Origin: Escherichia phage SP27
Length of the DNA: 64,000 bases
Direction: 5' to 3' (one strand)
Sequence record: LC494302.1
Positions 1-64,000 of the stretch are shown here, one piece after another. Every line of letters starts with the position of its first letter. Position 1 is the first letter of the stretch. The position numbers were made by a program, and so were the translations under genes. The notes below the pieces were generated by a model. That model worked only from the letters and a program-made list of their open reading frames with translations, searched no databases and was not told where the DNA came from.

Positions 1-94
1 CAGGTACAATATTTCCGTACTTAACCATTCTTGTAAAAGGTAACATAAATCCCTCCTTATTCATTATATCATATTTACCCCATAAAGAAAACCC

Positions 95-123
95 TTGACA
101 TCCTTTCAGTACTGGTGTACTAT
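95..123 (+). promoter_or_regulatory. sigma70-like promoter upstream of family A array
   Basis: TTGACA 95-100, 17 bp spacer, TACTAT 118-123; AAGGAG RBS before ATG 149. Confidence 0.45.
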
Positions 124-148
124 AGAAGGAATATAAGGAGAACTACAC

Positions 149-376
149 ATGACAAATACTCTTAAGTACTACCTCAATACTCTAAATGAACTAGAGTACG
201 GGGAATTTCTCGCGGATAGTTCGTGGCTAATTGAGCTAAAAAATTATAATAGTCCAGGATGCACCCTTATGATGAACAATGCAATTGATACCCTCATTGT
301 GAGTATTTTACACAGCAACATCTGCGGGGATAGCAATAAACAATTATCAAAAATCTTAGTACTGCTATCTATATGA
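149..376 (+). CDS. hypothetical small protein, paralog family A (divergent first member)
   Basis: ORF with RBS; N-term KYYLNTL and NNAIDTL core resemble later copies. Confidence 0.55.
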   Translation: MTNTLKYYLNTLNELEYGEFLADSSWLIELKNYNSPGCTLMMNNAIDTLIVSILHSNICGDSNKQLSKILVLLSI

Positions 377-576
377 ATATCGAACAGTACTACATCGATG
401 CACTACCAACAAAAGGTCTACGTGAAAGCCTACTGCATACACAAACTAATTTCAAACACCTCAAACGTAGCCCTAAACTCCTGAACTCGTACAGGAATAA
501 TAACATAAGAAATGCTTTACAAGGGGTAGAATGTATGCAATACTATTACATCCTTACCCTATTAATTGAGTACTAA
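373..576 (+). CDS. hypothetical small protein, paralog family A
   Basis: ATGA overlap with upstream gene; C-term LTLLIEY tail. Confidence 0.6.
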   Translation: MNIEQYYIDALPTKGLRESLLHTQTNFKHLKRSPKLLNSYRNNNIRNALQGVECMQYYYILTLLIEY

Positions 577-577
577 T

Positions 578-787
578 ATGAATACTGAACATAAAGAATT
601 CTACACCAAATACCTTAGCAACGAAGAACAATTGTTTCTAAGGAGTGTATCACCTGTAAGTACCAATACTCAATTCGGTAGAGATTGCTTTAATAATTGT
701 ATACGTAGTACTCTAGAAGCAATCGAATGCAATAACAAAAATATTATGTACTCAGGTTTAATAGGACTAATATATTTCTATGAATAA
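578..787 (+). CDS. hypothetical small protein, paralog family A
   Basis: start moved to ATG 578 (MNTEHKEFY) by paralog alignment; FNNCIRSTLEA core. Confidence 0.6.
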   Translation: MNTEHKEFYTKYLSNEEQLFLRSVSPVSTNTQFGRDCFNNCIRSTLEAIECNNKNIMYSGLIGLIYFYE

Positions 788-974
788 TCATAAAGATTTC
801 TATTGTAGTAAACTACCCAAACAAGAACAGCTATCATTCTCTTTAGCACCACCTATGAGAAAGGATAATCTGTATTATAATTACGATTTCAGGATGGTGA
901 CACGTTATGCAATAGAACATCAGTTCCCTGAAACTAAGTACCGCTCTATCCTGAACCTCATCTTTAAGTTCTAA
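780..974 (+). CDS. hypothetical small protein, paralog family A
   Basis: MNNHKDFY N-terminus; overlaps neighbour. Confidence 0.6.
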   Translation: MNNHKDFYCSKLPKQEQLSFSLAPPMRKDNLYYNYDFRMVTRYAIEHQFPETKYRSILNLIFKF

Positions 975-1026
975 AAGGTACACCAGGGACCGAGTACTTT
1001 AATATAGTAAGGCTAATTACATTATA

Positions 1027-1212
1027 ATGAATCATATAAGCTACTACTACCAACAACTATCCGACAGAGACAAGTACAGTCACAACTCCCATGTGTGGTA
1101 CTACAAACGCGGCAGTATAAGAGACAAACAACATTACTTCTGTATTTCTATTAAAGAAGCACTGACAACTAAGTACACGTACCGAGCAGTACTTAAACTT
1201 ATTGAAATGTAA
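1027..1212 (+). CDS. hypothetical small protein, paralog family A (VLKLI subgroup)
   Basis: C-term YTYRAVLKLIEM shared with next 4 genes. Confidence 0.6.
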   Translation: MNHISYYYQQLSDRDKYSHNSHVWYYKRGSIRDKQHYFCISIKEALTTKYTYRAVLKLIEM

Positions 1213-1222
1213 AGAGAATACT

Positions 1223-1405
1223 ATGAACATTGAATTGTACTTAAGTAAATTACAGCCTGGCGATAGATTCATCTACAATAAGTTCGAATTCAACTACAAG
1301 AACGGGAGCAACAAATATCGTCGAGGATACCTATATACAAGCACAAGAGATGCACAAAACGAAAAGTACACATACAGAGAAGTACTTAAACTAATCTCTA
1401 TTTGA
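1223..1405 (+). CDS. hypothetical small protein, paralog family A (VLKLI subgroup)
   Basis: track ORF uses TTG at 1202; ATG 1223 (MNIELY) preferred; C-term YTYREVLKLISI. Confidence 0.55.
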   Translation: MNIELYLSKLQPGDRFIYNKFEFNYKNGSNKYRRGYLYTSTRDAQNEKYTYREVLKLISI

Positions 1406-1413
1406 GGTAATAT

Positions 1414-1599
1414 ATGAATACATTTGAGTACTATACCAATAAACTATCTATGCCTGAAAGATCTCATCTCTATGTGTGGAGAAATGCGTATAAAAGCGGC
1501 AATAAACTTATACAAAGAAATTCCCTTACAGTGTGTACAAATTTAATTAAAGCAGAGTACCGCACATATATTGAAGTACTCAAACTGATAGCAATATAA
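1414..1599 (+). CDS. hypothetical small protein, paralog family A (VLKLI subgroup)
   Basis: MNTFEYY N-term; C-term IEVLKLIAI. Confidence 0.6.
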   Translation: MNTFEYYTNKLSMPERSHLYVWRNAYKSGNKLIQRNSLTVCTNLIKAEYRTYIEVLKLIAI

Positions 1600-1607
1600 G
1601 GTACTCT

Positions 1608-1787
1608 ATGCAAGAATTCTATATCTATAACCTCCAGCACAAAGATAGATACAACTATAATAAATTCCAAAGGTACTACACAGTCGGGAACAAAAGAGAT
1701 AAAAAACGTTATCTACTCTCGTGTACAGTAGAAGCACAAAACGAAAAGTACACGTACAGAGAAGTACTTAAACTAATCTCAATCTAA
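1608..1787 (+). CDS. hypothetical small protein, paralog family A (59 aa, below ORF-track cutoff)
   Basis: read by hand: MQEFYIYNLQ...EKYTYREVLKLISI; fills gap between neighbours. Confidence 0.55.
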   Translation: MQEFYIYNLQHKDRYNYNKFQRYYTVGNKRDKKRYLLSCTVEAQNEKYTYREVLKLISI

Positions 1788-1794
1788 GGTAGAC

Positions 1795-1983
1795 ATGAAC
1801 ACTTTTGAGTACTACTTCAATAAACTAAACCACATAGAACAAAGTATGCACAACTCATTTATTCAGCACCATCAATCATCTGCACATGGAATTAAAAATA
1901 TATCGATTGAGATTATCACTACCCGTGTACAGTCATCTGAACGTTATATGTATATTGATGTACTGAAACTCATCTCTATGTAA
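1795..1983 (+). CDS. hypothetical small protein, paralog family A (VLKLI subgroup)
   Basis: MNTFEYYFNKL; C-term YMYIDVLKLISM. Confidence 0.6.
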   Translation: MNTFEYYFNKLNHIEQSMHNSFIQHHQSSAHGIKNISIEIITTRVQSSERYMYIDVLKLISM

Positions 1984-1991
1984 GGAATAAT

Positions 1992-2171
1992 ATGCAAGAA
2001 TACTATATAGAACACATAAGCATTAAAGACCGTTTCATGTACGACACCTTCGTGAAGTACTACAACCTGGCAACTAACAGTACTAAAAATATTAATCTCA
2101 ATAGCTGCATTCATCACGCACTAACAAAAGATAATCCCTTCAGGGAAATCCTCGCACTAGCATCTGTATAA
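1992..2171 (+). CDS. hypothetical small protein, paralog family A (59 aa, below ORF-track cutoff)
   Basis: read by hand: MQEYYIEHIS...NSCIHHALTK...; fills gap. Confidence 0.5.
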   Translation: MQEYYIEHISIKDRFMYDTFVKYYNLATNSTKNINLNSCIHHALTKDNPFREILALASV

Positions 2172-2181
2172 AGGAAACCAA

Positions 2182-2841
2182 ATGAAACTTAATGCACACA
2201 GCAAACAATACCTTAAGCACTTTAAGTACCTCAACAGTATTCAAGCAGAATCTATTACATCTGCATATACGTATCACCCAAATGTACTAAAGAAACGAAA
2301 TAAAAAGAAAAAATCCAGAAATGTTCTCGTATCTAAGAACCTCAAATCGTACTTGAAGAAAAATAATATAGCTCTTGCTTTTATTAATATCTATAATACT
2401 GATTTAAAAGTATTGAGTACTAATACCAGCACAAAAGCACTAAAGAATGCATCTATCTATATACACATGGATAATATCCCGTGCACTATAATTCTATCTT
2501 TCGGGAATGTATACTTCTTCGGGAATTGTAATAGCACCCATGATATCAGTACTGCACAATTCCAAATCGGCGATATGTACTGCATGGGTTCAGAAAAAAT
2601 ACACGATAACATGCACTTCTTCCAAAAGCAACGTACTAACGAAACTGATACAGTACTGCAATTCCTCAAAGAATTACAAGGCAAAGAATTATCAGAAGAA
2701 GATCTATTCATGTACAGTACTGTAATCGATAATCCAGAACTCTATAAAAACGCGTACAATCTAACAAAACATGTACAGGAACTTATCAGTACTGATAAGA
2801 AATTTCATCACCTCATTACGTATATTTCAAACTATGTATAA
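2182..2841 (+). CDS. hypothetical protein, family C-like member embedded in family A array
   Basis: 219 aa; contains EEDLFMYSTVID resembling the family C motif. Confidence 0.55.
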   Translation: MKLNAHSKQYLKHFKYLNSIQAESITSAYTYHPNVLKKRNKKKKSRNVLVSKNLKSYLKKNNIALAFINIYNTDLKVLSTNTSTKALKNASIYIHMDNIPCTIILSFGNVYFFGNCNSTHDISTAQFQIGDMYCMGSEKIHDNMHFFQKQRTNETDTVLQFLKELQGKELSEEDLFMYSTVIDNPELYKNAYNLTKHVQELISTDKKFHHLITYISNYV

Positions 2842-3016
2842 AGAATACTACAAAGATAAAATCCCAATGCATCTACAACACCATATACCAAACGTTGCAT
2901 TGGGTATCAAAGATCACGCAAAGATAATGTTCCAACAATGTACTAAGTACACGCTCATATACGATGATAATCCATATATGCTGTACTACGTAGTAATGCT
3001 AACATTCAGGTACTAA
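2834..3016 (+). CDS. hypothetical small protein, paralog family A
   Basis: start placed at ATG 2834 (MYKEYY); C-term VVMLTFRY. Confidence 0.55.
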   Translation: MYKEYYKDKIPMHLQHHIPNVALGIKDHAKIMFQQCTKYTLIYDDNPYMLYYVVMLTFRY

Positions 3017-3017
3017 T

Positions 3018-3197
3018 ATGAATACTTATAAAGAATTCTACCTCTCGTACCTTAATTCCGATATAGTAACATCCAATACATTCAGTACTAAAATTATCTA
3101 TAATGAATTAATGAAAGAATGTATTAAAGGTGCTATTAACCCTAAAGATACGTATGACTTGTACTATGCAGTACTAACCCTTGTTTTCACGAAATAA
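3018..3197 (+). CDS. hypothetical small protein, paralog family A (59 aa, below ORF-track cutoff)
   Basis: read by hand: MNTYKEFYLSYL...; fills gap. Confidence 0.5.
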   Translation: MNTYKEFYLSYLNSDIVTSNTFSTKIIYNELMKECIKGAINPKDTYDLYYAVLTLVFTK

Positions 3198-3205
3198 CAC
3201 ATAAT

Positions 3206-3397
3206 ATGAATAACCACAAAGAATACTACATAGAGAAACTCCCAATGTATCTCCAACACCTTGTACCAACAGAACCATTGGGTATAGAAAAAAACTACGA
3301 AAAAGACTACTTCATTCAGTGCACTAAATCCTCGATATATATTGAAGACTATAATCGAGTACTGTATCACATCCTTTTACTAATATATAGGTACTAA
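3206..3397 (+). CDS. hypothetical small protein, paralog family A
   Basis: MNNHKEYYIEKLP; C-term ILLLIYRY. Confidence 0.6.
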   Translation: MNNHKEYYIEKLPMYLQHLVPTEPLGIEKNYEKDYFIQCTKSSIYIEDYNRVLYHILLLIYRY

Positions 3398-3398
3398 T

Positions 3399-3581
3399 AT
3401 GCACAAAGAATACTACACACAATTTCTCCCCAGCATTTTTGAACACTACGCCAGATACAAAGTCCCTATGGATAACGATTTGGCAGTACTGGGATTCAAT
3501 AACTGCATAGAACGAAGTATAGAAAATAGTAGTAGTTATGACCAGCTATATAACACTATCCTACTTATATTCAGGTACTAA
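3399..3581 (+). CDS. hypothetical small protein, paralog family A
   Basis: MHKEYYTQFLP; FNNCIERSIEN; ILLIFRY. Confidence 0.6.
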   Translation: MHKEYYTQFLPSIFEHYARYKVPMDNDLAVLGFNNCIERSIENSSSYDQLYNTILLIFRY

Positions 3582-3582
3582 C

Positions 3583-3771
3583 ATGCATAAAGAATACTAC
3601 ACAAAATATTTCCCAATGTACCTCAGAACTAATCTATTAGATAAACCTCGCGGTATCAATGCACAAAATGATAAAGTGTATTTTACTATGTGCACTAAAG
3701 CATGTATACTAGATTTTGACAGCTACCATCGAGTACTGTATCATACCCTGTACCTAGCTTTCGTATTCTAA
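3583..3771 (+). CDS. hypothetical small protein, paralog family A
   Basis: start at ATG 3583 (MHKEYYTKYFP), 1 nt after upstream stop as at other junctions. Confidence 0.6.
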   Translation: MHKEYYTKYFPMYLRTNLLDKPRGINAQNDKVYFTMCTKACILDFDSYHRVLYHTLYLAFVF

Positions 3772-3780
3772 GAGAACAAT

Positions 3781-3966
3781 ATGCATAAAGAATTCTACTT
3801 AAGCCATCTGGATCTAAACTCCCAAATGCTTATACCACTAATCCCAATAGATATCAAGGATAAGAAAAATACCGAACAATTCATTTACCATACACAGTGT
3901 GCGATCACCCCAAATTACATTCCATATGAATTGTACTACATTATCGCCCTAATATATAGGTACTAA
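3781..3966 (+). CDS. hypothetical small protein, paralog family A
   Basis: MHKEFYLSHL; C-term IIALIYRY. Confidence 0.6.
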   Translation: MHKEFYLSHLDLNSQMLIPLIPIDIKDKKNTEQFIYHTQCAITPNYIPYELYYIIALIYRY

Positions 3967-3967
3967 T

Positions 3968-4153
3968 ATGCATAGAGAATACTACACACAATTTGTTAAA
4001 GGGAACTACAAACATGCCGTACCCAGAACCCCTTTAAATTCTCATGACCCAAGTACTATATTCTTGTTTAATGACGCAATACGTACAGTACTCAATACTA
4101 AAGATGAAGATGTGCAGTACGTATTCTTACTATTACTTATATACAGACACTAA
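3968..4153 (+). CDS. hypothetical small protein, paralog family A
   Basis: MHREYYTQF; FNDAIRTVLN; LLLLIYRH. Confidence 0.6.
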   Translation: MHREYYTQFVKGNYKHAVPRTPLNSHDPSTIFLFNDAIRTVLNTKDEDVQYVFLLLLIYRH

Positions 4154-4158
4154 CTAAT

Positions 4159-4341
4159 ATGAATAAAGAACATAAAGAATTCTATATACGAAAACTAACA
4201 TTCGTCCCCGTAAGAATATATAAAGAATGCGACCCAAGATTATACCTATGGCACTTCAATGAGTGCATAAAAGATTCTATATACCATAAGAACTATAAAG
4301 AACAATTGTGCTCAGTACTAACACTAGTACTATCATATTAA
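4159..4341 (+). CDS. hypothetical small protein, paralog family A
   Basis: MNKEHKEFYIRKL; FNECIKDSIYH. Confidence 0.6.
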   Translation: MNKEHKEFYIRKLTFVPVRIYKECDPRLYLWHFNECIKDSIYHKNYKEQLCSVLTLVLSY

Positions 4342-4356
4342 TTAATAGAGAATACT

Positions 4357-4548
4357 ATGTATAAAAACTTCTATATAAGTAAACTAAAAGAAAATGAACA
4401 AGTATGGATTAGATCTATAATTCCACTGGCATTTAATAGATATGCATTTAACAGATGTACCGAGATTGCTATAGACCCTTATAATATTAAAGAGAATGTA
4501 CAGTATAATCAGTACTACTATATCTTAATGCTTATATATAGAAAGTAA
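4357..4548 (+). CDS. hypothetical small protein, paralog family A
   Basis: MYKNFYISKL; FNRCTEIAID; ILMLIYRK. Confidence 0.6.
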   Translation: MYKNFYISKLKENEQVWIRSIIPLAFNRYAFNRCTEIAIDPYNIKENVQYNQYYYILMLIYRK

Positions 4549-5185
4549 TTAAACACATAGAGACAGGGGAAGCTCCTAGTGAACAACCTTTATGTACAGG
4601 CGAATTGTTAAAATTCAGCCTGGACAAATGCGATCACTAGGATTCTCCCCAGGCTAAACCCCGTAATCATAGGTAGTCATAAGTAATCATATATAAACAT
4701 TTATATGAGCACCGTAGAATCACAGAATGATTATATATGATTCAGTACTGATTAGTATAGACAAGAATGCTCAAGAATGCACGGGAAGGATTCAGAATGA
4801 TTCAGTACTGATATGCCACTAAGTAGGCAGAGGAAGTCTGCCGTACTTTGTAGTTTCCAAGCTCCTTTTCCATTTTGCAAATTACATCAAATGTAATCAA
4901 AAGTAATCACGCAATGATTAGTACTGAATTATTACTTTCACCTTAATTTCAATTACCCCTTTACCCTTCGGGGTAAAATTCAATTACCCCTTGAGGCTCC
5001 AGCAAAAAGTTGGTTAGTACTCCATCCTAAATCTGGATCGTAAAAAATTTGGAGTACCTATGAAATAAAAGTTGGATCTTCGAAAGTTGAAATTTACGTT
5101 GGGACATATAGGATTTGTGGGATATAATGAGTTTTGTAGCGATACAGATTATACGATTTCAGTACTGAATAATGAAAGAAAGCTA

Positions 5186-5213
5186 TTGACATTATGATTC
5201 AGTACTGTATAAT
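5186..5213 (+). promoter_or_regulatory. orphan sigma70-like promoter with no downstream ORF
   Basis: TTGACA 5186-5191, 16 bp spacer containing AGTACTG, TATAAT 5208-5213. Confidence 0.5.
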
Positions 5214-5549
5214 GTTCTACATAGGGTGATGAGTTGCTGCGAACAATTCATTTACTCTACCTCCTGTCGTGAGACAGTACAGAAAAGATAGTTCCTCCTG
5301 TGGTGGTACATCTTTTTGAACCTCATATGAAAATCGTAATAACAGTACTGATATTAACAGAATGGTGTCAGTACTGATTTTAATCTAAAGCATTATGCCA
5401 CCAGCACAAGTTGGTGGATTCCCTCTAACAGTATTCAGTACTACATGATAGTCTTCATCCTCCTAGGGTAACATAGTGAGGGCTATGATGGCAGTACTGA
5501 ATACTCCCTTTCAAAAGATAGATCTATGGTATAGTACTGACGGATTTTG

Positions 5550-5745
5550 GGTGTAGTTACCCTGGATGGATTTTGGACGTAGATATGTCTAGCCCTCCAG
5601 AAGTCTGGAAGTAAAGATGGCTATCCATCTAGACGGCTAAACGGATAGATTTCTGGATGGCTGGATGGCTAGACGTTTGGACGGCTAAACGGCTAGATGG
5701 TTACACGTCTGGAAGTATAGACGGCTAAATCAAAATTTTATTTTG
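5550..5745. repeat. cluster of short direct repeats (iteron-like)
   Basis: GACGGCTAAA x3, TCTGGAAGTA x2, several GGATGG/CCATCC and CTAGACG motifs within about 200 bp, locally GC-richer. Confidence 0.5.
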
Positions 5746-5950
5746 TTTTTTCCAATAGTTCCCCTACCGCGTGGGGATAGTTTCCCCGCAGTATCTGGAG
5801 TTAGATTTTTCTGAATCTGGAATCATTATCTTATAAACTGGGGGCAATGTCAACGGCCTGGACGGATATTTTTAAAAATTTTTTCAGTACTGAATTTTGG
5901 GCGTAACTATGCACCCGGTGGGCTTGAGTCTTTCTCGACTTGATGGAACT

Positions 5951-5978
5951 ATTATACAGTACTGAAAAAATAAAGCAA
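5951..5978 (-). promoter_or_regulatory. minus-strand sigma70-like promoter
   Basis: reverse complement reads TTGCTT-16-TATAAT; transcribes leftward through a GCACCCGGTGGG element. Confidence 0.4.
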
Positions 5979-6166
5979 TACCCTGGAAGCAAAAAAGTTT
6001 TAATTAATTTGCTTGCTATCCTGGGCCGGACTATGGTACTATATTTCAGTACTGAGAAAGTGCGTTTACCTGCTAGGGTGCGGGAGTGTATCCTTTTTTT
6101 ATATCTTGAATTTTGGGCGTAATTCCGCACCCTCTGGGGTTTCCGCTTTCTCGCGTCTATGTAGTA

Positions 6167-6194
6167 ATTATACGCTTTTTCAGGATCAAGTCAA
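6167..6194 (-). promoter_or_regulatory. minus-strand sigma70-like promoter
   Basis: reverse complement reads TTGACT-16-GCGTATAAT. Confidence 0.45.
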
Positions 6195-6349
6195 TACCTA
6201 AAAACAAAATAATTGAAAATAATTTAACGCGTTTAAACGGCCCGTAACGCCCTGGAATGATTAGAATGGTGCAAATGTATAGCTTAGGTGTATTAATGCG
6301 TTAGAATGCGTCTGAGGCCGTTTTATGGGGTGTAGTAGTGATTTGGTTG

Positions 6350-6440
6350 ATTCAGTACTGAATAATAGTACTCCTATATAGAAAGATAGTTCCCCTGGAT
6401 GGTTGCAGTACTGAATAATAGTACTCCTATATAGAAAGAA
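6350..6440. repeat. direct repeat of about 34 bp, two copies
   Basis: CAGTACTGAATAATAGTACTCCTATATAGAAAGA occurs twice about 55 bp apart. Confidence 0.7.
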
Positions 6441-6470
6441 AACTATTTTAAAAGTATTTGTAGAAAGTAC

Positions 6471-6530
6471 TTGCACCGTACTGATAAAAGCGTATAATGT
6501 TTTACATCGAGAGCGGGAACACTTCCCGCT
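6471..6530 (+). promoter_or_regulatory. class I early promoter plus 5' stem-loop cassette
   Basis: TTGCAC 6471-6476, TATAAT 6493-6498, GTTTTACATC; hairpin AGCGGGAAcacTTCCCGCT 6512-6530. Confidence 0.65.
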
Positions 6531-6553
6531 ACACATTAAGAGAGATTAAAACG

Positions 6554-6916
6554 ATGGCGACTCAAATCAATAAAATCATGCTTAACCTGGTAAACTTCCG
6601 CGATGAGATGAAAGGTCTTCCGGCTGAAACTGTAAAAATTCACATTGCAGCTTATCGGGAACTTATTGCAATGTTGCCGCTTAAGCGTGAACAATACGCC
6701 GCTACTTTGATGCTGGATTCAATGATCCATATAATGATCTCAAATGATTTAACGATGGTTTATCAGTACATGGGCGAAAATTTCGCGGTGTGTAGTAAGC
6801 CAGTACCAGGGATGGCAACAACTGAGGAATTGCACGGCTTAAACTTAAAACAAGATGCATGGGATAATATGCCTCGTTTCCTGGTATGGGCTGACAGTGG
6901 CAAAATTTACAAATAA
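6554..6916 (+). CDS. hypothetical protein
   Basis: start at ATG 6554 (MATQINK) downstream of cassette; 120 aa. Confidence 0.6.
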   Translation: MATQINKIMLNLVNFRDEMKGLPAETVKIHIAAYRELIAMLPLKREQYAATLMLDSMIHIMISNDLTMVYQYMGENFAVCSKPVPGMATTEELHGLNLKQDAWDNMPRFLVWADSGKIYK

Positions 6917-6930
6917 GTTTAATAAAGTAC

Positions 6931-6989
6931 TTGCAAACTATGTTTAATGGCGTATAATGTTTTACATCAGGTGGGGAATAGTTCCCCAC
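6931..6989 (+). promoter_or_regulatory. class I early promoter plus 5' stem-loop cassette
   Basis: AAAGTACTTGCAA -35, GCGTATAAT -10 at 6953-6958; hairpin GTGGGGAAtagTTCCCCAC 6971-6989. Confidence 0.7.
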
Positions 6990-7008
6990 TATATAAGAGG
7001 ATTAAAAA

Positions 7009-7248
7009 ATGGCTAAATCAAAAATGTTCTTAGGTCACAAAAACAAAACTCATTGGAATGTAAGCCTGTGGATTAATAACGATGAGGGATTGTATCGGTT
7101 GGCCCTGGACTTTATTGCCGCCAATACTAATCGCAATGATGCGGCCCGTCATATGATGTTATTTTTAGAACAGACTGGACAAGATAAAACACCGGACGGA
7201 TTCAAATATAGCACTACTGCGATCCGTGCGGCGATGGTTGGAATGTAA
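7009..7248 (+). CDS. hypothetical protein, paralog of 9050..9289
   Basis: shares HKNKTHWNVSLWINN and TPDGFKYSTTAIRAAMVGM with the 9050 gene. Confidence 0.65.
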   Translation: MAKSKMFLGHKNKTHWNVSLWINNDEGLYRLALDFIAANTNRNDAARHMMLFLEQTGQDKTPDGFKYSTTAIRAAMVGM

Positions 7249-7334
7249 TAGAATTTATTTAAAGTACTATCATTTTTTTGCGATAGTACTTTATAATAGT
7301 GTTTTATTCATACACCAACGATAAGGGCAACAGC

Positions 7335-7601
7335 ATGAATATTAAGTATTTTGCGACGCGTGAACAAGCTCGGATCGCCGCACGCCAGGACGGGGCAACG
7401 TTTAAAGATATGGGAGCGGGATCGGCAAGTGGTGAACGTTGGGCCATTGTAAAGCGTAGTACGGCCAGATCTTTACAGTACTGGTTAGCGGCCTTAAAAA
7501 GTCCCGATAGTGTATCGCGTCGAGTGGTAGAAATAAAGCTCGACCGAAAGGGCAACCGCGTGACCGTGTACCGTACTAAAAAGATTGCAGTACTTGAATA
7601 A
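7335..7601 (+). CDS. hypothetical protein, paralog of 20376..20771
   Basis: shares FATREQARIAAR..GETFKDMG and DRKGNRVTVY; start at ATG 7335. Confidence 0.6.
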   Translation: MNIKYFATREQARIAARQDGATFKDMGAGSASGERWAIVKRSTARSLQYWLAALKSPDSVSRRVVEIKLDRKGNRVTVYRTKKIAVLE

Positions 7602-7608
7602 AAAGTAC

Positions 7609-7667
7609 TTGCAAACTATGTTTAATGGCGTATAATGTTTTACATCGAGAGCGGGAACACTTCCCGC
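7609..7667 (+). promoter_or_regulatory. class I early promoter plus 5' stem-loop cassette
   Basis: TTGCAA 7609-7614, TATAAT 7631-7636; hairpin GCGGGAAcacTTCCCGC 7651-7667. Confidence 0.7.
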
Positions 7668-7688
7668 CTATAACCTGGAGTAATAAAA

Positions 7689-7919
7689 ATGACTAATATG
7701 TATATGACTGAAGTTAAAACCGTAAAAGATACTACCACGAATAAAACTACTTACTTACAGCGGATCTGTGGTGTATGGCAACGTATCAGCAAATCAAAGT
7801 ACTTTAAATTAACATCATATGCAAATCGTTCGGATTCATTCAGTACTGAAATAAAAGGTAATAAAGTACACCAATACGGCACTTATTATTATTATAGCCT
7901 GGACGCGATTGCAGTATAA
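7689..7919 (+). CDS. hypothetical protein
   Basis: GGAG RBS; 76 aa. Confidence 0.55.
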   Translation: MTNMYMTEVKTVKDTTTNKTTYLQRICGVWQRISKSKYFKLTSYANRSDSFSTEIKGNKVHQYGTYYYYSLDAIAV

Positions 7920-7957
7920 GCAGTTTACAAATCTTTACAATTGCCGGTATTGACTTA

Positions 7958-7988
7958 TTTTGTCAGTACTGGCATAATGTATTCATTG
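7958..7988 (+). promoter_or_regulatory. class II promoter (TTGACT ... AGTACTGGCATAAT)
   Basis: ATTGACTtattttgtcAGTACTGGCATAAT; no ORF downstream; faces a minus-strand promoter. Confidence 0.45.
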
Positions 7989-8093
7989 GCAGATAAGCCG
8001 TAGCCCATAGGGTGCGGGAGTGTATCTATAGAAAAAGTAGTTTAGTATAGTTACAATTGTGCACCCGGTGGGTTAGCTGTTGTCATGGGGTAT

Positions 8094-8122
8094 ATTATGC
8101 CAGTACTTGATAATGCTGTCAA
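8094..8122 (-). promoter_or_regulatory. minus-strand class II promoter, convergent with the 7958 promoter
   Basis: reverse complement reads ATTGACAgcattatcaAGTACTGGCATAAT. Confidence 0.45.
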
Positions 8123-8168
8123 TACTTTTTTTTTAATATTCAGTACTGAAAACTATTTTTAAAAAGTA

Positions 8169-8196
8169 CTTGCAAACTATGTTTAAAGGCGTATAA
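8169..8196 (+). promoter_or_regulatory. class I early promoter
   Basis: AAAAGTACTTGCAAactatgtttaaaGGCGTATAATGTTTTACATC. Confidence 0.65.
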
Positions 8197-8205
8197 TGTT
8201 TTACA

Positions 8206-8277
8206 TCAGGACGGGGAACGAAATAAGTAACTTCCCGTTAAGTAGCCCAGGAGTAAGGCACACGAAAAACTCCCCTG
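8206..8277 (+). other. conserved structured RNA-like element, copy 1
   Basis: CAGG-ACGGGGAA...TTCCCGT...CTCCCCTG nested complementarity; near-identical copy at 19183-19251. Confidence 0.4.
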
Positions 8278-8287
8278 ATAAAATAGT

Positions 8288-8315
8288 TTGACAATTGTTT
8301 TTAAAAGCGTATAAT
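8288..8315 (+). promoter_or_regulatory. sigma70-like promoter
   Basis: TTGACA 8288-8293, 16 bp spacer, TATAAT 8310-8315. Confidence 0.6.
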
Positions 8316-8347
8316 ACTTACATCAACTACTGAATGAGGGTTACAAA

Positions 8348-8959
8348 ATGAAAACTATCACTACTACTACTTATGTTATGGCTTTTTCTGAATTGAACGC
8401 AGAACAACAAACGTCAGCTATCGAACTGGTTCGGGAACGTGAAAAAAACTTAAACGATGATTATTTTTCTGAAAGTGAAATTGAATACTATAAAGAAACA
8501 GTACTACCGGAATATGGCATTAATGACGCTGAAATACAATTCAGTGGCTTTTGGTCCCAGGGTGACGGTGCATCAATCAGTACTGACCACGTTGACGCAG
8601 TGAAGTTTTTACGCAAGGTAAGAGCATTAACTAAGTATCGCTCAATCCGTCACTTGCTGAATGAAGATGATTTGGCGATGAGTGTAAAGCGTTCGCACTC
8701 CCACTACTCGCATGAGAATACTGTAAGCGGGTACATTGAATCGGCTTACACTGATTTAACCGCAAAACAAGAAACGTTAGTTAATGAGCTTGAGGAACTA
8801 CTCACTGAAACTATTCGTGAATTATCCCGCAAGTTGTACCGTGATTTAGAGAATGCATATGAGGATCAATTCACTACTGAAAACATTACGGCACTGATTG
8901 AGGGTAACGAATATCAATTCAATGTTATTGATGGAGTAGTAGAATCAATCGAATATTAA
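8348..8959 (+). CDS. hypothetical acidic protein
   Basis: 203 aa; GAGGG RBS; no family recognised. Confidence 0.6.
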   Translation: MKTITTTTYVMAFSELNAEQQTSAIELVREREKNLNDDYFSESEIEYYKETVLPEYGINDAEIQFSGFWSQGDGASISTDHVDAVKFLRKVRALTKYRSIRHLLNEDDLAMSVKRSHSHYSHENTVSGYIESAYTDLTAKQETLVNELEELLTETIRELSRKLYRDLENAYEDQFTTENITALIEGNEYQFNVIDGVVESIEY

Positions 8960-8971
8960 TTTAAAAAGTAC

Positions 8972-9031
8972 TTGCAAACTAAGTTTAAAAGCGTATAATA
9001 CTTTATATCGAGGCGGGGAGTGGTTCCCCGC
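8972..9031 (+). promoter_or_regulatory. class I early promoter plus 5' stem-loop cassette
   Basis: TTGCAA 8972-8977, TATAAT 8994-8999; hairpin GCGGGGAgtggTTCCCCGC 9013-9031. Confidence 0.65.
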
Positions 9032-9049
9032 TCAAACGAGGATTTAAAA

Positions 9050-9289
9050 ATGGCTAGTACTAAAACTTACAACGGACACAAAAACAAAACTCATTGGAAT
9101 GTAAGCCTTTGGATTAATAACGGTGAGTCATTGTATCGGCTTGCTCAAAGTTGCATCGCACAAAGTAGAACTAAAGATATTGCTGCGGAATGTATGTACC
9201 GCAGATTAAAAGCCAACGGTACTACTACAACGCCGGACGGCTTTAAGTATAGCACTACTGCGATCCGTGCTGCAATGGTTGGAATGTAA
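9050..9289 (+). CDS. hypothetical protein, paralog of 7009..7248
   Basis: start at ATG 9050 (MASTKTYNGHKNKTHWNVSLWINN); conserved C-term. Confidence 0.65.
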   Translation: MASTKTYNGHKNKTHWNVSLWINNGESLYRLAQSCIAQSRTKDIAAECMYRRLKANGTTTTPDGFKYSTTAIRAAMVGM

Positions 9290-9328
9290 TATTCAGTACT
9301 GAGATAATGGCGGGAACTATTACCCGCC
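9279..9328 (+). promoter_or_regulatory. promoter plus stem-loop
   Basis: TTGGAA 9279-9284, AGTACTGAGATAAT -10; hairpin GGCGGGaactattaCCCGCC 9309-9328. Confidence 0.4.
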
Positions 9329-9346
9329 TTTACTGAGGGTTATCTA

Positions 9347-9634
9347 ATGAGTAAAGTAATAAAGTACAATGTGTTAAGCAAATCATTGTCTATCAGTGAA
9401 TGCACCGATGGTTTTTGGATGTACGATGAAACGCGTGGCATGAATTTAGCTATGCGTGCAAAAACTGCTGAGGCGGCGTATATTCAAGCACTGGAATACT
9501 ACCAGGAACGTTTGAAGGAAGTAGAAGAAGATTATAAAAGCCTCAAAGCGAAAGTAGATCATTTCGTCGGTCAATTCGTGGAAGACAACGACGAGGACGG
9601 GCACTACTGCGACCGTTGCGGATCTTACAGTTAA
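9347..9634 (+). CDS. hypothetical protein
   Basis: 95 aa; C-terminal CDRCGSYS. Confidence 0.55.
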   Translation: MSKVIKYNVLSKSLSISECTDGFWMYDETRGMNLAMRAKTAEAAYIQALEYYQERLKEVEEDYKSLKAKVDHFVGQFVEDNDEDGHYCDRCGSYS

Positions 9635-9651
9635 GTACTAAGGATTATATA

Positions 9652-9864
9652 ATGAGTGATTTAATTGAACGTATCAAAGAGCTTGAAGAAAAAGAATTGC
9701 AGTTGATCGGGTTACGGAATAAAGTATTCCATGATTTAGGTGGCTTTATTAATGCCTGGGATAGTGGCGATCCTGATGCGTTACCTGCTAACCGCCAGGC
9801 GATGATCAATGATGTGCGTGGTGTCTTTGATTATGTTTTAAAAGTACTAGACACTAAGCAATAA
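9652..9864 (+). CDS. hypothetical protein
   Basis: start at ATG 9652 (MSDLIERIKELEEKE). Confidence 0.55.
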   Translation: MSDLIERIKELEEKELQLIGLRNKVFHDLGGFINAWDSGDPDALPANRQAMINDVRGVFDYVLKVLDTKQ

Positions 9865-9925
9865 AGGCGTATAATACTTTATATTGGTACTGACAAACAT
9901 TATAAGCGATGCAGGAGCTTTAATC

Positions 9926-10111
9926 ATGACAACATTATCTGAGGTTATCCGCGATCAAGCTGCAAAGGCTGGAATGACTGTTATCAATGTAGGGATCAAG
10001 ATTGAGATCTCCCCTAACGAGTTGCAAGGGATTCCCGATCCTACTAGCTGGGATCGTGCTGGGCGAATGATGAGTAATGCTTCATTACTGGACGGTACAA
10101 AATTTAATTAA
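9926..10111 (+). CDS. hypothetical protein
   Basis: start at ATG 9926 after AGGAG RBS (MTTLSEVIRDQ). Confidence 0.5.
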   Translation: MTTLSEVIRDQAAKAGMTVINVGIKIEISPNELQGIPDPTSWDRAGRMMSNASLLDGTKFN

Positions 10112-10118
10112 AAAGTAC

Positions 10119-10178
10119 TTGCAATTAGTTTTCAGTACTGTATAATGGTTTACATCAAAGGGAGAAATGGTTCTCCCT
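10119..10178 (+). promoter_or_regulatory. class I early promoter plus 5' stem-loop cassette
   Basis: TTGCAA 10119-10124, TATAAT 10141-10146; hairpin AGGGAGAAatggTTCTCCCT 10159-10178. Confidence 0.65.
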
Positions 10179-10196
10179 GGTAATGAGGAAAATACA

Positions 10197-10418
10197 ATGG
10201 CTAATATCACTACTCTTTCCCAACTGGAAGCACTGGTTAAATCTATGCGGGAACATGCCGACAAAATCGGCGTACAAGATCCAGCCGTTTGCTTCTGCGA
10301 CGAATTGAATGATGATACACTGGTAATAGCAGAAGTCCAGGACGTTTCTAACTATTCCTCGCGTTACACTGGCGGCGTAGCAAATAAAGGTGACTTCTGT
10401 TTATACCTTACAAAATAA
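10197..10418 (+). CDS. hypothetical protein
   Basis: start at ATG 10197 (MANITTLSQ) after GAGGA RBS. Confidence 0.55.
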   Translation: MANITTLSQLEALVKSMREHADKIGVQDPAVCFCDELNDDTLVIAEVQDVSNYSSRYTGGVANKGDFCLYLTK

Positions 10419-10453
10419 CAACGCGGGGAGATAATAACTCCCCGTTACTTTTT
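10419..10453 (+). terminator. intrinsic terminator
   Basis: AACGCGGGGAGataataaCTCCCCGTT stem followed by T-run. Confidence 0.5.
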
Positions 10454-10524
10454 CAGTACTGAATCATTTAATAGACGGATCTCGGCACCCGGTGGGTTAG
10501 TGACTGTTTCGTCTTGATGTAGTA

Positions 10525-10553
10525 ATTATGCCAGTACTGGATGCACTTGTCAA
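10525..10553 (-). promoter_or_regulatory. minus-strand class II promoter
   Basis: reverse complement reads TTGACAagtgcatccAGTACTGGCATAAT; transcribes leftward through GCACCCGGTGGG element. Confidence 0.45.
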
Positions 10554-10586
10554 CAACTATTTTTCAAATACTTTTTATTAAAATAC

Positions 10587-10640
10587 TTGCAATTAGTTTT
10601 TAAACGCGTATAATGTTTTGCATAGGGGGAGCGGTTCCCC
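10587..10640 (+). promoter_or_regulatory. class I early promoter plus 5' stem-loop cassette
   Basis: TTGCAA 10587-10592, TATAAT 10609-10614; hairpin GGGGGAgcggTTCCCC. Confidence 0.6.
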
Positions 10641-10661
10641 TGGTAACTAAGGAATAATAAA

Positions 10662-10898
10662 ATGCTTGAACAAATCAAATCAACGTCTGCGAATGTAACG
10701 GGAACGGTTGTACACTTTACTAGTGATGAATCGCGGGGCGTTCCCTATTGTGCTGTACATGTAAACACTGATGGCAACTACTGGTTTACGGTTTACGGAT
10801 CATATTCATTTGGACGGCCAGGGCATCAAAAAATTCTGGATAAAGTACAACCAACGGGTAAAAATATCACTGCCGAAATGTTTTATAAAAAATCATAA
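10662..10898 (+). CDS. hypothetical protein
   Basis: 78 aa downstream of cassette. Confidence 0.55.
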   Translation: MLEQIKSTSANVTGTVVHFTSDESRGVPYCAVHVNTDGNYWFTVYGSYSFGRPGHQKILDKVQPTGKNITAEMFYKKS

Positions 10899-10903
10899 AG
10901 TAC

Positions 10904-10962
10904 TTGCAATTAGTTTTTAGTACTGTATAATATTTTACATCGCAAGGGGAAACGGTTTCCCC
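10904..10962 (+). promoter_or_regulatory. class I early promoter plus 5' stem-loop cassette
   Basis: TTGCAA 10904-10909, TATAAT 10926-10931; hairpin GGGGAAacggTTTCCCC 10946-10962. Confidence 0.65.
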
Positions 10963-10982
10963 TGGTAACTAAGGATAATCAA

Positions 10983-11282
10983 ATGAAAATTGCAATCATC
11001 GCCCTGGCTTTATCTGTTTCCTCTTTCGCTGTTAATGCGTCGTTAGATGTAAGTAGTGAAAAATTCATTCAGTGCACTGTTGCAATGACCGATGAAAGAA
11101 CTGGCGAGATTGTATTAAAGGATTTAGAGATCCAGCCGGAAGCATTTAAAAACGGCCCGTTCCATGAAGAAGACGAAAACGGTAGCACGACAATTTATTA
11201 TGATGCCAGTTCCAAGCGTGGATCGGTCACTGTAATGGATACTGAGAAAGTAACACACACAGGCGTTATTAATTGCCGTTGA
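10983..11282 (+). CDS. small secreted or periplasmic protein (predicted signal peptide)
   Basis: N-terminus MKIAIIALALSVSSFAVNAS is signal-peptide-like (basic start, hydrophobic core, A-x-A-like site). Confidence 0.55.
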   Translation: MKIAIIALALSVSSFAVNASLDVSSEKFIQCTVAMTDERTGEIVLKDLEIQPEAFKNGPFHEEDENGSTTIYYDASSKRGSVTVMDTEKVTHTGVINCR

Positions 11283-11303
11283 TAGATACTACGGGGTAAC
11301 ATC

Positions 11304-11534
11304 ATGACTAAGCGAATTGTTTTACTTAACGAAAGCAGTACTACACAACTACTTAACGCCGTGCATTATGATATTGAAACGAGCGTTAATCTTATCAGTA
11401 CTGTAGTACTGTTGGACACTGGAAAGGTCGCCAATGATAAAGCGATTGCAGGTATATTAACGGATCTTGAGCCTGGTAGCAGTGCACCCATAACGTTAAA
11501 TGGTAAAGTGTTTAATATTTTACTCACTGATTAA
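11304..11534 (+). CDS. hypothetical protein
   Basis: 76 aa; followed by terminator. Confidence 0.55.
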   Translation: MTKRIVLLNESSTTQLLNAVHYDIETSVNLISTVVLLDTGKVANDKAIAGILTDLEPGSSAPITLNGKVFNILLTD

Positions 11535-11540
11535 GTACAT

Positions 11541-11568
11541 AGCCCACCAGGTGGGCTTTTTTGTTTTT
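11541..11568 (+). terminator. intrinsic terminator
   Basis: AGCCCACCaGGTGGGCT hairpin followed by TTTTTTGTTTTT. Confidence 0.75.
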
Positions 11569-11767
11569 ATAGTATCGTAGTACTGAGATACTTTGAAAAT
11601 AGTTTTAAGAAAGTAGTTGACATTACCACAGAAAAGCGTAGAATGTATTACATCAAGACGGGGAGCACTAAGTAGACCGCCAGTAAGTCGAACGAAAAAC
11701 TGGACACGTCGAGAAAACTTTGATACACTAATAAACGTAAACTAAACTTTAATTGAGGATTTATAAA

Positions 11768-12250
11768 ATGGCTAATGTAAAATCATTCATCAAAGCACTG
11801 GTAGCAAATGAAACTAACGTCGCGGCTGAGATCCTGGCTGAACTGGATAACGATACCATGAAAGCGGTACGCAATAATTTTAACATCGCGTACAGTACTG
11901 CGAAAGAACTACAAGCAAATAAAGCGGCAGAAATTGAAGCGGCAAAGGCGGCCCGTGAAGCAGAACTACAAGCAACAATCGAAAGTATCCAGGCGGCGGT
12001 GTCTGGATTGGATCTGGAAGTGGTTGTGGAAATGGCACATAAAGCCCTGGCGGTTAAGTATGGTGAAGATAAGCCAGAATCTAAACCTAAAAAATGGATT
12101 CAAGAACGTGTTACTGTAGTACTTGATAACGGGGAAGAACATATGATTCCTGTACGCGGTAACTGCATTGCGGTAGTACTGGACGCTATCAAAGAAAGCG
12201 GTATGACTCGCGAGGAATGGATCGAAGCTCATCGCAAAGTTGAAGCATAA
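11768..12250 (+). CDS. hypothetical protein
   Basis: start at ATG 11768 (MANVKSF) after GAGGA RBS; Ala/Glu-rich central helix. Confidence 0.55.
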   Translation: MANVKSFIKALVANETNVAAEILAELDNDTMKAVRNNFNIAYSTAKELQANKAAEIEAAKAAREAELQATIESIQAAVSGLDLEVVVEMAHKALAVKYGEDKPESKPKKWIQERVTVVLDNGEEHMIPVRGNCIAVVLDAIKESGMTREEWIEAHRKVEA

Positions 12251-12271
12251 CAATTAAAGTACTGAATCACT

Positions 12272-12300
12272 AGCCCACCTTAAACAGTGGGCTTTTTTGT
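12272..12300 (+). terminator. intrinsic terminator
   Basis: AGCCCACcttaaacaGTGGGCT followed by TTTTTTGT. Confidence 0.7.
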
Positions 12301-12453
12301 GTCTGTAGTATTCCAGTCCACCAGCACCGCCTAGAATCGATTCTAACGCATTAAACTGATTATCTGATGCATTGCCCTAGCTGGTGGCGTGAAGGTCGTT
12401 AGAATGCGATTGAGAGCGTTTAAAGTATTTTGCAAAAAGTAATAAAAAGTACT

Positions 12454-12512
12454 TGCACGATTAAGAGATTAGCGTATAATGTTTTACATCGAGAGGGGGA
12501 AACGGTTCTCCT
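12454..12512 (+). promoter_or_regulatory. class I early promoter plus 5' stem-loop cassette
   Basis: TTGCAC 12454-12459, GCGTATAAT 12475-12480; hairpin GGGGGAAacggTTCTCC. Confidence 0.6.
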
Positions 12513-12535
12513 TCCAAATCAAAGGAATCAAAACA

Positions 12536-12763
12536 ATGGCTATTATCATTACTCGCGTATCTGGTACTACTGGCAACGAACAAGTAGTTGCAGTCATTAC
12601 CAACAAGGAAGGTGCGGAATTGCAAAATGCAATGAATACCTGGGCCGTTAATGAGTTCGGTCAGTGGGCAAGTGTAGCATACATTGAAACCTATCAAGTG
12701 CCGTCGATTAGTTTAACTGATTTGGGCGTTGAGCGTATCCTTTGCCTGGATGAATTAAATTAA
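12536..12763 (+). CDS. hypothetical protein
   Basis: start at ATG 12536 (MAIIITRVSG). Confidence 0.55.
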   Translation: MAIIITRVSGTTGNEQVVAVITNKEGAELQNAMNTWAVNEFGQWASVAYIETYQVPSISLTDLGVERILCLDELN

Positions 12764-12772
12764 AAAAGTACT

Positions 12773-12832
12773 TGCAAAGTAAATCGAATAAAGTATAATA
12801 CATTACATCAAGGGGAGAAATGGTTCTCCCCA
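12773..12832 (+). promoter_or_regulatory. class I early promoter plus 5' stem-loop cassette
   Basis: TTGCAA 12773-12778, TATAAT 12794-12799; hairpin GGGGAGAAatggTTCTCCCC 12813-12832. Confidence 0.65.
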
Positions 12833-12848
12833 CTACAAGGAAACTAAA

Positions 12849-12992
12849 ATGAAAACTTGTCAATGTGGTCAGAAATCTATTACGGGTTTAAAGCGGGGCG
12901 TTGCTCTTTGCCAGTACCATTATAATTTACAAGTATGGGGTAAAGAATGGGCCGACCAGGTGGAAGCAGCAAAGAAAGCAAAAAGTAAGTAA
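12849..12992 (+). CDS. hypothetical small Cys-containing protein (47 aa, below ORF-track cutoff)
   Basis: read by hand: MKTCQCGQKSITGLKRGVALCQYHYN...; own cassette and RBS. Confidence 0.45.
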   Translation: MKTCQCGQKSITGLKRGVALCQYHYNLQVWGKEWADQVEAAKKAKSK

Positions 12993-13011
12993 AAATATTA
13001 TCACAGTACTA

Positions 13012-13040
13012 TTGACATAGTTTGATAGTACTGGCATAAT
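13012..13040 (+). promoter_or_regulatory. class II promoter
   Basis: CAGTACTATTGACAtagtttgatAGTACTGGCATAAT; no 5' hairpin. Confidence 0.6.
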
Positions 13041-13073
13041 AGATTTTATCAAGACAACTAAGAGGAAATTAAA

Positions 13074-13418
13074 ATGGCTAACATCAATACTATAGCAGCA
13101 CAAAATATCAACCTGTCTTCTGTTGAAGTTGTACACATTGCCGCCCGGCGTTGGTTCCAGGCGTCTTATGGTAATACTTATTTCTCTTTAACGGTAGATG
13201 TTGAAATCAATGGCGAATTTATTGAAGTAGTAAACGTGCCGTTCCAATATGGCTACGGGGATCATTTTGACACTGTAGCAATGGAAGAATTTAGCAAGGT
13301 TATTAATATGGAAGGTAAAGAGTTTTTACGCGGTTCTTATCTTTCCCGTTTTTGCCGTGATAATAATATCACTGTTTATAGTTCGGTAACTGATGTTAAA
13401 CGCAAAAAAGATCTTTAA
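13074..13418 (+). CDS. hypothetical protein, paralog of 19957..20280
   Basis: shares GNTY, YGYG and C-terminal DVKRKKD with the 19957 gene. Confidence 0.6.
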   Translation: MANINTIAAQNINLSSVEVVHIAARRWFQASYGNTYFSLTVDVEINGEFIEVVNVPFQYGYGDHFDTVAMEEFSKVINMEGKEFLRGSYLSRFCRDNNITVYSSVTDVKRKKDL

Positions 13419-13498
13419 TTAGCTTTACTTTATGCAGATACTTTGATATAGTGTCTGCATAGGGGAAAGAAATTAAATTAACTTAAGAGGATAGTATA

Positions 13499-13768
13499 AT
13501 GAAAAATATCAGTACTTTAATCGATGCAGGTACACATGTTCGGCGGTCTATGGTTGCAACCAGTACTACAAAACAAGTAGCGAGCGGTTATCTTGTATTT
13601 GTGCACGATGGAAAACTCCTGGAACGTTCAATCAATTTTGATGTTAAAAACAATTGCCGTTTTATTATCTTTAAGCGTGAGCAATATAAAATTGATTTAC
13701 CAGCAAAGCCCATTAGTGGGGCGTACAACGTGCAATCAATGTTTGAACGTCAACCATACACCTATTAA
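13499..13768 (+). CDS. hypothetical protein
   Basis: 89 aa. Confidence 0.5.
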   Translation: MKNISTLIDAGTHVRRSMVATSTTKQVASGYLVFVHDGKLLERSINFDVKNNCRFIIFKREQYKIDLPAKPISGAYNVQSMFERQPYTY

Positions 13769-13819
13769 TCAAAACATCGTTAGCGGTCGATTCAGGCCGC
13801 TTATATTGGGGATTATACC

Positions 13820-14092
13820 ATGAACGTTAATCAAGTACTGAATGAGATCGAAAGCATCATTAAACCGATGAAGCGTACTGATGCTATGTTAACACCGGAA
13901 GAATGCCGCCTTTATGAGCGTTACAGCGTCGAACAAGTCCAGGCAATGGCTATGGCTACCCCAGCCGTTAAACCGCCTGAGAATGCGTTACAGGACGTTA
14001 CAGGGGATTATATCATCAATCCAGTACTAGGGAAGATGGCTGCAATCACCGAAGATCAACAAGACTACTTAAGCCAGTACTTAAAAGGTTAA
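13820..14092 (+). CDS. hypothetical protein
   Basis: 90 aa. Confidence 0.5.
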   Translation: MNVNQVLNEIESIIKPMKRTDAMLTPEECRLYERYSVEQVQAMAMATPAVKPPENALQDVTGDYIINPVLGKMAAITEDQQDYLSQYLKG

Positions 14093-14097
14093 TTAAT

Positions 14098-14307
14098 ATG
14101 CTTACTGTACAGGATAAGATCGACATCTTAAAGGTTAATATGTATGTGATTGATGCAGTACCTGGTAAAGTATTTGCATACGATGATAGTACTGTAAGCG
14201 ATTTCTACTATAGCCAGGCCGTGGGGGATCTTTCTGTACAGTCGGTTATTGAAAACGTAGTTAATGCAGCGTATGAGCATTTACTTTCAAATAGTACTTG
14301 CAATTAG
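14098..14307 (+). CDS. hypothetical protein
   Basis: 69 aa immediately after previous gene. Confidence 0.5.
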   Translation: MLTVQDKIDILKVNMYVIDAVPGKVFAYDDSTVSDFYYSQAVGDLSVQSVIENVVNAAYEHLLSNSTCN

Positions 14308-14357
14308 TTTTTAAACGCGTATAATGTTTTACATGAAGGGGAGAAATGATTCTCCCC
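14298..14357 (+). promoter_or_regulatory. class I early promoter plus 5' stem-loop cassette
   Basis: TTGCAA 14298-14303, TATAAT 14320-14325; hairpin GGGGAGAAatgaTTCTCCCC 14338-14357. Confidence 0.65.
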
Positions 14358-14376
14358 ACTAATTAAGGAATATGAA

Positions 14377-14523
14377 ATGAAAGCATCAAAAAAGAGTACT
14401 AACAAGAAAGCACGTTCAACCTTAGATGGGGTATTCCCTTTACGTTTCGTTGATGAAGTGGTTTCCTACCCGCCTGGCCTTACTCCTGAGATGGTAGAAA
14501 GTTTGCGTAAATCTAAAAAATAG
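14377..14523 (+). CDS. hypothetical small basic protein (48 aa, below ORF-track cutoff)
   Basis: read by hand: MKASKKSTNKKARSTLDG...; AAGGA RBS. Confidence 0.4.
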   Translation: MKASKKSTNKKARSTLDGVFPLRFVDEVVSYPPGLTPEMVESLRKSKK

Positions 14524-14526
14524 TAC

Positions 14527-14586
14527 TTGCAATTAGTTTTTAGTACTGTATAATGTTTTACATAGAGGGGGGAAATGGTTCTCCCC
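14527..14586 (+). promoter_or_regulatory. class I early promoter plus 5' stem-loop cassette
   Basis: TTGCAA 14527-14532, TATAAT 14549-14554; hairpin GGGGGGAAatggTTCTCCCC. Confidence 0.65.
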
Positions 14587-14604
14587 AATAACAGGAGAAA
14601 CAAA

Positions 14605-14757
14605 ATGAAACAATACAACGCTCGGTTTGATGTTACTATCGGCAACGGTAAAGGTCAATTCTCTTTCAGTACTCGACGCAGTTATACAGAAAACTTCCTG
14701 CGTAATTGTGCACTGACCGCCGCACAAATTAAACATTACTTTCAGGCTAAAAAATGA
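14605..14757 (+). CDS. hypothetical small protein (50 aa)
   Basis: start at ATG 14605 (MKQYNARFDV) after AGGAGA RBS. Confidence 0.45.
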   Translation: MKQYNARFDVTIGNGKGQFSFSTRRSYTENFLRNCALTAAQIKHYFQAKK

Positions 14758-14843
14758 GATCATTAGCTTATTACAGTTCGGCCCTGGTCGGTGCATTGAT
14801 CGCGGCGTTGTTAGTAACCTATCTATTCTTTATGGTGATTTAA
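14754..14843 (+). CDS. possible small hydrophobic peptide (29 aa)
   Basis: read by hand: MRSLAYYSSALVGALIAALLVTYLFFMVI; ATGA overlap. Confidence 0.3.
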   Translation: MRSLAYYSSALVGALIAALLVTYLFFMVI

Positions 14844-14981
14844 ATGAATCCTAACGGTATAATTTACAGTACTCCTAAAACGAAAGCAGACAAGGTAAAC
14901 GCTAAAAAAGCGAAAGTAAAGGAGTACATCAAGCAAGGCATGACGCGAAAGGCGGCGATTCTAAAAGCTAAAAATAAATGA
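14844..14981 (+). CDS. possible small Lys-rich protein (45 aa)
   Basis: read by hand: MNPNGIIYSTPKTKADKVNAKKAKVKEY... Confidence 0.3.
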   Translation: MNPNGIIYSTPKTKADKVNAKKAKVKEYIKQGMTRKAAILKAKNK

Positions 14982-14987
14982 AAAAAG

Positions 14988-15009
14988 TGGTTGACTTCGG
15001 TCAGCCATT
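14988..15009 (+). terminator. intrinsic terminator (first part of repeated intergenic module)
   Basis: GGTTGAC-TTCG-GTCAGCC hairpin with tetraloop, then TTTTGC. Confidence 0.5.
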
Positions 15010-15112
15010 TTGCTATTATATATTCATTGAGAGATAGCTCACTAGCCCACAGGGTGCAGGAGTGTATCTATTGTATAATGTTTGAGTACTTAAAACTATT
15101 TTTAAAAAAGTA

Positions 15113-15172
15113 CTTGCAAACTATCTCAATAAGCGTATAATGTTTTACATCGCAAGGGGAAACGGTTTCCCC
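15113..15172 (+). promoter_or_regulatory. class I early promoter plus 5' stem-loop cassette
   Basis: TTGCAA 15113-15118, TATAAT 15135-15140; hairpin GGGGAAacggTTTCCCC 15156-15172. Confidence 0.65.
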
Positions 15173-15192
15173 TAGTAATAAGGAAACAAATC

Positions 15193-15534
15193 ATGACTAT
15201 CTCAATTGCTCAATCTAACTTTGAAAACGAAATCATCGCCCAGGCACTGCGTTTAAATGATGGTCGGGCCGAAATCAATTACGGTTTCAATTCAGGCGGT
15301 TGTGAAAAATATCAGTACTTTATAACTGCTGATGGCTGTGTCCTGGGCATCAATACAGTTATTGTAAACATCCAAAAAATTAATTTCAATGATCCAGACG
15401 ATAGCCAGTTTTACATCACTGGCGTAGACGTGAACTATGAGGATGACTCACTAACTGATGATCACACTGGCGAGCGGTTAGAAAGTGCATACGGTGAAGA
15501 TGATTATCAGTCCGGTCCAGAAGATTTCGAATAA
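15193..15534 (+). CDS. hypothetical acidic protein
   Basis: 113 aa. Confidence 0.55.
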   Translation: MTISIAQSNFENEIIAQALRLNDGRAEINYGFNSGGCEKYQYFITADGCVLGINTVIVNIQKINFNDPDDSQFYITGVDVNYEDDSLTDDHTGERLESAYGEDDYQSGPEDFE

Positions 15535-15547
15535 TATAAAAAAATAG

Positions 15548-15606
15548 TTTGACAATAGATTATAGTACTGTATAATGTTTTACATGAAGGGGAGAATAGT
15601 TCTCCC
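15548..15606 (+). promoter_or_regulatory. promoter plus 5' stem-loop cassette (TTGACA variant)
   Basis: TTGACA 15548-15553, TAGTACTGTATAAT -10; hairpin GGGGAGAAtagTTCTCCCC. Confidence 0.65.
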
Positions 15607-15627
15607 CACTAACAGAGAGAAAACAAA

Positions 15628-15840
15628 ATGGCTAATATCCGGTCGAAATTAAAAAATGCAAAACAAGTTTTATTTTCAGATCATGAATACTTTAATAAAG
15701 ATATTACAGGAGTTACAAGTATCAAGGAAGTAAAAGAAAAAACCGGCGTTTTGTGTGATGTGCGATTAGTTGGAACATTTGGGAATAACGTGCTATATCG
15801 CTGCGGTGATTACAATTTTACACTGACTATCATTAACTAA
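15628..15840 (+). CDS. hypothetical protein
   Basis: 70 aa. Confidence 0.55.
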   Translation: MANIRSKLKNAKQVLFSDHEYFNKDITGVTSIKEVKEKTGVLCDVRLVGTFGNNVLYRCGDYNFTLTIIN

Positions 15841-15868
15841 AAATATTATCACAGTACTATCAAAGCTA

Positions 15869-15897
15869 TTGACAATGATTGATAGTACTGGCATAAT
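15869..15897 (+). promoter_or_regulatory. class II promoter
   Basis: CAGTACTATcaaagctATTGACAatgattgatAGTACTGGCATAAT. Confidence 0.6.
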
Positions 15898-15932
15898 AAC
15901 TTTTATCAACTACACTACTAAGGAATTAAAAA

Positions 15933-16112
15933 ATGGCTATCATCGCAAAAACTGAAATCGTTGGTCTGGATTCTATCATCATGACGTTTGAAGATCAAAA
16001 AGGTATGTATGTAGTTTCCTATGGTGATTATGTTCGGGAGTATGAAACGGTAGACGAAGCCTTTGAAAGTTATATTCGCCAGGTGAATAAAGCATACGAC
16101 GACTACCGCTAA
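15933..16112 (+). CDS. hypothetical small protein (59 aa, below ORF-track cutoff)
   Basis: read by hand: MAIIAKTEIVGLDSIIMTFEDQKG...; AAGGA RBS. Confidence 0.45.
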   Translation: MAIIAKTEIVGLDSIIMTFEDQKGMYVVSYGDYVREYETVDEAFESYIRQVNKAYDDYR

Positions 16113-16139
16113 AATATATTACCAGTACTATTAAATCTA

Positions 16140-16168
16140 TTGACAATGTTTGATAGTACTGTATAATA
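16140..16168 (+). promoter_or_regulatory. class II promoter
   Basis: CAGTACTATtaaatctATTGACAatgtttgatAGTACTGTATAAT. Confidence 0.6.
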
Positions 16169-16211
16169 AGTTTTATAAACAGTAGTTAACTTAACCTAAG
16201 AGAGAAATAAA

Positions 16212-16355
16212 ATGATCGCACTGGATTCATTCATCGACGCAGTACTGGCAAAAACTGGCGAGGATCTGACCGCAGAACAATACGCGATGATCGAACAATG
16301 TCAACAGGACGGTAAATCGGTGAAAGATACTGTTAAGATTATCCGCAAGATGTAA
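16212..16355 (+). CDS. hypothetical small protein (47 aa, below ORF-track cutoff)
   Basis: read by hand: MIALDSFIDAVLAKTGEDLTAEQYAMIEQCQQDG...; followed by terminator. Confidence 0.45.
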   Translation: MIALDSFIDAVLAKTGEDLTAEQYAMIEQCQQDGKSVKDTVKIIRKM

Positions 16356-16361
16356 GATTAT

Positions 16362-16390
16362 AGCCCACTGGTTAACGCTGGTGGGCTTTA
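16362..16390 (+). terminator. intrinsic terminator
   Basis: AGCCCACtggttaacgctgGTGGGCT hairpin, weak T-run. Confidence 0.5.
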
Positions 16391-16460
16391 ATTCATCACC
16401 CTATACAATGCCAGTACTCAACCGTTTATCTCGTTAGAATGCGTTACAGGACGTTTAACA

Positions 16461-16658
16461 ATGATTAGCATGAAATCAGTACAAAAACAAATAGAAACAT
16501 TATCAAAAATTAAACGTAAACAGTACTCCTTAGAATATACAATCAATGGTAACTATCATCTAATGAAAGAGAATAATTTTATAGTCATTGATGAATCATT
16601 GCAAATCATTAGTATAGTACTGAAAGCATTAATCAATGACAGAAAAAAATTAAAATAA
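16461..16658 (+). CDS. hypothetical protein
   Basis: 65 aa. Confidence 0.45.
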   Translation: MISMKSVQKQIETLSKIKRKQYSLEYTINGNYHLMKENNFIVIDESLQIISIVLKALINDRKKLK

Positions 16659-16662
16659 TCTA

Positions 16663-16691
16663 TTGACAATATCATCCAGTACTGGCATAAT
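16663..16691 (+). promoter_or_regulatory. class II promoter
   Basis: ATTGACAatatcatccAGTACTGGCATAAT; followed by about 300 nt leader with TGATCA repeats. Confidence 0.55.
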
Positions 16692-16989
16692 ACTTACACC
16701 AAGACGAGAACGTCACTAACCCATAGGGTGCACAAATGTAACTGTATAATATTGATCAAAAAATGATCTGATCAATACTTGATCAATTTGCGTAAAGTAG
16801 TATAATTCTATGCAGTTGGTTAGACGAAAGGTTATGATTAGTAGTGCAAGTGTATAAAAATTTTCATGGTGTATCGTTCCGCACATATGGGGATGAATAT
16901 GTGGTATCATGTGGATTGGAAAAAGTAAGAACAAGTAATATTATTGTCGCATTACAGTACTATAGTATTTTTATAATGAGGTTAAAATA

Positions 16990-17247
16990 ATGGCTGTAGG
17001 ATTCGCGAAAGATGGGGCCGAACAAGACGAGATTAACGCAGTGATTCAGGCTGCCGTTAACCACGCTAGAAAGCAAATTAACGCACAAATAGAATCACTG
17101 ATACATTGCCTCGACTGCGGCGATATAATCCCTGAGAAACGACGCCAGGCCGTTAAGGGATGTAAGTACTGCATAACTTGCCAGGAGGATCATGATAGTA
17201 CTTTTAAACGTCCCCCGCGTAATTGTTGGCATAGATCTATGAGATAA
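16990..17247 (+). CDS. TraR/DksA-family C4 zinc-finger protein
   Basis: INAQ...CLDCGDIIPEKRRQAVKGCKYCITCQ matches the TraR core INAH...CEACGNPIPEARRKIFPGVTLCVECQ as I recall it. Confidence 0.75.
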   Translation: MAVGFAKDGAEQDEINAVIQAAVNHARKQINAQIESLIHCLDCGDIIPEKRRQAVKGCKYCITCQEDHDSTFKRPPRNCWHRSMR

Positions 17248-17253
17248 AAAGTA

Positions 17254-17281
17254 TTGACAGTACTGAAAGATAGTTTATAAT
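17254..17281 (+). promoter_or_regulatory. sigma70-like promoter
   Basis: TTGACAgtactgaaagatagttTATAAT. Confidence 0.55.
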
Positions 17282-17310
17282 ATTTTATATCTTAACTGAG
17301 GATTGAAATC

Positions 17311-17667
17311 ATGGGAATACAACATATCACGCGTACTACTGACAATGGCGAGATCACTGGCTATCAAGTACAGGGCAAAGTAGCACAATTGCAGTACTGG
17401 TTTGTTAAACGTGGAATCATTGCACCGGATCTTGATTATGACCGTGTAGCGTTTATTGATTCTCTTTATGTTGATCCTGATAGTCGGGGCAATGGTGAAG
17501 GTAACGAATTAATGAATGCCTTTATTGATGCCGCCGATGATTCAGATTGTATCATCTTAGAATGCGATACGGGAGAAGATAACGCCTTTAATCTTAAAGA
17601 ATGGTACGAAGGTTTCGGATTCGAGGTATTGATAGATAGTGAATATCCTATCATGATTTTATCATAG
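17311..17667 (+). CDS. GNAT-family acetyltransferase-like protein
   Basis: LYVDPDSRGNGEGNELMNAF resembles the acetyl-CoA-binding R/Q-x-x-G-x-G/A motif of GNAT enzymes; 118 aa. Confidence 0.45.
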   Translation: MGIQHITRTTDNGEITGYQVQGKVAQLQYWFVKRGIIAPDLDYDRVAFIDSLYVDPDSRGNGEGNELMNAFIDAADDSDCIILECDTGEDNAFNLKEWYEGFGFEVLIDSEYPIMILS

Positions 17668-17669
17668 TA

Positions 17670-17727
17670 CTTGCATTTAGTTTTCAGTACTGTTATAGTA
17701 CTTACATCAAGGGGAAACATCTTCCCC
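17670..17727 (+). promoter_or_regulatory. class I early promoter plus 5' stem-loop cassette
   Basis: TTGCAT 17670-17675, TATAGT -10; hairpin GGGGAAacatcTTCCCC 17711-17727. Confidence 0.55.
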
Positions 17728-17745
17728 TACTAAGAGGAAATGAAA

Positions 17746-17934
17746 ATGGAAAACTTATCAAGTATTTTAGTACAAGATGATTTCGGTAATCCTGGAAGTG
17801 CTATCATTGTTCGGGGCAATAAAGCAACGTTTGTTATTGCTGGTGGACCCGTACAGCGTAGCATTAAAAATAATGCTGTTACCATTAATAATGTACGCTA
17901 TCGCTTAGATAAAGAATTAATTCATAAACTGTAA
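17746..17934 (+). CDS. hypothetical protein
   Basis: start at second ATG (MENLSS), 7 nt after GAGGA. Confidence 0.5.
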   Translation: MENLSSILVQDDFGNPGSAIIVRGNKATFVIAGGPVQRSIKNNAVTINNVRYRLDKELIHKL

Positions 17935-17961
17935 TATTAATTTAATAGAGGATAACAATAA

Positions 17962-18285
17962 ATGTACATTCATACTACTATCACAAAGGAAGTCCGTTGC
18001 CAGTTCGAAAGTATTCCGGGCGTATGTTTCATCACTGGTACGTTTTCCCCTGGTGATCGTGATAATCCAGTACTGTTACAATTACGCCATCCATCATGGG
18101 ATAAAGCATTTGATCTACCGTTGAATGAATTCGCAACTACTGCTGAAAAGTACATTAAAAATATTCGCGAGAATGATCGACTATTCATTAATGCTTTTAG
18201 TGATTCCGCGTTAAGCGAGATCCACGGCGTATTGGTTGCAATCATGGAATCAATGCAGAAAACTAAATTCAAACAAGGTGAATAA
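17962..18285 (+). CDS. hypothetical protein
   Basis: 107 aa; GAGGATAA RBS region. Confidence 0.55.
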   Translation: MYIHTTITKEVRCQFESIPGVCFITGTFSPGDRDNPVLLQLRHPSWDKAFDLPLNEFATTAEKYIKNIRENDRLFINAFSDSALSEIHGVLVAIMESMQKTKFKQGE

Positions 18286-18291
18286 AAACTA

Positions 18292-18351
18292 TTGACAATA
18301 GATTATAGTACTGTATAATAAGTTACATGAAGGGGAGAAATGATTCTCCCC
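18292..18351 (+). promoter_or_regulatory. promoter plus 5' stem-loop cassette (TTGACA variant)
   Basis: TTGACA 18292-18297, TATAAT 18314-18319; hairpin GGGGAGAAatgaTTCTCCCC 18332-18351. Confidence 0.65.
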
Positions 18352-18368
18352 ACTGAGAGGAAAGAAAA

Positions 18369-18581
18369 ATGCAAGGTCAACTAATCGTTCGTAAATGGTC
18401 TGATACTAACGAAAAACCGTGGGATGTACAATACATCGGACCGGATGGGGTATCACGTTATCAGCCTGGCGTAACGCATAGTACTGAGCAATATGCCGCC
18501 GCTCACCGCGAACGCCTGTTAGAATCCATGAAACAGGGATTCTGTGAAAAATTCATTCAAGATCATTGGCTGAAAGATTAA
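18369..18581 (+). CDS. hypothetical protein
   Basis: 70 aa. Confidence 0.55.
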   Translation: MQGQLIVRKWSDTNEKPWDVQYIGPDGVSRYQPGVTHSTEQYAAAHRERLLESMKQGFCEKFIQDHWLKD

Positions 18582-18598
18582 TAGAAGGAGTACAGCTT

Positions 18599-18691
18599 AT
18601 GCAAATGAATCCGATGATTATTGTTTTAGCTGTACTTATGATCATTCATGCAATTGTAGAAGTATTAACGCAATCAGGAGTAATAAAATGA
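18599..18691 (+). CDS. possible small membrane peptide (30 aa)
   Basis: read by hand: MQMNPMIIVLAVLMIIHAIVEVLTQSGVIK; AAGGAG RBS 8 nt upstream. Confidence 0.4.
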   Translation: MQMNPMIIVLAVLMIIHAIVEVLTQSGVIK

Positions 18692-18861
18692 TTCAAGTAG
18701 AATTATCAGTACTGAAAGATCTGTTTTATCGGTTAGGTACTACTGGAGAGTATCCTAAAAGTGATACCGCAAAACTTTTTGTATCACTCGATTTATGGCA
18801 ACGCGAACAATTAGTAATGTCCTGGCGTAAAGGTAAAGCAGATAGCGAGGTGAAAGCATGA
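18688..18861 (+). CDS. hypothetical small protein (57 aa)
   Basis: ATGA overlap with previous; read by hand. Confidence 0.4.
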   Translation: MIQVELSVLKDLFYRLGTTGEYPKSDTAKLFVSLDLWQREQLVMSWRKGKADSEVKA

Positions 18862-19007
18862 AAGAATTCTTATTCGAAGTAGTGTTTCAAGGTGTCGGTA
18901 GTAATCAATTGATTCGCTCAAGTGGTTACAATGTTAACCAGGCATGGAATAACATTAAACAAATGTACCCGAACGCTATCACATATCGCAACCCAAAAGA
19001 AGTTTAA
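18858..19007 (+). CDS. hypothetical small protein (49 aa)
   Basis: ATGA overlap with previous; read by hand. Confidence 0.4.
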   Translation: MKEFLFEVVFQGVGSNQLIRSSGYNVNQAWNNIKQMYPNAITYRNPKEV

Positions 19008-19021
19008 AAATAATTGAAAAA

Positions 19022-19043
19022 GGGATTGACTCCGGTCAGTCCC
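19022..19043 (+). terminator. intrinsic terminator (first part of repeated intergenic module)
   Basis: GGGATTGAC-TCCG-GTCAGTCCC hairpin preceded by A-run, followed by TTTGC. Confidence 0.55.
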
Positions 19044-19145
19044 TTTGCTATTATATACGCATAGAAACAAATCAGCCCACCGGGTGCATAAATGTATCTA
19101 TTGTTTGCTGGTGGCTAGTACTGAAAACTATTTTTAAAAAAGTAC

Positions 19146-19173
19146 TTGCATTGTACTTAGAATCAAGTATAAT
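19146..19173 (+). promoter_or_regulatory. class I early promoter
   Basis: AAAAAGTACTTGCATtgtacttagaatcaaGTATAATGTTTTACATC. Confidence 0.65.
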
Positions 19174-19182
19174 GTTTTACAT

Positions 19183-19251
19183 CAGGACGGGGAACGAAAC
19201 AAGTAACCCCGTTAAGTAGTCCAGGAGTAAGACATACGAAAAACTCCCCTG
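19183..19251 (+). other. conserved structured RNA-like element, copy 2
   Basis: near-identical to 8206-8277 with a few substitutions; same flanking promoter arrangement. Confidence 0.4.
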
Positions 19252-19261
19252 ATAAAATAGT

Positions 19262-19289
19262 TTGACAATAGAAAGTAAACGAGTATAAT
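19262..19289 (+). promoter_or_regulatory. sigma70-like promoter
   Basis: TTGACA 19262-19267, 16 bp spacer, TATAAT 19284-19289. Confidence 0.6.
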
Positions 19290-19322
19290 ACTTACATCAA
19301 CCACTGATAAGGAAACATAAAA

Positions 19323-19598
19323 ATGCGGATTCTACTGACAGCTAACGAAATCGAACAAGTACTGACTACTAACCTGGAAGACTGGAAACGTGAAGCAGAT
19401 ATCCAGGCGGTTCAATGGTTAAATGATAAGTTAACGCCGGATGACTTAAGCAAGATTGTAGATCCTCAATTCTACGAAGATATCCACGACACCGCGTTAA
19501 GCGTCGAGGATGTACTAGATAAGCACTTTATTGATACTGATTTGCAGGTTTACGGTCGTAAAAACTTTATCACTATTCACGACATTTACAATAATTAA
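19323..19598 (+). CDS. hypothetical acidic protein
   Basis: 91 aa. Confidence 0.55.
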   Translation: MRILLTANEIEQVLTTNLEDWKREADIQAVQWLNDKLTPDDLSKIVDPQFYEDIHDTALSVEDVLDKHFIDTDLQVYGRKNFITIHDIYNN

Positions 19599-19601
19599 GT
19601 A

Positions 19602-19664
19602 TTGACAAAGTATCTTAGTACTGTATAATAGTTTACATCGAGTGAGGGGAAACGGTTCCCCTCC
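19602..19664 (+). promoter_or_regulatory. promoter plus 5' stem-loop cassette
   Basis: TTGACA 19602-19607, TATAAT 19624-19629; hairpin GAGGGGAAacggTTCCCCTC. Confidence 0.65.
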
Positions 19665-19686
19665 TAACAAAGAGAGAGAAATAAAA

Positions 19687-19869
19687 ATGGCTAAGTGCAC
19701 TATCTGCAAGAAAGAAATAGTATTAGTTCCAAGTGCCCGTGAACGTGCCGCTCGGTTCGGTGGCAAAGCGTCAGACTATACAAAAATGTTTACTGCCCAT
19801 ACAGCTTGCCAGGTAGCAAAACGTTCACAAGAAAGCGTAGAATTAATGCGTAAACTTTCCAAAAAATAA
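19687..19869 (+). CDS. hypothetical small protein with CxxC...HxxC
   Basis: start at ATG 19687 (MAKCTICKK); possible zinc-binding residues. Confidence 0.5.
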   Translation: MAKCTICKKEIVLVPSARERAARFGGKASDYTKMFTAHTACQVAKRSQESVELMRKLSKK

Positions 19870-19871
19870 GT

Positions 19872-19933
19872 ATTGACAAAGTATCTTAGTACTGTATAAT
19901 AGTTTACATCAAGTGAGGGGAATGGTTCCCCTC
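19872..19933 (+). promoter_or_regulatory. promoter plus 5' stem-loop cassette (near-duplicate of the 19602 cassette)
   Basis: identical GTATTGACAAAGTATCTTAGTACTGTATAATAGTTTACATC; hairpin GAGGGGAAtggTTCCCCTC. Confidence 0.65.
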
Positions 19934-19956
19934 CTAACTAAAAGAGAGAAATAAAA

Positions 19957-20280
19957 ATGGCTATGATCCTTGCCCAGAAAGTAGAATTGAAAATTGTAAC
20001 CTCCTTTGACATTAACGTTAATCGGTGGACTGATTCACACGGCAATACTTACCACTCTTGCTACGTGTCTGCGTTAATTGGCGACCGCTGGGAAGACCTG
20101 GGACACGAAACCTTTACATACGGTTACGGTACACAAGGCGAATACACGGGCTTGGAGATCATTAAAGAAACCGTTATAGGTTTCAACCCGAAAGAAAAAG
20201 TTATTCACCGCATCGAGGAAGAGATCAACAAAGAAATAACAGTTCGCTACCACGATGTAAAACGTAAGAAAGACATGTAA
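19957..20280 (+). CDS. hypothetical protein, paralog of 13074..13418
   Basis: shares GNTY, YGYG and DVKRKKD. Confidence 0.6.
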   Translation: MAMILAQKVELKIVTSFDINVNRWTDSHGNTYHSCYVSALIGDRWEDLGHETFTYGYGTQGEYTGLEIIKETVIGFNPKEKVIHRIEEEINKEITVRYHDVKRKKDM

Positions 20281-20302
20281 TAGAATCCATTTAAAGTACT
20301 AT

Positions 20303-20331
20303 TTGACATTGCCCAGATAGTACTTTATAAT
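20303..20331 (+). promoter_or_regulatory. sigma70-like promoter
   Basis: TTGACAttgcccagatagtacttTATAAT. Confidence 0.5.
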
Positions 20332-20375
20332 AGACTCTAACTTGTAGTACTAACTCAACTAATAGGATGTATACC

Positions 20376-20771
20376 ATGATTACTAAATTCTACGCTACCC
20401 GTGAAGCTGCCCGTATTGTTGCACGCGAGGAAGGCGAAACATTTAAAGACATGGGCAAAGATGCACCGAAAGGTCAACGCTGGGCCGTACAGTTCAAAGA
20501 GATCTCTGATATTGTGAATTCACCGGAGCCAGTACTAACAGCAGCAGAACTAAAACGAGCGGATTTACTGGCGTCAATACTTGATGCACAAGATGAGTTT
20601 ATCGCTGATTCTGATATCAAAGTACAGACAAACCACACCGCTTGGACTCACGCGGATCACCTGGCAAACCTTAAGCGTCCAAGTGAACTGATTCGCAACC
20701 AGAAAGAGATCCGACACGACCGTAAGGGTAATCGTGTAACAGTATACAGTAAACGCCGCCAGGTTATCTAA
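20376..20771 (+). CDS. hypothetical protein, paralog of 7335..7601
   Basis: start at ATG 20376 (MITKFYATREAARIVAR); C-term HDRKGNRVTVY. Confidence 0.6.
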   Translation: MITKFYATREAARIVAREEGETFKDMGKDAPKGQRWAVQFKEISDIVNSPEPVLTAAELKRADLLASILDAQDEFIADSDIKVQTNHTAWTHADHLANLKRPSELIRNQKEIRHDRKGNRVTVYSKRRQVI

Positions 20772-20803
20772 TAACTTGCAGTACTAACAACACGGCGGGA
20801 TCA

Positions 20804-20829
20804 GTTCCCGCCTTTTTTATAGGACAAAC
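20804..20829 (+). terminator. intrinsic terminator
   Basis: GGCGGGAtcagTTCCCGCC followed by TTTTTT. Confidence 0.7.
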
Positions 20830-20832
20830 AAA

Positions 20833-21087
20833 ATGATTAAGGTTCAACTATATAAAGATAACATCTTACGGGTACACTATAAAGCACCTCAGAGAATCAT
20901 CACAAAGGCCGTACAGCTTGCAAATGAGTTTATTAATGGTAACCTATTACCTAGGAAGTTAAGCAACGGGAAACTGCGTGTAATCGACGTGGACACTAAC
21001 AACAGGATAGTAATCGAGAACACAGGAAAGATAAACCTTTATGAGCATCAACAATACAATAAGAAAATAAAACTAATATCACGTTGA
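20833..21087 (+). CDS. hypothetical protein
   Basis: 84 aa. Confidence 0.5.
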   Translation: MIKVQLYKDNILRVHYKAPQRIITKAVQLANEFINGNLLPRKLSNGKLRVIDVDTNNRIVIENTGKINLYEHQQYNKKIKLISR

Positions 21088-21140
21088 CAGTACTCAAATG
21101 TTTTAGTACTATATGTACATACCAACACGGGGGAAACAAA

Positions 21141-21383
21141 ATGATTACTTTAGAAAAACGTATCAAAGAAACTACATCGCTGGTGGAACTGTTAACAGTA
21201 CTCAAATGTAAAACAACACCATTCAGCACGCCGGACTTTATTAATATGGTTGATGTTAATGGTCGCTATCGTATCACGGTCGAACAAGGAGCGGCGAAAG
21301 TATTCAGTACTAAAAACACGAAGGAAGTGATCCACGCCGTTAATGTTAAAAAAGTAGTTGCCATTGATAGTAAAGTACTGTAA
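21141..21383 (+). CDS. hypothetical protein
   Basis: start at ATG 21141 (MITLEKRIKE). Confidence 0.5.
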   Translation: MITLEKRIKETTSLVELLTVLKCKTTPFSTPDFINMVDVNGRYRITVEQGAAKVFSTKNTKEVIHAVNVKKVVAIDSKVL

Positions 21384-21414
21384 GATAGTTACATTAACTC
21401 AAGGAGAACATGCA

Positions 21415-21999
21415 ATGCGTAATTATACTAAATTCATCCGTACACTGTCAGAAATGGAAACCAACAAAGAGATCCTTTCAGCTTGTCGGTTAGCTGGCCT
21501 GGAGATCATCGGTGCTGGTTCTTCCCGTATAGTTTTCGCTTTAAATGATCGGTTAGTGATTAAGGTCGCGAATTGTGATGCGGGTGTAGAACAAAATGAA
21601 ACTGAATGTAAGGTATGGAATTTTTTAGACTATGACCGCCCTCAGTTGAAACAGTACTTTGCAAAGGTGCATATGCATTTATGCGATCCTGATAATATGT
21701 TTATCGTTATGGATCGGTTGAGTACTGCAAGTAAAGGCAGTGTGAAGCACGTAAACGCGTGCAATGAATTAAAGTACAATATTAAACGTAATGCAATCGA
21801 CCGCCAGCACCGCTTTGCTGATGCACTACAACACGTTGATGATACATTATCAACACTAACGATAAGAGATATCAGAAAACAGAATATCGGCCAGGATCGT
21901 AATGGACTTATTAAAGTACTTGATTACGGTTTAACCAGCAATATCTGGAATCAGTACTATAAAAAGCGTGATGTGGCAGCAAGTAAGGTAACACGATAA
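21415..21999 (+). CDS. protein-kinase-like protein (putative small Ser/Thr kinase)
   Basis: IGAGSSRIVF (Gly loop), VIKV (beta3 Lys), RDIRKQNIG (catalytic-loop-like) and KVLDYG (DFG-like) in canonical order; start at ATG 21415 after AAGGAG. Confidence 0.5.
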   Translation: MRNYTKFIRTLSEMETNKEILSACRLAGLEIIGAGSSRIVFALNDRLVIKVANCDAGVEQNETECKVWNFLDYDRPQLKQYFAKVHMHLCDPDNMFIVMDRLSTASKGSVKHVNACNELKYNIKRNAIDRQHRFADALQHVDDTLSTLTIRDIRKQNIGQDRNGLIKVLDYGLTSNIWNQYYKKRDVAASKVTR

Positions 22000-22013
22000 A
22001 AAAGATTAAAAAA

Positions 22014-22035
22014 GGGATTGACTCCGGTCAGTCCC
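22014..22035 (+). terminator. intrinsic terminator (first part of repeated intergenic module)
   Basis: GGGATTGAC-TCCG-GTCAGTCCC hairpin, identical to copies at 19022 and 24270. Confidence 0.55.
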
Positions 22036-22140
22036 TTTGCTATTATATATCCATTGAGAGATAACTCACTGACCCATAGGGTGCGGAAGTGTATCTATTA
22101 TATAAGTATTCAGTACTGAAAACTATTTTTAAAAAAGTAC

Positions 22141-22202
22141 TTGCATTGTACTTAGAATCAAGTATAATGTTTTATATCGAGAGGGGAAATGGTTCTCCCT
22201 GG
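22141..22202 (+). promoter_or_regulatory. class I early promoter plus 5' stem-loop cassette
   Basis: TTGCAT 22141-22146, TATAAT 22163-22168; hairpin AGGGGAAatggTTCTCCCT. Confidence 0.6.
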
Positions 22203-22219
22203 CAATAAGGAATAAAATC

Positions 22220-22441
22220 ATGACTACAATGACTTGCATTTACGCTTCCAATCTACTGAATGATGCGGCCTTTAATGTTGATTCAGAATATCAATGTTAT
22301 CGGGATGAAAATAAAAAAGTTTTTGTAGTTGATAATAATGGTTTCCATATTGAATTACAATCCGGCTTCACTGGTGTTGATGGTAAATCAGTATGGGGCG
22401 TACAGGATGATAAAGGCACATATCATTTTAAACGTAATTAA
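22220..22441 (+). CDS. hypothetical protein
   Basis: 73 aa. Confidence 0.55.
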   Translation: MTTMTCIYASNLLNDAAFNVDSEYQCYRDENKKVFVVDNNGFHIELQSGFTGVDGKSVWGVQDDKGTYHFKRN

Positions 22442-22444
22442 GTA

Positions 22445-22503
22445 TTGACAAAGTATACCAGTACTGTATAATAGTTTACATCAAGGGGAGAATAGTTCTC
22501 CCC
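22445..22503 (+). promoter_or_regulatory. promoter plus 5' stem-loop cassette
   Basis: TTGACA 22445-22450, TATAAT 22467-22472; hairpin GGGGAGAAtagTTCTCCCC 22485-22503. Confidence 0.65.
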
Positions 22504-22525
22504 GATACTAAAAGGAAACAAAATT

Positions 22526-22798
22526 ATGTCCAGCTACTCCGCTACTATGATCATTAAAGATATGAACGGTAATCCTACTTCTGCTGGTGGATCATTTGGA
22601 AACATTAATTTAGATGGTCGGTTATCCATGCAATCAGCAATCGATGCAGCGAAAGAAGTTTTTAAGAATGAATGTACTGTTAGTAAGCTGGATTATATGG
22701 GATTTGCTATCGAAAAAACTAATCGTTTTGTGGACTACAAAAAACCACTGATGATTGATACTAACCTGAAAGCAAACGAAGTGGAGTACTTATTATGA
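22526..22798 (+). CDS. hypothetical protein
   Basis: 90 aa. Confidence 0.55.
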   Translation: MSSYSATMIIKDMNGNPTSAGGSFGNINLDGRLSMQSAIDAAKEVFKNECTVSKLDYMGFAIEKTNRFVDYKKPLMIDTNLKANEVEYLL

Positions 22799-22986
22799 CA
22801 GTTGAAGAAGTTAAAAAAGTACTGGCAGTACTACGCTATCATAATCATTGTAAGGTGAAGAATGATCCTGATTATCTTGATTCATCCCTGGAAGAGGATA
22901 CACTACAAGCAATAAGCCATATGCAAACATTAGCAAAGCGTATGACCGAAAAGAATAGACCGGACTATATCGGAAATAAAATTTAA
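22795..22986 (+). CDS. hypothetical protein
   Basis: ATGA overlap with previous gene. Confidence 0.5.
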   Translation: MTVEEVKKVLAVLRYHNHCKVKNDPDYLDSSLEEDTLQAISHMQTLAKRMTEKNRPDYIGNKI

Positions 22987-22993
22987 AAAGTAC

Positions 22994-23054
22994 TTGCATT
23001 GTAGTTAGATTAACGTATAATGTTTTACATAGAGCGGGGGAATAGTTCTCCCGC
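22994..23054 (+). promoter_or_regulatory. class I early promoter plus 5' stem-loop cassette
   Basis: TTGCAT 22994-22999, TATAAT 23016-23021; hairpin GCGGGGGAAtagTTCTCCCGC. Confidence 0.65.
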
Positions 23055-23072
23055 CAGTCCAGGAGATACACC

Positions 23073-23336
23073 ATGAACACTATCGAAATCACTATCAATG
23101 CACACGTATACGACAACGTAATCATGCAAACTACTATGACCGCTAATGATACCAGTACTTTGCGGAATACTGTTATTAGTGCCGTATGTGCCGCTATCGG
23201 TGATGTCGCCCTGGAAAATGCAGAACATATCAACAACGGTTTCACTATGTGCAAGCGTGATAACGCAAAACATATCATCGTAGAAGGTTACGGCGGTGTA
23301 GAATTTAATGTTTATATGAAAAAAGTACTTGCATAA
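23073..23336 (+). CDS. hypothetical protein
   Basis: 87 aa. Confidence 0.55.
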   Translation: MNTIEITINAHVYDNVIMQTTMTANDTSTLRNTVISAVCAAIGDVALENAEHINNGFTMCKRDNAKHIIVEGYGGVEFNVYMKKVLA

Positions 23337-23385
23337 TAACTAAAACAAAGTATAATGTTTTGCATAGGGGGAGATATCCTCCCCC
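23329..23385 (+). promoter_or_regulatory. class I early promoter plus 5' stem-loop cassette
   Basis: TTGCAT 23329-23334, TATAAT 23351-23356; hairpin GGGGGAGatatcCTCCCCC. Confidence 0.6.
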
Positions 23386-23403
23386 ACTAAAAGGAGTAAT
23401 AAA

Positions 23404-23628
23404 ATGGCTAACTTTGATGAACTGATGCGGGAAGTAGCTAACCTGGCAGAAGAGAAGAAATCATTCGATTCTATCTATAACACCGCTCATCGTGATTCAG
23501 TACTGGCATGTACTCAGGATCAAAAAGATGAACTAATCGCCACCTATCATGAAGCATGGAAGTACTACCGACAATGGGAGAAAGAAGAAAGAGAGTCTAC
23601 CATTGACGGCCTCAACAATCTAATCTAA
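23404..23628 (+). CDS. hypothetical protein
   Basis: 74 aa. Confidence 0.55.
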   Translation: MANFDELMREVANLAEEKKSFDSIYNTAHRDSVLACTQDQKDELIATYHEAWKYYRQWEKEERESTIDGLNNLI

Positions 23629-23647
23629 AAGTTTTATTTCAGTACTA

Positions 23648-23676
23648 TTGACATAGCTTGATAGTACTGATGTAAT
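23648..23676 (+). promoter_or_regulatory. class II promoter
   Basis: CAGTACTATTGACAtagcttgatAGTACTGATGTAAT. Confidence 0.5.
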
Positions 23677-23704
23677 AACTTTACTAACTACAAGGGGAAA
23701 CATA

Positions 23705-23962
23705 ATGGAACAGTTCACACAATATCGGGTAAATCCTCAAGCTATGGCCTACGTAGAAGACCATAAAACATTACCAGTACTAACACCAATTAAAGGCCAT
23801 ATCTATCGTGCAATGTCATGGAATACCGCCCAGGATGGATATACTACCGCTGGCGTGGGTATGTATTGCGGGAATGGTGAATGGTTTGATCCAAATAATC
23901 CGGTAGCCATTGACAGTACTGAAAAAATGAAATGGGCCGACTACATCGAAGATATTTCATAA
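23705..23962 (+). CDS. hypothetical protein
   Basis: 85 aa. Confidence 0.55.
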   Translation: MEQFTQYRVNPQAMAYVEDHKTLPVLTPIKGHIYRAMSWNTAQDGYTTAGVGMYCGNGEWFDPNNPVAIDSTEKMKWADYIEDIS

Positions 23963-23968
23963 AACTAT

Positions 23969-24029
23969 TTGACAGTACTAACCAGTAATGTATAATGTTT
24001 TACATAGAGCGGGGGAATAGTTCTCCCGC
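23969..24029 (+). promoter_or_regulatory. promoter plus 5' stem-loop cassette
   Basis: TTGACA 23969-23974, TATAAT 23991-23996; hairpin GCGGGGGAAtagTTCTCCCGC, identical to the one at 23034. Confidence 0.65.
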
Positions 24030-24051
24030 CAATAGTTTGGAGTAAAACATT

Positions 24052-24252
24052 ATGTCTATCGCTATCGCCCTGGTTGAAGTACTGAAAGAAGCTAAAGCCA
24101 ACCAGATCGACGTAAAGATCCAGGAACTACAAAACGGCGTAATCGGCTGTACTTGTACCGCTGGTGGAGCGGCAGACTATCGAGAACACGAATCACTCGA
24201 ATCACTGGTTCGGTATCTTACCATGATCGTTGATGATTGGAGAATCATCTAA
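24052..24252 (+). CDS. hypothetical protein
   Basis: 66 aa. Confidence 0.55.
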   Translation: MSIAIALVEVLKEAKANQIDVKIQELQNGVIGCTCTAGGAADYREHESLESLVRYLTMIVDDWRII

Positions 24253-24269
24253 CAAAAAAGAATAAAAAA

Positions 24270-24291
24270 GGGATTGACTCCGGTCAGTCCC
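24270..24291 (+). terminator. intrinsic terminator (first part of repeated intergenic module)
   Basis: GGGATTGAC-TCCG-GTCAGTCCC hairpin. Confidence 0.55.
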
Positions 24292-24414
24292 TTTGCTATT
24301 ATATACGCATAGACAAAAACTAGCCCACAGGGTGCATAGGTGTATCTAAAATATATGGTTAATAACGGTGAGTAACTATCTGCTGGTGGAGTGAAAACTA
24401 TTAATAAAAAAGTA

Positions 24415-24443
24415 TTGACAAAGTATATCAGTACTGCGATAAT
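24415..24443 (+). promoter_or_regulatory. class II-like promoter
   Basis: TTGACAaagtatatcAGTACTGCGATAAT; downstream variant hairpin GGGCGGCaatggtgcgacGGCCC. Confidence 0.5.
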
Positions 24444-24496
24444 GTATCTCGTAGGGCGGCAATGGTGCGACGGCCCACAAAGTTAGGAGATTCAAA

Positions 24497-24829
24497 ATGA
24501 GTACTTCAATCGCTATCGTTAAAGCTTTCATCCGTACCAATGTTTCATCTGTATTCATCGACGGTATGGATCGGGAAGTAGAATACTCAATCATTATCGC
24601 ACAGACTGCAAACGGTGCTCGGTATATCCTCAATGATAGTGAAGCAAATCACTACTACTTCACTAAAGCTACTGGCTTTAAACGCATCGATGCCGATGTA
24701 GTATACGCTAAGATGAATAAGCTGGTAGACAAGATTAACGCTAAAGGCACTATTGATTTACAGTACTGGACCGAAACCGATCCAGAATATGGATCTCACC
24801 GCTACCTGAATCCAGGTATTAAAATGTAA
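24497..24829 (+). CDS. hypothetical protein
   Basis: 110 aa; AGGAGA RBS. Confidence 0.55.
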   Translation: MSTSIAIVKAFIRTNVSSVFIDGMDREVEYSIIIAQTANGARYILNDSEANHYYFTKATGFKRIDADVVYAKMNKLVDKINAKGTIDLQYWTETDPEYGSHRYLNPGIKM

Positions 24830-24836
24830 AAAGTAC

Positions 24837-24898
24837 TTGCATAGTACTTAGATTCATGTATAATGTTTTACATAGAGAGGGGGAAATGGTTCTCCCTC
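24837..24898 (+). promoter_or_regulatory. class I early promoter plus 5' stem-loop cassette
   Basis: TTGCAT 24837-24842, TATAAT 24859-24864; hairpin GAGGGGGAAatggTTCTCCCTC. Confidence 0.65.
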
Positions 24899-24918
24899 CT
24901 AAATTAAGGAGTTTTATC

Positions 24919-25320
24919 ATGACCTTCTCAATCACTTCCTTCGCTGACGTTTTAGTACTGGCTCGGACTTTTGGTAAAGATGCACTGGAGTACGCTGTAA
25001 GTAATGGCACTATCCAACCGGAACAGTGCCGCATCATTGGAAACTGCAAACGTTGGGCGGTATCCAATACTATTGCACTGGAAAACTTCCACGATGGCAA
25101 CAATGAATATTCTGTTGATGTAGTATTCGAAGCCGTTGATCTCGGCGGTATCTATAATACTAACCTGAATGATGTGCGTATCGTTCGCACGGGGTTCGGT
25201 GCTTATGATGTATCTATCCGTGAAGCTATGAACACCGGATACATTAGCAAGGACTTACTTGCTCACATCATGCAGCTGTGTACGGAACGTAACGAAGCAC
25301 GTACTATCTTAGGGCTGTAA
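24919..25320 (+). CDS. hypothetical protein
   Basis: start at ATG 24919 (MTFSITSF) after AAGGAG. Confidence 0.55.
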   Translation: MTFSITSFADVLVLARTFGKDALEYAVSNGTIQPEQCRIIGNCKRWAVSNTIALENFHDGNNEYSVDVVFEAVDLGGIYNTNLNDVRIVRTGFGAYDVSIREAMNTGYISKDLLAHIMQLCTERNEARTILGL

Positions 25321-25344
25321 GCAATACACATCACCAAACATCAT

Positions 25345-25365
25345 AGGCCGCTCTCTAGCGGCCTT
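25345..25365 (+). terminator. possible terminator hairpin
   Basis: AGGCCGCtctctaGCGGCCT; no clear T-run. Confidence 0.35.
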
Positions 25366-25388
25366 AACTATATCAGGAGTACATACAC

Positions 25389-25598
25389 ATGATCTATACA
25401 GTATACAGCGTCCTAGGCACTATTGCAGGCGTACATGATAACGTCGATAGTGCTATGCGTACAGTACTGCAACAGGTTCCACTAAAGCCTAAGACCATTA
25501 AGCAGATGACAGCACGACTAACCAGGGCGACCGATGGCGTGGAAGTATGGCAGGACTACGGGGATACACAGATAATCGTTAGCGTAACGAAGGATTAA
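25389..25598 (+). CDS. hypothetical protein
   Basis: 69 aa; AGGAG RBS. Confidence 0.55.
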   Translation: MIYTVYSVLGTIAGVHDNVDSAMRTVLQQVPLKPKTIKQMTARLTRATDGVEVWQDYGDTQIIVSVTKD

Positions 25599-25626
25599 TG
25601 CGTAAAGGGATCTAGTACTGATTCAG

Positions 25627-25692
25627 AAAAAAGTCAAGGCGTTTTTAAAATTATGCGTTAAAAAAATGCATAGGTAATCCCTTGACTTTTTT
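25627..25692. terminator. long imperfect hairpin, possible bidirectional terminator
   Basis: AAAAAAGTCAAGG ... CCTTGACTTTTTT arms enclosing about 40 nt, at the boundary before family B array. Confidence 0.45.
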
Positions 25693-25789
25693 GAAATAAA
25701 AGGGATTGGACTATGGCAAAATGCGTAGGGGGCTAAAGGGCGGGTAACCTTAGCGACTTCGATAAAGGGGTATTACGAATAAAATGTTA

Positions 25790-25818
25790 TTGATTTTTTA
25801 TACGAATCGTATATTATA
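25790..25818 (+). promoter_or_regulatory. putative promoter for family B array
   Basis: TTGATT then about 17 bp then TATATTAT; GGAG RBS before ATG 25848. Confidence 0.4.
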
Positions 25819-25847
25819 GGATTGATATTATTTTTAATGGAGTCCCT

Positions 25848-26045
25848 ATGCGTATTTTAACTAAAGAACAGCACCACGAAAGACTTATCAATAACATGGC
25901 TATGATAATGTATAAGTCCCATGACCGTGGTATTGCCTATAAGCGTGAATTAATTATGGCACTATTCATTGGAACTAACTTTCAGGAAAGGTATGTCAAC
26001 GATTGGATTTGGTATTTAATTGAAGATATAACGAGTAAACTATGA
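25848..26045 (+). CDS. hypothetical small protein, paralog family B
   Basis: motif FIGTNFQERYVNDWIWYLIEDI. Confidence 0.6.
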   Translation: MRILTKEQHHERLINNMAMIMYKSHDRGIAYKRELIMALFIGTNFQERYVNDWIWYLIEDITSKL

Positions 26046-26242
26046 AAATGCGTATTTTAAATAAAGAAGAATATCAATCACTGTTACGTAAAAACTTCAC
26101 AAAGATTTATAATACAGACACACACGTAGAACGAATGGAGTTATACCTTTTGATTACTTTGGGAACTAACTATCAGGAAAGATGGGTGATTCAATATATG
26201 GATACATTGAAAAATAAAATATTGTCCACGAGGAAACAATGA
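26042..26242 (+). CDS. hypothetical small protein, paralog family B
   Basis: motif LGTNYQERWV; ATGA overlap. Confidence 0.6.
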   Translation: MKMRILNKEEYQSLLRKNFTKIYNTDTHVERMELYLLITLGTNYQERWVIQYMDTLKNKILSTRKQ

Positions 26243-26448
26243 AAACTATAACACGAACCCAATCATACGGTCTTATCTTGAAATACATGGACTTAATGGT
26301 GGATATCAGCAAAGACCTTCCTAAAACTGAAATTGAAGTTGCAAGAGCAGAGATCCGCATGTTGGCTGTACTGAACACAAACCATCAGGAAGATTATGTT
26401 GAAGAATGGATTCGATTTTTAATTCAAGATATAAAGAGTAAATTATGA
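26239..26448 (+). CDS. hypothetical small protein, paralog family B
   Basis: motif LNTNHQEDYVEEWIRFLIQDI. Confidence 0.6.
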   Translation: MKTITRTQSYGLILKYMDLMVDISKDLPKTEIEVARAEIRMLAVLNTNHQEDYVEEWIRFLIQDIKSKL

Positions 26449-26657
26449 TTTTTTTAACACCAGAAGAATATAAGAAACGTTTCAATTCCGCACAGGGTGA
26501 AATCTTACTTATATACCTTTCAAATGCAGACCTTAACTTATCAAGGGTATTAGAAAAAGATTTACTTATGGGTGCATTCCTTGATACAGACTTTCAGGTG
26601 TATTATGTAGGGGAATACTTAATTGCACTCCAGAATTACATTAAGAGTAAACTATGA
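26445..26657 (+). CDS. hypothetical small protein, paralog family B
   Basis: motif LDTDFQVYYVGEYLIALQNYIKSKL. Confidence 0.6.
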   Translation: MIFLTPEEYKKRFNSAQGEILLIYLSNADLNLSRVLEKDLLMGAFLDTDFQVYYVGEYLIALQNYIKSKL

Positions 26658-26866
26658 ATAGCATTAACTCAAATCTATATACCGAACGCGTCGCGGCCAG
26701 ACAACTTGAAATTCTCATAGTATATGAAGAGACTGATGATTTAAACTTAGCATTAGTATTGGAAAATGATATACTATTGGGTGCATTCCTCGGCACAGAC
26801 TATCAGGAGCACTTCTTGAATGAGTATATAATTGCACTCCAGAAATACATTAAGAGCAAACTATGA
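26654..26866 (+). CDS. hypothetical small protein, paralog family B
   Basis: motif LGTDYQEHFLNEYIIALQKYIKSKL. Confidence 0.6.
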   Translation: MNSINSNLYTERVAARQLEILIVYEETDDLNLALVLENDILLGAFLGTDYQEHFLNEYIIALQKYIKSKL

Positions 26867-27081
26867 AACATTTAAGTAATTACGAGAAGAATAAAATTAT
26901 CGTTGCTGCAATAAACAAATATTTTACACTTCCTCACACAGAAGGTTTATGTGTAAGGGAACACAGGATAAACACCACCGATATACGCATGATGGCTGTA
27001 CTGGGGACGAACTTTCAGGAAGAGTATGTTGTTGCACACATAGTTGCCCTCACTGATCTAATAAGGGACAAATGTAAATGA
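26863..27081 (+). CDS. hypothetical small protein, paralog family B
   Basis: motif LGTNFQEEYV. Confidence 0.6.
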   Translation: MKHLSNYEKNKIIVAAINKYFTLPHTEGLCVREHRINTTDIRMMAVLGTNFQEEYVVAHIVALTDLIRDKCK

Positions 27082-27335
27082 AACACTTAACTGATGATGA
27101 ATTTGAAACTATAATTCGTAAACTAACCCCCATCACAAGGATAGTCTACGGTGACCCCAGCCTTACATGGAACCAAATGCGAGCTAAAGTTAATGAGCTA
27201 TGGTTGCTGTACTTTATGGGGACTCAATATCAAGATAAGTTTTGCACAGAATATATCGAACAATTAACGAATGTTATACAGGATAAACTAGATGATTATT
27301 TGCTCACAAAACATGAAGACTTTATCAGGAGTTGA
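27078..27335 (+). CDS. hypothetical small protein, paralog family B
   Basis: motif MGTQYQDKF. Confidence 0.6.
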   Translation: MKHLTDDEFETIIRKLTPITRIVYGDPSLTWNQMRAKVNELWLLYFMGTQYQDKFCTEYIEQLTNVIQDKLDDYLLTKHEDFIRS

Positions 27336-27564
27336 GTATCAAACTGCCCTATTCTCTTTAATCCATGCCCTTAGAAAAAACAATGCCTTATATGGTGCAC
27401 CTGAAGTGGATGTTATCAACGGTGAACTTTATCTTATGAAATTCATTGGAACAAACTATCAAGATCTGTTCATTCAACGATACTTATCAGCATTAAGAAA
27501 CCAAATCCAATATAAAACCATCAAGGCCAAAAAAGAATGGAATAAACAATGCGACACAGACTAA
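27313..27564 (+). CDS. hypothetical small protein, paralog family B
   Basis: motif IGTNYQDLF; start uncertain (track 27292, ATG 27313 also possible). Confidence 0.5.
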   Translation: MKTLSGVEYQTALFSLIHALRKNNALYGAPEVDVINGELYLMKFIGTNYQDLFIQRYLSALRNQIQYKTIKAKKEWNKQCDTD

Positions 27565-27797
27565 ATCACAAAATGTATTGTAAACTATTGCAGACATTGG
27601 CACAGAAACACTATGACACGGTATCTGGAATATTACCCTATGATATCATGCGTTTACTTCACTGTGAGGCCGAGATGCTTGTACTGATGACAGGCACTGA
27701 TAAAAACGCAATTGCCAAATCAATAGATATGTTCATCGAAGCACACTGCCAACACATGAGAACCGAAATCTGGAGGAAAGAGAATGATAATCCTTAA
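27549..27797 (+). CDS. hypothetical small protein, paralog family B (divergent)
   Basis: degenerate motif MTGTDKNAIAKSIDMFIEAH. Confidence 0.5.
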   Translation: MRHRLNHKMYCKLLQTLAQKHYDTVSGILPYDIMRLLHCEAEMLVLMTGTDKNAIAKSIDMFIEAHCQHMRTEIWRKENDNP

Positions 27798-27999
27798 TGA
27801 GTATCAGTATCATTGGAGGTTACAAACTATCAAATCAAAAGTGTATAGTATTGTGTTAAACAAATCTATTGCACAAGAGGACAAATGTGTTATAATAGCT
27901 GAAATGAAGTTGGGTGTATTCGTAGGGACAAACTATCAAAACATCTACACTGACGTATTGTTAAGTGCCTTACGTAACAAGGTGGTATCCAAAATATGA
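27784..27999 (+). CDS. hypothetical small protein, paralog family B
   Basis: motif VGTNYQNIY. Confidence 0.6.
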   Translation: MIILNEYQYHWRLQTIKSKVYSIVLNKSIAQEDKCVIIAEMKLGVFVGTNYQNIYTDVLLSALRNKVVSKI

Positions 28000-28214
28000 G
28001 AAATTTACAAGGCTTTGAATACATCAGACTCCTGAAAACATGTGGAAGCAGAAGGAGAATGATATCAAGCGATAAGAGCATCCAAGCTAACCTTAAGCAC
28101 GCACTAGTAACTGAACTCTATGTAGGTGCACTCTTAGGCACAAACTATCAACAAATGTATGTAGATCTATGGATTGACGCTCTACAGAAAGAGGTTAAAA
28201 GTAAATGCAAATGA
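27996..28214 (+). CDS. hypothetical small protein, paralog family B
   Basis: motif LGTNYQQMYV. Confidence 0.6.
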   Translation: MRNLQGFEYIRLLKTCGSRRRMISSDKSIQANLKHALVTELYVGALLGTNYQQMYVDLWIDALQKEVKSKCK

Positions 28215-28423
28215 TTAATTTAAGTAAAGACGAATTTTATGTTATACTGGCGAAAACTTATCCAGCACGTAAGGCCGTTTATGATAGTCACATTATTGAA
28301 CCCTCAAAGAAGTTGATTTTAGTAAATGAGATAAAGATGCTTTCAGTCTTAGGAACAAACTATCAAGAGAATGCTGTACTGATGTTAATTGATGCCCTCC
28401 AGAGAGAGGTTAAACGTAAATGA
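28205..28423 (+). CDS. hypothetical small protein, paralog family B
   Basis: motif LGTNYQENAV. Confidence 0.6.
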   Translation: MQMINLSKDEFYVILAKTYPARKAVYDSHIIEPSKKLILVNEIKMLSVLGTNYQENAVLMLIDALQREVKRK

Positions 28424-28650
28424 AAATGATTAATTTAACTTACCATGAATATCAAAAACGTTTAAATGCATCCAGAGATATAAGGATTCAAATATTCAAT
28501 AACAAAAAATTGAAACCTGATACCAGAAGAATCAAAATCATAGAAGCCGTGTTGTGTAACTTCCTAGGGACTAACTATCAGGAAGGTAAGGTAGAAAACT
28601 ATCTTATAGAACTCATGAATAGTATTGAAAATAAATGTAAGGGTAATTAA
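28420..28650 (+). CDS. hypothetical small protein, paralog family B
   Basis: motif LGTNYQEGKV; C-terminal ...SIENKCKGN. Confidence 0.6.
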   Translation: MKMINLTYHEYQKRLNASRDIRIQIFNNKKLKPDTRRIKIIEAVLCNFLGTNYQEGKVENYLIELMNSIENKCKGN

Positions 28651-28651
28651 C

Positions 28652-28891
28652 ATGAAAATGATTAAATTATCTCAAGCAAAATATAAAGAACGCCTGGTAA
28701 AAATTGCACCTGGACTTAATGAAATCCATCACGGAGAAGTCATTAAACACGGAAATAAGATGATTATGAAACTTGAGTTAAAGGTGGGTGCATTCATAGG
28801 AACAAACTATCAGGAGTATTATGTAGATGAATACATAATCGCACTTAAGAGATACATTGGAAGAAAACTATATCTACAAACTAAAGAATAG
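28652..28891 (+). CDS. hypothetical small protein, paralog family B
   Basis: start at ATG 28652 (MKMIKLSQ); motif IGTNYQEYYV. Confidence 0.6.
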   Translation: MKMIKLSQAKYKERLVKIAPGLNEIHHGEVIKHGNKMIMKLELKVGAFIGTNYQEYYVDEYIIALKRYIGRKLYLQTKE

Positions 28892-28920
28892 TATTGAAAA
28901 TAAATGTAAGGGTAATTAAC

Positions 28921-29184
28921 ATGCAAATGATCAATTTAAGTAAAGATGAATATACCGAGCGTATGACAAAAATTACGCACAAACGTAATACAATCTATCA
29001 CAACCCAGAAATTCAACACAGTAAGAAAATGATTATGATGCGTGAGTTAAAGATGGGTGTATTCTTAGGAACAAACTATCAAGATACAGAAGTAAATCGC
29101 TTAATCGCGGAGTTACTACTGGAAATCAGAGGTAAGCTGTACTTTCATCAAATGACCCAACCACTGAGGTGTACTGATCGATGA
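28921..29184 (+). CDS. hypothetical small protein, paralog family B (recent duplicate)
   Basis: start at ATG 28921 (MQMINLSKDEY); preceded by a 38-nt exact copy of the 28420 gene end. Confidence 0.6.
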   Translation: MQMINLSKDEYTERMTKITHKRNTIYHNPEIQHSKKMIMMRELKMGVFLGTNYQDTEVNRLIAELLLEIRGKLYFHQMTQPLRCTDR

Positions 29185-29432
29185 ATGCGATGAATATTGT
29201 GAATAACATCAGATTAGCAGAAAGATTTGATAGAATTGGGGAAGCACTGAGAAGATACGATAAAGAATATGGTCATTTGAGCTTTTCTATAGAAAAGAGA
29301 TATGAACTTGAAGCAGAGTTTAAAATGCAGAGTCTCTTAGGCACACAGTATCAAAACCAATATATTCAAACTTGGATTGATTGTTTAATCCAGACAATTT
29401 ACGTAAGAAACATTAAATGCAAAATGAAATGA
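29181..29432 (+). CDS. hypothetical small protein, paralog family B
   Basis: motif LGTQYQNQYI. Confidence 0.6.
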   Translation: MNAMNIVNNIRLAERFDRIGEALRRYDKEYGHLSFSIEKRYELEAEFKMQSLLGTQYQNQYIQTWIDCLIQTIYVRNIKCKMK

Positions 29433-29671
29433 TATACTTAACACATGATGAGTTAACAGAAAGACTAGATAAATCCAAAAGACTTACAAATAAACTTCCT
29501 CACAACACAAATCAAACCCCAGCAGAAAGGAGTGCAGAAGTTTTATTCCAAAGATTACCATACCTTCTTGGAACTGATAGGCAAGAGTATCACATTGAAC
29601 GTATAATTAAATATCTCAAAATTACTATTAAGGAAAAAGTAAATGCAAATGAAATACTTAACAGACGATGA
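29417..29671 (+). CDS. hypothetical small protein, paralog family B
   Basis: motif LGTDRQEYHIERIIKYLKITIKEK; close paralog of next gene. Confidence 0.6.
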   Translation: MQNEMIYLTHDELTERLDKSKRLTNKLPHNTNQTPAERSAEVLFQRLPYLLGTDRQEYHIERIIKYLKITIKEKVNANEILNRR

Positions 29672-29894
29672 GTTAAAAGAACGACTAATTAAATCCAGAA
29701 AACTTACAAATCAACTTCCAAACGACACAAACAAGTCACATGCCGAAAGGAGTGCAGAAGTTTTATACATTCAACTCATGTACTTTCTTGGCACTGACAG
29801 ACAAGAGTATTACATTGAAAGTATGCTTCGATATCTTAAATTCTCTATAAAGGAAAAGATACATGCTCAAGAATTTAAAAATCCTAACAGTTAA
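29643..29894 (+). CDS. hypothetical small protein, paralog family B
   Basis: motif LGTDRQEYYIESMLRYLKFSIKEK. Confidence 0.6.
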   Translation: MQMKYLTDDELKERLIKSRKLTNQLPNDTNKSHAERSAEVLYIQLMYFLGTDRQEYYIESMLRYLKFSIKEKIHAQEFKNPNS

Positions 29895-30105
29895 TGAATA
29901 TCATACGATTGTAATGAAAACTAATAGTGCAATTTCTAAAAAATCAAACCCCAAGTACATACTGGAACACACATTTGAAGAACGTCAATTAGCTTTAGTT
30001 GAAGCAAAACTTCTTGCACTCCTAGGGACTAACTATCAAGAAGAATACATCAGAAAACTAATATACCTTTTAACTAAACATATAAGAAAAAGAAAAAATG
30101 CATGA
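29863..30105 (+). CDS. hypothetical small protein, paralog family B
   Basis: motif LGTNYQEEYI. Confidence 0.6.
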   Translation: MLKNLKILTVNEYHTIVMKTNSAISKKSNPKYILEHTFEERQLALVEAKLLALLGTNYQEEYIRKLIYLLTKHIRKRKNA

Positions 30106-30332
30106 AACACTTGACAGATGATGAACATGGGCTTATAGTAATGGATGTAATCAACATCGAATACAAAAAGTTGATACGCTACCGTTGTTATGAAGATAAG
30201 CAACTCGTTCTAGCAGAACAGAAGTTGTTTCGACTCTTAAACACAAACTTCCAAGCACAATACGAAGAATCGTATATGTACCTTTTGGCGAGGAAAGCAA
30301 AAAGAGATTATGAAAATTTTAAGCAAAGGTGA
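30102..30332 (+). CDS. hypothetical small protein, paralog family B
   Basis: motif LNTNFQAQY. Confidence 0.55.
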   Translation: MKHLTDDEHGLIVMDVINIEYKKLIRYRCYEDKQLVLAEQKLFRLLNTNFQAQYEESYMYLLARKAKRDYENFKQR

Positions 30333-30525
30333 TTCAGTAATATTACTTATAGAGAGTTCAAGTAAATTCTTAAACATAACACTGTCTGATATAGATGAAG
30401 ATGACAAAGAAGTACTGAGAGCAGATTTAAGAGTACTGTTACATATCGGAACAAACCTACAAGAAGAATATGTAGAATGCTACATCAATGAACTTAAAGA
30501 ATCAGTACTGAGAAAATGCAAATGA
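30310..30525 (+). CDS. hypothetical small protein, paralog family B
   Basis: motif IGTNLQEEYV. Confidence 0.6.
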   Translation: MKILSKGDSVILLIESSSKFLNITLSDIDEDDKEVLRADLRVLLHIGTNLQEEYVECYINELKESVLRKCK

Positions 30526-30743
30526 AAATCATTACCGATGCAGAATACCTAACAATCATAAATGGACTGTTTTTGAAGCTCTTCGTCATTAACACATCAG
30601 ATATACCAGATATGGATAAAATTATTAAGAGAAATGAAGTCTATGTTCTAGCTACCCTTGGAACGAACTATCAAGAACACGACATTAAAGATTATATTAA
30701 TACACTTAAACGAGCGATTGAACTAAAATGCCAAAACCACTAG
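30516..30743 (+). CDS. hypothetical small protein, paralog family B
   Basis: motif LGTNYQEHDI. Confidence 0.6.
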   Translation: MQMKIITDAEYLTIINGLFLKLFVINTSDIPDMDKIIKRNEVYVLATLGTNYQEHDIKDYINTLKRAIELKCQNH

Positions 30744-30943
30744 GAACAGCAGAATACATTGAACTAATGGCATTACACTTCTCATCCTTTCAGAAACTTA
30801 GGCGAGAATCAAAGAATGATTTAGAATATACCATCAGAGGTTCCGATTTAAGAATGCTTCTCACCCTAGACACAGATTCCCAAGAGCGATTTGTCAATGA
30901 GCATATTAGAGCACTTTTAATGGAAATTCAAAGTAAACTATGA
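30728..30943 (+). CDS. hypothetical small protein, paralog family B
   Basis: motif LDTDSQERFV. Confidence 0.55.
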   Translation: MPKPLGTAEYIELMALHFSSFQKLRRESKNDLEYTIRGSDLRMLLTLDTDSQERFVNEHIRALLMEIQSKL

Positions 30944-31155
30944 AGATAATATCAAACCAAGAGTACTTGGCACTATTCAGGAAGAATAATCACAAATATA
31001 TGGCACTTGATTCAAGAACTGATATAAGTGAACTTGAAAAAAATCTTTTGCGTTCAGAGATGATAGTACTGACACTCTTAGGAACACAGCATCAAGAGAG
31101 AACTGTTAATTCACACATAGGTATTCTTATACAGATTGTACTGGAAAAGATATGA
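30940..31155 (+). CDS. hypothetical small protein, paralog family B
   Basis: motif LGTQHQERTV. Confidence 0.6.
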   Translation: MKIISNQEYLALFRKNNHKYMALDSRTDISELEKNLLRSEMIVLTLLGTQHQERTVNSHIGILIQIVLEKI

Positions 31156-31373
31156 GAATCATAACACAACAAGATATTCTTAAGTTCACAAGGGTTCATG
31201 CATCTGAATTTGATGCTATATTATCAAAAAGTTACAACAACCCTTATACAGAAGATGTACATTACAGTGAATTATGGATGTATATACTTTTAGGTACAAA
31301 TAAACAAGAGCAAGCAGTACAGAAGTATTTGACAGCTTTACGTGATGCTACTGCTAATGGAGTATGTGTTTAA
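31152..31373 (+). CDS. hypothetical small protein, paralog family B
   Basis: motif LGTNKQEQAV. Confidence 0.6.
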   Translation: MRIITQQDILKFTRVHASEFDAILSKSYNNPYTEDVHYSELWMYILLGTNKQEQAVQKYLTALRDATANGVCV

Positions 31374-31374
31374 T

Positions 31375-31617
31375 ATGAAAGTACTGACAGAACTAGAAAT
31401 GTATCATAGATTTAATAAGTACTATCATTTACTTAAGCCTATACAGAGGATTAAATGTCCATTTGAAGAGAAACAGGTTTTAATCTATGAGCACAAGTTC
31501 TTTGTATCATTAGGTACAGATCAACAAGAGTACTATTTGACGTTGTACTTGATTACATTAATAGATTTAATTCACTATAAAACAAAACAAGCTAATAAAG
31601 AGAAATATGAAAACTAA
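31375..31617 (+). CDS. hypothetical small protein, paralog family B
   Basis: start at ATG 31375 (MKVLTELEMY); motif LGTDQQEYYL. Confidence 0.55.
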   Translation: MKVLTELEMYHRFNKYYHLLKPIQRIKCPFEEKQVLIYEHKFFVSLGTDQQEYYLTLYLITLIDLIHYKTKQANKEKYEN

Positions 31618-31951
31618 TATACAACTCAAGGTATATAAATCATTTGAACATACATATATCAAAAGTAGTCTATGTAGAGATGTAATGGATTACAAGGGTA
31701 AGCCATTCACAATTACCTATGATTCTTATGTTAGTGATTTATATATATCATTTGTTAATTACGAAAATAAAATATACAAGCACGTTGATATTAAAGATTT
31801 AAGTACTTTATCTGAAGAGGAATACTTTCAGGAATCATTAGTATGGGATTTAGAGTTTCCTATGCCATTAGTACATAAGATGATAGTACTAATGAAAGAA
31901 TCTAAACAGGAGCCTAATGGTGATTATGAAGAACACACAGTTGAGTATTAA
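31607..31951 (+). CDS. hypothetical protein, paralog family C
   Basis: motif EEEYFQESLVWD. Confidence 0.6.
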   Translation: MKTNIQLKVYKSFEHTYIKSSLCRDVMDYKGKPFTITYDSYVSDLYISFVNYENKIYKHVDIKDLSTLSEEEYFQESLVWDLEFPMPLVHKMIVLMKESKQEPNGDYEEHTVEY

Positions 31952-32321
31952 AAGTACTGATAATATTAAGAGTTATACAAGCTCAAGTACTGTGACAATC
32001 GAAGTGAATTCTCTTAATGCTGGTAATACAGTAGATAAGTTCTTTATTGCTCAAGGGTACAGGAAAGATATTCATCAATATTGTTCAGTATATGGGGAGT
32101 ACAATAGTACTGAAGATATAATTTATTGGTCAACACATCAAGATTATCTAACTAAAATTGGCGTTCCAGATGTTAGTACTTTATCTGAAGAAGAATACTT
32201 TCAGTACAGCTTAGTACATGATTTACATATACCTTTAGGGTTAATCAAGGGTATGCAGGAAGAGGTTCATAAGCTTAAATCCATGAGTAAAGGTACTTTC
32301 ATTAGAACAGTGCAATACTAG
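31917..32321 (+). CDS. hypothetical protein, paralog family C
   Basis: motif EEEYFQYSLVHD; start uncertain (overlaps previous gene). Confidence 0.5.
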   Translation: MVIMKNTQLSIKSTDNIKSYTSSSTVTIEVNSLNAGNTVDKFFIAQGYRKDIHQYCSVYGEYNSTEDIIYWSTHQDYLTKIGVPDVSTLSEEEYFQYSLVHDLHIPLGLIKGMQEEVHKLKSMSKGTFIRTVQY

Positions 32322-32322
32322 C

Positions 32323-32351
32323 TTGACAGTACTTTTCTTTAGTGCTATAGT
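32323..32351 (+). promoter_or_regulatory. internal sigma70-like promoter
   Basis: TTGACAgtacttttctttagtgcTATAGT. Confidence 0.55.
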
Positions 32352-32380
32352 ACCTGTACGTTAATCATAGGGTAGAAATT

Positions 32381-32626
32381 ATGTTAAATTTTTTAAATTT
32401 TCTTATCGTCTTGTGTATTGTTCTTGGGATTGCACCATTTGTATTGTATTTCATGGATTCAGATGAAATGCAGAAGATGAATTGCACAAGGACAGGACAG
32501 AGTAGAGTAGAGACGATTCTTATGCCTGTTACGGTTATTGTTAACAACATGCCCATTACGAACATGGTCCCTACCCTAACGACAACGTACCAGTACTCTT
32601 GTACAGACGGAGAGAGGTGGAGATGA
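32381..32626 (+). CDS. small membrane protein (predicted N-terminal transmembrane helix)
   Basis: N-term MLNFLNFLIVLCIVLGIAPFVLYFM is hydrophobic; downstream of internal promoter. Confidence 0.45.
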   Translation: MLNFLNFLIVLCIVLGIAPFVLYFMDSDEMQKMNCTRTGQSRVETILMPVTVIVNNMPITNMVPTLTTTYQYSCTDGERWR

Positions 32627-32943
32627 AATTTAATATAGCAAAAACATCGAGTATATGTATTTTTGGTTATGCAGAAGAGTTAGGTGATATTGACATTCTT
32701 TTGTACAAAAAGGATGGTGTTATGCATTTCAAGTACCAGGATGAAGAGGCAGACAATTATCTTTTACCTAATTTAGTACAAATGCAGGAAGAGGAATTAT
32801 TCCAGTACAGCTTAATATACGACATTGTTATTTGCACGATGCCAGTACTAATTAGTATTCAAAAAGTGATGCTCGATATGTATGATAAGCTAATACAAGG
32901 TACATCAGGGAGAATCATTGAAATCGATATACAAGACAATTAA
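32623..32943 (+). CDS. hypothetical protein, paralog family C
   Basis: start at ATG 32623 (MKFNIAK) after GGTGGAG; motif EEELFQYSLIYD. Confidence 0.55.
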   Translation: MKFNIAKTSSICIFGYAEELGDIDILLYKKDGVMHFKYQDEEADNYLLPNLVQMQEEELFQYSLIYDIVICTMPVLISIQKVMLDMYDKLIQGTSGRIIEIDIQDN

Positions 32944-33136
32944 TCAAGAATGGAAGACCCAAAAGTACAGGGAATTCAACAGGAATTTTACAAAAGATGC
33001 ATTGAATTTAAAAACAACAGAGTTTGATATGTTTATTTTTCTTGGAACACGTTCACAAGAACAATTTGTTCATTATTATATAAATTCGTTGCGAACGGAG
33101 ATAGTATGCAAAACACAGGGTATTATAAAAAGGTAA
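32918..33136 (+). CDS. hypothetical small protein, paralog family B
   Basis: motif LGTRSQEQFVHYYINSLRTEI. Confidence 0.55.
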   Translation: MKSIYKTINQEWKTQKYREFNRNFTKDALNLKTTEFDMFIFLGTRSQEQFVHYYINSLRTEIVCKTQGIIKR

Positions 33137-33372
33137 ACCAATATTTGTACGCTACAAAGTACAGGGATTTTTGTTTAAAGGGTGGTGATGAAGATTTTTC
33201 TTTGCGATTATCAGAATTTAATCTGTTATTTTATCTTGGTACAAAAGAACAAGAAGAAATGGCACAGAAATTTATCAAGCACCTTTTACAAAAAATTAAT
33301 ATGCAAATTTTGATGCTTAAGTTACAGAATGAGATAAATGAATATGAATCCAGAAATAGTTCAGGATCTTAA
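33106..33372 (+). CDS. hypothetical small protein, paralog family B
   Basis: motif LGTKEQEEMAQKFIKHLLQKI. Confidence 0.55.
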   Translation: MQNTGYYKKVNQYLYATKYRDFCLKGGDEDFSLRLSEFNLLFYLGTKEQEEMAQKFIKHLLQKINMQILMLKLQNEINEYESRNSSGS

Positions 33373-33730
33373 AAAAGTAATATTTCTTTTGAATACCAGA
33401 AGTGAATTGTATACAGAGTTAAAAGAGATTAATGCATTTTATCAGAATTTTGTAATCCAAGAGATCAGTGATTTAATTACAGATGCATTATTTGAATTCT
33501 CGGAGAAATACAAAGGTTCAGAGTTCAGTGTTAAGAATGTTATTCGTCCAAGTGCAAGGAAAATTATATTATCACATTTTACATTTGACAATAAAGATTT
33601 ATTCAGTCATAATCCAAGTACAGCTTTATATTTTATTCCTGATTCAGACAAAAATCATCCTATTCATTACGGATGGATTTTGTCATATATAGTACAAGGA
33701 AAGGAGTATCCTATTAAATGGAAAGATTAG
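33338..33730 (+). CDS. hypothetical protein
   Basis: 130 aa; no family motif recognised. Confidence 0.5.
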   Translation: MNMNPEIVQDLKKVIFLLNTRSELYTELKEINAFYQNFVIQEISDLITDALFEFSEKYKGSEFSVKNVIRPSARKIILSHFTFDNKDLFSHNPSTALYFIPDSDKNHPIHYGWILSYIVQGKEYPIKWKD

Positions 33731-33878
33731 GGCGATTAGATTATTACACAATTAATACAAATTATTTGTTGCGTAATATAAAATCCGATTACAAAATATG
33801 GATAAAGAACAGAGATAGCATGTGTTATGAATTTTATTTAGATTATGCTATCAAACGATTTTTAAGAGAAGAACATTA

Positions 33879-34082
33879 ATGCAAAAGATTAATACGATAA
33901 CATTAAATGCATTACAGGATTCATTATTAGATAGTATTAAGATGTATTACAATATACATTTGAAGGGTGGTATTGATAATTACGATTATTATTTGAGTTT
34001 AATTACATTTGAGCACCTTTCAGTACAGGACAGGATTTTACATCCTACAAATCCTAGGTATCCATCGATAGGTAAATTATGA
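33879..34082 (+). CDS. hypothetical protein
   Basis: 67 aa; no family motif recognised. Confidence 0.4.
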   Translation: MQKINTITLNALQDSLLDSIKMYYNIHLKGGIDNYDYYLSLITFEHLSVQDRILHPTNPRYPSIGKL

Positions 34083-34627
34083 ATGAGATAAAGTTATTAG
34101 CACACAAGATAAGTACAATAATGCTTATCCTCAATAACAACCATCCTATATCGCATATAGATGGAATCCTGAGTCAGAGGACAGGTGGTAGTTTATATTT
34201 GTCCATAAACGCGGATATCGCAAGGAAATACATTGATATTGATGTTGAAATCGAATATGATACAACGGGGATTGTTGATGTAGGTGCATTAATCAGTTCA
34301 AATCCAGTATCAGCATCCCCATTGACCAAAGATGTTAGTACAGGATTCGAAGGATATTTGTGGTACAATACCAATGATGATTATTTTATATATCAGCATT
34401 CCAATACAAATTATGATGAAGACAAATTTCAGTTCATAGACCCTTATGATGAAGCTGAAGTATTTCAAAAATCATTAATCACAAAACCGCATGAGATGAT
34501 GTATCTAATGTTATTCAGTACAATGCATTTGAATCCATTAATTAAAGGTTTAAAATTTTATATTCAATTAAATTTAGTCCATGTAGTTTATGATTTATTA
34601 ATGCAAGGATATAGTTATGAAGTATAA
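34079..34627 (+). CDS. hypothetical protein, paralog family C
   Basis: motif EAEVFQKSLITK. Confidence 0.55.
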   Translation: MNEIKLLAHKISTIMLILNNNHPISHIDGILSQRTGGSLYLSINADIARKYIDIDVEIEYDTTGIVDVGALISSNPVSASPLTKDVSTGFEGYLWYNTNDDYFIYQHSNTNYDEDKFQFIDPYDEAEVFQKSLITKPHEMMYLMLFSTMHLNPLIKGLKFYIQLNLVHVVYDLLMQGYSYEV

Positions 34628-34928
34628 AATGATGTATACCCCAGATATGATTTATGTTGAATTAGAAGATGATGACGATGGGTGGAATTTGATTTATTCA
34701 AGAAGTTCAGGTTGGTACATGGCACATTTAAATGATTCGATAGTTACAGATTATTTTGTAGATTTCAATACATTATCCGATGAAGAATTGTTCCAACAGC
34801 AATTAGTGATTGACACGGGTGGTTATGATGTCTTATTATTAAAAAAGATACAGAAAGCTGTTATTGATTTTAAGCCCATGATATGGCAAAGGAAATATTA
34901 TGACCTCGAAGTACCATACCAGCAATGA
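34617..34928 (+). CDS. hypothetical protein, paralog family C
   Basis: motif DEELFQQQLVID. Confidence 0.55.
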   Translation: MKYKMMYTPDMIYVELEDDDDGWNLIYSRSSGWYMAHLNDSIVTDYFVDFNTLSDEELFQQQLVIDTGGYDVLLLKKIQKAVIDFKPMIWQRKYYDLEVPYQQ

Positions 34929-35466
34929 AATTCAGTACACCTACGCTAATGCAATCCTTATGGGACAAAAGTTAGCTTGTATTGTTGCAGCCTTATATAA
35001 TGCCCAGAAATATCACAAGCGTCATTTCCACAAATGTATTGGTATTATTCCATCGAAGTACAATACATATATTGCGTGCACGAGTCATTTTGATAAACGA
35101 TTCAATACACCAGATATACCAAATGCCCGTAGTGTTATTGGTCTTTTGGATTTCGCACCTGGTGCTGTTATTGGAAAGAATGATTTAGAGTACGCATGGT
35201 ATAATAAAAATGCCCCGTTAGTAATGGTAACATATGATAAAGAAACGAACAACGCAATAGAGTACAATACATATAAATCAGAGGAAGAATTTTTTCAAGG
35301 TTCAATGCTTGTACCAGTGCGTTTGTTATTTTATAATGTCATAATGAGTACAGTACACAATAGTCCATTACACAAGAATCACAAAATTAATTTCAATTTT
35401 TGTGCTTATGCGATTGATGGTGTGTATGAGTGTTTAATGGAGGTATTGAGTTATGAAGCTGAATAA
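34900..35466 (+). CDS. hypothetical protein, paralog family C
   Basis: motif EEEFFQGSMLVP. Confidence 0.55.
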   Translation: MTSKYHTSNEIQYTYANAILMGQKLACIVAALYNAQKYHKRHFHKCIGIIPSKYNTYIACTSHFDKRFNTPDIPNARSVIGLLDFAPGAVIGKNDLEYAWYNKNAPLVMVTYDKETNNAIEYNTYKSEEEFFQGSMLVPVRLLFYNVIMSTVHNSPLHKNHKINFNFCAYAIDGVYECLMEVLSYEAE

Positions 35467-35794
35467 TACATTTGATATTAATAAGTTAAGAGAATGGTTT
35501 TATAGTATTGAAATTGAAGCCATCCCGTATCATAGATATGAACAATATAATTTAACCAGTATTGATATCAGTGAGTTGTACGCGTATTATCAAAGTGCAT
35601 TAGAGATGCATAAGTTATTTTTGAGTACAGATTTTGTTCTAAATTACAATTTTGAGGAATTTAAAAATTATAATTTAGTACAGAAATATGTAGTAGCAAA
35701 GTACATGTACCTTCAAGGAATTACAAGTATAGTGGAATTCAATACAGTCCTTGCTTTAGTTGAGGTAATTTTATGCAGTACATGTATGATTTAG
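35453..35794 (+). CDS. hypothetical protein, possibly degenerate family C
   Basis: degenerate motif SELYAYYQSALEMH. Confidence 0.45.
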   Translation: MKLNNTFDINKLREWFYSIEIEAIPYHRYEQYNLTSIDISELYAYYQSALEMHKLFLSTDFVLNYNFEEFKNYNLVQKYVVAKYMYLQGITSIVEFNTVLALVEVILCSTCMI

Positions 35795-36279
35795 AGTTCA
35801 GCTTAGATGCTGCATTTAAATATGTTCACAAGATAGAAACAATATACAGTACATTATGTGCAATAAAATCAGTAACAGAAGAGCTTGATGTTGGTGAAAA
35901 ATATCAGGTATGGAATAATACATTTTTAAATAAAGAACGTTGCTCTACGGGGTTTAATATTTTAACATTTAATCCCAGCAATTGTTACCCAGAGAAGCAT
36001 GAACGTTATCCGAATGACGACATGTGGTTTGAGTACAAAGAAGATTGTGATATGTCGTTCATTGAAGTTCCTGATGATTTTAATGCACAAGATTTAACAG
36101 ACGAGTGGTGGTTCCAGCAGAATTTAGTCCACGATGATATTGATTTATTTTTTTATGTAGTATTTAAAATGCTTTATCACAACAATATAGTACAAGATAG
36201 TGTATTTTTTTCATGTCTATATATTGATGATTTGTACAATGAAATTCAAATCAACATGCCCAGAACGCCTGTATCGTAA
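35773..36279 (+). CDS. hypothetical protein, paralog family C
   Basis: motif DEWWFQQNLVHD. Confidence 0.55.
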   Translation: MQYMYDLEFSLDAAFKYVHKIETIYSTLCAIKSVTEELDVGEKYQVWNNTFLNKERCSTGFNILTFNPSNCYPEKHERYPNDDMWFEYKEDCDMSFIEVPDDFNAQDLTDEWWFQQNLVHDDIDLFFYVVFKMLYHNNIVQDSVFFSCLYIDDLYNEIQINMPRTPVS

Positions 36280-36304
36280 GATATGGGCTTTTTTCGTTTT
36301 GGTA

Positions 36305-36333
36305 TTGACATAGAAGACCAAAGCTGTTATCAT
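36305..36333 (+). promoter_or_regulatory. internal sigma70-like promoter
   Basis: TTGACAtagaagaccaaagctgtTATCAT. Confidence 0.45.
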
Positions 36334-36874
36334 GTGTATTCATTTTAAAGGAGAATATATAGTGAGTTTCATAATCCCAAGTACATACGAAGATGCATCA
36401 AGTGCAGTTCATAAGATTCATTATATTTTTAATTTAATTATTAGATCTGCAAAAATTAAAATGTATGCACCTCTTGTGACAAATAATCGAAATGAAGAAA
36501 TTTTTATTAGCACAGACAAAATTATTTTTCCATATTTCAATGAAGATAGATTGTGGTTCATACATTTAGCTGCATTACAAAAATATAAGATGTCAATTCG
36601 TAATAATTTGGTTATACCGTTATATCATCCCGATATTGGAGAGGATGAGTATTTTCAGTACAGCACAGTACACCGCCATGAAGATATCTTTGCTGCTATG
36701 CTTATTGCTAAATTGAACACCGTTGATTTGGAGCAGTACAAATACAATAATAAATCATGTAAGATCATAATCCCTGCATTCATAGCTCTTTATGATTATG
36801 TGGTGCATAACAAAAAAGATGATACATATGCTTTCAATGAAGAGTATTTGGATTTTTTTAAGGATAACATATGA
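36332..36874 (+). CDS. hypothetical protein, paralog family C
   Basis: motif EDEYFQYSTVHR. Confidence 0.55.
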   Translation: MCIHFKGEYIVSFIIPSTYEDASSAVHKIHYIFNLIIRSAKIKMYAPLVTNNRNEEIFISTDKIIFPYFNEDRLWFIHLAALQKYKMSIRNNLVIPLYHPDIGEDEYFQYSTVHRHEDIFAAMLIAKLNTVDLEQYKYNNKSCKIIIPAFIALYDYVVHNKKDDTYAFNEEYLDFFKDNI

Positions 36875-37410
36875 GCAGTACAACAGTATCAAAAGTACAG
36901 AAAGCAATGTCATTCAATGAAATTGGTACATTTAAAGATAAGATCATTGATTGCCTTGAATACATGATTTGTAGTAATATCGAAAGTATCGAGATATTTA
37001 ACAAGACAAATCGCTCTTACCATATGATGTACATTGCAAACAATAATGGTATCATTCCATTTATTTCGGATAGTACAATATGGTACGCATGTGATACGAA
37101 AAAAACCACAATAGGTTTACATTTATTTGAGACACATTATGATCTAATTATTCCTGAGCATTGTATGCAAGAAGAAGAATATTTTCAAATGCAATGTATA
37201 CATTCACCATTAGTGTTGTTTAGTTTATATATTATACCTTATATCACCAAATGTGTTCATGAGAATAAAGCTCCGTGGAATCATGAATTTGTATCGTTGA
37301 AGTTATTGTATAATGTATTAGTAGAATATTATGATTACAGGCACAATGGTACAATCAGTGATGTATGGGATTTTGAATCGCTAAGGGTGAAAACATACAC
37401 AGGTGAATGA
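36871..37410 (+). CDS. hypothetical protein, paralog family C
   Basis: motif EEEYFQMQCIHS. Confidence 0.55.
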   Translation: MSSTTVSKVQKAMSFNEIGTFKDKIIDCLEYMICSNIESIEIFNKTNRSYHMMYIANNNGIIPFISDSTIWYACDTKKTTIGLHLFETHYDLIIPEHCMQEEEYFQMQCIHSPLVLFSLYIIPYITKCVHENKAPWNHEFVSLKLLYNVLVEYYDYRHNGTISDVWDFESLRVKTYTGE

Positions 37411-38026
37411 TATGACCAGAATTAAAATGTATGATTTGATGCAGTACAGTAAAATTGCCATTCCAGTGCTTAATAAAGTGCTGGATGCATTCATTGCCAA
37501 ATACCCTGAGAATTCAGTGTTATGTATTCCATTTAGTGTTCCAGATAAAGATGATATATTCCAAGTGAATGTCAGTACACGTGGTATTACATTACAGCAG
37601 AAATACATGGATACGGAATATTATGGAATAAAGTTGGATTCAGTACAGGGTTCAAAATCAGCCTATGATTTTTTTGTTCCTAATAATATAGAGTCATGGG
37701 AAACAAACATTTCAAAGAAAGATGAAAATGATGTTCCTATTAGTGGTGTGTTCAACAATAAAGTTTTTTATTATTACGAAACCGACAAATTCCCTGAAGA
37801 GTTATATTACAATTCAGAAATGAATGAAGATGTAGATGCATTCATGTTTCAATTATCTTTAGTACATGATATCATTGATGTTAAAGAGTTAAGAGCAGAA
37901 ATCAATTTAGCTAAAGAGTTATCGGACATGCTGCCACCGTTTAGTATGCTTTTTTGTGAAGGTGGTTATTTTTCAAAAGAAGTGTTTGAACATTTCGTAG
38001 ATGTTGTAAAAGGGTTGGATATATAG
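37403..38026 (+). CDS. hypothetical protein, paralog family C
   Basis: motif DAFMFQLSLVHD. Confidence 0.55.
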   Translation: MNDMTRIKMYDLMQYSKIAIPVLNKVLDAFIAKYPENSVLCIPFSVPDKDDIFQVNVSTRGITLQQKYMDTEYYGIKLDSVQGSKSAYDFFVPNNIESWETNISKKDENDVPISGVFNNKVFYYYETDKFPEELYYNSEMNEDVDAFMFQLSLVHDIIDVKELRAEINLAKELSDMLPPFSMLFCEGGYFSKEVFEHFVDVVKGLDI

Positions 38027-38027
38027 T

Positions 38028-38222
38028 ATGCTTACAGTTGATGTTAAACAAAAATACCGTAAGTTTGATTGGTTCACCGACAGTTTCCAGCTTGAATTAT
38101 TACATTTGAATATCTGTGAAACATTATGTGCAGAAACACAAGATGAATTTGATGATAGAGTGATGAACATAGTAATGCTTTCTTGCTTTAAACATTTTGG
38201 TTATTTTTTCGGACAGAATTGA
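38028..38222 (+). CDS. hypothetical small protein
   Basis: 64 aa; weak motif DSFQLELLHL. Confidence 0.4.
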   Translation: MLTVDVKQKYRKFDWFTDSFQLELLHLNICETLCAETQDEFDDRVMNIVMLSCFKHFGYFFGQN

Positions 38223-38230
38223 GGTAAAAA

Positions 38231-38749
38231 ATGCATCAACACAAGCATCATTCATATGATTTTGCAATTAACATTATGAAGTTCATTCGAGCGTTGGAGG
38301 ATGGGAAGCTTAGTCATAAGTACAGAAAAGAGGGTAACAATTGGTTCAGAAATGATGATGATGAGTTCAGAAGTCATAAGATTGTTTACAGCAATAATTA
38401 CAGTGCCAATTACCTACAAGATGTAGTGATGTGTTTTGAATACGTGTTGCAGTTCAGGGGTTCAATCCAGGATGAGTTGATGGAGCACATGTACATCAGA
38501 TACCTTCCAATGCTCAAAGATGAAAATGTATTATTAAATTCAATATACCAACGAGTTCGTGAAATTGAGTGCAGGGATATATTAGATACAGAAGAATCGT
38601 ATTTCCAGCAATCCCTGATTTATGCACCTGATTTATTACAGGTACATAATTTGTTTAATACATTACGTCAAAACATCAGTACAGACATATTTTTGTCATT
38701 ATCGGATTATGATACATTTGTCAAAGATTTAGAGGAAATAGGTTTATGA
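38231..38749 (+). CDS. hypothetical protein, paralog family C
   Basis: motif EESYFQQSLIYA. Confidence 0.55.
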   Translation: MHQHKHHSYDFAINIMKFIRALEDGKLSHKYRKEGNNWFRNDDDEFRSHKIVYSNNYSANYLQDVVMCFEYVLQFRGSIQDELMEHMYIRYLPMLKDENVLLNSIYQRVREIECRDILDTEESYFQQSLIYAPDLLQVHNLFNTLRQNISTDIFLSLSDYDTFVKDLEEIGL

Positions 38750-39090
38750 GTATATTTTCGGTTTATATAGTAAACGTCAGTAAAGATGGTAGTTTAATTG
38801 AATTTGATGTAGTTGATAACAATGATAATTCATATGGTATTAAGGTACAGGACAATGATGTACAGTTCAGTACAAGGACAAATTTTGAGAATCCAGTCCA
38901 AGTTCCGAATTTCATAGAAGATGAAGCTGCACGATTCCAATACGAAACGGCATATGACAATGTACATATGCATATTATTATGCAAACGAGTTTAGTTCAA
39001 TTAGTTCCTTTGTTCAGACAAAATATATATGTACATGAAGTGTCGATTAATGGCATTCAAAGTTCCGTTTTGTTCGGTACAAATATGTAA
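38746..39090 (+). CDS. hypothetical protein, paralog family C
   Basis: motif EAARFQYETAYD. Confidence 0.5.
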   Translation: MSIFSVYIVNVSKDGSLIEFDVVDNNDNSYGIKVQDNDVQFSTRTNFENPVQVPNFIEDEAARFQYETAYDNVHMHIIMQTSLVQLVPLFRQNIYVHEVSINGIQSSVLFGTNM

Positions 39091-39100
39091 GGAAAGTACA

Positions 39101-39652
39101 ATGAGTTCAATGAGTTTATTAGATACATTAGAAAAAGACAGAAGTGCAATTAAGCGTTTAAAAGAGCAAGTACAAAAGATTGTATACAACGTTGATAAGT
39201 TTGAAGTCCCAGGAAGATTTGGTGATATTTCCCATACGGAGATCAAATCCCTTAAGTCAGATTTGTTGATTAAAAATAAAAATGGGTTGATTTTAGTTTT
39301 GAGTTCAGATATGATGGGGGCAACACATAGTTATAATGCAGTATCGGTGCGTTCAGAGTGTGAAGGTATATATCTATCACAGGGTTTCAATAGCGAGACA
39401 CAGGTTTGTTTTTGTGATGCAGTACATGACCCTATGAAGTTCACGAGAAGTGAAGCCCAAGCGTTATTAGAGCTATCAGACGAGAGTTTGTTTCAGTACA
39501 GTACAATGTATGACAATGATAAGCTTCGTTGTATGTACGCTGTAAAGCATTATACACATGAGTTCTCTGGATTTGCATACCTTTTAGTTAGAACCAATAC
39601 CAGATATATTGATATGTTAGAAGATTACATCGATAAAGTTGTTAATGTATGA
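39101..39652 (+). CDS. hypothetical protein, paralog family C
   Basis: start at ATG 39101 (MSSMSLLD) after AAGGAAAG; motif DESLFQYSTMYD. Confidence 0.55.
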   Translation: MSSMSLLDTLEKDRSAIKRLKEQVQKIVYNVDKFEVPGRFGDISHTEIKSLKSDLLIKNKNGLILVLSSDMMGATHSYNAVSVRSECEGIYLSQGFNSETQVCFCDAVHDPMKFTRSEAQALLELSDESLFQYSTMYDNDKLRCMYAVKHYTHEFSGFAYLLVRTNTRYIDMLEDYIDKVVNV

Positions 39653-39834
39653 TGTATGATTATGTGATGGGATAATGCTGATGAAAGAGTTATTTGAAGA
39701 TCAGTTCAATGCATATGTGGATAATATTCTTTATTCCAGTCGTGCCAGTCAACGAGGAAATCGTGCTTACAACATAGATTACCTATTAACGGTGCTGAGT
39801 TCACAGTACACCTACGCTGTACAGAGGACATATT

Positions 39835-40038
39835 ATGAATAATTTTAGAGATGTTGCTAAGGAGAAGTTCAAGTGCAGTTTAGATTACGGTTTAAATGAT
39901 TTTCTTACATGCACAATGTACAGGAATGATGATTATGAGCAATCCGTAATTTCGTTGCACAGATATTTCGAAATAATTTACGCAAGATATCTTAGAAGGT
40001 TAGATGGGATAGGGGATTGGAATTATGATTACGTTTGA
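39835..40038 (+). CDS. hypothetical small protein
   Basis: AGAGGA RBS; 67 aa. Confidence 0.45.
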   Translation: MNNFRDVAKEKFKCSLDYGLNDFLTCTMYRNDDYEQSVISLHRYFEIIYARYLRRLDGIGDWNYDYV

Positions 40039-40234
40039 AGAGCCGGAAGTGTTAAGTTCGCATAGTATTAAGGGTTTTGAATACATGATGGATTTGATTT
40101 TGAAGGATACATATTTGGTTCAGAGTGTAGATAATACGGTACACCGAGTATTGAATTTATACGAGATGACGAGTCGAAGGCTTTGTGCTATGAAAAGGAT
40201 TGAAGAAATCAAGCTTTCTAGGCTGAATAAATAG
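40025..40234 (+). CDS. hypothetical small protein
   Basis: 69 aa; overlaps previous. Confidence 0.4.
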   Translation: MITFEEPEVLSSHSIKGFEYMMDLILKDTYLVQSVDNTVHRVLNLYEMTSRRLCAMKRIEEIKLSRLNK

Positions 40235-40433
40235 AGACGTTTCATTTTTACAGGCCGCTGGGGGGGGTCAAAAAAATTTCCGCTGAAAAACATGCTAAGG
40301 TATATGTTTAATATAAAGTTTTATATTGTGTTTTTCAGAGTACAGTTCATGTTTCCTGAAACAAAAAATACCCCGCCCCCGCAACGTGCTCCTTATATTG
40401 GAGTTTACCTTATTAATTATAGTAGAGATTAAG

Positions 40434-40811
40434 ATGGAAATAAAATATAATGAATTTTGTGCAAGGACATGGATGTACACTGGTGAGTTAGTTACGCACT
40501 CTAACTTATACAAGGGTGATTTAAACTACGCTAGGGACAAGATTTTAAAGTACTGGAATGCTGACTTTTATTTGATGGATTTTAGTACTGGGTTTCATGG
40601 GATATCTATCGAGATGCCGGACTATACAGTACTTGATGATGCTGCACTGTTCCAGGAGGCATTAGTATTTGATAAGAAGTACATCTGTACATTAGAAGAG
40701 ATGATTGAATTACAGCGTAGAATTAAATGTATTCACAGGGAATGTATAGATATCTGGTGCAGTACTGGTGAGGCCGATTTCTGGAAATTTTTTAATCTAG
40801 GAGAAGAGTGA
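40434..40811 (+). CDS. hypothetical protein, paralog family C
   Basis: start at ATG 40434 (MEIKYNEF); motif DAALFQEALVFDKKY. Confidence 0.55.
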   Translation: MEIKYNEFCARTWMYTGELVTHSNLYKGDLNYARDKILKYWNADFYLMDFSTGFHGISIEMPDYTVLDDAALFQEALVFDKKYICTLEEMIELQRRIKCIHRECIDIWCSTGEADFWKFFNLGEE

Positions 40812-41167
40812 TGGAATTTGATTTTTTAATATCAGTACATACTTTCAAGCACAGTTATCAGTACTTTTGTAATTTAAACAAAGGTGATTTAATGCACAGT
40901 GCGAATGAGTATATTCATTACACTCAGGGTAAATTTACATTCATTGATTACAGTTCATTACAGTATCCACACCAAGATATGCCGGACTATACATTAATGG
41001 ATACCGCAGAACTATTCCAAGAATCATTAGTATTTGATAAGAAGTACTTGTGTACATTTGAAGAAGTTATTGCAATACAAAATGAAATGAAAGAGTATGC
41101 TGCTTTGCATAAACCCAATTCAAGTATTAATCAAGAATACAAATTCAATTTAGGAATTCAAGAATGA
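40808..41167 (+). CDS. hypothetical protein, paralog family C
   Basis: motif TAELFQESLVFDKKY. Confidence 0.6.
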   Translation: MMEFDFLISVHTFKHSYQYFCNLNKGDLMHSANEYIHYTQGKFTFIDYSSLQYPHQDMPDYTLMDTAELFQESLVFDKKYLCTFEEVIAIQNEMKEYAALHKPNSSINQEYKFNLGIQE

Positions 41168-41523
41168 CATATGATTATTCTATGTACTATTATAAGTTAC
41201 CTAAAGGATGGGACTTGTGCTGTAATCTTATTAAGGGCGACTCGGAACATGAGTTGAGTTTATATATGCATTACAAAGATTCTTGTTTTAAATTTATTCA
41301 TGTATCACATGACGACTATGACTATGAATCTGAGAGTCTTATAGATTATACAGTACTGGACGATGGCGAACTATTTCAGGCTGCATTAGTGTTTGATAAG
41401 AATAAGTACTCCTGTACATTTGAAGAAATGGTTTCTTTGCAAAATGAAATGAAGAGATTTGAAAAAGAAAACGTATTTAATCCATCCCCATCAAGAACGA
41501 ATAATTATTATTTCAATATATGA
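41164..41523 (+). CDS. hypothetical protein, paralog family C
   Basis: motif DGELFQAALVFDKNKY. Confidence 0.6.
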   Translation: MTYDYSMYYYKLPKGWDLCCNLIKGDSEHELSLYMHYKDSCFKFIHVSHDDYDYESESLIDYTVLDDGELFQAALVFDKNKYSCTFEEMVSLQNEMKRFEKENVFNPSPSRTNNYYFNI

Positions 41524-41532
41524 GATTATAAA

Positions 41533-42024
41533 ATGACATTACAGAGTTCATTGGAAAAAGCAAAGAAGATTCATGAGTACATGAATATGGCAAAAGAAGG
41601 TTCAGTTTACGGTGTTTTCAAAGACACAAGTACTCAATATTATGTACCGGATAACCTCCTTTATAATGACTGCTCAGATACAGAAACGTGCGTACTGGAT
41701 ACAGAAACGTGTGTACTGGATACCGACCCTAATGATTATGAATGCTACATTAATATGCATAATGAGTACATGGTCTATATTAATGATACAGATACCATCA
41801 ACAGTACTGACAGCGATTCCAATGACATTATAATTCCGAGTGAAGTACTGGAAGGTCCGTGGGATAGTGAAGAGTATTACTTCCAACAAAGTACTGTATA
41901 TGATAATGAAGTACTTGATGTTATTATAATTATGTGGTACTTTAAAAGTATTGGTTCTGGGAACTTCTATTTCGATTACAAATACGTAAAGAAAACTGTA
42001 GATAACGGTATTAACAGGGGTTGA
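41533..42024 (+). CDS. hypothetical protein, paralog family C (EEYYFQ subgroup)
   Basis: VLEGPWDSEEYYFQQSTVYDNEVLDVIIIMWYFKSIGSGNFYFDYKYV. Confidence 0.65.
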   Translation: MTLQSSLEKAKKIHEYMNMAKEGSVYGVFKDTSTQYYVPDNLLYNDCSDTETCVLDTETCVLDTDPNDYECYINMHNEYMVYINDTDTINSTDSDSNDIIIPSEVLEGPWDSEEYYFQQSTVYDNEVLDVIIIMWYFKSIGSGNFYFDYKYVKKTVDNGINRG

Positions 42025-42025
42025 A

Positions 42026-42496
42026 ATGAGTTTAGAAAGAGCATTAGAGATTGCGAAGTTAATTGATTTATGCAGCAAAGAAATTGTAGCAAATTGTCTT
42101 AATGGATATCTATTCAAGGAAGGTAAATCTTATTGTCGAATGAGATACGATGACAGTAGTGAGTACATTCACATGTATGAAGAAAACTTAGATTCTTCTG
42201 AAACAACACTCAATGGGTGTGATGTTAATTTGGAAGATAATTACATGTACTTCTGTCGTGATGCTGATATTTTAATACAAGATTCTGACATTATATCTGG
42301 TGCAGCAGAGAAACATCTTCCGTATTCAGTACTGGATAATGACTGGGGAAGTGAAGAGTTCTACTTCCAGCAGAATACTATCTACGAGGAATATGTGCTT
42401 GACAAGCTTGTCATTCTGTGGTACTTTAATAATACCGATTGTCCTAGCTTCTATCTGGACTTGGATCTACTACGAGTTATTAAAGAGGATATATGA
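42026..42496 (+). CDS. hypothetical protein, paralog family C (EEYYFQ subgroup)
   Basis: VLDNDWGSEEFYFQQNTIYEEYVLDKLVILWYF. Confidence 0.65.
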   Translation: MSLERALEIAKLIDLCSKEIVANCLNGYLFKEGKSYCRMRYDDSSEYIHMYEENLDSSETTLNGCDVNLEDNYMYFCRDADILIQDSDIISGAAEKHLPYSVLDNDWGSEEFYFQQNTIYEEYVLDKLVILWYFNNTDCPSFYLDLDLLRVIKEDI

Positions 42497-42936
42497 GTTT
42501 AGCAAGTGCACTTAAACTGGCACACAAAATACATCACTTCCACGATAACATAAAAAGTGGTTTCTATGGTGATAAAGTAAGTGCATTTGGTAATGAGTAT
42601 TATCTATCAGGTATAAAGACATACTCTGATGATATTTTACTTATGGGCCATGATAAAGACAATACTATACAGTACTCTTCATGTAGTCAATATACTAGTT
42701 TTTTTGTATATATTCCAGGTACTAAGATTACGTTTGACACATCAAATACACCTGTTGACTTCGGGGTACTTGATGGCCCGTGGGGTACTGAAGAGTATTA
42801 CTTCCAACAGAGTCTTATTTTTAACCAAGAAATGCTTGATTCCTTGGTTGTTTTGTGGTACTTTAAGGAATTGAAGTTTGAACCATTTTTTCTTGACTGG
42901 GGAGCATGTGAATATTTAAGTACAGGGGATTTGTAA
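42493..42936 (+). CDS. hypothetical protein, paralog family C (EEYYFQ subgroup)
   Basis: VLDGPWGTEEYYFQQSLIFNQEMLDSLVVLWYF. Confidence 0.65.
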   Translation: MSLASALKLAHKIHHFHDNIKSGFYGDKVSAFGNEYYLSGIKTYSDDILLMGHDKDNTIQYSSCSQYTSFFVYIPGTKITFDTSNTPVDFGVLDGPWGTEEYYFQQSLIFNQEMLDSLVVLWYFKELKFEPFFLDWGACEYLSTGDL

Positions 42937-43427
42937 TGTCGTTACAAAGTGCATTGAAAGAAGCAAAGAAGATTCATGAGTACATGATTATGGTACAGGA
43001 AGGTTCAGTACCTGGGGTGTATAAAACATCTGATACTGAATTTTTTGTAAAAGACCGTGACGATTATGACGAGTCCGAGATATGTGCAGAAACATTAGTA
43101 CTGCACACTGATACTGGTGACAGTGATAACTGTGAATATCATATGTACAATCAGTACATTAGTTATTGCCGTAATGAAGATATTACCATCTACAACACAG
43201 ATAGTGATGCTGATGACACTATCATTCCTTATTCAGTACTGGAAGGACCGTGGGATAGTGAAGAATATTACTTCCAGAATAGTACGTTGTACAATGAAGA
43301 AGAACTGGATGTTATTGTGATTATGTGGTACTTTAAAAGTATTGGTTCTGATAGTTTCTATTTCGATTATGAATACGTAGAGAATACTGTAGGGGAAGAT
43401 AATGTCATTACAAAGTGCACTGGATAA
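42936..43427 (+). CDS. hypothetical protein, paralog family C (EEYYFQ subgroup)
   Basis: VLEGPWDSEEYYFQNSTLYNEEELDVIVIMWYFKSIGSDSFYFDYEYV. Confidence 0.65.
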   Translation: MSLQSALKEAKKIHEYMIMVQEGSVPGVYKTSDTEFFVKDRDDYDESEICAETLVLHTDTGDSDNCEYHMYNQYISYCRNEDITIYNTDSDADDTIIPYSVLEGPWDSEEYYFQNSTLYNEEELDVIVIMWYFKSIGSDSFYFDYEYVENTVGEDNVITKCTG

Positions 43428-43845
43428 AGCAAAAGAACTACAGGTATATATTGAAGATATCAAGGCTGGGAAGTTCGAAGAAGTATACAAAGCCGAGAAT
43501 GGTAACTACTACAAGGATAGTGATTTTACCACAACTACAGTTATTCTTGGGCTGAATTCCAAAAGTCCCGCAGATTTTTCACAATACAATCCAGATGCAG
43601 AATTTATCAGTTATGCTTATGGTGGTGAAATCCGTTTTTATAATCGCAGCAGACCTTTAAAATTGAACTTTGAAGTACTGAAAGGTCCGTGGGATAGTGA
43701 AGAGTATTACTTTCAGAATAGTACTTTGTATGATGATGAAGTACTAGATACTTTAGTTATTATGTGGTACTTTAAAAGTATTGATAGTACAAGATTTTAT
43801 TTGGATTATGAATATGTACGTGAAGCATATAAGGGCAAACGATGA
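43402..43845 (+). CDS. hypothetical protein, paralog family C (EEYYFQ subgroup)
   Basis: VLKGPWDSEEYYFQNSTLYDDEVLDTLVIMWYFKSIDSTRFYLDYEYV. Confidence 0.65.
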   Translation: MSLQSALDKAKELQVYIEDIKAGKFEEVYKAENGNYYKDSDFTTTTVILGLNSKSPADFSQYNPDAEFISYAYGGEIRFYNRSRPLKLNFEVLKGPWDSEEYYFQNSTLYDDEVLDTLVIMWYFKSIDSTRFYLDYEYVREAYKGKR

Positions 43846-44156
43846 AATTCTTATACAGTATTCAGTACATTCCTGGTACAATTAGTTTAATGTATTTCTT
43901 CGATCATGATAATTTCCAGCACCTTGCCGTTAGAAGATGTAATGAATCTTTAATGATTGAATATCTTCACGATTGTGATTATATTCCTGACTTCCTTGAA
44001 TGTGATTACAGAGATGATCATGAAACATTTCTTTTTCAGGAATCACTTGTATGGGATAAGAGAATTAATTTTTATGCTTTACTTGAGATACAAAAACAAG
44101 TGAAGTACTACTGGGATTACTTAATTACCCAAGAATATATAGAGATTGAAATATAA
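43842..44156 (+). CDS. hypothetical protein, paralog family C
   Basis: motif HETFLFQESLVWD. Confidence 0.55.
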   Translation: MKFLYSIQYIPGTISLMYFFDHDNFQHLAVRRCNESLMIEYLHDCDYIPDFLECDYRDDHETFLFQESLVWDKRINFYALLEIQKQVKYYWDYLITQEYIEIEI

Positions 44157-44629
44157 TGTACGAAAGTGATCTTAAGCACGCTGAGGAATTAGTTAATATA
44201 GTAAAGTTCTTTCAAAATAATGTAAAGTACTTAGACGACAAAGGGGCATATATTAGTACTATAAGTGTTGGTACAGATATTCTAGGATTAGGTAATGAAT
44301 ATAAGTACGAGTCCCATGATTATGATTTGGAATTCAAGTACTTCGAATGGAATCCTGGAACTTTCTATTCAATCGATGAAAGTGGGAAATATTTTGAATT
44401 CACCGAAGAAGACGTACTATTCTTAAATTCAGAAGATGCTTACTTCCAGTACAGTACTATATACCCAAATAGTGCATTAAGAGCTTTAGTAGTTTTTAAT
44501 GCATTTCTGAAAGAGAACTTTAATAATTCTATATTCATTGATTTAAATTATGTATATGAACTAAATCAGGTGATATATATGGAGTCCAGAAAAAATGAGT
44601 TACGAAAGTGCAATCAAGAAAGCAAATGA
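44156..44629 (+). CDS. hypothetical protein, paralog family C
   Basis: motif EDAYFQYSTIYP. Confidence 0.55.
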   Translation: MYESDLKHAEELVNIVKFFQNNVKYLDDKGAYISTISVGTDILGLGNEYKYESHDYDLEFKYFEWNPGTFYSIDESGKYFEFTEEDVLFLNSEDAYFQYSTIYPNSALRALVVFNAFLKENFNNSIFIDLNYVYELNQVIYMESRKNELRKCNQESK

Positions 44630-45041
44630 TATTCTAAAAGTTGTTAAGTTCTTCAAAGAAAATCCTGAATACGTAGATGATGAACGAAGAGAAGTTTCTA
44701 ATGGCACGAAGATTACAATTGATTCTTTATTTGACACTAGCAACAACAACTGTAGTACTATTGAATTAGCATACGATTATATTTCATTGAACAGAAAATA
44801 TGATGAAGTTACGATAGAGCGTCATGAGAATGAAGAATCTTTTAAAATTTCTGATATTTTATCTCTGAGTACAGAAGAAGGGTACTTCCAGGGAAGTACT
44901 GTTTATAATGAAGGAACACTAGACAATCTATGTACATTTAGTGTACTATATCAGAAGTCAGTACTGGATATATTTTATCTAGACACTGAAAAACTTGATA
45001 GGTTAGTTGATTTCGTTACTATAGAAGAGGCATCCGTTTGA
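44595..45041 (+). CDS. hypothetical protein, paralog family C
   Basis: motif EEGYFQGSTVYN. Confidence 0.55.
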   Translation: MSYESAIKKANDILKVVKFFKENPEYVDDERREVSNGTKITIDSLFDTSNNNCSTIELAYDYISLNRKYDEVTIERHENEESFKISDILSLSTEEGYFQGSTVYNEGTLDNLCTFSVLYQKSVLDIFYLDTEKLDRLVDFVTIEEASV

Positions 45042-45574
45042 GAAAAATTAACATTAATGATTATGATGCATTACAAGATTTATCAAAAAAGATTCGCACT
45101 ATCGTACCAGTACTGAAGAAATGCAGTACTGGATTAATCGATCCTAGTACTGTTGTTAATGAGAAGTACAATTTTCATTATGTATTACAGGGTACTGGGG
45201 CATTCCAGAAGTGTGAGGTGCGTGAGAAACACGTAATTGATACATCATTGTTTTCTATTGGTGCACCTATGTCGAATAATACTATTTTCCTGGATGACGC
45301 AGGAAATATTCAACAATTAACATTTAAGAAAAGGAAAAAGAACAATAACATTGGTGTGTACGCGATGAAGTGGGGTCAACCTGATTTGAAGCGTGAAATT
45401 CACATCCCTAAGTACAATTACAATTCATTTGAAGAACAGTGCTTTCAACTATCGTGTACTGACCCTGACTATGCTATCATTCAGTTCTATATGGAATTGC
45501 AGATAGCATTTAACAGTAATTTGTATATTAACTTATTGGCGATTAACATTGATGAAGTATTCAAAAACATTTAA
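45038..45574 (+). CDS. hypothetical protein, paralog family C
   Basis: motif EEQCFQLSCTDP. Confidence 0.5.
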   Translation: MRKININDYDALQDLSKKIRTIVPVLKKCSTGLIDPSTVVNEKYNFHYVLQGTGAFQKCEVREKHVIDTSLFSIGAPMSNNTIFLDDAGNIQQLTFKKRKKNNNIGVYAMKWGQPDLKREIHIPKYNYNSFEEQCFQLSCTDPDYAIIQFYMELQIAFNSNLYINLLAINIDEVFKNI

Positions 45575-45770
45575 TCGAATTGAATACATGAGAACTGTGA
45601 GTGCAGTGTGGGACATATGGTTCACTACTAAACCAAAAATGGATTACCATGACTTTAAGCTCTTGTTCTTCGTTGGCTCTAACAAACAGGATGTTGCAAT
45701 GAAGGGTTATATTCAGCACTTACAGGAACTAATCCAGAAGAGAATATATGAAAATAATAGACCAAAATGA
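45549..45770 (+). CDS. hypothetical small protein, family B-like, embedded in family C array
   Basis: FFVGSNKQDVAMKGYIQHLQELIQKRI resembles family B core. Confidence 0.5.
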   Translation: MMKYSKTFNRIEYMRTVSAVWDIWFTTKPKMDYHDFKLLFFVGSNKQDVAMKGYIQHLQELIQKRIYENNRPK

Positions 45771-45939
45771 CATTGCTAAACTATTCAATATATATTCTAC
45801 TAGAATGATGCAAACAGACTCATATAGTACTGAATTCAAAGAGTTGAAAGTACTGATGTACTTAGGAACCCAATACCAAGAACAAGTTATTTTAGAATAT
45901 ATTAATTCGTTGAAGAAGGATATCCGTTATGTACGATGA
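45748..45939 (+). CDS. hypothetical small protein, family B-like, embedded in family C array
   Basis: motif LGTQYQEQVILEYINSLKKDI. Confidence 0.55.
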   Translation: MKIIDQNDIAKLFNIYSTRMMQTDSYSTEFKELKVLMYLGTQYQEQVILEYINSLKKDIRYVR

Positions 45940-46489
45940 TTTAGATCTTGCGTTTGAACGTATGGTAATTTTAATGCAATGCAATGAAATGCATGAAACA
46001 ATCCGTCGCACCAAAGGGATTGAATATACAAGTAAACTATTCTCATACGAAAGTCGTCGAGGGATGGATCATTTTTACTGCACTGATTGTTCAAAGTTTT
46101 CAGTACTGAAATATTATCATCCTACTGTTTCCAATAATAGTTTAATATCCACATATGACGGTGATCTGTTTAGTGTAATGTATGACACATTACATCCATC
46201 AATTTCAATCTATAAAGATTGCGATAGTAGTTTATCGTATATAATTGAAGATTACTTATCTCCTAATACTGAAGAGAATATTTTTCAGAACAGTGTGTTG
46301 CATGATGAATTAAGTATAAAATGCATCTATATGTTCAATAAGTTAAAAGAGTACGCCGATAATAATTACTTCATTGATGATTTAGCGGTATTGTCTGTTT
46401 CCGTTTTTAATACAAATGATATTGATATGAAATACTATAATGAGATTTGTAAAGTACATAATATGTATAAGGAACTATTATGCCAATAA
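45929..46489 (+). CDS. hypothetical protein, paralog family C
   Basis: motif EENIFQNSVLHD. Confidence 0.55.
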   Translation: MYDDLDLAFERMVILMQCNEMHETIRRTKGIEYTSKLFSYESRRGMDHFYCTDCSKFSVLKYYHPTVSNNSLISTYDGDLFSVMYDTLHPSISIYKDCDSSLSYIIEDYLSPNTEENIFQNSVLHDELSIKCIYMFNKLKEYADNNYFIDDLAVLSVSVFNTNDIDMKYYNEICKVHNMYKELLCQ

Positions 46490-47082
46490 ATGCAAATAAA
46501 TGTTGTAGTGCAGATGTGCATTTGTTTTTTAAGAAATTAGTAAATGATATTATCTATATGCAAGAAATCATTTATCACAAAAGAATGGACTTAGAAAAAG
46601 CATTAGTTCAGTTCTCTTTTATGCTGGATGGGATTATTACTCTAGATGGTGATGGATTGCGTATAGCATTTGACGGTAATTCAAATAGGGTTTTCTATTG
46701 GATGAATAATAAATTATGTTCCTCAATTTGCCGCACTTTTTATAACCCTATTTCGGACTTATATCAATTGGTGTATTCTAAAGGTGCAGTAGAAGCATCA
46801 TATGGTGATAGTTATGCCCTAGGAAAGAGTATTCCATATATGCAATCATTTGATATTGAATTAGTCAGTACTGATGAAGATGCAATGTTCACAAATGATT
46901 TAACGATGGAACGTGAATCTGCAATGAGATATATTACAAATTCTATGCATACATTCTTTCAACGAGTAGAATTTGATAATGTATATATAGCAAATGTAAA
47001 TATTTTTACTGACCTGTGTCAGTACTTGAGAAGTGTTTGTGATTTTGATGAAAGCTATTGTAAGCTTTATACTGAGGTATAA
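46480..47082 (+). CDS. hypothetical protein, possibly degenerate family C
   Basis: degenerate motif DEDAMFTNDLTME; 200 aa. Confidence 0.45.
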   Translation: MPINANKCCSADVHLFFKKLVNDIIYMQEIIYHKRMDLEKALVQFSFMLDGIITLDGDGLRIAFDGNSNRVFYWMNNKLCSSICRTFYNPISDLYQLVYSKGAVEASYGDSYALGKSIPYMQSFDIELVSTDEDAMFTNDLTMERESAMRYITNSMHTFFQRVEFDNVYIANVNIFTDLCQYLRSVCDFDESYCKLYTEV

Positions 47083-47087
47083 AACAA

Positions 47088-47450
47088 ATGAACACATTAA
47101 GTATTACATACTATACAACTAAAAAATTAGTTACTTGTTTAATATCATTGAAGACAAACCATGATGATATGTTTGATATGGCTGCATATGAATTAGAATT
47201 ATCAGAAGATGGCTTCAAGAGCTATGAAGTATATAGCTATGTTCGTGAAGATGTAATTGACACTACACTAATGCAAGAGGATGAGTTATTCCAAGAAAGT
47301 TTAGTATGGGATAATAAGTACGATTGTAACTTTGATTTCTTATGTTTAATCCAGAAAGAAATGAAAAGAATCTTTGATAATTATCCAGTGAAGAGATTGA
47401 GTACTGGACCGGAGCAGTACAGGAGAATTTTATTCCGTTATGAAGACTGA
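47088..47450 (+). CDS. hypothetical protein, paralog family C
   Basis: motif EDELFQESLVWDNKY. Confidence 0.6.
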   Translation: MNTLSITYYTTKKLVTCLISLKTNHDDMFDMAAYELELSEDGFKSYEVYSYVREDVIDTTLMQEDELFQESLVWDNKYDCNFDFLCLIQKEMKRIFDNYPVKRLSTGPEQYRRILFRYED

Positions 47451-47775
47451 ATTAGTGAAAGTAATGTACGCTACTCATATTAAACTACTACTTGTGAAAT
47501 TTGATTATAATAAAAAACATAATGATTTCTATACTTTAATTCGTGATGAAAATACATTCTCCTTGCGATGCAACAATATACCGTTGAAGATAAATGATTT
47601 TACTTCACTTGACGAGGGTGAATTATTTCAAGAATCATTAGTTTTTAATAGTAATATAAAAATTGATATAGAAGTTATTAAAAAATACCAGATTTTATTG
47701 AACAAAATTATGAATTGTTATCCATGTGAAATAGGTGGTCATATGCAGTTCAAATCAAAAATGTATGAATTATGA
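47440..47775 (+). CDS. hypothetical protein, paralog family C
   Basis: motif EGELFQESLVFN. Confidence 0.6.
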   Translation: MKTELVKVMYATHIKLLLVKFDYNKKHNDFYTLIRDENTFSLRCNNIPLKINDFTSLDEGELFQESLVFNSNIKIDIEVIKKYQILLNKIMNCYPCEIGGHMQFKSKMYEL

Positions 47776-47782
47776 GGTTTAT

Positions 47783-48319
47783 ATGTTAGATGAAAAAATG
47801 AACAATGGAACACAATATAATCATCTTAAGTTAGATACATTCGAATCAGCTATCAGTACTGCACAAGATATAATTGATATTATCAAGTTCATTAAAGAAA
47901 ATAAGTTCAAATGTTTGAAAATACTAAATCGTTCAATGTACCGTGATAACAATATTCATGTATCAGTACGTAGACCGAAAGATAAAGAAAGTGGGAGAGA
48001 TTTCTATAACAACAGTGAGCAGTTCGAATGTGAATATGATCCAGAATTCAGAGGCGGTTTCATGTGTTACAGTATAAAGGATACCTCACACATTGAGATA
48101 CGTTCATCGAAAGGTGGCATACGTACATTAGAGTTCATTGATATAGTTTTAAATCAGGAATACTACTTTCAACTATCATTATTGTTTCCTGCATACGATT
48201 TAGGAGTTCTATTCATGTATAAGTACTTTTATGAGCACTGGAATGAAGACTTCTATCTGGACTTAGAAGATTACCAATTAGTTTGGAAAGAAATGGTAGA
48301 ACTTCGCAATCCCTCTTGA
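47783..48319 (+). CDS. hypothetical protein, paralog family C
   Basis: start at ATG 47783 (MLDEKMNNG); motif QEYYFQLSLLFP. Confidence 0.5.
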   Translation: MLDEKMNNGTQYNHLKLDTFESAISTAQDIIDIIKFIKENKFKCLKILNRSMYRDNNIHVSVRRPKDKESGRDFYNNSEQFECEYDPEFRGGFMCYSIKDTSHIEIRSSKGGIRTLEFIDIVLNQEYYFQLSLLFPAYDLGVLFMYKYFYEHWNEDFYLDLEDYQLVWKEMVELRNPS

Positions 48320-48368
48320 CACCCACCGATTCTTTGTGATATAATCCCTTTATATTAATTGTAAAGGG
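48316..48368 (+). promoter_or_regulatory. internal promoter plus stem-loop
   Basis: TTGACA 48316-48321, 18 bp spacer, TATAAT 48340-48345; hairpin CCCTTTAtattaattgTAAAGGG. Confidence 0.55.
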
Positions 48369-48378
48369 TTATAACACA

Positions 48379-48855
48379 ATGTCCAAAGACCTATCATTTA
48401 GCAATGCACAAAAAATAGCAAAAGACATTATCAGGGTTTATAAATTCCTTGCGAATGTTACTGAAGATTTTTCCGTGGGGGAACATAAAGTTATTAAACG
48501 AAATGGATACCTTTCATTTATGGATGGGTTACTCTATAGTTCAGATGAATCAACTTGTAGCATTAGAGTACTTGATGAAGTACCAAGTGGTGATTTTATT
48601 TCATACCATTTTCCAAGTTCAGATAATTTCAAATACTACAATCATCTTCTTATAAATGAAGCATTTAATACGATTGTAATTAACACTGAAGAAGAGTTCT
48701 TCCAGTACAGTACTGTGTATCCAGAGAGGATTGTTTTCAGTTCAGTGATTTTAACAGCCCTTAAAAATGAACTAAATTCCGATAGTGATCATTTCTACTT
48801 GGACCTGAACAATGTCGATTGTATTATTGAGTACCTGGAGAAAAATGGTTTATGA
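48379..48855 (+). CDS. hypothetical protein, paralog family C
   Basis: motif EEEFFQYSTVYP. Confidence 0.6.
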   Translation: MSKDLSFSNAQKIAKDIIRVYKFLANVTEDFSVGEHKVIKRNGYLSFMDGLLYSSDESTCSIRVLDEVPSGDFISYHFPSSDNFKYYNHLLINEAFNTIVINTEEEFFQYSTVYPERIVFSSVILTALKNELNSDSDHFYLDLNNVDCIIEYLEKNGL

Positions 48856-49337
48856 TTACTACAGAATATGATTACTATGGTGTTTTAGAATTTACAGAAA
48901 ATATCTATCGCATTGCAAAGGAGTTCAGAAGTCCTAAGCCTTTTGGTGGAATGCCTTTTGGTGGTATGTTTCAATACGATGAGTTCAGTTCATCTAAAGG
49001 AAGACTAGCATTTACTAATGGTAGAGGTAATCAAATCTACGCGGAGTACTTTGATGATAATGACTTTCATTACAAAGCCGAATACATTTCATATTGCCCT
49101 GGGTCTGATTTGAAGATTAATATTGATACATTTAGAGAAGCAGTATTTGTTCCGTATAATGATTTAGTCTTCATGTCAGAGGAAATGTACTTTCAGGGTT
49201 CTTGTATTCATGATGTAAAAGTACTTAATGCTATGTTATTTTATGGTGCACTACTTAATCATTACAAATACAATCAACGATTCTTTTTAGATTTAGCAGT
49301 CTACTATAAATGCGTGGATTATTTGAATGCAAAATAA
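48852..49337 (+). CDS. hypothetical protein, paralog family C
   Basis: motif EEMYFQGSCIHD. Confidence 0.6.
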   Translation: MITTEYDYYGVLEFTENIYRIAKEFRSPKPFGGMPFGGMFQYDEFSSSKGRLAFTNGRGNQIYAEYFDDNDFHYKAEYISYCPGSDLKINIDTFREAVFVPYNDLVFMSEEMYFQGSCIHDVKVLNAMLFYGALLNHYKYNQRFFLDLAVYYKCVDYLNAK

Positions 49338-49689
49338 GAAAACAATTCAGTACATGACGGATGGCAATGAATGCTTTGCTTCAAGATATGAATTCAACAA
49401 GAACCATTTCGTAACCTATATCCCTGAATATAATCAGTTTTATCTACAGATTTACCAAAATGATTCATATATGAATGAGATATATTCTGAAATAAAAATC
49501 CCGGATTATAGTACTTTATCAGAAGAGGAATTGTTTCAGCAGAGCACTATCAGTACTGAAGATGTGTATGAAATAATGGAATACCAGAAGGTACTTAAAT
49601 ATTTCCATGAAGTTCAGGATATACAAATGGATAGTGTTAAAGCGTGGAATTATAACACATACGAGGTAAATTATGTTCGAAATGATTAA
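49327..49689 (+). CDS. hypothetical protein, paralog family C
   Basis: motif EEELFQQSTIST. Confidence 0.55.
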   Translation: MQNKKTIQYMTDGNECFASRYEFNKNHFVTYIPEYNQFYLQIYQNDSYMNEIYSEIKIPDYSTLSEEELFQQSTISTEDVYEIMEYQKVLKYFHEVQDIQMDSVKAWNYNTYEVNYVRND

Positions 49690-50086
49690 AATTATGCAAC
49701 GATGTATTGTAGACCAACACGGGATATATGGATATCGTTTAAGTGCTCCTATTGACAAAAATAAAACAACCTATGTAAGCTATAATGCTGTACAAGGATT
49801 TGATATATTCATTGATGCCAACAATAAAATCAAACAAGCTAAGGATGTGTCTATAATGACCCCTGATGAGTTATTTCAGTACAGCTTAGTCTTTCCTACA
49901 TGTATCGATTTACAACGTCTAGGAGCGATACAGAAGGTTTTACGCGAACATAAAGTACAACCCAATAAAGTCACACACATTCCAGAAACAATCTTCAAAA
50001 CCATAGAAGTAGAAACTCCTGATTATATGTTAAGTGATGATGAGTACTACGAGAAACACTTCCCTGGTAAAGTTTGGAGAGACTAA
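49673..50086 (+). CDS. hypothetical protein, paralog family C
   Basis: motif PDELFQYSLVFP. Confidence 0.55.
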   Translation: MFEMIKIMQRCIVDQHGIYGYRLSAPIDKNKTTYVSYNAVQGFDIFIDANNKIKQAKDVSIMTPDELFQYSLVFPTCIDLQRLGAIQKVLREHKVQPNKVTHIPETIFKTIEVETPDYMLSDDEYYEKHFPGKVWRD

Positions 50087-50568
50087 TGAACCGAAAGTAC
50101 AGAGAAACTATGAAGTTCGCTAAGGAGTGTTTAGAGACATTTGATTTCATTTTCGATAACAAAGACTCACTGGGTCATCACTTCGTAATTACAAAGAAAG
50201 AAGATAAGAGATACAAGTGTGAAAGATTAGGATACAGTATTGAGTTCTCCTTAATGATTGATGGAATGATAAACTCCTTATATGAATGTGGTAAGACTGA
50301 TTACCTTTCATTTAGATCATGGAGTGAAGGTATCATGTTCTTGAGAACAAATGGAGTTTTATATCCGTTTCTTGATGATTTATCAGAAGAAAGTTACTTT
50401 CAAAATAGTTTAATTTACACAGAAAAAGAACTCAAGATGCTATTCATTATGTCGTACTTTAAAAAGTACTGCAATTTTAAATCATTATCTTTTGAGATCT
50501 CTGCAATGAAAGTATTCATTAAAAATGTAAAAGAATTAAAGAGGATTTACGATGTACATAGAAAATGA
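50074..50568 (+). CDS. hypothetical protein, paralog family C
   Basis: motif EESYFQNSLIYT. Confidence 0.55.
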   Translation: MERLMNRKYRETMKFAKECLETFDFIFDNKDSLGHHFVITKKEDKRYKCERLGYSIEFSLMIDGMINSLYECGKTDYLSFRSWSEGIMFLRTNGVLYPFLDDLSEESYFQNSLIYTEKELKMLFIMSYFKKYCNFKSLSFEISAMKVFIKNVKELKRIYDVHRK

Positions 50569-51094
50569 TAATGTAAAATGCATTGCCGACATTTGTATAA
50601 AATTAATGAAAATTTTCATTAACCCAAAATACAAGACTCGTTCTTTACGTCATAATATTGATGAGCATTGTACCATTAATATACTAGGTAGTATTCTTGA
50701 TGTAAAATATGATGGTAAAATGTTATTCGGTATAAGAGAAGAGAAGATAGATGATGCATTCTTTTCTTCTAAAGATAAATTTGAACCTTCTGATTATAAA
50801 GTGATTATTCGTGATGATAGCATCTATATTAGTAGTGATTATTCAAATTACTTCGATAAAATATACACTGAAAACGTTGACTACCATTATGAAATGATTG
50901 ATTTACCAGTAACAGACATTGATATGGAGAGAATCAAATTTTCATTATCAGATAATGAGTACTTAGGTATACAAACATATTATTCACTACAAGGAAAGAT
51001 TCCACCTGCTATGTATATAAGGATTGAGATTGGTAATGTATTCAATGATAAGGTTATATCAATTGCTGATAAAATATTGAGGGTTGAATTATGA
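50552..51094 (+). CDS. hypothetical protein, possibly degenerate family C
   Basis: weak motif ERIKFSLSDN; 180 aa. Confidence 0.45.
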   Translation: MYIENDNVKCIADICIKLMKIFINPKYKTRSLRHNIDEHCTINILGSILDVKYDGKMLFGIREEKIDDAFFSSKDKFEPSDYKVIIRDDSIYISSDYSNYFDKIYTENVDYHYEMIDLPVTDIDMERIKFSLSDNEYLGIQTYYSLQGKIPPAMYIRIEIGNVFNDKVISIADKILRVEL

Positions 51095-51654
51095 ATATCA
51101 ATGATTACCAATTTCATAGGCTTGAATTTCGTCATTGTGTTGCATTTGCAAAAACATTGATGTGCATCATTGACACTCTTTCATCCAAACAATTTCGTAA
51201 GGATAATGATTTATTTCTGAAAAAAGGTCGTGTAACATCATCCGATATCAGTGTTGAACTATTTGTTGATATCAGTGTTGATACCGGAGACAGTACAAGG
51301 GTTGGTTGTATAGGTCATATTGGTACACATTGCTTCACATGGAATCCAAATACAAGTCAAGTACGAATTGATTATAGAAATTCACGTTGGGTTGATCTTA
51401 GTACTGAATCCGATTTAGAATCAGCTATGTTCCAGCTAAGTTTAATTCACAATCCTAATGAACTTCTTTACATTATTACTTTCAGTTATCTGTTACAAAA
51501 CTACGATAATCCATCAGGGTTTTTCATAGAATCGGATATAGAAGAAATTATGGAAGAGTTTCCTAGTTTAAAGGATATTCTGGTAGAAAAAGATTTCTAT
51601 GAAGACTTCAGAGATTTATACGACATGCACTTGGAGTTATTTAAGAATGGATAA
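51091..51654 (+). CDS. hypothetical protein, paralog family C
   Basis: motif ESAMFQLSLIHN. Confidence 0.55.
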   Translation: MNINDYQFHRLEFRHCVAFAKTLMCIIDTLSSKQFRKDNDLFLKKGRVTSSDISVELFVDISVDTGDSTRVGCIGHIGTHCFTWNPNTSQVRIDYRNSRWVDLSTESDLESAMFQLSLIHNPNELLYIITFSYLLQNYDNPSGFFIESDIEEIMEEFPSLKDILVEKDFYEDFRDLYDMHLELFKNG

Positions 51655-52165
51655 AGATGATATTCTAATTAGACTAATTAAGAGTTTAATAAAGTTCTCA
51701 AATAATGATGTCGATACATACAAAGTAGGGGATATTGAATTCAAATCATTTGGTATGTACGGTGAGGACAAAACATATTATGCGTCAATGAAATTTCAAG
51801 ATTTTCACGAGATGTTAATATCGTTATCATATGAAGATGTTGATCCAAGATGGAGTTCCAGTATTTCACTATCGAGAATGGTAATTCGTAGTAAGCATCG
51901 TTACATTTCGTCAAAGAATACTCCTAACTTGATTAATATTGTGTTGAATGAAAATACCAATCCTATATCTAAACTTGATATCGTACCGTTAACCGATGAA
52001 GTACTTTTTCAATTGAGTACCATTTGTGATGAAGATGTGATATCATGTATGAAAATTTATGAGACGGTTGGGAGTGATATTCACATGAACTATTACCTAA
52101 CGATAGATGGAACATACCTCAGAGATGAAGCTCTAGCGTACATTGACAGTGTTTTACCAAAATAA
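51647..52165 (+). CDS. hypothetical protein, paralog family C
   Basis: start at ATG 51647 (MDKDDILIRL), uncertain; motif DEVLFQLSTICD. Confidence 0.5.
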   Translation: MDKDDILIRLIKSLIKFSNNDVDTYKVGDIEFKSFGMYGEDKTYYASMKFQDFHEMLISLSYEDVDPRWSSSISLSRMVIRSKHRYISSKNTPNLINIVLNENTNPISKLDIVPLTDEVLFQLSTICDEDVISCMKIYETVGSDIHMNYYLTIDGTYLRDEALAYIDSVLPK

Positions 52166-52190
52166 AGACCCTTATGGGTCTTTTTGTGTT
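52164..52190 (+). terminator. intrinsic terminator
   Basis: AAGACCCttatGGGTCTT followed by TTTTGTGTTT. Confidence 0.7.
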
Positions 52191-52196
52191 TATGTC

Positions 52197-52225
52197 TTTA
52201 CAGTAGCATTCAGATGTGTTATAAT
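52197..52225 (+). promoter_or_regulatory. possible promoter
   Basis: weak -35 TTTACA/TTACAG, -10 TATAAT 52220-52225. Confidence 0.3.
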
Positions 52226-52252
52226 CACTTTTAATAGAGGATAGGAGAAGAT

Positions 52253-52819
52253 ATGAGTACTGAATTAATTAAAGAAGTTACCTTACTTCTGAAGCATTGT
52301 TTTAAGTTCATTCCTGATACTGGTTCACGCCAGTACATTAAAGTTAATGAGAAATATAACATCAATATCCTTGTATCTGAAACTGCGAGCAGTTATGCTA
52401 ACATTGAGTTGGATTCTGAAGAAAAATATACAGTATTACAAATCATAGCAGATGTACAACGTAAACAAGATTACCGTTCTTCATTTTACAACGATTATCT
52501 GTGTGTTTGCTCAAACTTCAGTGAGAATAAAATTGTGTATAAGAATTTATACACACATGAAGTGATTGATACATATAATTATAAAATTTCATCTGATGAA
52601 TACAATGTGCTAATGTTCAACGCAAACCTTTTGTATGATGCCAGTACTGTACGCTGTTTAGAGTTAGCATATAAAATTCCAAAGATCATGGAAAGAAAAG
52701 ATTTGATTCACTTTAAAACTATTTTAAAATACAGTACAAAAGAATTAGAGGATTTAGTACAGGCTCTTAAGAATTTCATTAATGAACATGTACCTGTTAA
52801 ATTCGAGGATGCACAATGA
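52253..52819 (+). CDS. hypothetical protein, possibly degenerate family C
   Basis: weak motif DEYNVLMFNANLLYD; 188 aa. Confidence 0.45.
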   Translation: MSTELIKEVTLLLKHCFKFIPDTGSRQYIKVNEKYNINILVSETASSYANIELDSEEKYTVLQIIADVQRKQDYRSSFYNDYLCVCSNFSENKIVYKNLYTHEVIDTYNYKISSDEYNVLMFNANLLYDASTVRCLELAYKIPKIMERKDLIHFKTILKYSTKELEDLVQALKNFINEHVPVKFEDAQ

Positions 52820-53400
52820 ACCATATCAGAACTAAAATTTTGAGACTCATGCATGACATTGCAGAACTTTCAGAGATTCATGACATTACAGAAATTGTTG
52901 AATTTGATGATTATCGACTGAAAATTGAAAACAAATCCAAACATCGTTTTGGATCAGTTCAGTTGGATGTATATAAAACTTATGAATTTTCTAAAAAAAT
53001 TAAAAGTTCATGGGATACGATTACTATGTACATTCGCACATCCAGAAATCGTGAACGTATTGGTTCTATTTCTTCTAATATGGTATTTGCGAATGCATTA
53101 CATGAAAAAATGAATAAAATTGTAGAATCTGATTTCAGTGAAGATGATGGTTTTATTGGGTTGGATGTTCCACCAGAATTAGACCAAAGTGAAGATATTC
53201 GAGATGCATTCATTTTCCAGAAATCATTGTTGGACAATTACAAAGAATTCGAGTACTTAATGCTTTGTTACGATACTGCAAAAGTTCTTGATTGTGGTGA
53301 ACTAGTTATGTACAATGATTTTATCAATTACAAGACTGATGTTCTGAATACACTACTTCAAAATATAGAATCGGTTAAGGAAAAATATGAACGCTTATAG
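52816..53400 (+). CDS. hypothetical protein, paralog family C
   Basis: motif DAFIFQKSLLDN. Confidence 0.55.
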   Translation: MNHIRTKILRLMHDIAELSEIHDITEIVEFDDYRLKIENKSKHRFGSVQLDVYKTYEFSKKIKSSWDTITMYIRTSRNRERIGSISSNMVFANALHEKMNKIVESDFSEDDGFIGLDVPPELDQSEDIRDAFIFQKSLLDNYKEFEYLMLCYDTAKVLDCGELVMYNDFINYKTDVLNTLLQNIESVKEKYERL

Positions 53401-53965
53401 TTATATGACAGAACGCCATCAGTTATTATATGATATCAGTACAAAAATGTTATCAATTGTTAGTAGTGCAAAAGAAATTGAAAAACAATACCTCATCCGT
53501 GATGTAGCAATTTCATCTAAATGTTGGTCCAATGAATATTACGATCACGGTATTCTTACTATTTCTGGGGCTAGAAATATTTGTATTGTAAAAAATAAAA
53601 ATAAAAGTAATGAAGAGTGTGAGATTATAACCGATATACAAATTAAGGATGATGGAAGTTTTTCACACCACCCATTCCATATTAGTACTATTGGTGTTTT
53701 ATATAATATTAAAGTACTATTCGGTGATGAAGAGTATGTGTTAAAATCTATCAATCCAGAATCAAGTACAGTTGAAGAAGAACTGTTCCAGATGAGCACT
53801 GTTATACCTGAAGAGGTTCTTAGTACTGTTATTTTTTGTAGTTTAATTTATCATGAATACAAAAAGTACCAGTTCGATTTCCACATGTTAGGAACATACA
53901 TCTTCAATAATTTGAATGTAGATCGTTTAACAGCATTAAATGCAGCAATGGATAAGGTGCTATAA
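53387..53965 (+). CDS. hypothetical protein, paralog family C
   Basis: motif EEELFQMSTVIP. Confidence 0.55.
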   Translation: MNAYSYMTERHQLLYDISTKMLSIVSSAKEIEKQYLIRDVAISSKCWSNEYYDHGILTISGARNICIVKNKNKSNEECEIITDIQIKDDGSFSHHPFHISTIGVLYNIKVLFGDEEYVLKSINPESSTVEEELFQMSTVIPEEVLSTVIFCSLIYHEYKKYQFDFHMLGTYIFNNLNVDRLTALNAAMDKVL

Positions 53966-54393
53966 TGACAAGAGATGATTGTTTGTACATATGGGATATA
54001 ATTGAAACTACACTTTCAAATCCAGAAAATTATAAAACAAAAAAAAGACAACGACACAAAATATGGATAGATTTGTTCGTTGAGGGCATACACGCAGTGA
54101 CTATTTGGGATTCACCGAGGGCATCATCATCTACTCTGTTGGACAATGAATGCATTGATTGCATTAATTCCACTTTTCATCTCTACGGTACTACAATTTT
54201 TGGTACATTTCTGGATATTGAAAGTAAAGATGATATTGATTCACTTGCGTTACAATACCAAGTACTATATAATACTAAATTAATTTACGATTTAGTACTA
54301 GCTTCTTATGTGTATAAATTAATGATGAAATATAATCATATTTCTGTTTCAGTTTATACTAAGGATATTCTTTCATTAAGAGACAAAACATGA
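53965..54393 (+). CDS. hypothetical protein, possibly degenerate family C
   Basis: weak motif DSLALQYQVLYN. Confidence 0.45.
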   Translation: MTRDDCLYIWDIIETTLSNPENYKTKKRQRHKIWIDLFVEGIHAVTIWDSPRASSSTLLDNECIDCINSTFHLYGTTIFGTFLDIESKDDIDSLALQYQVLYNTKLIYDLVLASYVYKLMMKYNHISVSVYTKDILSLRDKT

Positions 54394-54899
54394 GTTTATT
54401 AAATGCACGCGAATTGGTTGAGATGTATGAGATTTTGTCTTCATATAAAAATTCTCCAAAAGATGTAATTCTAAACAAAAAGTTCCATGTCAGTGTTGAA
54501 CATATAACAAATATAGATATGATTTCTTTGGTGGAAAGTAATAAGTCAGGTCTGGAGCGTGATATCATGCGTTTGATTTATATTCCTAAACCATCATATA
54601 CTAATGATAGTACTATTAGCAATGAGACATTCATGTATAGTCCTGGTACGGATTCTACTATAGTATCGCTGTCCAATAAATCAATGGATACTTTCCAATT
54701 CATCTATACCAGTACTGATAACATTGAAGAAATTGAATTTCAAAACAATACATTAAGTCCATGTAGTAGTGTTATAACCTTTATGTCATATCTATGGTCA
54801 ACTAAAACAAGTGCTGTTGTATATAGTTCAAATTATACACAAGATAGTATTGTTGAATCATATAAAGTTCTAAAGGAATACTATGAAAATAACAAATGA
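54390..54899 (+). CDS. hypothetical protein, possibly degenerate family C
   Basis: weak motif MDTFQFIYTSTD. Confidence 0.45.
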   Translation: MSLLNARELVEMYEILSSYKNSPKDVILNKKFHVSVEHITNIDMISLVESNKSGLERDIMRLIYIPKPSYTNDSTISNETFMYSPGTDSTIVSLSNKSMDTFQFIYTSTDNIEEIEFQNNTLSPCSSVITFMSYLWSTKTSAVVYSSNYTQDSIVESYKVLKEYYENNK

Positions 54900-55464
54900 T
54901 TTTATTAAAAGTGTAGTACACCCTATGCTTAGTATTATGAAAAAAATACAGAATCTACCGGAAGATAACGATTACAAGTTTAATCGTTTTGATTCAGATG
55001 TGTTTTGTATTGAAATTGAAATTAATAACAATCGTAATTTACATTTAAAATTCAAAGAATCTTCGAGTCCGTACTACAACTTTGATATGAATTTTAAAAT
55101 AGATACTGACATTGAAGAAAACGTAATATCAAATCATACTAGCAAAAATGGTTTTATGCATAGAACTACTATGTACAATAATAAAAATAGTATTATATCT
55201 AAATGGAATCAACAATTCACTAAAATTTGTGAAATTGAATATAATGATTTTGGTAAAGAACATTACTTTCAGTTAAGTACAATTCATGAACTTCCACCAT
55301 ATGATTATGTTAAAACATGGTTTGATATTCATAATATAATTGATGATGCAATCAAACTTCCATTTGGTGTGTCAATATCATATACTGCTCCTAAAACATT
55401 TGTTTTTACTGAAGATATGATTATGAAAAAGATATGGGCAATCATCCCACTTATGATGGATTAA
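54883..55464 (+). CDS. hypothetical protein, paralog family C
   Basis: motif KEHYFQLSTIHE. Confidence 0.55.
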   Translation: MKITNDFIKSVVHPMLSIMKKIQNLPEDNDYKFNRFDSDVFCIEIEINNNRNLHLKFKESSSPYYNFDMNFKIDTDIEENVISNHTSKNGFMHRTTMYNNKNSIISKWNQQFTKICEIEYNDFGKEHYFQLSTIHELPPYDYVKTWFDIHNIIDDAIKLPFGVSISYTAPKTFVFTEDMIMKKIWAIIPLMMD

Positions 55465-55470
55465 ATTTGT

Positions 55471-55496
55471 ACCAGGGGTTGACTCTGGTTTTTTTG
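55471..55496 (+). terminator. possible intrinsic terminator
   Basis: ACCAGgggttgactCTGGT short stem followed by TTTTTTTGT. Confidence 0.4.
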
Positions 55497-55525
55497 TATG
55501 ATACATTGTTCTCAAGGAGAATTTT

Positions 55526-56077
55526 ATGAACTACAATCATGATCTTTTTACATTATGTGCATCCAAATGTGTTGAAGGATGGGCAGATAAAATCAATATC
55601 ATAATTCATCGATATCTCGTCTTTAGTTCCCGTGCACGAAGTGAGGGGGCTATGGATTTCAAATATACACTATCTATTGATGGTGTAACTATCCATGCAG
55701 ACGAAGAACGTCTGAACATTAATTTGTATGATTCCTGTGTATTTGCTATTCACCAAAAGATGGGGAAAGGATGGGGTTGTAATAACATTAACTCCAAAGC
55801 TATCTTTTGGGTTGGTCACCATCAGACAGTACTTGATCCTTCAATCAAATCTAATCTTTTATCCGATAATATGGTTTATGATTTATTGTACTCCGAAGAA
55901 CAACATTTTCAGTTAAGTACATTGCATGTTCTGGCACAGTACGAGGATTGTTACAAAACATTAGAACTATGCCATTCCCTTGAACTTAAAGATAAATTAA
56001 TACAAGTTTACCCTTCATTCTTTCATGAAGAAGTCCAAAGTACACTAGATCATATTTTATATGGATACGATAAATGA
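55526..56077 (+). CDS. hypothetical protein, paralog family C
   Basis: motif EEQHFQLSTLHV; AAGGAGA RBS. Confidence 0.55.
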   Translation: MNYNHDLFTLCASKCVEGWADKINIIIHRYLVFSSRARSEGAMDFKYTLSIDGVTIHADEERLNINLYDSCVFAIHQKMGKGWGCNNINSKAIFWVGHHQTVLDPSIKSNLLSDNMVYDLLYSEEQHFQLSTLHVLAQYEDCYKTLELCHSLELKDKLIQVYPSFFHEEVQSTLDHILYGYDK

Positions 56078-56676
56078 GAAAAAGTTATCAAGAAGCTATT
56101 GACTTAATTCGTGAAGTTATCAAGGTGGCTCCTGCTGCTATTGAGTTCAAGAAGTCCATATACAAGAAGTATGGGTCAATGTCGAGTATGTGCTTTCAAA
56201 AGAAACGTAGAGCATTCACTACCCAGTACTGGAATGATTCTATCATCCTGAGCAATGAGACTCAGCGTATTTTAACACTAGAATCTGAACCTAATGAGTA
56301 CGGGGAAGGAAACATTTGTGTACCTGATTATGATGAAATTAACTTCAACTGCGGTGATTTTGAAACAACATTATTACTTCATGAGGGTTATCCAGAAGGT
56401 GATGTATTAGCTGAATACAATCCAAAAACTAAAATTCTCAAAAGAGGAATTCAGTTCACTATTAATAACAAAGATGATGTTGAAGCAGCACTGATGCAAC
56501 TGAGTACAAGTGAACCTATCACTATTAGTGTAGAAGAGTTATGGGGAATTATTTCAGTACTCAATGAGTGCTATAAAGTAAAATCATTGCGTAATCACAC
56601 CCTTATATTGCATACTAATATGGCAAATATAAAATGTAAGCACATTCAAGAAATGGTGGTTCCAGATGGACTTTAA
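56074..56676 (+). CDS. hypothetical protein, paralog family C
   Basis: motif EAALMQLSTSEP. Confidence 0.5.
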   Translation: MRKSYQEAIDLIREVIKVAPAAIEFKKSIYKKYGSMSSMCFQKKRRAFTTQYWNDSIILSNETQRILTLESEPNEYGEGNICVPDYDEINFNCGDFETTLLLHEGYPEGDVLAEYNPKTKILKRGIQFTINNKDDVEAALMQLSTSEPITISVEELWGIISVLNECYKVKSLRNHTLILHTNMANIKCKHIQEMVVPDGL

Positions 56677-57250
56677 AGAAATTGAAAGTAAATTAAAGTA
56701 CTTCAAAGATATCAAACTTCTTTGGGAAAAGTATAAAATTGATTACAATTTCAGTGATGATGAGACAATAAAATACATTGAGATTAATATCAAAATCAAG
56801 TTCAAGAATAATAATTATGGTGAAGTAAGCTTAAATCATGCTGGTATATCACTCAAGGACTATGATGGTTCAACACTCGCATATTTCGACTTCACACCAG
56901 AACCAGGTGAAACACTACTTAGTGAGATAAATTCCTATGACATGGAAGTGTTCGGCGGGAATCCGTTACTGTTCCGACTTTCTGAAGAGTGGAGTGAAGA
57001 ATACTACACTTACAAAGATGGTGTAGTACTTGACATTCATGGAGAAGTTGTGAATGACTTGGAAGAACGTTTGTTCCAAGAATTGTGTGTTTCAAATACT
57101 TCATATGCATACAATCATATCCTTGACATGTTTGATTTATATAGTAAAATAGATGCTGAAATGAATGCACATGGTATTCATTACCTTACAATTAACGACT
57201 ATGCTCAACTCGAAACCGCTGTGAAAGCATTGACTAAAGTACTGAAATAG
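56666..57250 (+). CDS. hypothetical protein, paralog family C
   Basis: motif EERLFQELCVSN. Confidence 0.5.
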   Translation: MDFKEIESKLKYFKDIKLLWEKYKIDYNFSDDETIKYIEINIKIKFKNNNYGEVSLNHAGISLKDYDGSTLAYFDFTPEPGETLLSEINSYDMEVFGGNPLLFRLSEEWSEEYYTYKDGVVLDIHGEVVNDLEERLFQELCVSNTSYAYNHILDMFDLYSKIDAEMNAHGIHYLTINDYAQLETAVKALTKVLK

Positions 57251-57259
57251 GAATGAAAT

Positions 57260-57673
57260 ATGAAACTGTATCATGCGAGTACTGTAAAAATTGATAACTT
57301 TTATATCCCGTATGGTGGCCTTCATATGGGAGGTAAACACAGTGCTTTAGAAGCTGCCTTACGCAAGCTGAGAAGCCCACTAAACGTTGTTGACGCATGT
57401 ACAGTATACTTGCATACCTTAGAAGTTGATGTTGATAACGTGCTTCTGTGTGAAGATTTAGGCAGTGATGATGAGTGGCGTTCACTTATTGAGAATTGCA
57501 CGGCTCAAGGTTATGATGCTGTTCAGTACAAAAATGATTACGAGCCAGACAATGTTCCTAGCTTTATGATTTGGGATACATCTAAAATTCGTATTATTGA
57601 AGTTGATGCGATGCATATGGATGAAGCTGAAATGATCATCGAAGATTTCCTTGATGAATATGAAGGTGTATAA
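57260..57673 (+). CDS. hypothetical acidic protein
   Basis: 137 aa; no family motif recognised. Confidence 0.5.
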   Translation: MKLYHASTVKIDNFYIPYGGLHMGGKHSALEAALRKLRSPLNVVDACTVYLHTLEVDVDNVLLCEDLGSDDEWRSLIENCTAQGYDAVQYKNDYEPDNVPSFMIWDTSKIRIIEVDAMHMDEAEMIIEDFLDEYEGV

Positions 57674-58191
57674 TGATTGAACCTATGACAGTACTAGCAC
57701 GTACTAAATTATTATTGAAGATTGCTGAAATATTCACTGTTCTTATGTACAATAATCAAGACATAACTGACTTAGGTATTAAGCAACCGTGGCAAATTAC
57801 AAAGTTCACGGCGTTCCACCGATTGTCATATAATGGTGAAACTGTTCTTGATTTTAATCCAAAAGCCACGTTCGTGAATTACGCTGCATTATATGGATGT
57901 AATGGTGGATTAACAAATGACTTCACTGAAATAAAAGTACAATCAGAATCATTAGAATTTAATGACTTAATATATCCAGAATTTAAGTTAACAGAAGAAA
58001 CACTATTTCAGTACTCACTAATTATAAAAGATGTATATGATCTTGAGTACTACAAAGAGTTAGTAGATATTTTTAAGAATACTCGACTTTCAAAAGATAT
58101 TGTGATATTCTGGTATGTTGAGTATGTTACAGAGGAATTGCTAGAAGAATTTCTTCTAAATATGACAGCTATAAAGGAGAAGTTATGTTAG
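57673..58191 (+). CDS. hypothetical protein, paralog family C
   Basis: motif EETLFQYSLIIK. Confidence 0.55.
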   Translation: MIEPMTVLARTKLLLKIAEIFTVLMYNNQDITDLGIKQPWQITKFTAFHRLSYNGETVLDFNPKATFVNYAALYGCNGGLTNDFTEIKVQSESLEFNDLIYPEFKLTEETLFQYSLIIKDVYDLEYYKELVDIFKNTRLSKDIVIFWYVEYVTEELLEEFLLNMTAIKEKLC

Positions 58192-58658
58192 ATATTTTAG
58201 GAAACATCGACACTGCAAATTATTTTATTCAAGATGCATTGTTTAATACAGTACAACAAGGTTTAGAAGTTCACCACAATGTTTATCAGGGTGATGGATA
58301 TTTTGTTGATATTATCGAGACACGTAAAAATACATTTAATGTTAACATTACGACGCTTGGAAGACAGAACATTGCACGAATTTTAGTAAGTAAAGATGAA
58401 ATAGTACTGAGATACAGTGCTAAGTTTATGTTGACTTATAAGAAAAAAACTGATATGTTCAGTACTAATTTATTTGATGAGCCATTTGACCTTGAAGATA
58501 TTGAAGCTACTTTCTTTACTCAAAGTACTATGGTAAAATACACTGATGTTCAATTTTCTGCTGATGTAATGTCAGAAACATTACAAATGATCAAGGTATT
58601 ATTTTATGCATTTGAGCAATTTAGAGAAGAAAGAAACAAGGTTAACAACCACAGATGA
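58185..58658 (+). CDS. hypothetical protein, paralog family C
   Basis: motif EATFFTQSTMVK. Confidence 0.5.
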   Translation: MLDILGNIDTANYFIQDALFNTVQQGLEVHHNVYQGDGYFVDIIETRKNTFNVNITTLGRQNIARILVSKDEIVLRYSAKFMLTYKKKTDMFSTNLFDEPFDLEDIEATFFTQSTMVKYTDVQFSADVMSETLQMIKVLFYAFEQFREERNKVNNHR

Positions 58659-59019
58659 ACTAATAGAGGCGATCACTAAGGAGTCAAAATACCATAAAGG
58701 GATTCGTCTATACTTTATAGATACTGGTTCGATGGAAGGTACATACATTTATGGTTCACAATCGTTGTCTTATGATGCAATGCCAAATAAACATGTTAAA
58801 ATCTTTTTAGGTTCAAGTAATAAAACTTTCTTGACAATTAATGATAAAAACGTTATTATGAATTCGTTGGGTCATGATAAGGTGGAAATTGATCTAAACA
58901 CGCTGGAGGATATTGATTTTTTTCAATACGAGTGTTTAGGTGTTGACTTACATGGCATTAGTAGCGATATGATAAAATCATTAATCAAATATTTCGAAGG
59001 TGTTCATAAATGTATCTAA
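58606..59019 (+). CDS. hypothetical protein, paralog family C
   Basis: motif DIDFFQYECLGV; start uncertain. Confidence 0.5.
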   Translation: MHLSNLEKKETRLTTTDELIEAITKESKYHKGIRLYFIDTGSMEGTYIYGSQSLSYDAMPNKHVKIFLGSSNKTFLTINDKNVIMNSLGHDKVEIDLNTLEDIDFFQYECLGVDLHGISSDMIKSLIKYFEGVHKCI

Positions 59020-59507
59020 CTAAATCAATGAAAAATTCATTTGATAAAATTAAGAGTTGTCTTGATGGAGAAAATATTACAAGTGTTACACAAACTGCTG
59101 ACCAAATTCAAAGCAGTTCAAGTGATTGCACTGTTATTTTTGGTTTACATAGTCTGCGTTTATCAATAGTAAATAATATTGACAACACTGCTATTGTAAT
59201 CACACCATGCAATATTCAAAATGAGAATGGTGTATATCTTCATCACATGGGAACAGTATTTCACATTTTCAATTCAAACGAAAACATTGTTAAGGAATAC
59301 AATACTCTTAATATTGATTCAGGTGAATTATTTCAAATGAGTACTTTGTACTCATGTAATTTTACAGATACTTCATGTATTTTGCCATTTTTCTTGGAAA
59401 TTATTAAGAAAATGGAAAATTTAAAACGTGAATACAATAAAGAAATGGTTCCTGAAGCTATATTAAATATTACTAATGCTATAGAGAAGTATAATGCAGT
59501 GACTTAA
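59010..59507 (+). CDS. hypothetical protein, paralog family C
   Basis: motif SGELFQMSTLYS. Confidence 0.55.
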   Translation: MYLTKSMKNSFDKIKSCLDGENITSVTQTADQIQSSSSDCTVIFGLHSLRLSIVNNIDNTAIVITPCNIQNENGVYLHHMGTVFHIFNSNENIVKEYNTLNIDSGELFQMSTLYSCNFTDTSCILPFFLEIIKKMENLKREYNKEMVPEAILNITNAIEKYNAVT

Positions 59508-59549
59508 TAAAAACGCACATGGAGTGCATTAGAAGATCAAGGATAGATC

Positions 59550-60023
59550 ATGGAGATTAAAACTGTTGAAAATGGGAAAATTGATGACATTTTAGAGTTG
59601 GACGCATTCAAAGTTCATGATATAATGTTTAATGTGAAGGACATTATTCAATGTCTATTTTTGTGTAGCAAGACAATGCATGATTTTTTTCACAACCCAA
59701 ATACTAACGTTTTTATACTAACAATCAGTACTGAAAACTCGTTTATCATGGGTATGCCTATGAGTACAAATGAACAATATATTGATTGTGTTATTCGTAA
59801 TAACGATAGTATTACGCCACAATCTGAAGTACGTAAAAAGAAAAACACCTACACAATCAAAGATGATAAAATTATGATGTGCTGTAGTAAAGGGTTTATA
59901 TTAGATAATTTTATCGTAAAAGACAGTTATCACGACTTTAAAGTATCTGAAAATCAATCCAATGTAGTTCTTTATGCGAGTGACATAGAAAGTCTAACAG
60001 TTAAAGATCCTAGTTTGGAGTAA
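59550..60023 (+). CDS. hypothetical protein
   Basis: 157 aa; no family motif recognised. Confidence 0.5.
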   Translation: MEIKTVENGKIDDILELDAFKVHDIMFNVKDIIQCLFLCSKTMHDFFHNPNTNVFILTISTENSFIMGMPMSTNEQYIDCVIRNNDSITPQSEVRKKKNTYTIKDDKIMMCCSKGFILDNFIVKDSYHDFKVSENQSNVVLYASDIESLTVKDPSLE

Positions 60024-60025
60024 TT

Positions 60026-60157
60026 ATGTCGAAGAAAGTTAACAATTTCGTACAGAAACATATGAATGAGTTTAATAAACCTCAGACACATGTGGATCGT
60101 AAAAAAGAAATGAAAAATGGTAAAGTAAAACACAAGTCGAGATTTATTCTCGACTAA
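60026..60157 (+). CDS. possible small Lys-rich protein (43 aa, below ORF-track cutoff)
   Basis: read by hand: MSKKVNNFVQKHMNEFNKPQTHVDRKKEMKNGKVKHKSRFILD; GGAG RBS. Confidence 0.35.
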   Translation: MSKKVNNFVQKHMNEFNKPQTHVDRKKEMKNGKVKHKSRFILD

Positions 60158-60166
60158 TTTTTTGTC
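60135..60166 (+). terminator. possible intrinsic terminator
   Basis: GTCGAGatttattCTCGAC followed by TAATTTTTTG. Confidence 0.45.
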
Positions 60167-60180
60167 TAAATTTATGAGGA

Positions 60181-61035
60181 TTGTATATGTTAGACATTTC
60201 AGATTTTCTTAATTTTAAAAAGTATTCAGTACTTGAACATATCAACGAATTTCTGAATTCTACTACACCATTTGGTATCAGTACATCAGATGCATACGAT
60301 GGATATACAATCTTCCCATACAATGACTTTCAAATTTCCGTCAAAAAAGGTTTTACAAAAGAAGTTGCAATTCGTGATGTAGTAATGTATAGCGATTCTT
60401 CTATTTCTTACTGTCATGATGTGAACAAGTTTGAATCTCTTGCAACACCTAATTGTTCATACTACAAATCACATGACACGATGATGTATAAAGAACAACA
60501 TATCAATGGTGTTTCGTTCTATAAAACTAGCAGTGATAAATCATATACATCTAGAGATGATTTTGGAAAATACACATGTACTATGCACACGGATAATGAA
60601 AAAACAAATTACACTCATTCATTCGAGTCCAAATTCCAAGAGAGTGAAGTTTCAAATATCACTATACAAGAACAGGTTTCAGAAGGCATTGTATATCGTA
60701 GCACTGCATTCTTTCGCATGAAAGATATTGCCACAGGCAGACCAATGATGTACAATATTGACATATACATGAAAGGTGATATATCCGAAGTAGTGATTAG
60801 TACTGGTTATCGTGAAAAATATACAGTTACAATGGAATCACCAGATGCATCATTAGTTCATCTCTTTAACAATTTATATACATTCCAATTCGAACTTAGT
60901 TTCGATCCAAATGAATATCAAATATTTGATATATTAAAAAGTAATATTATTAATAAGTTAGAATATTACTACAAGTTAGGTGGTAAGATGTGCATAGTTA
61001 ATACTATGTTACATAACATAAAAGAAACATTATAA
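60181..61035 (+). CDS. hypothetical protein
   Basis: 284 aa; GAGGA RBS; no family recognised. Confidence 0.6.
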   Translation: MYMLDISDFLNFKKYSVLEHINEFLNSTTPFGISTSDAYDGYTIFPYNDFQISVKKGFTKEVAIRDVVMYSDSSISYCHDVNKFESLATPNCSYYKSHDTMMYKEQHINGVSFYKTSSDKSYTSRDDFGKYTCTMHTDNEKTNYTHSFESKFQESEVSNITIQEQVSEGIVYRSTAFFRMKDIATGRPMMYNIDIYMKGDISEVVISTGYREKYTVTMESPDASLVHLFNNLYTFQFELSFDPNEYQIFDILKSNIINKLEYYYKLGGKMCIVNTMLHNIKETL

Positions 61036-61051
61036 ATCTGGAGGATTTGGT

Positions 61052-61345
61052 ATGGATACTAAATTCAAAATTATTTTTAAAACTAAGCCGTATATTCCAC
61101 ATACAGCAGAACGTTTTATACCACATGGTGCTGAGGAAATTATTCACCAAGATGGTACTAAGTTATACCTTGTTCCTTGTTCTTATGAACGTGCAGTAGA
61201 AATGTTACTAATGAATGCTAGACTATGCAAAAACAAGTACATTAGTTACCTATACAATGAACATATTTTAGATTTCAATGATGAAAATATGTTCATTCTA
61301 GCAATTGAGGATTTTGATAACTGGTACAATATTATTAAAATCTAA
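61052..61345 (+). CDS. hypothetical protein
   Basis: 97 aa; GGAGGA RBS. Confidence 0.6.
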   Translation: MDTKFKIIFKTKPYIPHTAERFIPHGAEEIIHQDGTKLYLVPCSYERAVEMLLMNARLCKNKYISYLYNEHILDFNDENMFILAIEDFDNWYNIIKI

Positions 61346-61353
61346 TGAAAATA

Positions 61354-61400
61354 ATGTGAACATATTAGATTCTTGTGATATAATGTTCACATCTTTTTTT
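61354..61400 (+). terminator. intrinsic terminator whose loop contains an extended -10 promoter element
   Basis: ATGTGAACAT ... ATGTTCACAT 10-bp stem followed by T9; loop holds TGATATAAT. Confidence 0.65.
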
Positions 61401-61417
61401 TGATAACGGAGATATAG

Positions 61418-61804
61418 ATGAATACAAGTTCAATCCTAAAAGCAATTGGTGGTGTTTTACTCATTGAAGTAAAAGGTGAACCAAAGCTATGCTGTTTAGA
61501 AGATATGAAGAATACAAAACACTTCAGTACTGGTCAGATTTTCAATGCCATTCGTATTCTAAATGACAAATCCATTGCTGATTATGGAAAAGTTTGGCCT
61601 GTATATCAAAATGCTGATGGTGATATCAGTACTGATTGGAAAACAATTGAGGCGGTACGACAAAGTTGTGAGAGTGATTGGGACTTCATTGTTGAAGTTT
61701 GTGATCAACTACAAGAAGATGTTCCAGAAATTGTCGAACGAAAAGAAGTCCTAGCACGACTTGAAAAATTCCGTCACGGAACACTACAGTATGACACAAT
61801 CTAA
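61418..61804 (+). CDS. hypothetical protein
   Basis: 128 aa; ACGGAGA RBS. Confidence 0.6.
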   Translation: MNTSSILKAIGGVLLIEVKGEPKLCCLEDMKNTKHFSTGQIFNAIRILNDKSIADYGKVWPVYQNADGDISTDWKTIEAVRQSCESDWDFIVEVCDQLQEDVPEIVERKEVLARLEKFRHGTLQYDTI

Positions 61805-61853
61805 TCTGCTTATTAAAAATATCTAATTAACATTATATAAAAGGAATTTAAAA

Positions 61854-62159
61854 ATGGAAGACAATGGAATGAAATTTGATATGTTTGAAGGTGTACCAGA
61901 GTTCGATTTCAATAAACTTGAAAATGGTGAAGAATCAGAACTAGTAAGTGTTACACTAAAATCAGATACCAAAAAGAAATATTCCCCATCAGTTCGTTCA
62001 CGTTCTCAAGAAGAATATGAAACCTTCATTGAGAGTATTCATTACGAAACGTTCCATCATGCAGATGGTACTCCGTATGAAGTTCGTGTTACAGTACTGA
62101 AGCCTGAAGTAAACCCAATGGAAAATCTACGTCCTGTTTACTGCTGGGCAAGCCACTAA
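61854..62159 (+). CDS. hypothetical protein
   Basis: 101 aa; AAGGAA RBS. Confidence 0.6.
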   Translation: MEDNGMKFDMFEGVPEFDFNKLENGEESELVSVTLKSDTKKKYSPSVRSRSQEEYETFIESIHYETFHHADGTPYEVRVTVLKPEVNPMENLRPVYCWASH

Positions 62160-62169
62160 TAAACCAAAG

Positions 62170-62198
62170 GACGGGATATAATATCTCGTCTTTTTTTT
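62170..62198 (+). terminator. intrinsic terminator
   Basis: GACGGGAtataataTCTCGTC followed by T8. Confidence 0.65.
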
Positions 62199-62210
62199 GT
62201 CTGGAGATAT

Positions 62211-63059
62211 ATGAAACTTTATCTAATCGTTGACTACAGTAAGGGTTATTATGACTACGCAGAAGAATCTGAAGGGTATTGCTCGTCTACTAATGTCAAT
62301 GTACGCACCAGTAGTACACATGAGCATGAATCTATTACAAACCTAAAAGATTTCATCGCATATCGAGCATTTGAAAAGAATTTCTGTCGTAGTAGATATT
62401 CGAAGTTTGAGTACCCGTTAATTGATGTTCCTGATGAATTGATGTTCCAGTTAATGCTCACTGGAGTACAAGATTATGATTACATCGCGTACAATCACAT
62501 TACTAAGAAAATTTATATCGGTACGTCAACACATGACATTTCTATGTATGCATCATGCCCCGATGATCGAATGAATGATAGAAAATCATACTATAGTGGT
62601 TCAGTTGGTTCAAATGATTCATTAAATGAAAATTTATTCTTTGAGTACGAGTTTGATAATCATCGAGGGAAAAAAGACCGAGAAGATTATTGTACTGAAA
62701 TTGATAGTACCAATGGATATGAAGAAGTGAAAGAAGCGATAATGCCATATATCCTTGACAAGTACTACAAAGATTTTCAGTACTGTAGTAATTTTCTAAT
62801 CCGAAATTCTATCATAATCGGTCGTCAAAGTACTGCATTCTCTAAGTACTACAATGATTCCCCTGTTGCTGAAAATGAAAACTGTAATATTCTCTCAATC
62901 CCACGTGAAGATATGGTATTCATGTTCACATCTTTCATTGAAGATGATGAGTTGTATGTAAAAAACAAGCACAGGTTCATGCCAAGTAAGATTGAGGTTA
63001 TGAGAAGCTTAAGTGCAGATATCTTAACTAATTTCACTGAAAAAACAGAATACAACTGA
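62211..63059 (+). CDS. hypothetical protein with family C-like motif
   Basis: 282 aa; contains DELMFQLMLTGV. Confidence 0.55.
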   Translation: MKLYLIVDYSKGYYDYAEESEGYCSSTNVNVRTSSTHEHESITNLKDFIAYRAFEKNFCRSRYSKFEYPLIDVPDELMFQLMLTGVQDYDYIAYNHITKKIYIGTSTHDISMYASCPDDRMNDRKSYYSGSVGSNDSLNENLFFEYEFDNHRGKKDREDYCTEIDSTNGYEEVKEAIMPYILDKYYKDFQYCSNFLIRNSIIIGRQSTAFSKYYNDSPVAENENCNILSIPREDMVFMFTSFIEDDELYVKNKHRFMPSKIEVMRSLSADILTNFTEKTEYN

Positions 63060-63088
63060 GACATACCATAAGTTTATGATATAATGTA

Positions 63089-63122
63089 AGGTGACAGCAG
63101 AATATGTTGTCGCCTTTTTTTT
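63089..63122 (+). terminator. intrinsic terminator
   Basis: GGTGACAGcagaatatgTTGTCGCC followed by T8. Confidence 0.6.
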
Positions 63123-63737
63123 AATCCTGAAAGGTTCCATATGGAAATGATTAAAGCCTAATCCACTCGAAAAGTAGAGGGTAGATGAGTAGTCCTTTCA
63201 GTACGAACAGCAAATGAAACCCGTTAGATGATGGCATAGTTTGAACCACTCACGGCAATGCGGCTGTATAAAGAACTCCAATAGGATAAAGAGAGTTCCT
63301 CGATAGACATATAAGGATCGCACCTTACCAATTATCTAAGGGAGATTTCATGAGAAATTTGCGGTCGGAATTATACAATATAGTTGCGTCCAAATTTTGT
63401 GAAATCAAATACAAGTACTGGTCATATGGTATTTGTATTATGTGTCGGGATGTTTAAGACCGACGACCGTTGCTACAAGAACCGCGATAGAGAGAAACAG
63501 AGCAACCCGCTTTCGTCTCGTAAGAGAATTCGTGATATGAACTATGTGAAGGCCACCAGCGTCAAACTTTTTTGTTCTTTCCCCTGCGGGGGGATGAAAT
63601 ATGCTCAAGCAAACCCCGTCAATATTAATTAAAAGAAAATAGTACTTGTAGAATTAGACATGCGTAGCATGGTAATTCTACTGATGTTGATGAAATCAAC
63701 GTCACGTATATTCATTGATGTTTCCATAGGAATAATG

Positions 63738-64000
63738 ATGGCATTTATTAGAAAAGAAAAAACTGTTACTTATAAAACTTTGAATTTTGATGATTGCATT
63801 AATCAATCACAAGACGAAGATATCTTTACTGGATATGTGGTTATTAAAGAAAAAGGATGCATTTCTTATATAAAGGAATTGCAAAATGGAATTGAAGTGA
63901 CTTCAGTTAAATTACTTCCTACTCAAAAACCAACAATATCAAAAGCCCAGTATGGTAATTATTTTGAAGAAAGATATAGTAATAATTCAATAAGTGTTAA
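63738..64000 (+). CDS. hypothetical protein, 3' end beyond window
   Basis: ATG 63738 (MAFIRKEKTV...) open to the window end. Confidence 0.45.
   Translation, partial: MAFIRKEKTVTYKTLNFDDCINQSQDEDIFTGYVVIKEKGCISYIKELQNGIEVTSVKLLPTQKPTISKAQYGNYFEERYSNNSISV

Follow-up and report, generated by a model that had tools for sequence, protein, structure and literature searches.

The window, a stretch of 64,000 nt from the Asteriusvirus jumbo coliphage Escherichia phage SP27 (LC494302.1), carries three plus-strand copies of a structured element, one of them diverged, which are very probably compact pseudoknotted RNA domains of a hitherto unannotated family, forming the 5'-terminal 75 nt of the early transcripts that the host σ70 RNA polymerase produces. 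Two long-form copies, copy A (8205–8279, +) and copy B (19181–19253, +), are 92% identical over 77 nt, and 30-nt sub-patterns each have two exact matches in the window where 0 are expected (100 shuffles). The diverged copy 3 (11652–11724, +) is a short form that lacks the P2 hairpin. With a covariance model of the core, copies A, 3 and B score 52.7 bits (8237–8276), 50.4 bits (11667–11706) and 55.2 bits (19211–19250), and the best score elsewhere in the window does not exceed 8.4 bits. A sequence-only reading had placed two near-identical copies correctly at the A and B sites, but its start for copy A is off by 1 nt (CAGGACGG begins at 8207), the full domains extend to the limits given above and include a closing helix AUCAGG/CCUGAU, and its count of two missed copy 3. 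The differences between A and B, which it had assigned mainly to the hairpin loop and 3' arm, do fall in the P2 loop and the P2 3' arm, together with one compensatory pair. The pseudoknot and the relatives outside SP27 were overlooked as well; because the T7 A1 leader contains this core too, the element is not specific to SP27.

The common 41-nt core consists of (N)UAAGUAG-N-C, the P3 5' arm, UAAG-N'-C, ACGAAAA and the P3 3' arm, in that order, and folds as an H-type pseudoknot in which the GUAG-N-C strand pairs with G-N'-C(N)UAC within the P3 hairpin loop (helix PK1); L1 is 1–2 nt and L3 is an A-rich strand of 5–6 nt. In the modelled fold this A-rich GAAAA strand is placed so that it would run along the PK1 helix. 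Copy A forms P1 (8205–8210/8274–8279), P2 (8211–8217/8232–8238), P3 (8250–8254/8269–8273) and PK1 (8242–8247 with 8257–8263, A8260 bulged), with L3 at 8264–8268; copy B forms P1 (19181–19186/19248–19253), P2 (19187–19192/19207–19212), P3 (19224–19228/19243–19247) and PK1 (19216–19221 with 19231–19237). The stable fold anticipated for both is found, since A and B adopt the same three-way junction (z = -2.2 and -3.5). In copy 3 two outer helices (11652–11656/11720–11724 and 11657–11660/11707–11710) enclose PK1 (11672–11677 with 11687–11693) and P3 (11680–11684/11699–11703). The domain is sealed either by the closing helix P1, as in the long SP27 copies, or by a second, loop–tail pseudoknot; in T7-like phages the P2 hairpin loop pairs with the 3' tail in place of P1.

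Across 33 distinct cores pairing is observed in 94.4% of cells, compared with 20–41% for slid partners. The middle pair of PK1 (N/N') takes all four Watson-Crick combinations (AU 25, CG 3, UA 3, GC 1); four of the six PK1 pairs carry no information, as the search pattern itself dictates them completely or almost completely, and a relaxed scan gave only extra G-U and U-G variants. P3 pairs swap between CG and GC and between UA and AU, compensatory changes separate copy 3 from copies A and B, and six covarying versions of the second pseudoknot occur in T7-like phages (among them GUCAA/UUGAC, GAUUAG/CUAAUC, GUCGGU/ACCGAC and GUCAUC/GAUGAC). Both marks of the H-type class, loop–flank pairing and covariation, are thereby present. 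Covariation and the frequent G-U pairs indicate a plus-strand RNA; a minus-strand RNA was rejected, as its fold z-scores are weaker and the G-U pairs would turn into C-A. What had been described as a replacement for the usual simple hairpin is indeed a conserved structured RNA between tandem promoters, but one that is a pseudoknot domain and more than a variant hairpin.

Each copy appears to start at the +1 of a strong σ70 promoter, placed by the same -10-to-start spacing (7 nt, then ATC...) as in T7 A1 (annotated start: nt 498). For copy A the promoter is TTGCAA-N16-TATAAT (8170–8197, +), with an A/T-rich UP-like tract upstream and a putative +1 at A8205; a second promoter, TTGACA-N16-TATAAT (8288–8315, +), begins 8 nt past the element and is followed by a gene of phrog_5162 (8348–8959, +; 203 aa). 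Copy B is arranged in the same way, with TTGCAT-N16-TATAAT (19146–19173, +), a putative +1 at A19181, TTGACA-N16-TATAAT (19262–19289, +) and a gene of phrog_14947 (19323–19598, +; 91 aa), a gene that also comes after the element in Justusliebigvirus muut. The tandem arrangement noted earlier for these two copies (TTGCA-N17-TATAAT before, TTGACA-N16-TATAAT after, then an ATG at 8348 or 19323) thus holds. Upstream of copy 3 a terminator-like hairpin with T-run (11541–11565, +) closes the preceding unit; the promoter is TTGACA-N16-TAGAAT (11617–11644, +), the putative +1 A11652, and the following gene (11768–12250, +; 160 aa, phrog_27871) has a homologue directly behind the motif in Erwinia phage Hallingskeid. 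A common function of the downstream genes was rejected, the three families being mutually unrelated. No terminator-like site lies 3' of the copies (8280–8347, 11725–11767 and 19254–19322), which leaves a free-standing sRNA unsupported; among the roles that the sequence-only reading had offered (sRNA, riboregulator or leader, processing site), a leader fits best.

In T7 the core occupies +39 to +96 of the A1 transcript (536–593), between the annotated A1 (498) and A2 (626) starts, and ends on the A2 -35 hexamer; the T7 A1 leader thus appears to hold a covariation-supported double-pseudoknot domain that has neither a record annotation nor an Rfam family. More than 500 T7-like records contain the core, as do rV5-like phages, Justusliebigvirus and other jumbo phages. 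The carrier lineages (Asteriusvirus, Vequintavirinae, Justusliebigvirus, Munch-like and Erwinia jumbo phages, Studiervirinae, Limelightvirus and Melnykvirinae) are mutually unrelated and rely on host polymerase for early transcription; the element is restricted to virulent phages of Enterobacterales and Aeromonas. In all cases the element lies on the sense strand right behind a strong host-type promoter; in T7-likes it is followed by ocr or SAMase-type genes, and in records related to SP27 a terminal repeat is annotated over the region corresponding to the three copies. The core was not found in Pseudomonas phage gh-1, which belongs to the T7 subfamily, or in SP6 or T5, and neither 5,426 E. 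coli genomes nor plasmids contained it; a host-RNA mimic or prophage origin was rejected because 185,579 species genomes yielded only a T7-like contaminant contig and chance matches.

Known identities were likewise set aside. Rfam 15 gave 0 matches at the gathering threshold over the whole window and only chance-level matches at E<=10 (14.6 bits against a threshold of 40, 12.6 against 83); none of the records carrying the family annotates the element, and the literature, searched for the sequence itself and for any named element between T7 A1 and A2, yielded only template or primer listings. ARAGORN found 0 tRNA or tmRNA genes in the window. A small coding ORF was rejected, as there is no start codon after +1, two of the three frames contain stops and the copies are out of frame with one another through a 2-nt indel; so was a CsrA sponge, the two CAGGA motifs of copies A and B being missing from copy 3 and the T7-like versions. 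CRISPR-repeat mimics and hammerhead, HDV-like and pistol topologies do not fit the strand order by eye and have no Rfam match.

The occurrence of the family in unrelated carriers that use host polymerase, together with its absence from gh-1, points to a partner specific to the host lineage, and its spread among unrelated enterobacterial phages, but not in the Pseudomonas relative, chromosomes or plasmids, implies that selection has acted on an interaction with some host component as infection begins. The family might, as a tentative proposal, constitute a structurally new third class of RNAs that capture or reprogram a host machine without the help of a protein, be it RNA polymerase or a different factor specific to Enterobacterales; such an RNA would be the very first product of infection, shared horizontally among T7-like, rV5-like, phAPEC8-like and jumbo phages, and would have escaped notice in the T7 A1 leader. 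More specifically, it is possible by analogy with put or EAR that the element acts co-transcriptionally on host RNA polymerase, the transcription starts, the polymerase as target and the effect on elongation each being presumed. The domain would fold while leaving the polymerase and would then act on the host elongation complex that made it, keeping this complex in a fast, pause- or termination-resistant state; polymerases from element promoters would cross the hairpin-rich early region more efficiently and, in T7, the genome would be pulled in more efficiently. Co-transcriptional action is favored because the downstream genes differ and because RNase III should cut the T7 leader off the mRNA. 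If RNA polymerase is the target, the element would be a new protein-free elongation modifier addressable on standard T7 A1 templates. Such templates have served for in vitro transcription for decades, and, as a point against this reading, neither anti-pausing nor antitermination specific to A1 is known to have been reported.

The put RNAs of HK022 are ~70 nt long, occur in two copies just past early promoters, contain a triplex and need no protein (PMC9378689). They counteract pausing and termination through contact with the zinc-binding domain of the RNA polymerase β' subunit. The SP27 element resembles them in being about 70 nt long, in occurring more than once past early host-polymerase promoters with no dedicated phage protein apparent, and in its higher-order structure (a pseudoknot with an A-rich strand in place of the triplex); put function is independent of downstream genes (PMC9378689), as the SP27 element also appears to be. 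However, put RNAs have two long stem-loops and no sequence or secondary-structure similarity to the H-type pseudoknot, and they belong to temperate lambdoid rather than virulent phages. Homology was rejected: putL shows no likeness in sequence or fold, and the family model finds nothing in the HK022 early region. Like lambda nut and rrn boxA-boxB, the element is a leader RNA signal directly behind early promoters, but nut needs N and Nus proteins, and the window has neither boxA nor a boxB-type hairpin with a GAAAA pentaloop. The eps-associated RNA (EAR) of Bacillus is a pseudoknotted processive antitermination RNA that acts in cis on the elongating polymerase and requires no phage protein; although it shares a pseudoknot with the SP27 element, EAR is larger, lies in a bacterial operon and is unrelated in sequence, and the SP27 element has no Rfam match.

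The element's independence of the gene downstream speaks for polymerase action. Against it, the T7 domain is present in A1 transcripts only, while those same genes are also covered by transcripts from A2 and A3, and T7-likes already own a boxA for Nus-dependent antitermination, 250–400 nt downstream of the domain (25 nt in contig L029). A required link to boxA was rejected for the window, where the consensus (Y)GCTCTTTAACAA has only 2-mismatch matches, at chance frequency and none near the copies. A need for processive antitermination is not obvious in the window because promoters precede almost every gene, and some of its terminator-delimited units start without the element; an argument for antitermination from a promoterless gene past the terminator at 12272 was dropped, as a promoter is present at ~12453–12481.

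The main rival to co-transcriptional action is a released RNA that binds a host factor, a somewhat doubtful alternative. Here the domain would be excised from the leader, in T7 through RNase III cleavage at R0.3 and in SP27 through RNase E cleavage of the AU-rich stretch past P1, and would then work in trans, as aptamer or decoy, on a host protein, for which ribosomal protein S1, Hfq, RNase E, Rho and defence proteins are examples. As the first phage product, this RNA could work ahead of any phage protein and, if another host factor is the target, would amount to an immediate-early RNA countermeasure. The compact, closed domain of high information with both ends locked in helices, the very strong promoters, the three copies within the terminal repeat of related records and the restricted host range suit such a role, and the loops and PK1 helix are conserved in sequence while the other helices covary, as expected of a recognised surface; S1 binds H-type pseudoknots with nanomolar affinity (PMC7708055). 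Yet no terminator or obvious processing signal lies past the domain, no bacterial-genome sequence resembles it, which speaks against mimicry of a host RNA at the sequence level, and none of the data indicates a partner.

It is unlikely that the element is instead a cis-acting mRNA leader that boosts the next gene, as a shield from 5'-end-dependent decay (RppH/RNase E) or as an S1-dependent standby site of the tisB kind. The domain of copies A and B does stand where other early promoters (~20 in the window) have a simple 5' hairpin, its +1 is paired in P1, and an unstructured AU-rich segment of ~65 nt follows before the SD-AUG; the short form in jumbo phages retains synteny with one gene family. 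The tisB +42 mRNA offers a precedent, a 5' H-type pseudoknot followed by a single-stranded stretch, of the kind that S1 binds (PMC7708055), but the SP27 ribosome-binding site is not sequestered and the T7 domain lies away from any ORF. A plain hairpin suffices at those other promoters, and a cis leader leaves the conserved 41-nt core shared with T7 unexplained; the downstream genes are mutually unrelated, and the promoter between domain and gene would yield many mRNAs without the domain. In T7 >300 nt separate the domain from the first gene, and it would be removed by RNase III at R0.3, the site that parts the A1 leader from the 0.3 mRNA; this separation speaks against an influence in cis on translation or stability in that phage.

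A riboswitch-like aptamer sensing some metabolite or ion of the host upon infection is quite improbable. The size, double-pseudoknot complexity and invariant unpaired nucleotides recall compact pseudoknotted aptamers (preQ1, SAM-II and guanidine-III, for instance), but no Rfam riboswitch matches even at E<=10, neither a terminator nor an SD-sequestering platform is present, and the downstream genes give no metabolic clue. The least probable explanation, a DNA-level feature without an RNA role, part of a mobile promoter cassette (a UP element or recombination site), would account for the ~90% identity of element and second promoter among three unrelated lineages whose flanks differ, for the A-tract ACGAAAAAC, which falls near -45 to -55 relative to the promoter that follows, and for the T7 3' tail that is itself the A2 -35 hexamer, but compensatory changes maintain four helices, pseudoknots included, the G-U pairs are sensible only in plus-strand RNA, loop–tail pairing is retained where the tail is not a promoter (L016, L022 and L041), and the gap to the next promoter varies, copy 3 and L029 having no obvious strong promoter directly past the domain. 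The PeSL cassettes of T4-type phages, early promoter/stem-loop units reportedly located beside small early ORFs and swapped from phage to phage, may be comparable, the SP27 promoter and element being shared across otherwise unrelated phages with differing flanks; PeSLs, however, are simple hairpins serving as recombination substrates, whereas the SP27 element is a conserved, covarying pseudoknot, a compact and portable RNA module of potential interest to phage engineering and synthetic biology.

The two near-identical copies claimed in the sequence-only reading do exist: copy A (8205–8279) and copy B (19181–19253), both on the + strand, are 92% identical over 77 nt, and with both flanking promoters included they have a mean column identity of 88% over 234 columns; 30-nt sub-patterns of the two occur exactly twice (0 expected). 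The stable fold supposed to be common to both is borne out as well, in that one three-way junction is obtained for A and B, with a closing helix P1 (AUCAGG/CCUGAU, +1 included) and two hairpins, P2 (ACGGGG(A)/(U)CCCCGU) and P3 (GGAGU/ACUCC). The predicted minimum-energy folds reach −19.4 and −21.0 kcal/mol (z = −2.2 and −3.5), and the minus strand folds more weakly. The differences between the copies, said to fall mainly in the hairpin loop and the 3' arm, are in the P2 loop, the P2 3' arm and one compensatory pair. In a comparison of eight long-form variants, drawn from three phage lineages, the stems are unvarying, and what varies is the P2 loop, two G-U changes in P2 and three linked positions. 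In the copy of phage muut (comparison sequence L002, 2500–2575) the 5' G-run has one extra G and the 3' C-run one extra C (GGGGG...CCCCC), which could be a homopolymer sequencing error or a hint of G-run/C-run pairing in an alternative conformation. Neither copy A nor copy B contains a start codon or conserved reading frame, and neither is followed by a terminator-like site. Their transcripts would be expected to start at A8205 and A19181, because the spacing from −10 to start is then equal to that at the early promoter T7 A1 (GATACT, 7 nt, then ATCGAG; start annotated at nt 498).

Listing all promoters of the window revealed a diverged, short-form copy 3 (11652–11724, + strand) after the promoter at 11617–11644, with the sequence AUCAAGACGGGGAGCAC-UAAGUAGACCG-CCAGU-AAGUCGAACGAAAA-ACUGG...CGUC...CUUUGAU. 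It has no P2, retains UAAGUAG, UAAG and ACGAAAA, and carries CCAGU/ACUGG as P3 in place of GGAGU/ACUCC. Comparison of the three copies shows that GUAG-N-C 5' of P3 is complementary to G-N'-C(N)NAC in the P3 loop, with N/N' as C-G, U-A and A-U in copies A, B and 3, respectively. This pairing makes the core a classic H-type pseudoknot, with linkers L1 of 1–2 nt, L2 of AA and L3 an A-rich GAAAA strand. The z of ~0 for copy 3 under nested-only folding reflects the fact that such folding does not see the pseudoknot. A covariance model built on the 41-nt core picks out exactly three sites in the window, copy A (52.7 bits), copy 3 (50.4 bits) and copy B (55.2 bits), with the runner-up at 8.4 bits.

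Pairing statistics were drawn from 45 matches to the core model (33 distinct). Standard pairs occupy 94.4% of cells, against 20–41% with partners slid by 1–3 columns, although such cell counts overstate the independent events because the sequences are related by descent; the observed covariation score was reached in 0 of 500 shuffles, a control of the tool that is not a probability. Four pairs of the core pseudoknot helix (PK1) were preset in the search pattern and carry no information; the variable PK1 pair is AU in 25, CG in 3, UA in 3 and GC in 1, with EmilieFrey as the sole exception, and a relaxed scan extends the outer PK1 pairs to G-U and U-G. P3 pairs vary as CG 28/GC 5, CG 26/GC 5/UA 2 and UA 23/AU 9/UG 1, and the outer P3 pair is frequently G-U (13 cases), which fits a + strand RNA only. 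P2 of the T7-like forms is a covarying 4-bp hairpin (CCGG/CCGG, CCAG/CUGG, CCAC/GUGG, CGGG/CCCG) whose 6-nt loop pairs with the 5–6 nt directly 3' of P3 in six covarying versions; this loop-tail pairing is also present where the tail is no promoter (comparison sequences L016, L022 and L041), and L033 is the one exception to the pattern. The same role is taken in the jumbo and rV5-like forms by the closing helix at the 5' end, in the versions AUCAGG/CCUGAU, AUCAA+GACG/CGUC+UUGAU, CAAG+GACGG/CCGUC+CUUG and CAUC+CGG/CCG+GAUG.

The long form is present in 44 phage records at 87–100% identity, its carriers including Asteriusvirus, Justusliebigvirus (muut, outra, EmilieFrey) and Vequintavirinae (A73, A7_1); a promoter −10 lies directly 5' of it at every locus examined, with differing upstream sequence and partly differing downstream genes. 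The copy 3 core matches T7-like Yersinia phages at ~nt 553–587, and also Munch-like Salmonella and Klebsiella jumbo phages, Erwinia phage Hallingskeid and the rV5-like LTH01. In T7 the domain occupies 536–593 (+39 to +96 relative to the A1 start), and the UUGAC in its final helix doubles as the −35 hexamer of promoter A2. A T7-type 89-mer matches 502 phage records (T7, T3 and 13a among them), with host genera that include Klebsiella, Salmonella, Yersinia, Citrobacter, Enterobacter, Serratia, Pantoea, Kosakonia, Providencia, Morganella and Aeromonas; no annotation of the element itself occurs among the matches listed. Pattern scans of IMG/VR and metagenomes yielded more variants; ~10 metagenome matches lack P3 complementarity, about as many as chance should give when a pattern specifies 20 bases. 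No instance of the motif came from 185,579 species-representative genomes (save a single T7-like contaminant contig and matches of chance level), from 5,426 complete E. coli genomes or PLSDB plasmids, or from the early regions of HK022, Pseudomonas phage gh-1, SP6 and T5. Its absence from gh-1, despite membership in the T7 subfamily and possession of A1–A3 host promoters, indicates that the family follows host lineage, not phage ancestry. The initial transcribed sequence at several early promoters of the window (CATCGAGAGCGGGAACAC...; 7637–7660 and others) is closely like the T7 A1 transcript start (ATCGAGAGGGACAC...; comparison sequence L010, 498–515), which suggests that unrelated coliphages share whole promoter and 5' leader cassettes.

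A host machine would fit as the partner of the domain, given its place at the head of early transcripts, its indifference to downstream genes, its restriction by host lineage, and loop sequences that are conserved while other helices covary. The reading we favour, tentatively and by analogy, is that the domain acts co-transcriptionally on the host elongation complex. HK022 put, of ~70 nt, lies in two copies directly after PL and PR, forms a triplex, requires no protein factor and persists after release from the transcript (PMC9378689). It serves as precedent for the action on the elongation complex that is proposed here. EAR is another precedent for an RNA acting on this complex. To our knowledge no A1-specific elongation phenotype has been reported, despite decades of in vitro work with T7 A1. 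At most, the domain may work like put or EAR; membership in put, nut or any Rfam family was rejected. A perfect boxA (CGCTCTTTAACAA) lies ~15 nt after the pseudoknot core in an IMG/VR contig (L029, 4111–4178), whereas boxA of the T7-likes is 250–400 nt downstream of the domain; the window contains none. No description of the domain was found in full-text literature or by sequence string, older subscription papers being outside reach, and we rate it as a new fold variant among phage early-leader RNA signals that may realistically prove to be something more unusual.

Only slightly less probable than action on the elongation complex is that a released RNA binds a host factor, as could be envisaged from the binding of H-type pseudoknots by S1 and the recruitment of 30S subunits by the tisB 5' pseudoknot (PMC7708055). 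The genes after the window's three copies belong to mutually unrelated families without assigned function, and ocr-like or gp0.3-type genes lie far 3' of the domain in T7-likes; moreover, a second promoter follows the domain in most instances examined, so that the domain is on only part of the mRNA pool. Together with the cut at the T7 RNase III site R0.3, which lies at ~nt 890 and separates the leader from the 0.3 mRNA, these facts make it unlikely that the domain generally acts in cis on translation or mRNA stability, although the window's own copies may do so.

The gene that follows copy 3 (11768–12250) and its Hallingskeid counterpart, also located after the motif, are homologous (30% identity, E = 3e-8); in the comparison sequences the genes after the short-form motif lie at L057 1671–2297 and L055 3758–4345. 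The protein has an Ala/Lys/Glu-rich N-terminal half of coiled-coil-like look and a C-terminal motif, RV.V..NGEE..P.xGN, apparently shared, by eye, with the Munch gene after the motif. This motif recalls the H-NS C-terminal domain, a likeness for which Pfam and PDB gave no support.

Asteriusvirus jumbo coliphages (PBECO4, 121Q, G17, Turkey3 and others) match both 500-bp regions around copies A and B at 93–99% identity, and where related records mark the genome ends, these positions are within direct terminal repeats. Copy A is ~3.4 kb from the physical left end, by comparison with records starting at the terminal repeat, and GC skew in 1–4800 is negative for the first ~4 kb and positive beyond; a genome end or repeat junction therefore seems to lie inside the window. 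An array of small + strand genes spans ~4–5 kb to ~27 kb, with a near-consensus sigma70 promoter before almost every gene. The promoters come in two sub-types, TTGCAA-N16-TATAAT and TTGACA-N16-TATAAT, and in both the tract upstream is rich in A/T; downstream of each promoter come a GC-rich 5' hairpin, an SD and ATG. In related Rak2-like phages, RpoD-like promoters with UP-like elements are concentrated in the early region (PMC5259590). In 20794–20836 a strong terminator-like hairpin (GGCGGGATCAGTTCCCGCC + T6) has an SD and ATG (20834) within the 20 nt after it, and the gene, having no promoter of its own, would depend on read-through. The palindromic octamer CAGTACTG has 65 sites in the window (107..62785; e.g. 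8141–8148, 10133–10140, 22459–22466) vs 0.65 expected (at most 3 in 100 shuffles), spread throughout in promoter spacers (…cagtactgTATAAT) and, by coordinates, apparently also ORF interiors; it could bind a regulator or serve as a target of DNA modification or of packaging. A hairpin with a 12-bp stem, AAAGGGATTGACTCCGGTCAGTCCCTTT, occurs three times (19019–19046, 22011–22038 and, as a variant, 14984–15011), each followed by GCTATTATAT, and one of them lies ~100 nt upstream of the promoter that precedes copy B.

What the first reader, a model, noticed from the sequence alone, without database searches (positions are those of the whole stretch)
13012..24443. A second promoter class with AGTACT flanking the -35 and no 5' hairpin
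At about 7958, 13012, 15869, 16140, 16663, 23648 and 24415 the promoter reads (C)AGTACTAT-TGACA-N10-AGTACTG-[GC]ATAAT and lacks the hairpin. Two promoter architectures in one region suggest two regulatory classes, for example differential timing, or an operator-like role for the paired AGTACT sites.
Basis: seen in the sequence. Interest (0 to 1): 0.5.

Follow-up and report, generated by a model that had tools for sequence, protein, structure and literature searches.

The report
Early phage promoters bracketed by AGTACT
Four of the seven flagged sites are a real, conserved sub-class of host-type early promoters in the terminal repeat of an E. coli jumbo phage, but their AGTACT hexamer is not promoter-specific: it is a palindromic word that the whole phage genome, and related phage genera, carry at 5 to 20 times the chance frequency.

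Summary
The window comes from an Asteriusvirus-type E. coli jumbo phage (97% identical to vB_EcoM_E9.1). The finding lies in its ~21-kb terminal repeat, which is packed with sigma70-type promoters and tiny ORFs.

All seven sites are near-consensus promoters. The described architecture holds for only four: 13012, 15869, 16140 and 23648. In these, a 9-bp inverted repeat, CAGTACTAT-N12/21-ATAGTACTG, brackets the -35, and the leader is unstructured. The same cassette occurs in Klebsiella phage RaK2. Sites 7958, 16663 and 24415 have only the spacer copy and have structured leaders.

The spacer AGTACT (TTGACA-N9-AGTACT) is shared with the hairpin-leader promoters, so it does not define a class.

AGTACT occurs 270 times in the window (about 19-22 expected), and 172 of these lie inside ORFs in all three frames. 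It biases codon and dipeptide choice and has symmetric flanks (T-N-C-AGTACT-G-N-A). It is enriched in four enterobacterial jumbo-phage genera but is rare in E. coli, T4 and PA5oct.

Best reading (inference): AGTACT is the site of an unidentified two-fold-symmetric DNA reader, and in-phase pairs at promoters act as operators.

Side findings are a total absence of GCGC, a Chi cluster in the repeat, and a 7.6-kb block with no ACT on the sense strand.

The parts
13004..13040 (+). Core class-II promoter. Inverted-repeat arms CAGTACTAT (13004-13012) and ATAGTACTG (13025-13033), N12 between them. -35 TTGACA 13012-17, 17-bp spacer, TGg-CATAAT extended -10 (13035-40). Unstructured leader to the ATG at 13074.
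15852..15897 (+). Core class-II promoter, N21 variant. Arms at 15852-60 and 15882-90, -35 at 15869-74, TGg-CATAAT at 15892-97. Unstructured leader.
16123..16167 (+). Core class-II promoter, N21 variant. Arms at 16123-31 and 16153-61, -35 at 16140-45, 16-bp spacer, TATAAT at 16162-67. Unstructured leader.
23640..23676 (+). Core class-II promoter, N12 variant. Arms at 23640-48 and 23661-69, -35 at 23648-53, weak -10 TGTAAT at 23671-76. Unstructured leader to the ATG at 23705.
20295..20331 (+). The two AGTACT copies are 24 bp apart. Unstructured leader.
7950..7978 (+). Listed site that is not core class II. TTGACT-N9-AGTACT-GG-CATAAT with the spacer copy only. Its structured leader carries CCCATAGGGTGC about 30 nt downstream. 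It converges with a similar minus-strand promoter at 8122.
16663..16691 (+). Listed site that is not core class II. Spacer AGTACT only. The leader carries CCCATAGGGTGC (16720-31).
24415..24443 (+). Listed site that is not core class II. Spacer AGTACT only, -10 is TGc-GATAAT, leader MFE -9 kcal/mol.
4822..25800 (.). Inferred direct terminal repeat and early (host-takeover-like) region. Window position 4822 aligns to position 1 of the E9.1 record. The right boundary is inferred from the published ~21-kb repeat and from where the promoter- and AGTACT-dense zone ends (last site 25614). AGTACT density is 6.5 per kb.
1..64000 (.). Genome-wide AGTACT word. 270 copies, 172 of them inside ORFs in all three frames, with a preferred extended form T-N-C-AGTACT-G-N-A. 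Absent from 25615-30410 and 32844-40548.

Best explanation
Shown:
- The seven sites are sigma70-type early promoters in the terminal-repeat early region of an Asteriusvirus jumbo phage.
- Four of them (13012, 15869, 16140, 23648) form a genuine, evolutionarily conserved sub-class. A 9-bp inverted repeat, CAGTACTAT / ATAGTACTG, has its AGTACT cores 22 or 31 bp apart (2 or 3 helical turns) and covers about -43 (or -52) to -14. Its last TG is the extended -10 TG where the spacer is 17 bp. The leader is short and unstructured.
- AGTACT itself is a genome-wide, clade-wide selected palindrome. It sits at fixed registers in roughly half of the early promoters of both classes.

Inferred:
- AGTACT, in its extended form T-N-C-AGTACT-G-N-A, is the recognition site of an unidentified two-fold-symmetric factor that reads double-stranded DNA. 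The factor would most likely be phage-encoded or delivered by the virion.
- Single sites scattered over the genome would mark phage DNA. They are about 70 times denser in the window than in an E. coli sample.
- In-phase pairs at promoters would give cooperative, operator-like occupancy over the -35 and extended -10, and so modulate early transcription, most simply by shut-off.
- The two classes would then differ mainly after initiation: a 5' hairpin that stabilises the mRNA versus an open leader.
For: Promoters:
- There are 10 perfect 12/12 sigma70 matches on the + strand in 11.7 kb. Four of the listed sites (13012, 15869, 16663, 24415) score 11/12 with a TG extended -10, and 16140 scores 12/12.
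- The inverted-repeat bracket occurs 4 times against 0.00 expected.
- The same cassette occurs twice in RaK2 and five times in a 121Q-like contig. AGTACTATTGACA, GATAGTACT and several single positions are invariant, while the six spacer bases between these two blocks vary.
- Registers: AGTACT starts at -5 or +15 from the -35 hexamer start in 11+17 window promoters, 11+23 RaK2 promoters and 10+8 metagenomic promoters.
- Among promoters chosen only by their -35 and -10, 14 of 28 in the repeat have AGTACT at +15. None of 23 elsewhere in the window does.

DNA-level selection:
- 270 copies against 18.6 expected; it is the top hexamer, z = 75.
- 172 copies lie in ORFs, split 63/46/63 across frames.
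- Ser-Thr is encoded AGTACT in 63 of 123 cases against 15.7 expected. S-T dipeptides number 123 against 66 expected, and V-L 158 against 86.
- Flanks are symmetric even in coding-only sites: C at -1 in 77/172, G at +1 in 74/172, T at -3 in 77/172, A at +3 in 92/172.
- Per-base divergence against E9.1 is 1.5% within sites and 4.4% in flanks.
- Density is kept but positions turn over between genera: 25 against 25 sites with 1 shared in 15.5 kb of orthologous genes.
- Spacing is slightly more even than random (CV 0.6-0.9).

Distribution:
- Enriched 4-20 fold in E9.1, RaK2, Munch, GAP32 and related metagenomic contigs.
- Density is 0.04-0.17 per kb in PA5oct, T4 and E. coli K-12.
Against: - No binding protein was identified. 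Of the 20 early-region proteins scanned against Pfam, none showed a classical DNA-binding domain (HTH, RHH); the only nucleic-acid/RNAP-related hit was a DksA/TraR C4 zinc finger at 16990-17247.
- A 6-8 bp palindrome is short for a classical HTH dimer.
- Fixed promoter registers could partly reflect common descent of promoter cassettes spread by recombination rather than function.
- In 32,847-40,479 the word is replaced by AGTACA on one strand only. This shows that a strand-specific constraint is also at work and that a perfect palindrome is not indispensable.
- Nothing here tests timing, repression or activation.
Confidence: 0.42

Rival explanations
1. AGTACT is the target of a phage DNA-modifying enzyme, a methyltransferase or a site-specific nickase. 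The promoter copies would make early promoter activity depend on modification state, for example fully modified injected DNA versus newly replicated DNA.
For: - A palindromic 6-mer with symmetric flanks is the typical format of type-II methyltransferase or nuclease sites.
- These phages encode several DNA methyltransferases (papers PMC7247149, PMC11895373, PMC3622015).
Against: - A modification target does not need to be enriched 5-20 fold or to reshape dipeptide usage.
- The one methyltransferase examined, RaK2 gp194, is a DNMT3-like C5 enzyme. That fits CpG methylation, and AGTACT has no CpG.
- fEgEco12 DNA is cut as predicted by ten enzymes, but ScaI was not among them.
Confidence: 0.15
2. 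AGTACT is a Chi-like self-recognition signal for a translocating enzyme such as a helicase-nuclease or a packaging or segregation motor. It would spare or guide phage DNA. The promoter copies would be ordinary members of this population, sitting where they do not disturb sigma70 contacts.
For: - The behaviour is density-type, with positional turnover.
- There is a 25-100 fold contrast with host DNA.
- Density is highest in the terminal repeat next to the linear ends, where E. coli Chi is also clustered: 8 + 3 copies against 0.18 expected per strand.
- A one-orientation variant, AGTACA, occupies one block.
Against: - It does not explain why AGTACT is invariant at exact registers (-5, +15) while the surrounding spacer varies, in three lineages.
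- It does not explain the conserved 9-bp inverted-repeat bracket.
- Known Chi-type signals are asymmetric.
Confidence: 0.13
3. The promoter AGTACT copies are intrinsic promoter elements read by host RNA polymerase, through spacer and extended -10 contacts or DNA flexibility at the central TA step. The genome-wide enrichment would be an unrelated phenomenon.
For: - In promoters with a 17-bp spacer, the T of AGTACT and the following G are exactly the T-15 G-14 extended -10 motif. They accompany the weaker CATAAT or GATAAT hexamers.
- The registers are fixed relative to the -35.
Against: - In promoters with a 16-bp spacer the TG falls at -14/-13, not the canonical position.
- The upstream copy (-5, -7 or -16) has no known sigma70 or alpha contact logic.
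- Two independent explanations for the same rare hexamer are unparsimonious.
Confidence: 0.12
4. The word acts at RNA level, with AGUACU in transcripts serving as an endoribonuclease or RNA-binding-protein site. Alternatively it is produced by a biased repair or mutation process rather than by selection for a reader.
For: - A neighbouring 7.6-kb block bans ACT on the sense strand only. That must be an RNA-level or single-strand-level constraint.
Against: - The reverse-complement-symmetric flank preference out to +/-3 is unexpected for an RNA site.
- Promoter copies lie upstream of the transcription start.
- One-mismatch neighbours such as AGTATT/AATACT are not depleted (ratios 1.5-1.65), which argues against a very-short-patch-type repair drive.
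- Individual sites are under purifying selection.
Confidence: 0.08

Closest known systems
PeSL (promoter-early stem-loop) cassettes of T4-type phages (PMC2839356, PMC4122927)
   Same: - Repeated, near-consensus sigma70 early promoters sit between many small early ORFs in plastic regions.
- The cassettes are shared between related phages and are not tied to orthologous genes. The RaK2 class-II promoter drives the orthologue of window gene 19323-19598, which here has a different promoter.
- Composite terminator/promoter hairpins also exist here, at 14984, 19019, 22011 and 24267.
   Different: - In PeSLs the stem-loop lies upstream of the promoter. Here the class-I hairpin is in the transcript leader and class II has none.
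- No PeSL description includes an AGTACT-type bracket or a genome-wide word.
Host-takeover modules in long terminal repeats: SPO1 terminal redundancy with its early promoters and the TF1 protein; T5 pre-early region (from my own knowledge)
   Same: - Long direct terminal repeat packed with strong host-type promoters and very small genes.
- In SPO1 a phage-encoded DNA-binding protein (TF1) binds preferred sites overlapping early promoters and also binds phage DNA globally.
   Different: - TF1 discriminates phage DNA through a modified base (hydroxymethyluracil), not through a sequence word.
- No reader is known here, and the homology was not tested.
Stoperators of cluster A mycobacteriophages (L5 gp71 sites) (from my own knowledge)
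   Same: One short repressor site is used both at the early promoter and at many additional places around the genome.
   Different: - Stoperators are asymmetric 13-mers, number about 20-35 per genome, are oriented with transcription and lie in intergenic DNA.
- AGTACT is a palindrome, has on the order of a thousand copies per genome, and lies mostly inside ORFs in all frames.
Genome-wide selected words: Chi, DNA uptake sequences, KOPS (from my own knowledge)
   Same: Strong over-representation, presence inside coding sequence at the expense of codon choice, density conserved while positions turn over, and contrast with foreign DNA.
   Different: Those words are asymmetric and orientation-dependent, are 8-12 nt long, belong to cellular genomes, and have no fixed place in promoters.
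E. coli SlmA-binding site GTGAGTACTCAC (from my own knowledge)
   Same: It shares the central AGTACT core and the two-fold symmetry.
   Different: - The phage word prefers C/G at +/-1, where the SlmA site has G/C. G is the least used base at -1 (9%), and GAGTACTC occurs 0 times in 270.
- The outer G and C of the SlmA site are also not favoured.

Membership tests
Sigma70 (RpoD)-type promoter, extended -10 subtype | -35 hexamer close to TTGACA and -10 hexamer close to TATAAT (A at position 2, T at position 6), separated by 16-18 bp | tested here: met
   Six of the seven listed sites score 11-12 of 12 and 7950 scores 10 of 12, except that 23648 has TGTAAT as its -10.
Sigma70 (RpoD)-type promoter, extended -10 subtype | TG at -15/-14 | tested here: met
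   Met at 7950, 13012, 15869, 16663 and 24415, which have 17-bp spacers and TGn before the hexamer. Not canonical at 16140, where the 16-bp spacer puts TG at -14/-13.
Sigma70 (RpoD)-type promoter, extended -10 subtype | Transcription actually starts there with host E-sigma70 | not testable with these tools
   Needs 5'-end mapping or in vitro transcription.
PeSL cassette (T4-type phages) | Sigma70-like early promoter repeated between small ORFs of a plastic region | tested here: met
   gene/promoter reshuffling against RaK2.
PeSL cassette (T4-type phages) | Stem-loop (terminator) immediately upstream of the promoter | tested here: not met
   Upstream of the four core promoters there is A/T-rich sequence (AAAATATTATCAC), not a hairpin. 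The terminator scan finds none there.
Repressor operator overlapping a promoter | Inverted repeat overlapping the -35 and/or -10 | tested here: met
   CAGTACTAT-N12/21-ATAGTACTG spans about -43 or -52 to -14. It occurs 4 times against 0.00 expected.
Repressor operator overlapping a promoter | Conserved in related genomes while flanking bases vary | tested here: met
   RaK2 and 121Q-like copies have invariant arms, while the six spacer bases between TTGACA and GAT vary.
Repressor operator overlapping a promoter | The site is largely confined to regulatory regions | tested here: not met
   172 of the 270 AGTACT copies lie inside ORFs, and the word is enriched in structural and replication gene regions too.
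Repressor operator overlapping a promoter | A cognate DNA-binding protein exists | tested here: inconclusive
   Of the 20 early proteins scanned against Pfam, none has a classical DNA-binding domain (HTH, RHH); the only related hit is a DksA/TraR C4 zinc finger. The rest of the ~350-kb genome was not screened.
SlmA-binding site | GTG...CAC flanks around the AGTACT core | tested here: not met
   The flanks are T-N-C...G-N-A, and GAGTACTC occurs 0 times. The consensus itself is recalled from memory.

The most novel reading that the evidence does not exclude
Enterobacterial RaK2-like jumbo phages write a sequence-coded 'self' signature into unmodified DNA. The signature would be a palindromic word, (C)AGTACT(G), kept at roughly 1.4-7 copies per kb against 0.06 per kb in the E. 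coli sample, together with an absolute ban on GCGC. A clade-specific reader would use it to tell phage DNA from host DNA. The same word, placed in helical phase around the -35 of early promoters, would double as the operator that times the terminal-repeat genes.
Probability: 0.3. Interest if true: 0.85.

Novelty: new variant of a known kind. Interest (0 to 1): 0.62.

Why it matters
Regulation in RaK2/Asteriusvirus-type jumbo phages is essentially unstudied. I found no paper in the searchable library that mentions AGTACT for them.

A conserved operator-like bracket gives a concrete handle on how the host-takeover genes in the terminal repeat are switched.

The larger point is that one hexamer is selected so strongly that it biases dipeptide usage across about 350 kb and across four genera, while being rare in the host. 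That predicts an abundant, sequence-specific reader of phage DNA, acting in transcription control, protection or organisation. Such a reader could be fished out directly with an AGTACT probe.

The word also offers a simple bioinformatic marker for this clade in metagenomes.

Tried and rejected
- **AGTACT copies inside ORFs as internal promoters.** Rejected. Only about 25 real promoters have a -10 after the word, and outside the repeat there is no intergenic preference (3.6 per kb inside ORFs against 4.3 per kb outside).
- **Codon-usage artefact.** Rejected. All three frames are used, and amino-acid dipeptides are shifted in one order only.
- **Very-short-patch-like repair drive.** Not supported. 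One-off neighbours are not depleted.
- **SlmA sites.** The flanks do not fit.
- **RaK2 gp194 methyltransferase as the AGTACT enzyme.** It is DNMT3-like, a C5 enzyme of the CpG type.
- **Rfam and tRNA scans of the window.** Nothing found.
- **Pfam and PHROG scans.** I scanned genes behind class-II promoters, early genes conserved with RaK2, and genes in the AGTACT-free block. Functions are unknown apart from a GNAT acetyltransferase, a DksA/TraR zinc finger and a ParE-like domain.
- **Literature.** Searches for AGTACT, CAGTACTG, ScaI, Asteriusvirus, RaK2 and promoters found no description of the motif. The published CBB promoter tables do not contain it.
- **First AGTACT-free stretch (25,615-30,410) as a polar segment.** Rejected. 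It is an array of paralogous ~70-aa ORFs with normal TACT and AGTA counts, and its TGTACT copies sit at homologous ORF offsets.

Full report
**Where the window comes from.** Window 12,000-20,000 is 97% identical to Escherichia phage vB_EcoM_E9.1 and 93% identical to fEgEco12, phAPEC6 and other Asteriusvirus jumbo phages of about 350-375 kb. Window position 4,822 aligns to position 1 of the E9.1 record. These phages carry direct terminal repeats of about 21 kb (fEgEco12: 20,993 bp, PMC13070987). By inference, window ~4,822-25,800 is therefore the terminal repeat. It consists of very small ORFs of unknown function separated by promoter-like intergenic regions. A relative, phage CBB, was reported to have RpoD-like promoters concentrated in such an early small-ORF region and in its terminal repeat (PMC5259590).

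**Checking the observation.**
- All seven coordinates hold near-consensus sigma70-type promoters.
- The consensus scan finds ten perfect 12/12 matches on the + strand in 11.7 kb. It scores 13012, 15869, 16663 and 24415 at 11/12 with a TG extended -10.
- TTGACA-N9-AGTACT occurs 14 times in the window against 0.01 expected.
- The described architecture, with AGTACT on both sides of the -35, exists at only four sites.
  - At 13012 and 23648 the upstream copy ends one base before TTGACA, and the two copies are 22 bp apart.
  - At 15869 and 16140 it lies nine bases further upstream, and the copies are 31 bp apart.
- Sites 7958, 16663 and 24415 have the spacer copy only. Site 20303 is an unlisted relative.
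- Folding the first 50 nt of each predicted transcript gives three groups.
  - Leaders at 13012, 15869, 16140, 23648 and 20303 are unstructured (MFE -0.1 to -2.1 kcal/mol). They fold less well than their own shuffles (z +0.9 to +1.7).
  - Hairpin promoters 15549, 19602 and 22445 give a perfect 8-bp GC-rich hairpin (MFE -13 to -15 kcal/mol, z -2.6 to -3.3).
  - Leaders at 7958 (-13.7), 16663 (-8.0) and 24415 (-9.0) are intermediate. They belong to other groups.
- Two of these three run into a conserved CCCAYMGGGTGC element about 30 nt after the -10. That element has 10 copies against 0.11 expected.

**The real class II.**
- The four core promoters share more than AGTACT. They carry a 9-bp inverted repeat, CAGTACTAT...ATAGTACTG, separated by 12 or 21 bases. 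The pattern occurs 4 times against 0.00 in shuffles.
- In promoter coordinates it spans about -43 (or -52) to -14. The left arm ends on the first T of TTGACA. Where the spacer is 17 bp, the final TG of the right arm is the T-15 G-14 extended -10.
- An exact-pattern scan of the viral collection found the same cassette only in a 348,532-bp 121Q-like contig and in the 345,809-bp RaK2 genome.
- In RaK2 both copies read AGTACTATTGACA-N6-GATAGTACTG-N-TATAAT, followed by an unstructured leader, a Shine-Dalgarno sequence and an ATG.
- In the eight-sequence alignment AGTACTATTGACA, GATAGTACT and several single positions are invariant, while the six spacer bases between these two blocks vary.
- Early-region proteins shared by RaK2 and this phage are only 30-73% identical. 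The cassette is therefore constrained beyond what sigma70 needs.
- The cassette is not tied to one gene. One RaK2 copy drives the orthologue of window gene 19323-19598, which here has a different promoter.

**AGTACT does not define the class.**
- Nine hairpin-leader promoters have the same spacer copy.
- Many more have AGTACT overlapping the -35, as AGTAC|TTGCAA.
- Measured from the first base of the -35 hexamer, AGTACT starts almost only at -5 and +15, which are 20 bp apart. There are a few at +5 and -7/-8, scattered copies at -16 and -25, and several out of phase further upstream.
- The counts at -5 and +15 are 11 and 17 in the window, 11 and 23 in RaK2 early loci, and 10 and 8 in two metagenomic relatives.
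- Among promoters picked only by their -35 and -10 hexamers, 14 of 28 in the repeat have AGTACT exactly at +15. None of 23 elsewhere in the window and none of 14 in mid-genome E9.1 samples do.

**AGTACT is a genome-wide selected word.**
- It occurs 270 times in the window (18.6 expected from shuffles). It is by far the most over-represented hexamer (z = 75).
- 172 copies lie inside ORFs, spread over all three frames as 63/46/63.
- Coding sequence is bent to make the word.
  - Ser-Thr is written AGTACT in 63 of 123 cases (15.7 expected).
  - The dipeptides S-T (123 against 66 expected) and V-L (158 against 86) are in excess. T-S (56) and L-V (84) are not.
  - NAG-TAC-TNN occurs 45 times (5.9 expected).
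- The flanks are reverse-complement symmetric even in coding-only sites, giving T-N-C-AGTACT-G-N-A. CAGTACTG occurs 65 times and TCAGTACTGA 21 times. This points to a two-fold-symmetric reader of double-stranded DNA.
- Against E9.1, per-base divergence is 1.5% inside sites and 4.4% in flanks.
- Between E9.1 and Salmonella phage Munch, 15.5 kb of orthologous genes hold 25 and 25 sites, of which only one is shared.
- Spacing is slightly more even than random (CV 0.6-0.9). Density, not position, is what is conserved.
- One-mismatch neighbours are not depleted. This argues against a repair-drive origin.

**Distribution across phages and controls.**

| Sample | AGTACT |
|---|---|
| E9.1 structural region, 25 kb | 46 copies (~8.6 expected from base composition in each of these five 25-kb samples) |
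| E9.1 replication region, 25 kb | 35 copies |
| RaK2 (Klebsiella), 25 kb | 53 copies |
| Munch (Salmonella), 25 kb | 42 copies |
| GAP32 (Cronobacter), 25 kb | 53 copies |
| RaK2 early loci | 6.5-6.8 per kb |
| PA5oct (Pseudomonas), 25 kb | 1 copy |
| T4, 12 kb | 2 copies |
| E. coli K-12, 50 kb | 3 copies (0.06 per kb) |

**How it most likely works.**
- *Shown:* these are sigma70-type early promoters; the bracket is conserved; the word has fixed promoter registers; selection on it acts at DNA level, depends on density and extends across the clade.
- *Inferred, the effect at promoters:* Pairs two or three helical turns apart across the -35 would bind cooperatively. They cover the sigma region-4 and extended -10 contacts, so early promoters would be modulated, most simply by shut-off.
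- *Inferred, the genome-wide role:* The many single sites would mark phage DNA against a host background that is about 70 times poorer in the word.
- *Inferred, the class difference:* The clearest class difference is in the leader. From established knowledge of 5' stem-loops that protect E. coli mRNAs from RNase E, the classes may differ in mRNA stability and translation rather than in promoter timing.
- *Rivals:* a modification or nicking target, a Chi-like signal for a translocase, an intrinsic RNA-polymerase element, and an RNA-level or mutational origin. They are listed with their tests in the Rival explanations section.
None of the 20 early proteins scanned against Pfam has a classical DNA-binding domain (HTH, RHH); the only related hit is a DksA/TraR C4 zinc finger. 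RaK2 gp194 is a DNMT3-like C5 methyltransferase.

**Comparison with what is known.**
- The closest described system is the PeSL cassettes of T4-type phages (PMC4122927). They share the repeated early promoters and the shuffling. Their stem-loop lies upstream of the promoter, and no AGTACT-type bracket is described for them.
- SPO1's terminal-repeat takeover module with TF1, the stoperators of cluster A mycobacteriophages, and Chi or uptake sequences each share one aspect. These comparisons are from my own knowledge.
- No paper in the library mentions AGTACT for jumbo phages. The RaK2, phAPEC6, fEgEco12, Sharanji and CBB papers do not mention it either.

**Side findings.**
1. GCGC is absent from the window (56 expected). 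It is also absent from every sampled stretch of the four AGTACT-rich phages: E9.1, RaK2, Munch and GAP32. It is present in PA5oct and T4, and there are 342 copies in 50 kb of E. coli.
2. E. coli Chi is clustered in the repeat, with 8 copies on the + strand and 3 on the - strand against 0.18 expected per strand. One - strand copy lies about 578 bp from the E9.1 left end.
3. The most striking is that window 32,847-40,479 contains no ACT on the + strand.
   - 116 copies are expected. ACT otherwise occurs every ~50 bp, and the next-longest gap for any trinucleotide is 3.4 kb.
   - AGT, the reverse complement, is normal.
   - Within the block AGTACT is replaced by 41-43 AGTACA, in all frames and in non-paralogous genes. 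TGTACT is absent.
   - The block is conserved in E9.1. It is also conserved in TH47, which has 1,038 mismatches to the window in the block, where 48 ACT-creating changes would be expected if substitutions were random. It is relaxed in ph0011.
   - A one-strand ban cannot come from a reader of double-stranded DNA. It suggests immunity of these transcripts to an ACU-cutting RNase, or a single-strand DNA process. It also shows that the AGTACT pressure persists under that ban.

**Limits.**
- Gene calls are my own greedy ORF set.
- The repeat's right boundary is inferred.
- Only samples of other genomes were read, not whole genomes.
- Nothing about timing, binding or modification could be tested.

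Noticed in passing
window 32847-40479 (+ strand); E9.1 L001 27199-34834; TH47 L028 2638-9614: A 7.6-kb block of about 20 co-oriented genes of unknown function has no ACT trinucleotide on the sense strand (116 expected), while AGT is normal. CT-containing trinucleotides are generally low. AGTACT is replaced by 41-43 AGTACA, and TGTACT is 0. The block is conserved in E9.1 and in the divergent TH47, and is relaxed in ph0011. This suggests an RNA-level or single-strand-level ban, for example immunity to an ACU-cleaving RNase.
   Followed up: partly
whole window; loci L001-L006, L010-L013, L015-L019, L021-L025, L028, L029: GCGC is completely absent (56 expected in the window). The same holds for every sampled stretch of E9.1, RaK2, Munch and GAP32, all of which are AGTACT-rich. 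PA5oct, T4 and E. coli have normal or high counts.
   Followed up: partly
window 12380, 16377, 17839, 19107, 21179, 22583, 24160, 24382 (+); 5398, 12318, 63553 (-): E. coli Chi (GCTGGTGG) is clustered in the terminal repeat (0.18 expected per strand). The orientations would face RecBCD entering from the genome ends, and the - strand copy at 5398 lies about 578 bp from the E9.1 left end. Mid-genome samples have 0-1 copies per strand in 25 kb.
   Followed up: partly
window 5911-, 6127-, 8004+, 8061-, 10485-, 15046+, 16720+, 19076+, 22073+, 24324+: There are ten copies of CCCAYMGGGTGC (0.11 expected). Each lies about 30 nt downstream of a sigma70-like -10, and some sit in convergent pairs (7950+/8122-). 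They may be a family of short non-coding leaders or small RNAs. No Rfam hit.
   Followed up: partly
window 14984-15019, 19019-19054, 22011-22046, 24267-24302: A 12-bp-stem hairpin, AAAGGGATTGACTCCGGTCAGTCCCTTT, has a stem that contains a TTGACT -35 and is followed by TATTAT. This is a composite terminator/promoter in the PeSL sense. CBB annotates a similar sequence as a terminator.
   Followed up: partly
window 25615-30410 (ORF array ~25848-31617): A tandem array of overlapping ~70-aa ORFs begins just past the inferred end of the terminal repeat. The ORFs are inferred to be paralogous from TGTACT copies at similar ORF offsets; their sequence similarity was not tested. AGTACT is not enriched (0 copies), while TACT and AGTA counts are normal.
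   Followed up: partly
window 8196-8275 and 19180-19260: An ~80-nt structured leader lies between a hairpin-type promoter and a second, tandem TTGACA/TATAAT promoter (8288, 19262). The two copies are closely similar.
   Followed up: no
window 20833-21087, 16990-17247, 17311-17667: Early genes with recognisable domains are a ParE-like toxin domain (E = 6e-11), a DksA/TraR C4 zinc finger and a GNAT acetyltransferase. All other early proteins scanned are of unknown function.
   Followed up: no
L004 16708-17601 (RaK2 gp194): The RaK2 C5-cytosine methyltransferase matches, over its full length, the catalytic domains of mammalian DNMT3A/3B better than bacterial M.HaeIII or M.HhaI. This fits the CpG methylation reported for RaK2 DNA.
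   Followed up: partly
window 6354-6425: There are two tandem copies of tcAGTACTgaataatAGTACTcctatatagaaaga, so AGTACT pairs sit 13 bp apart in a non-coding stretch near the left end of the repeat.
   Followed up: no
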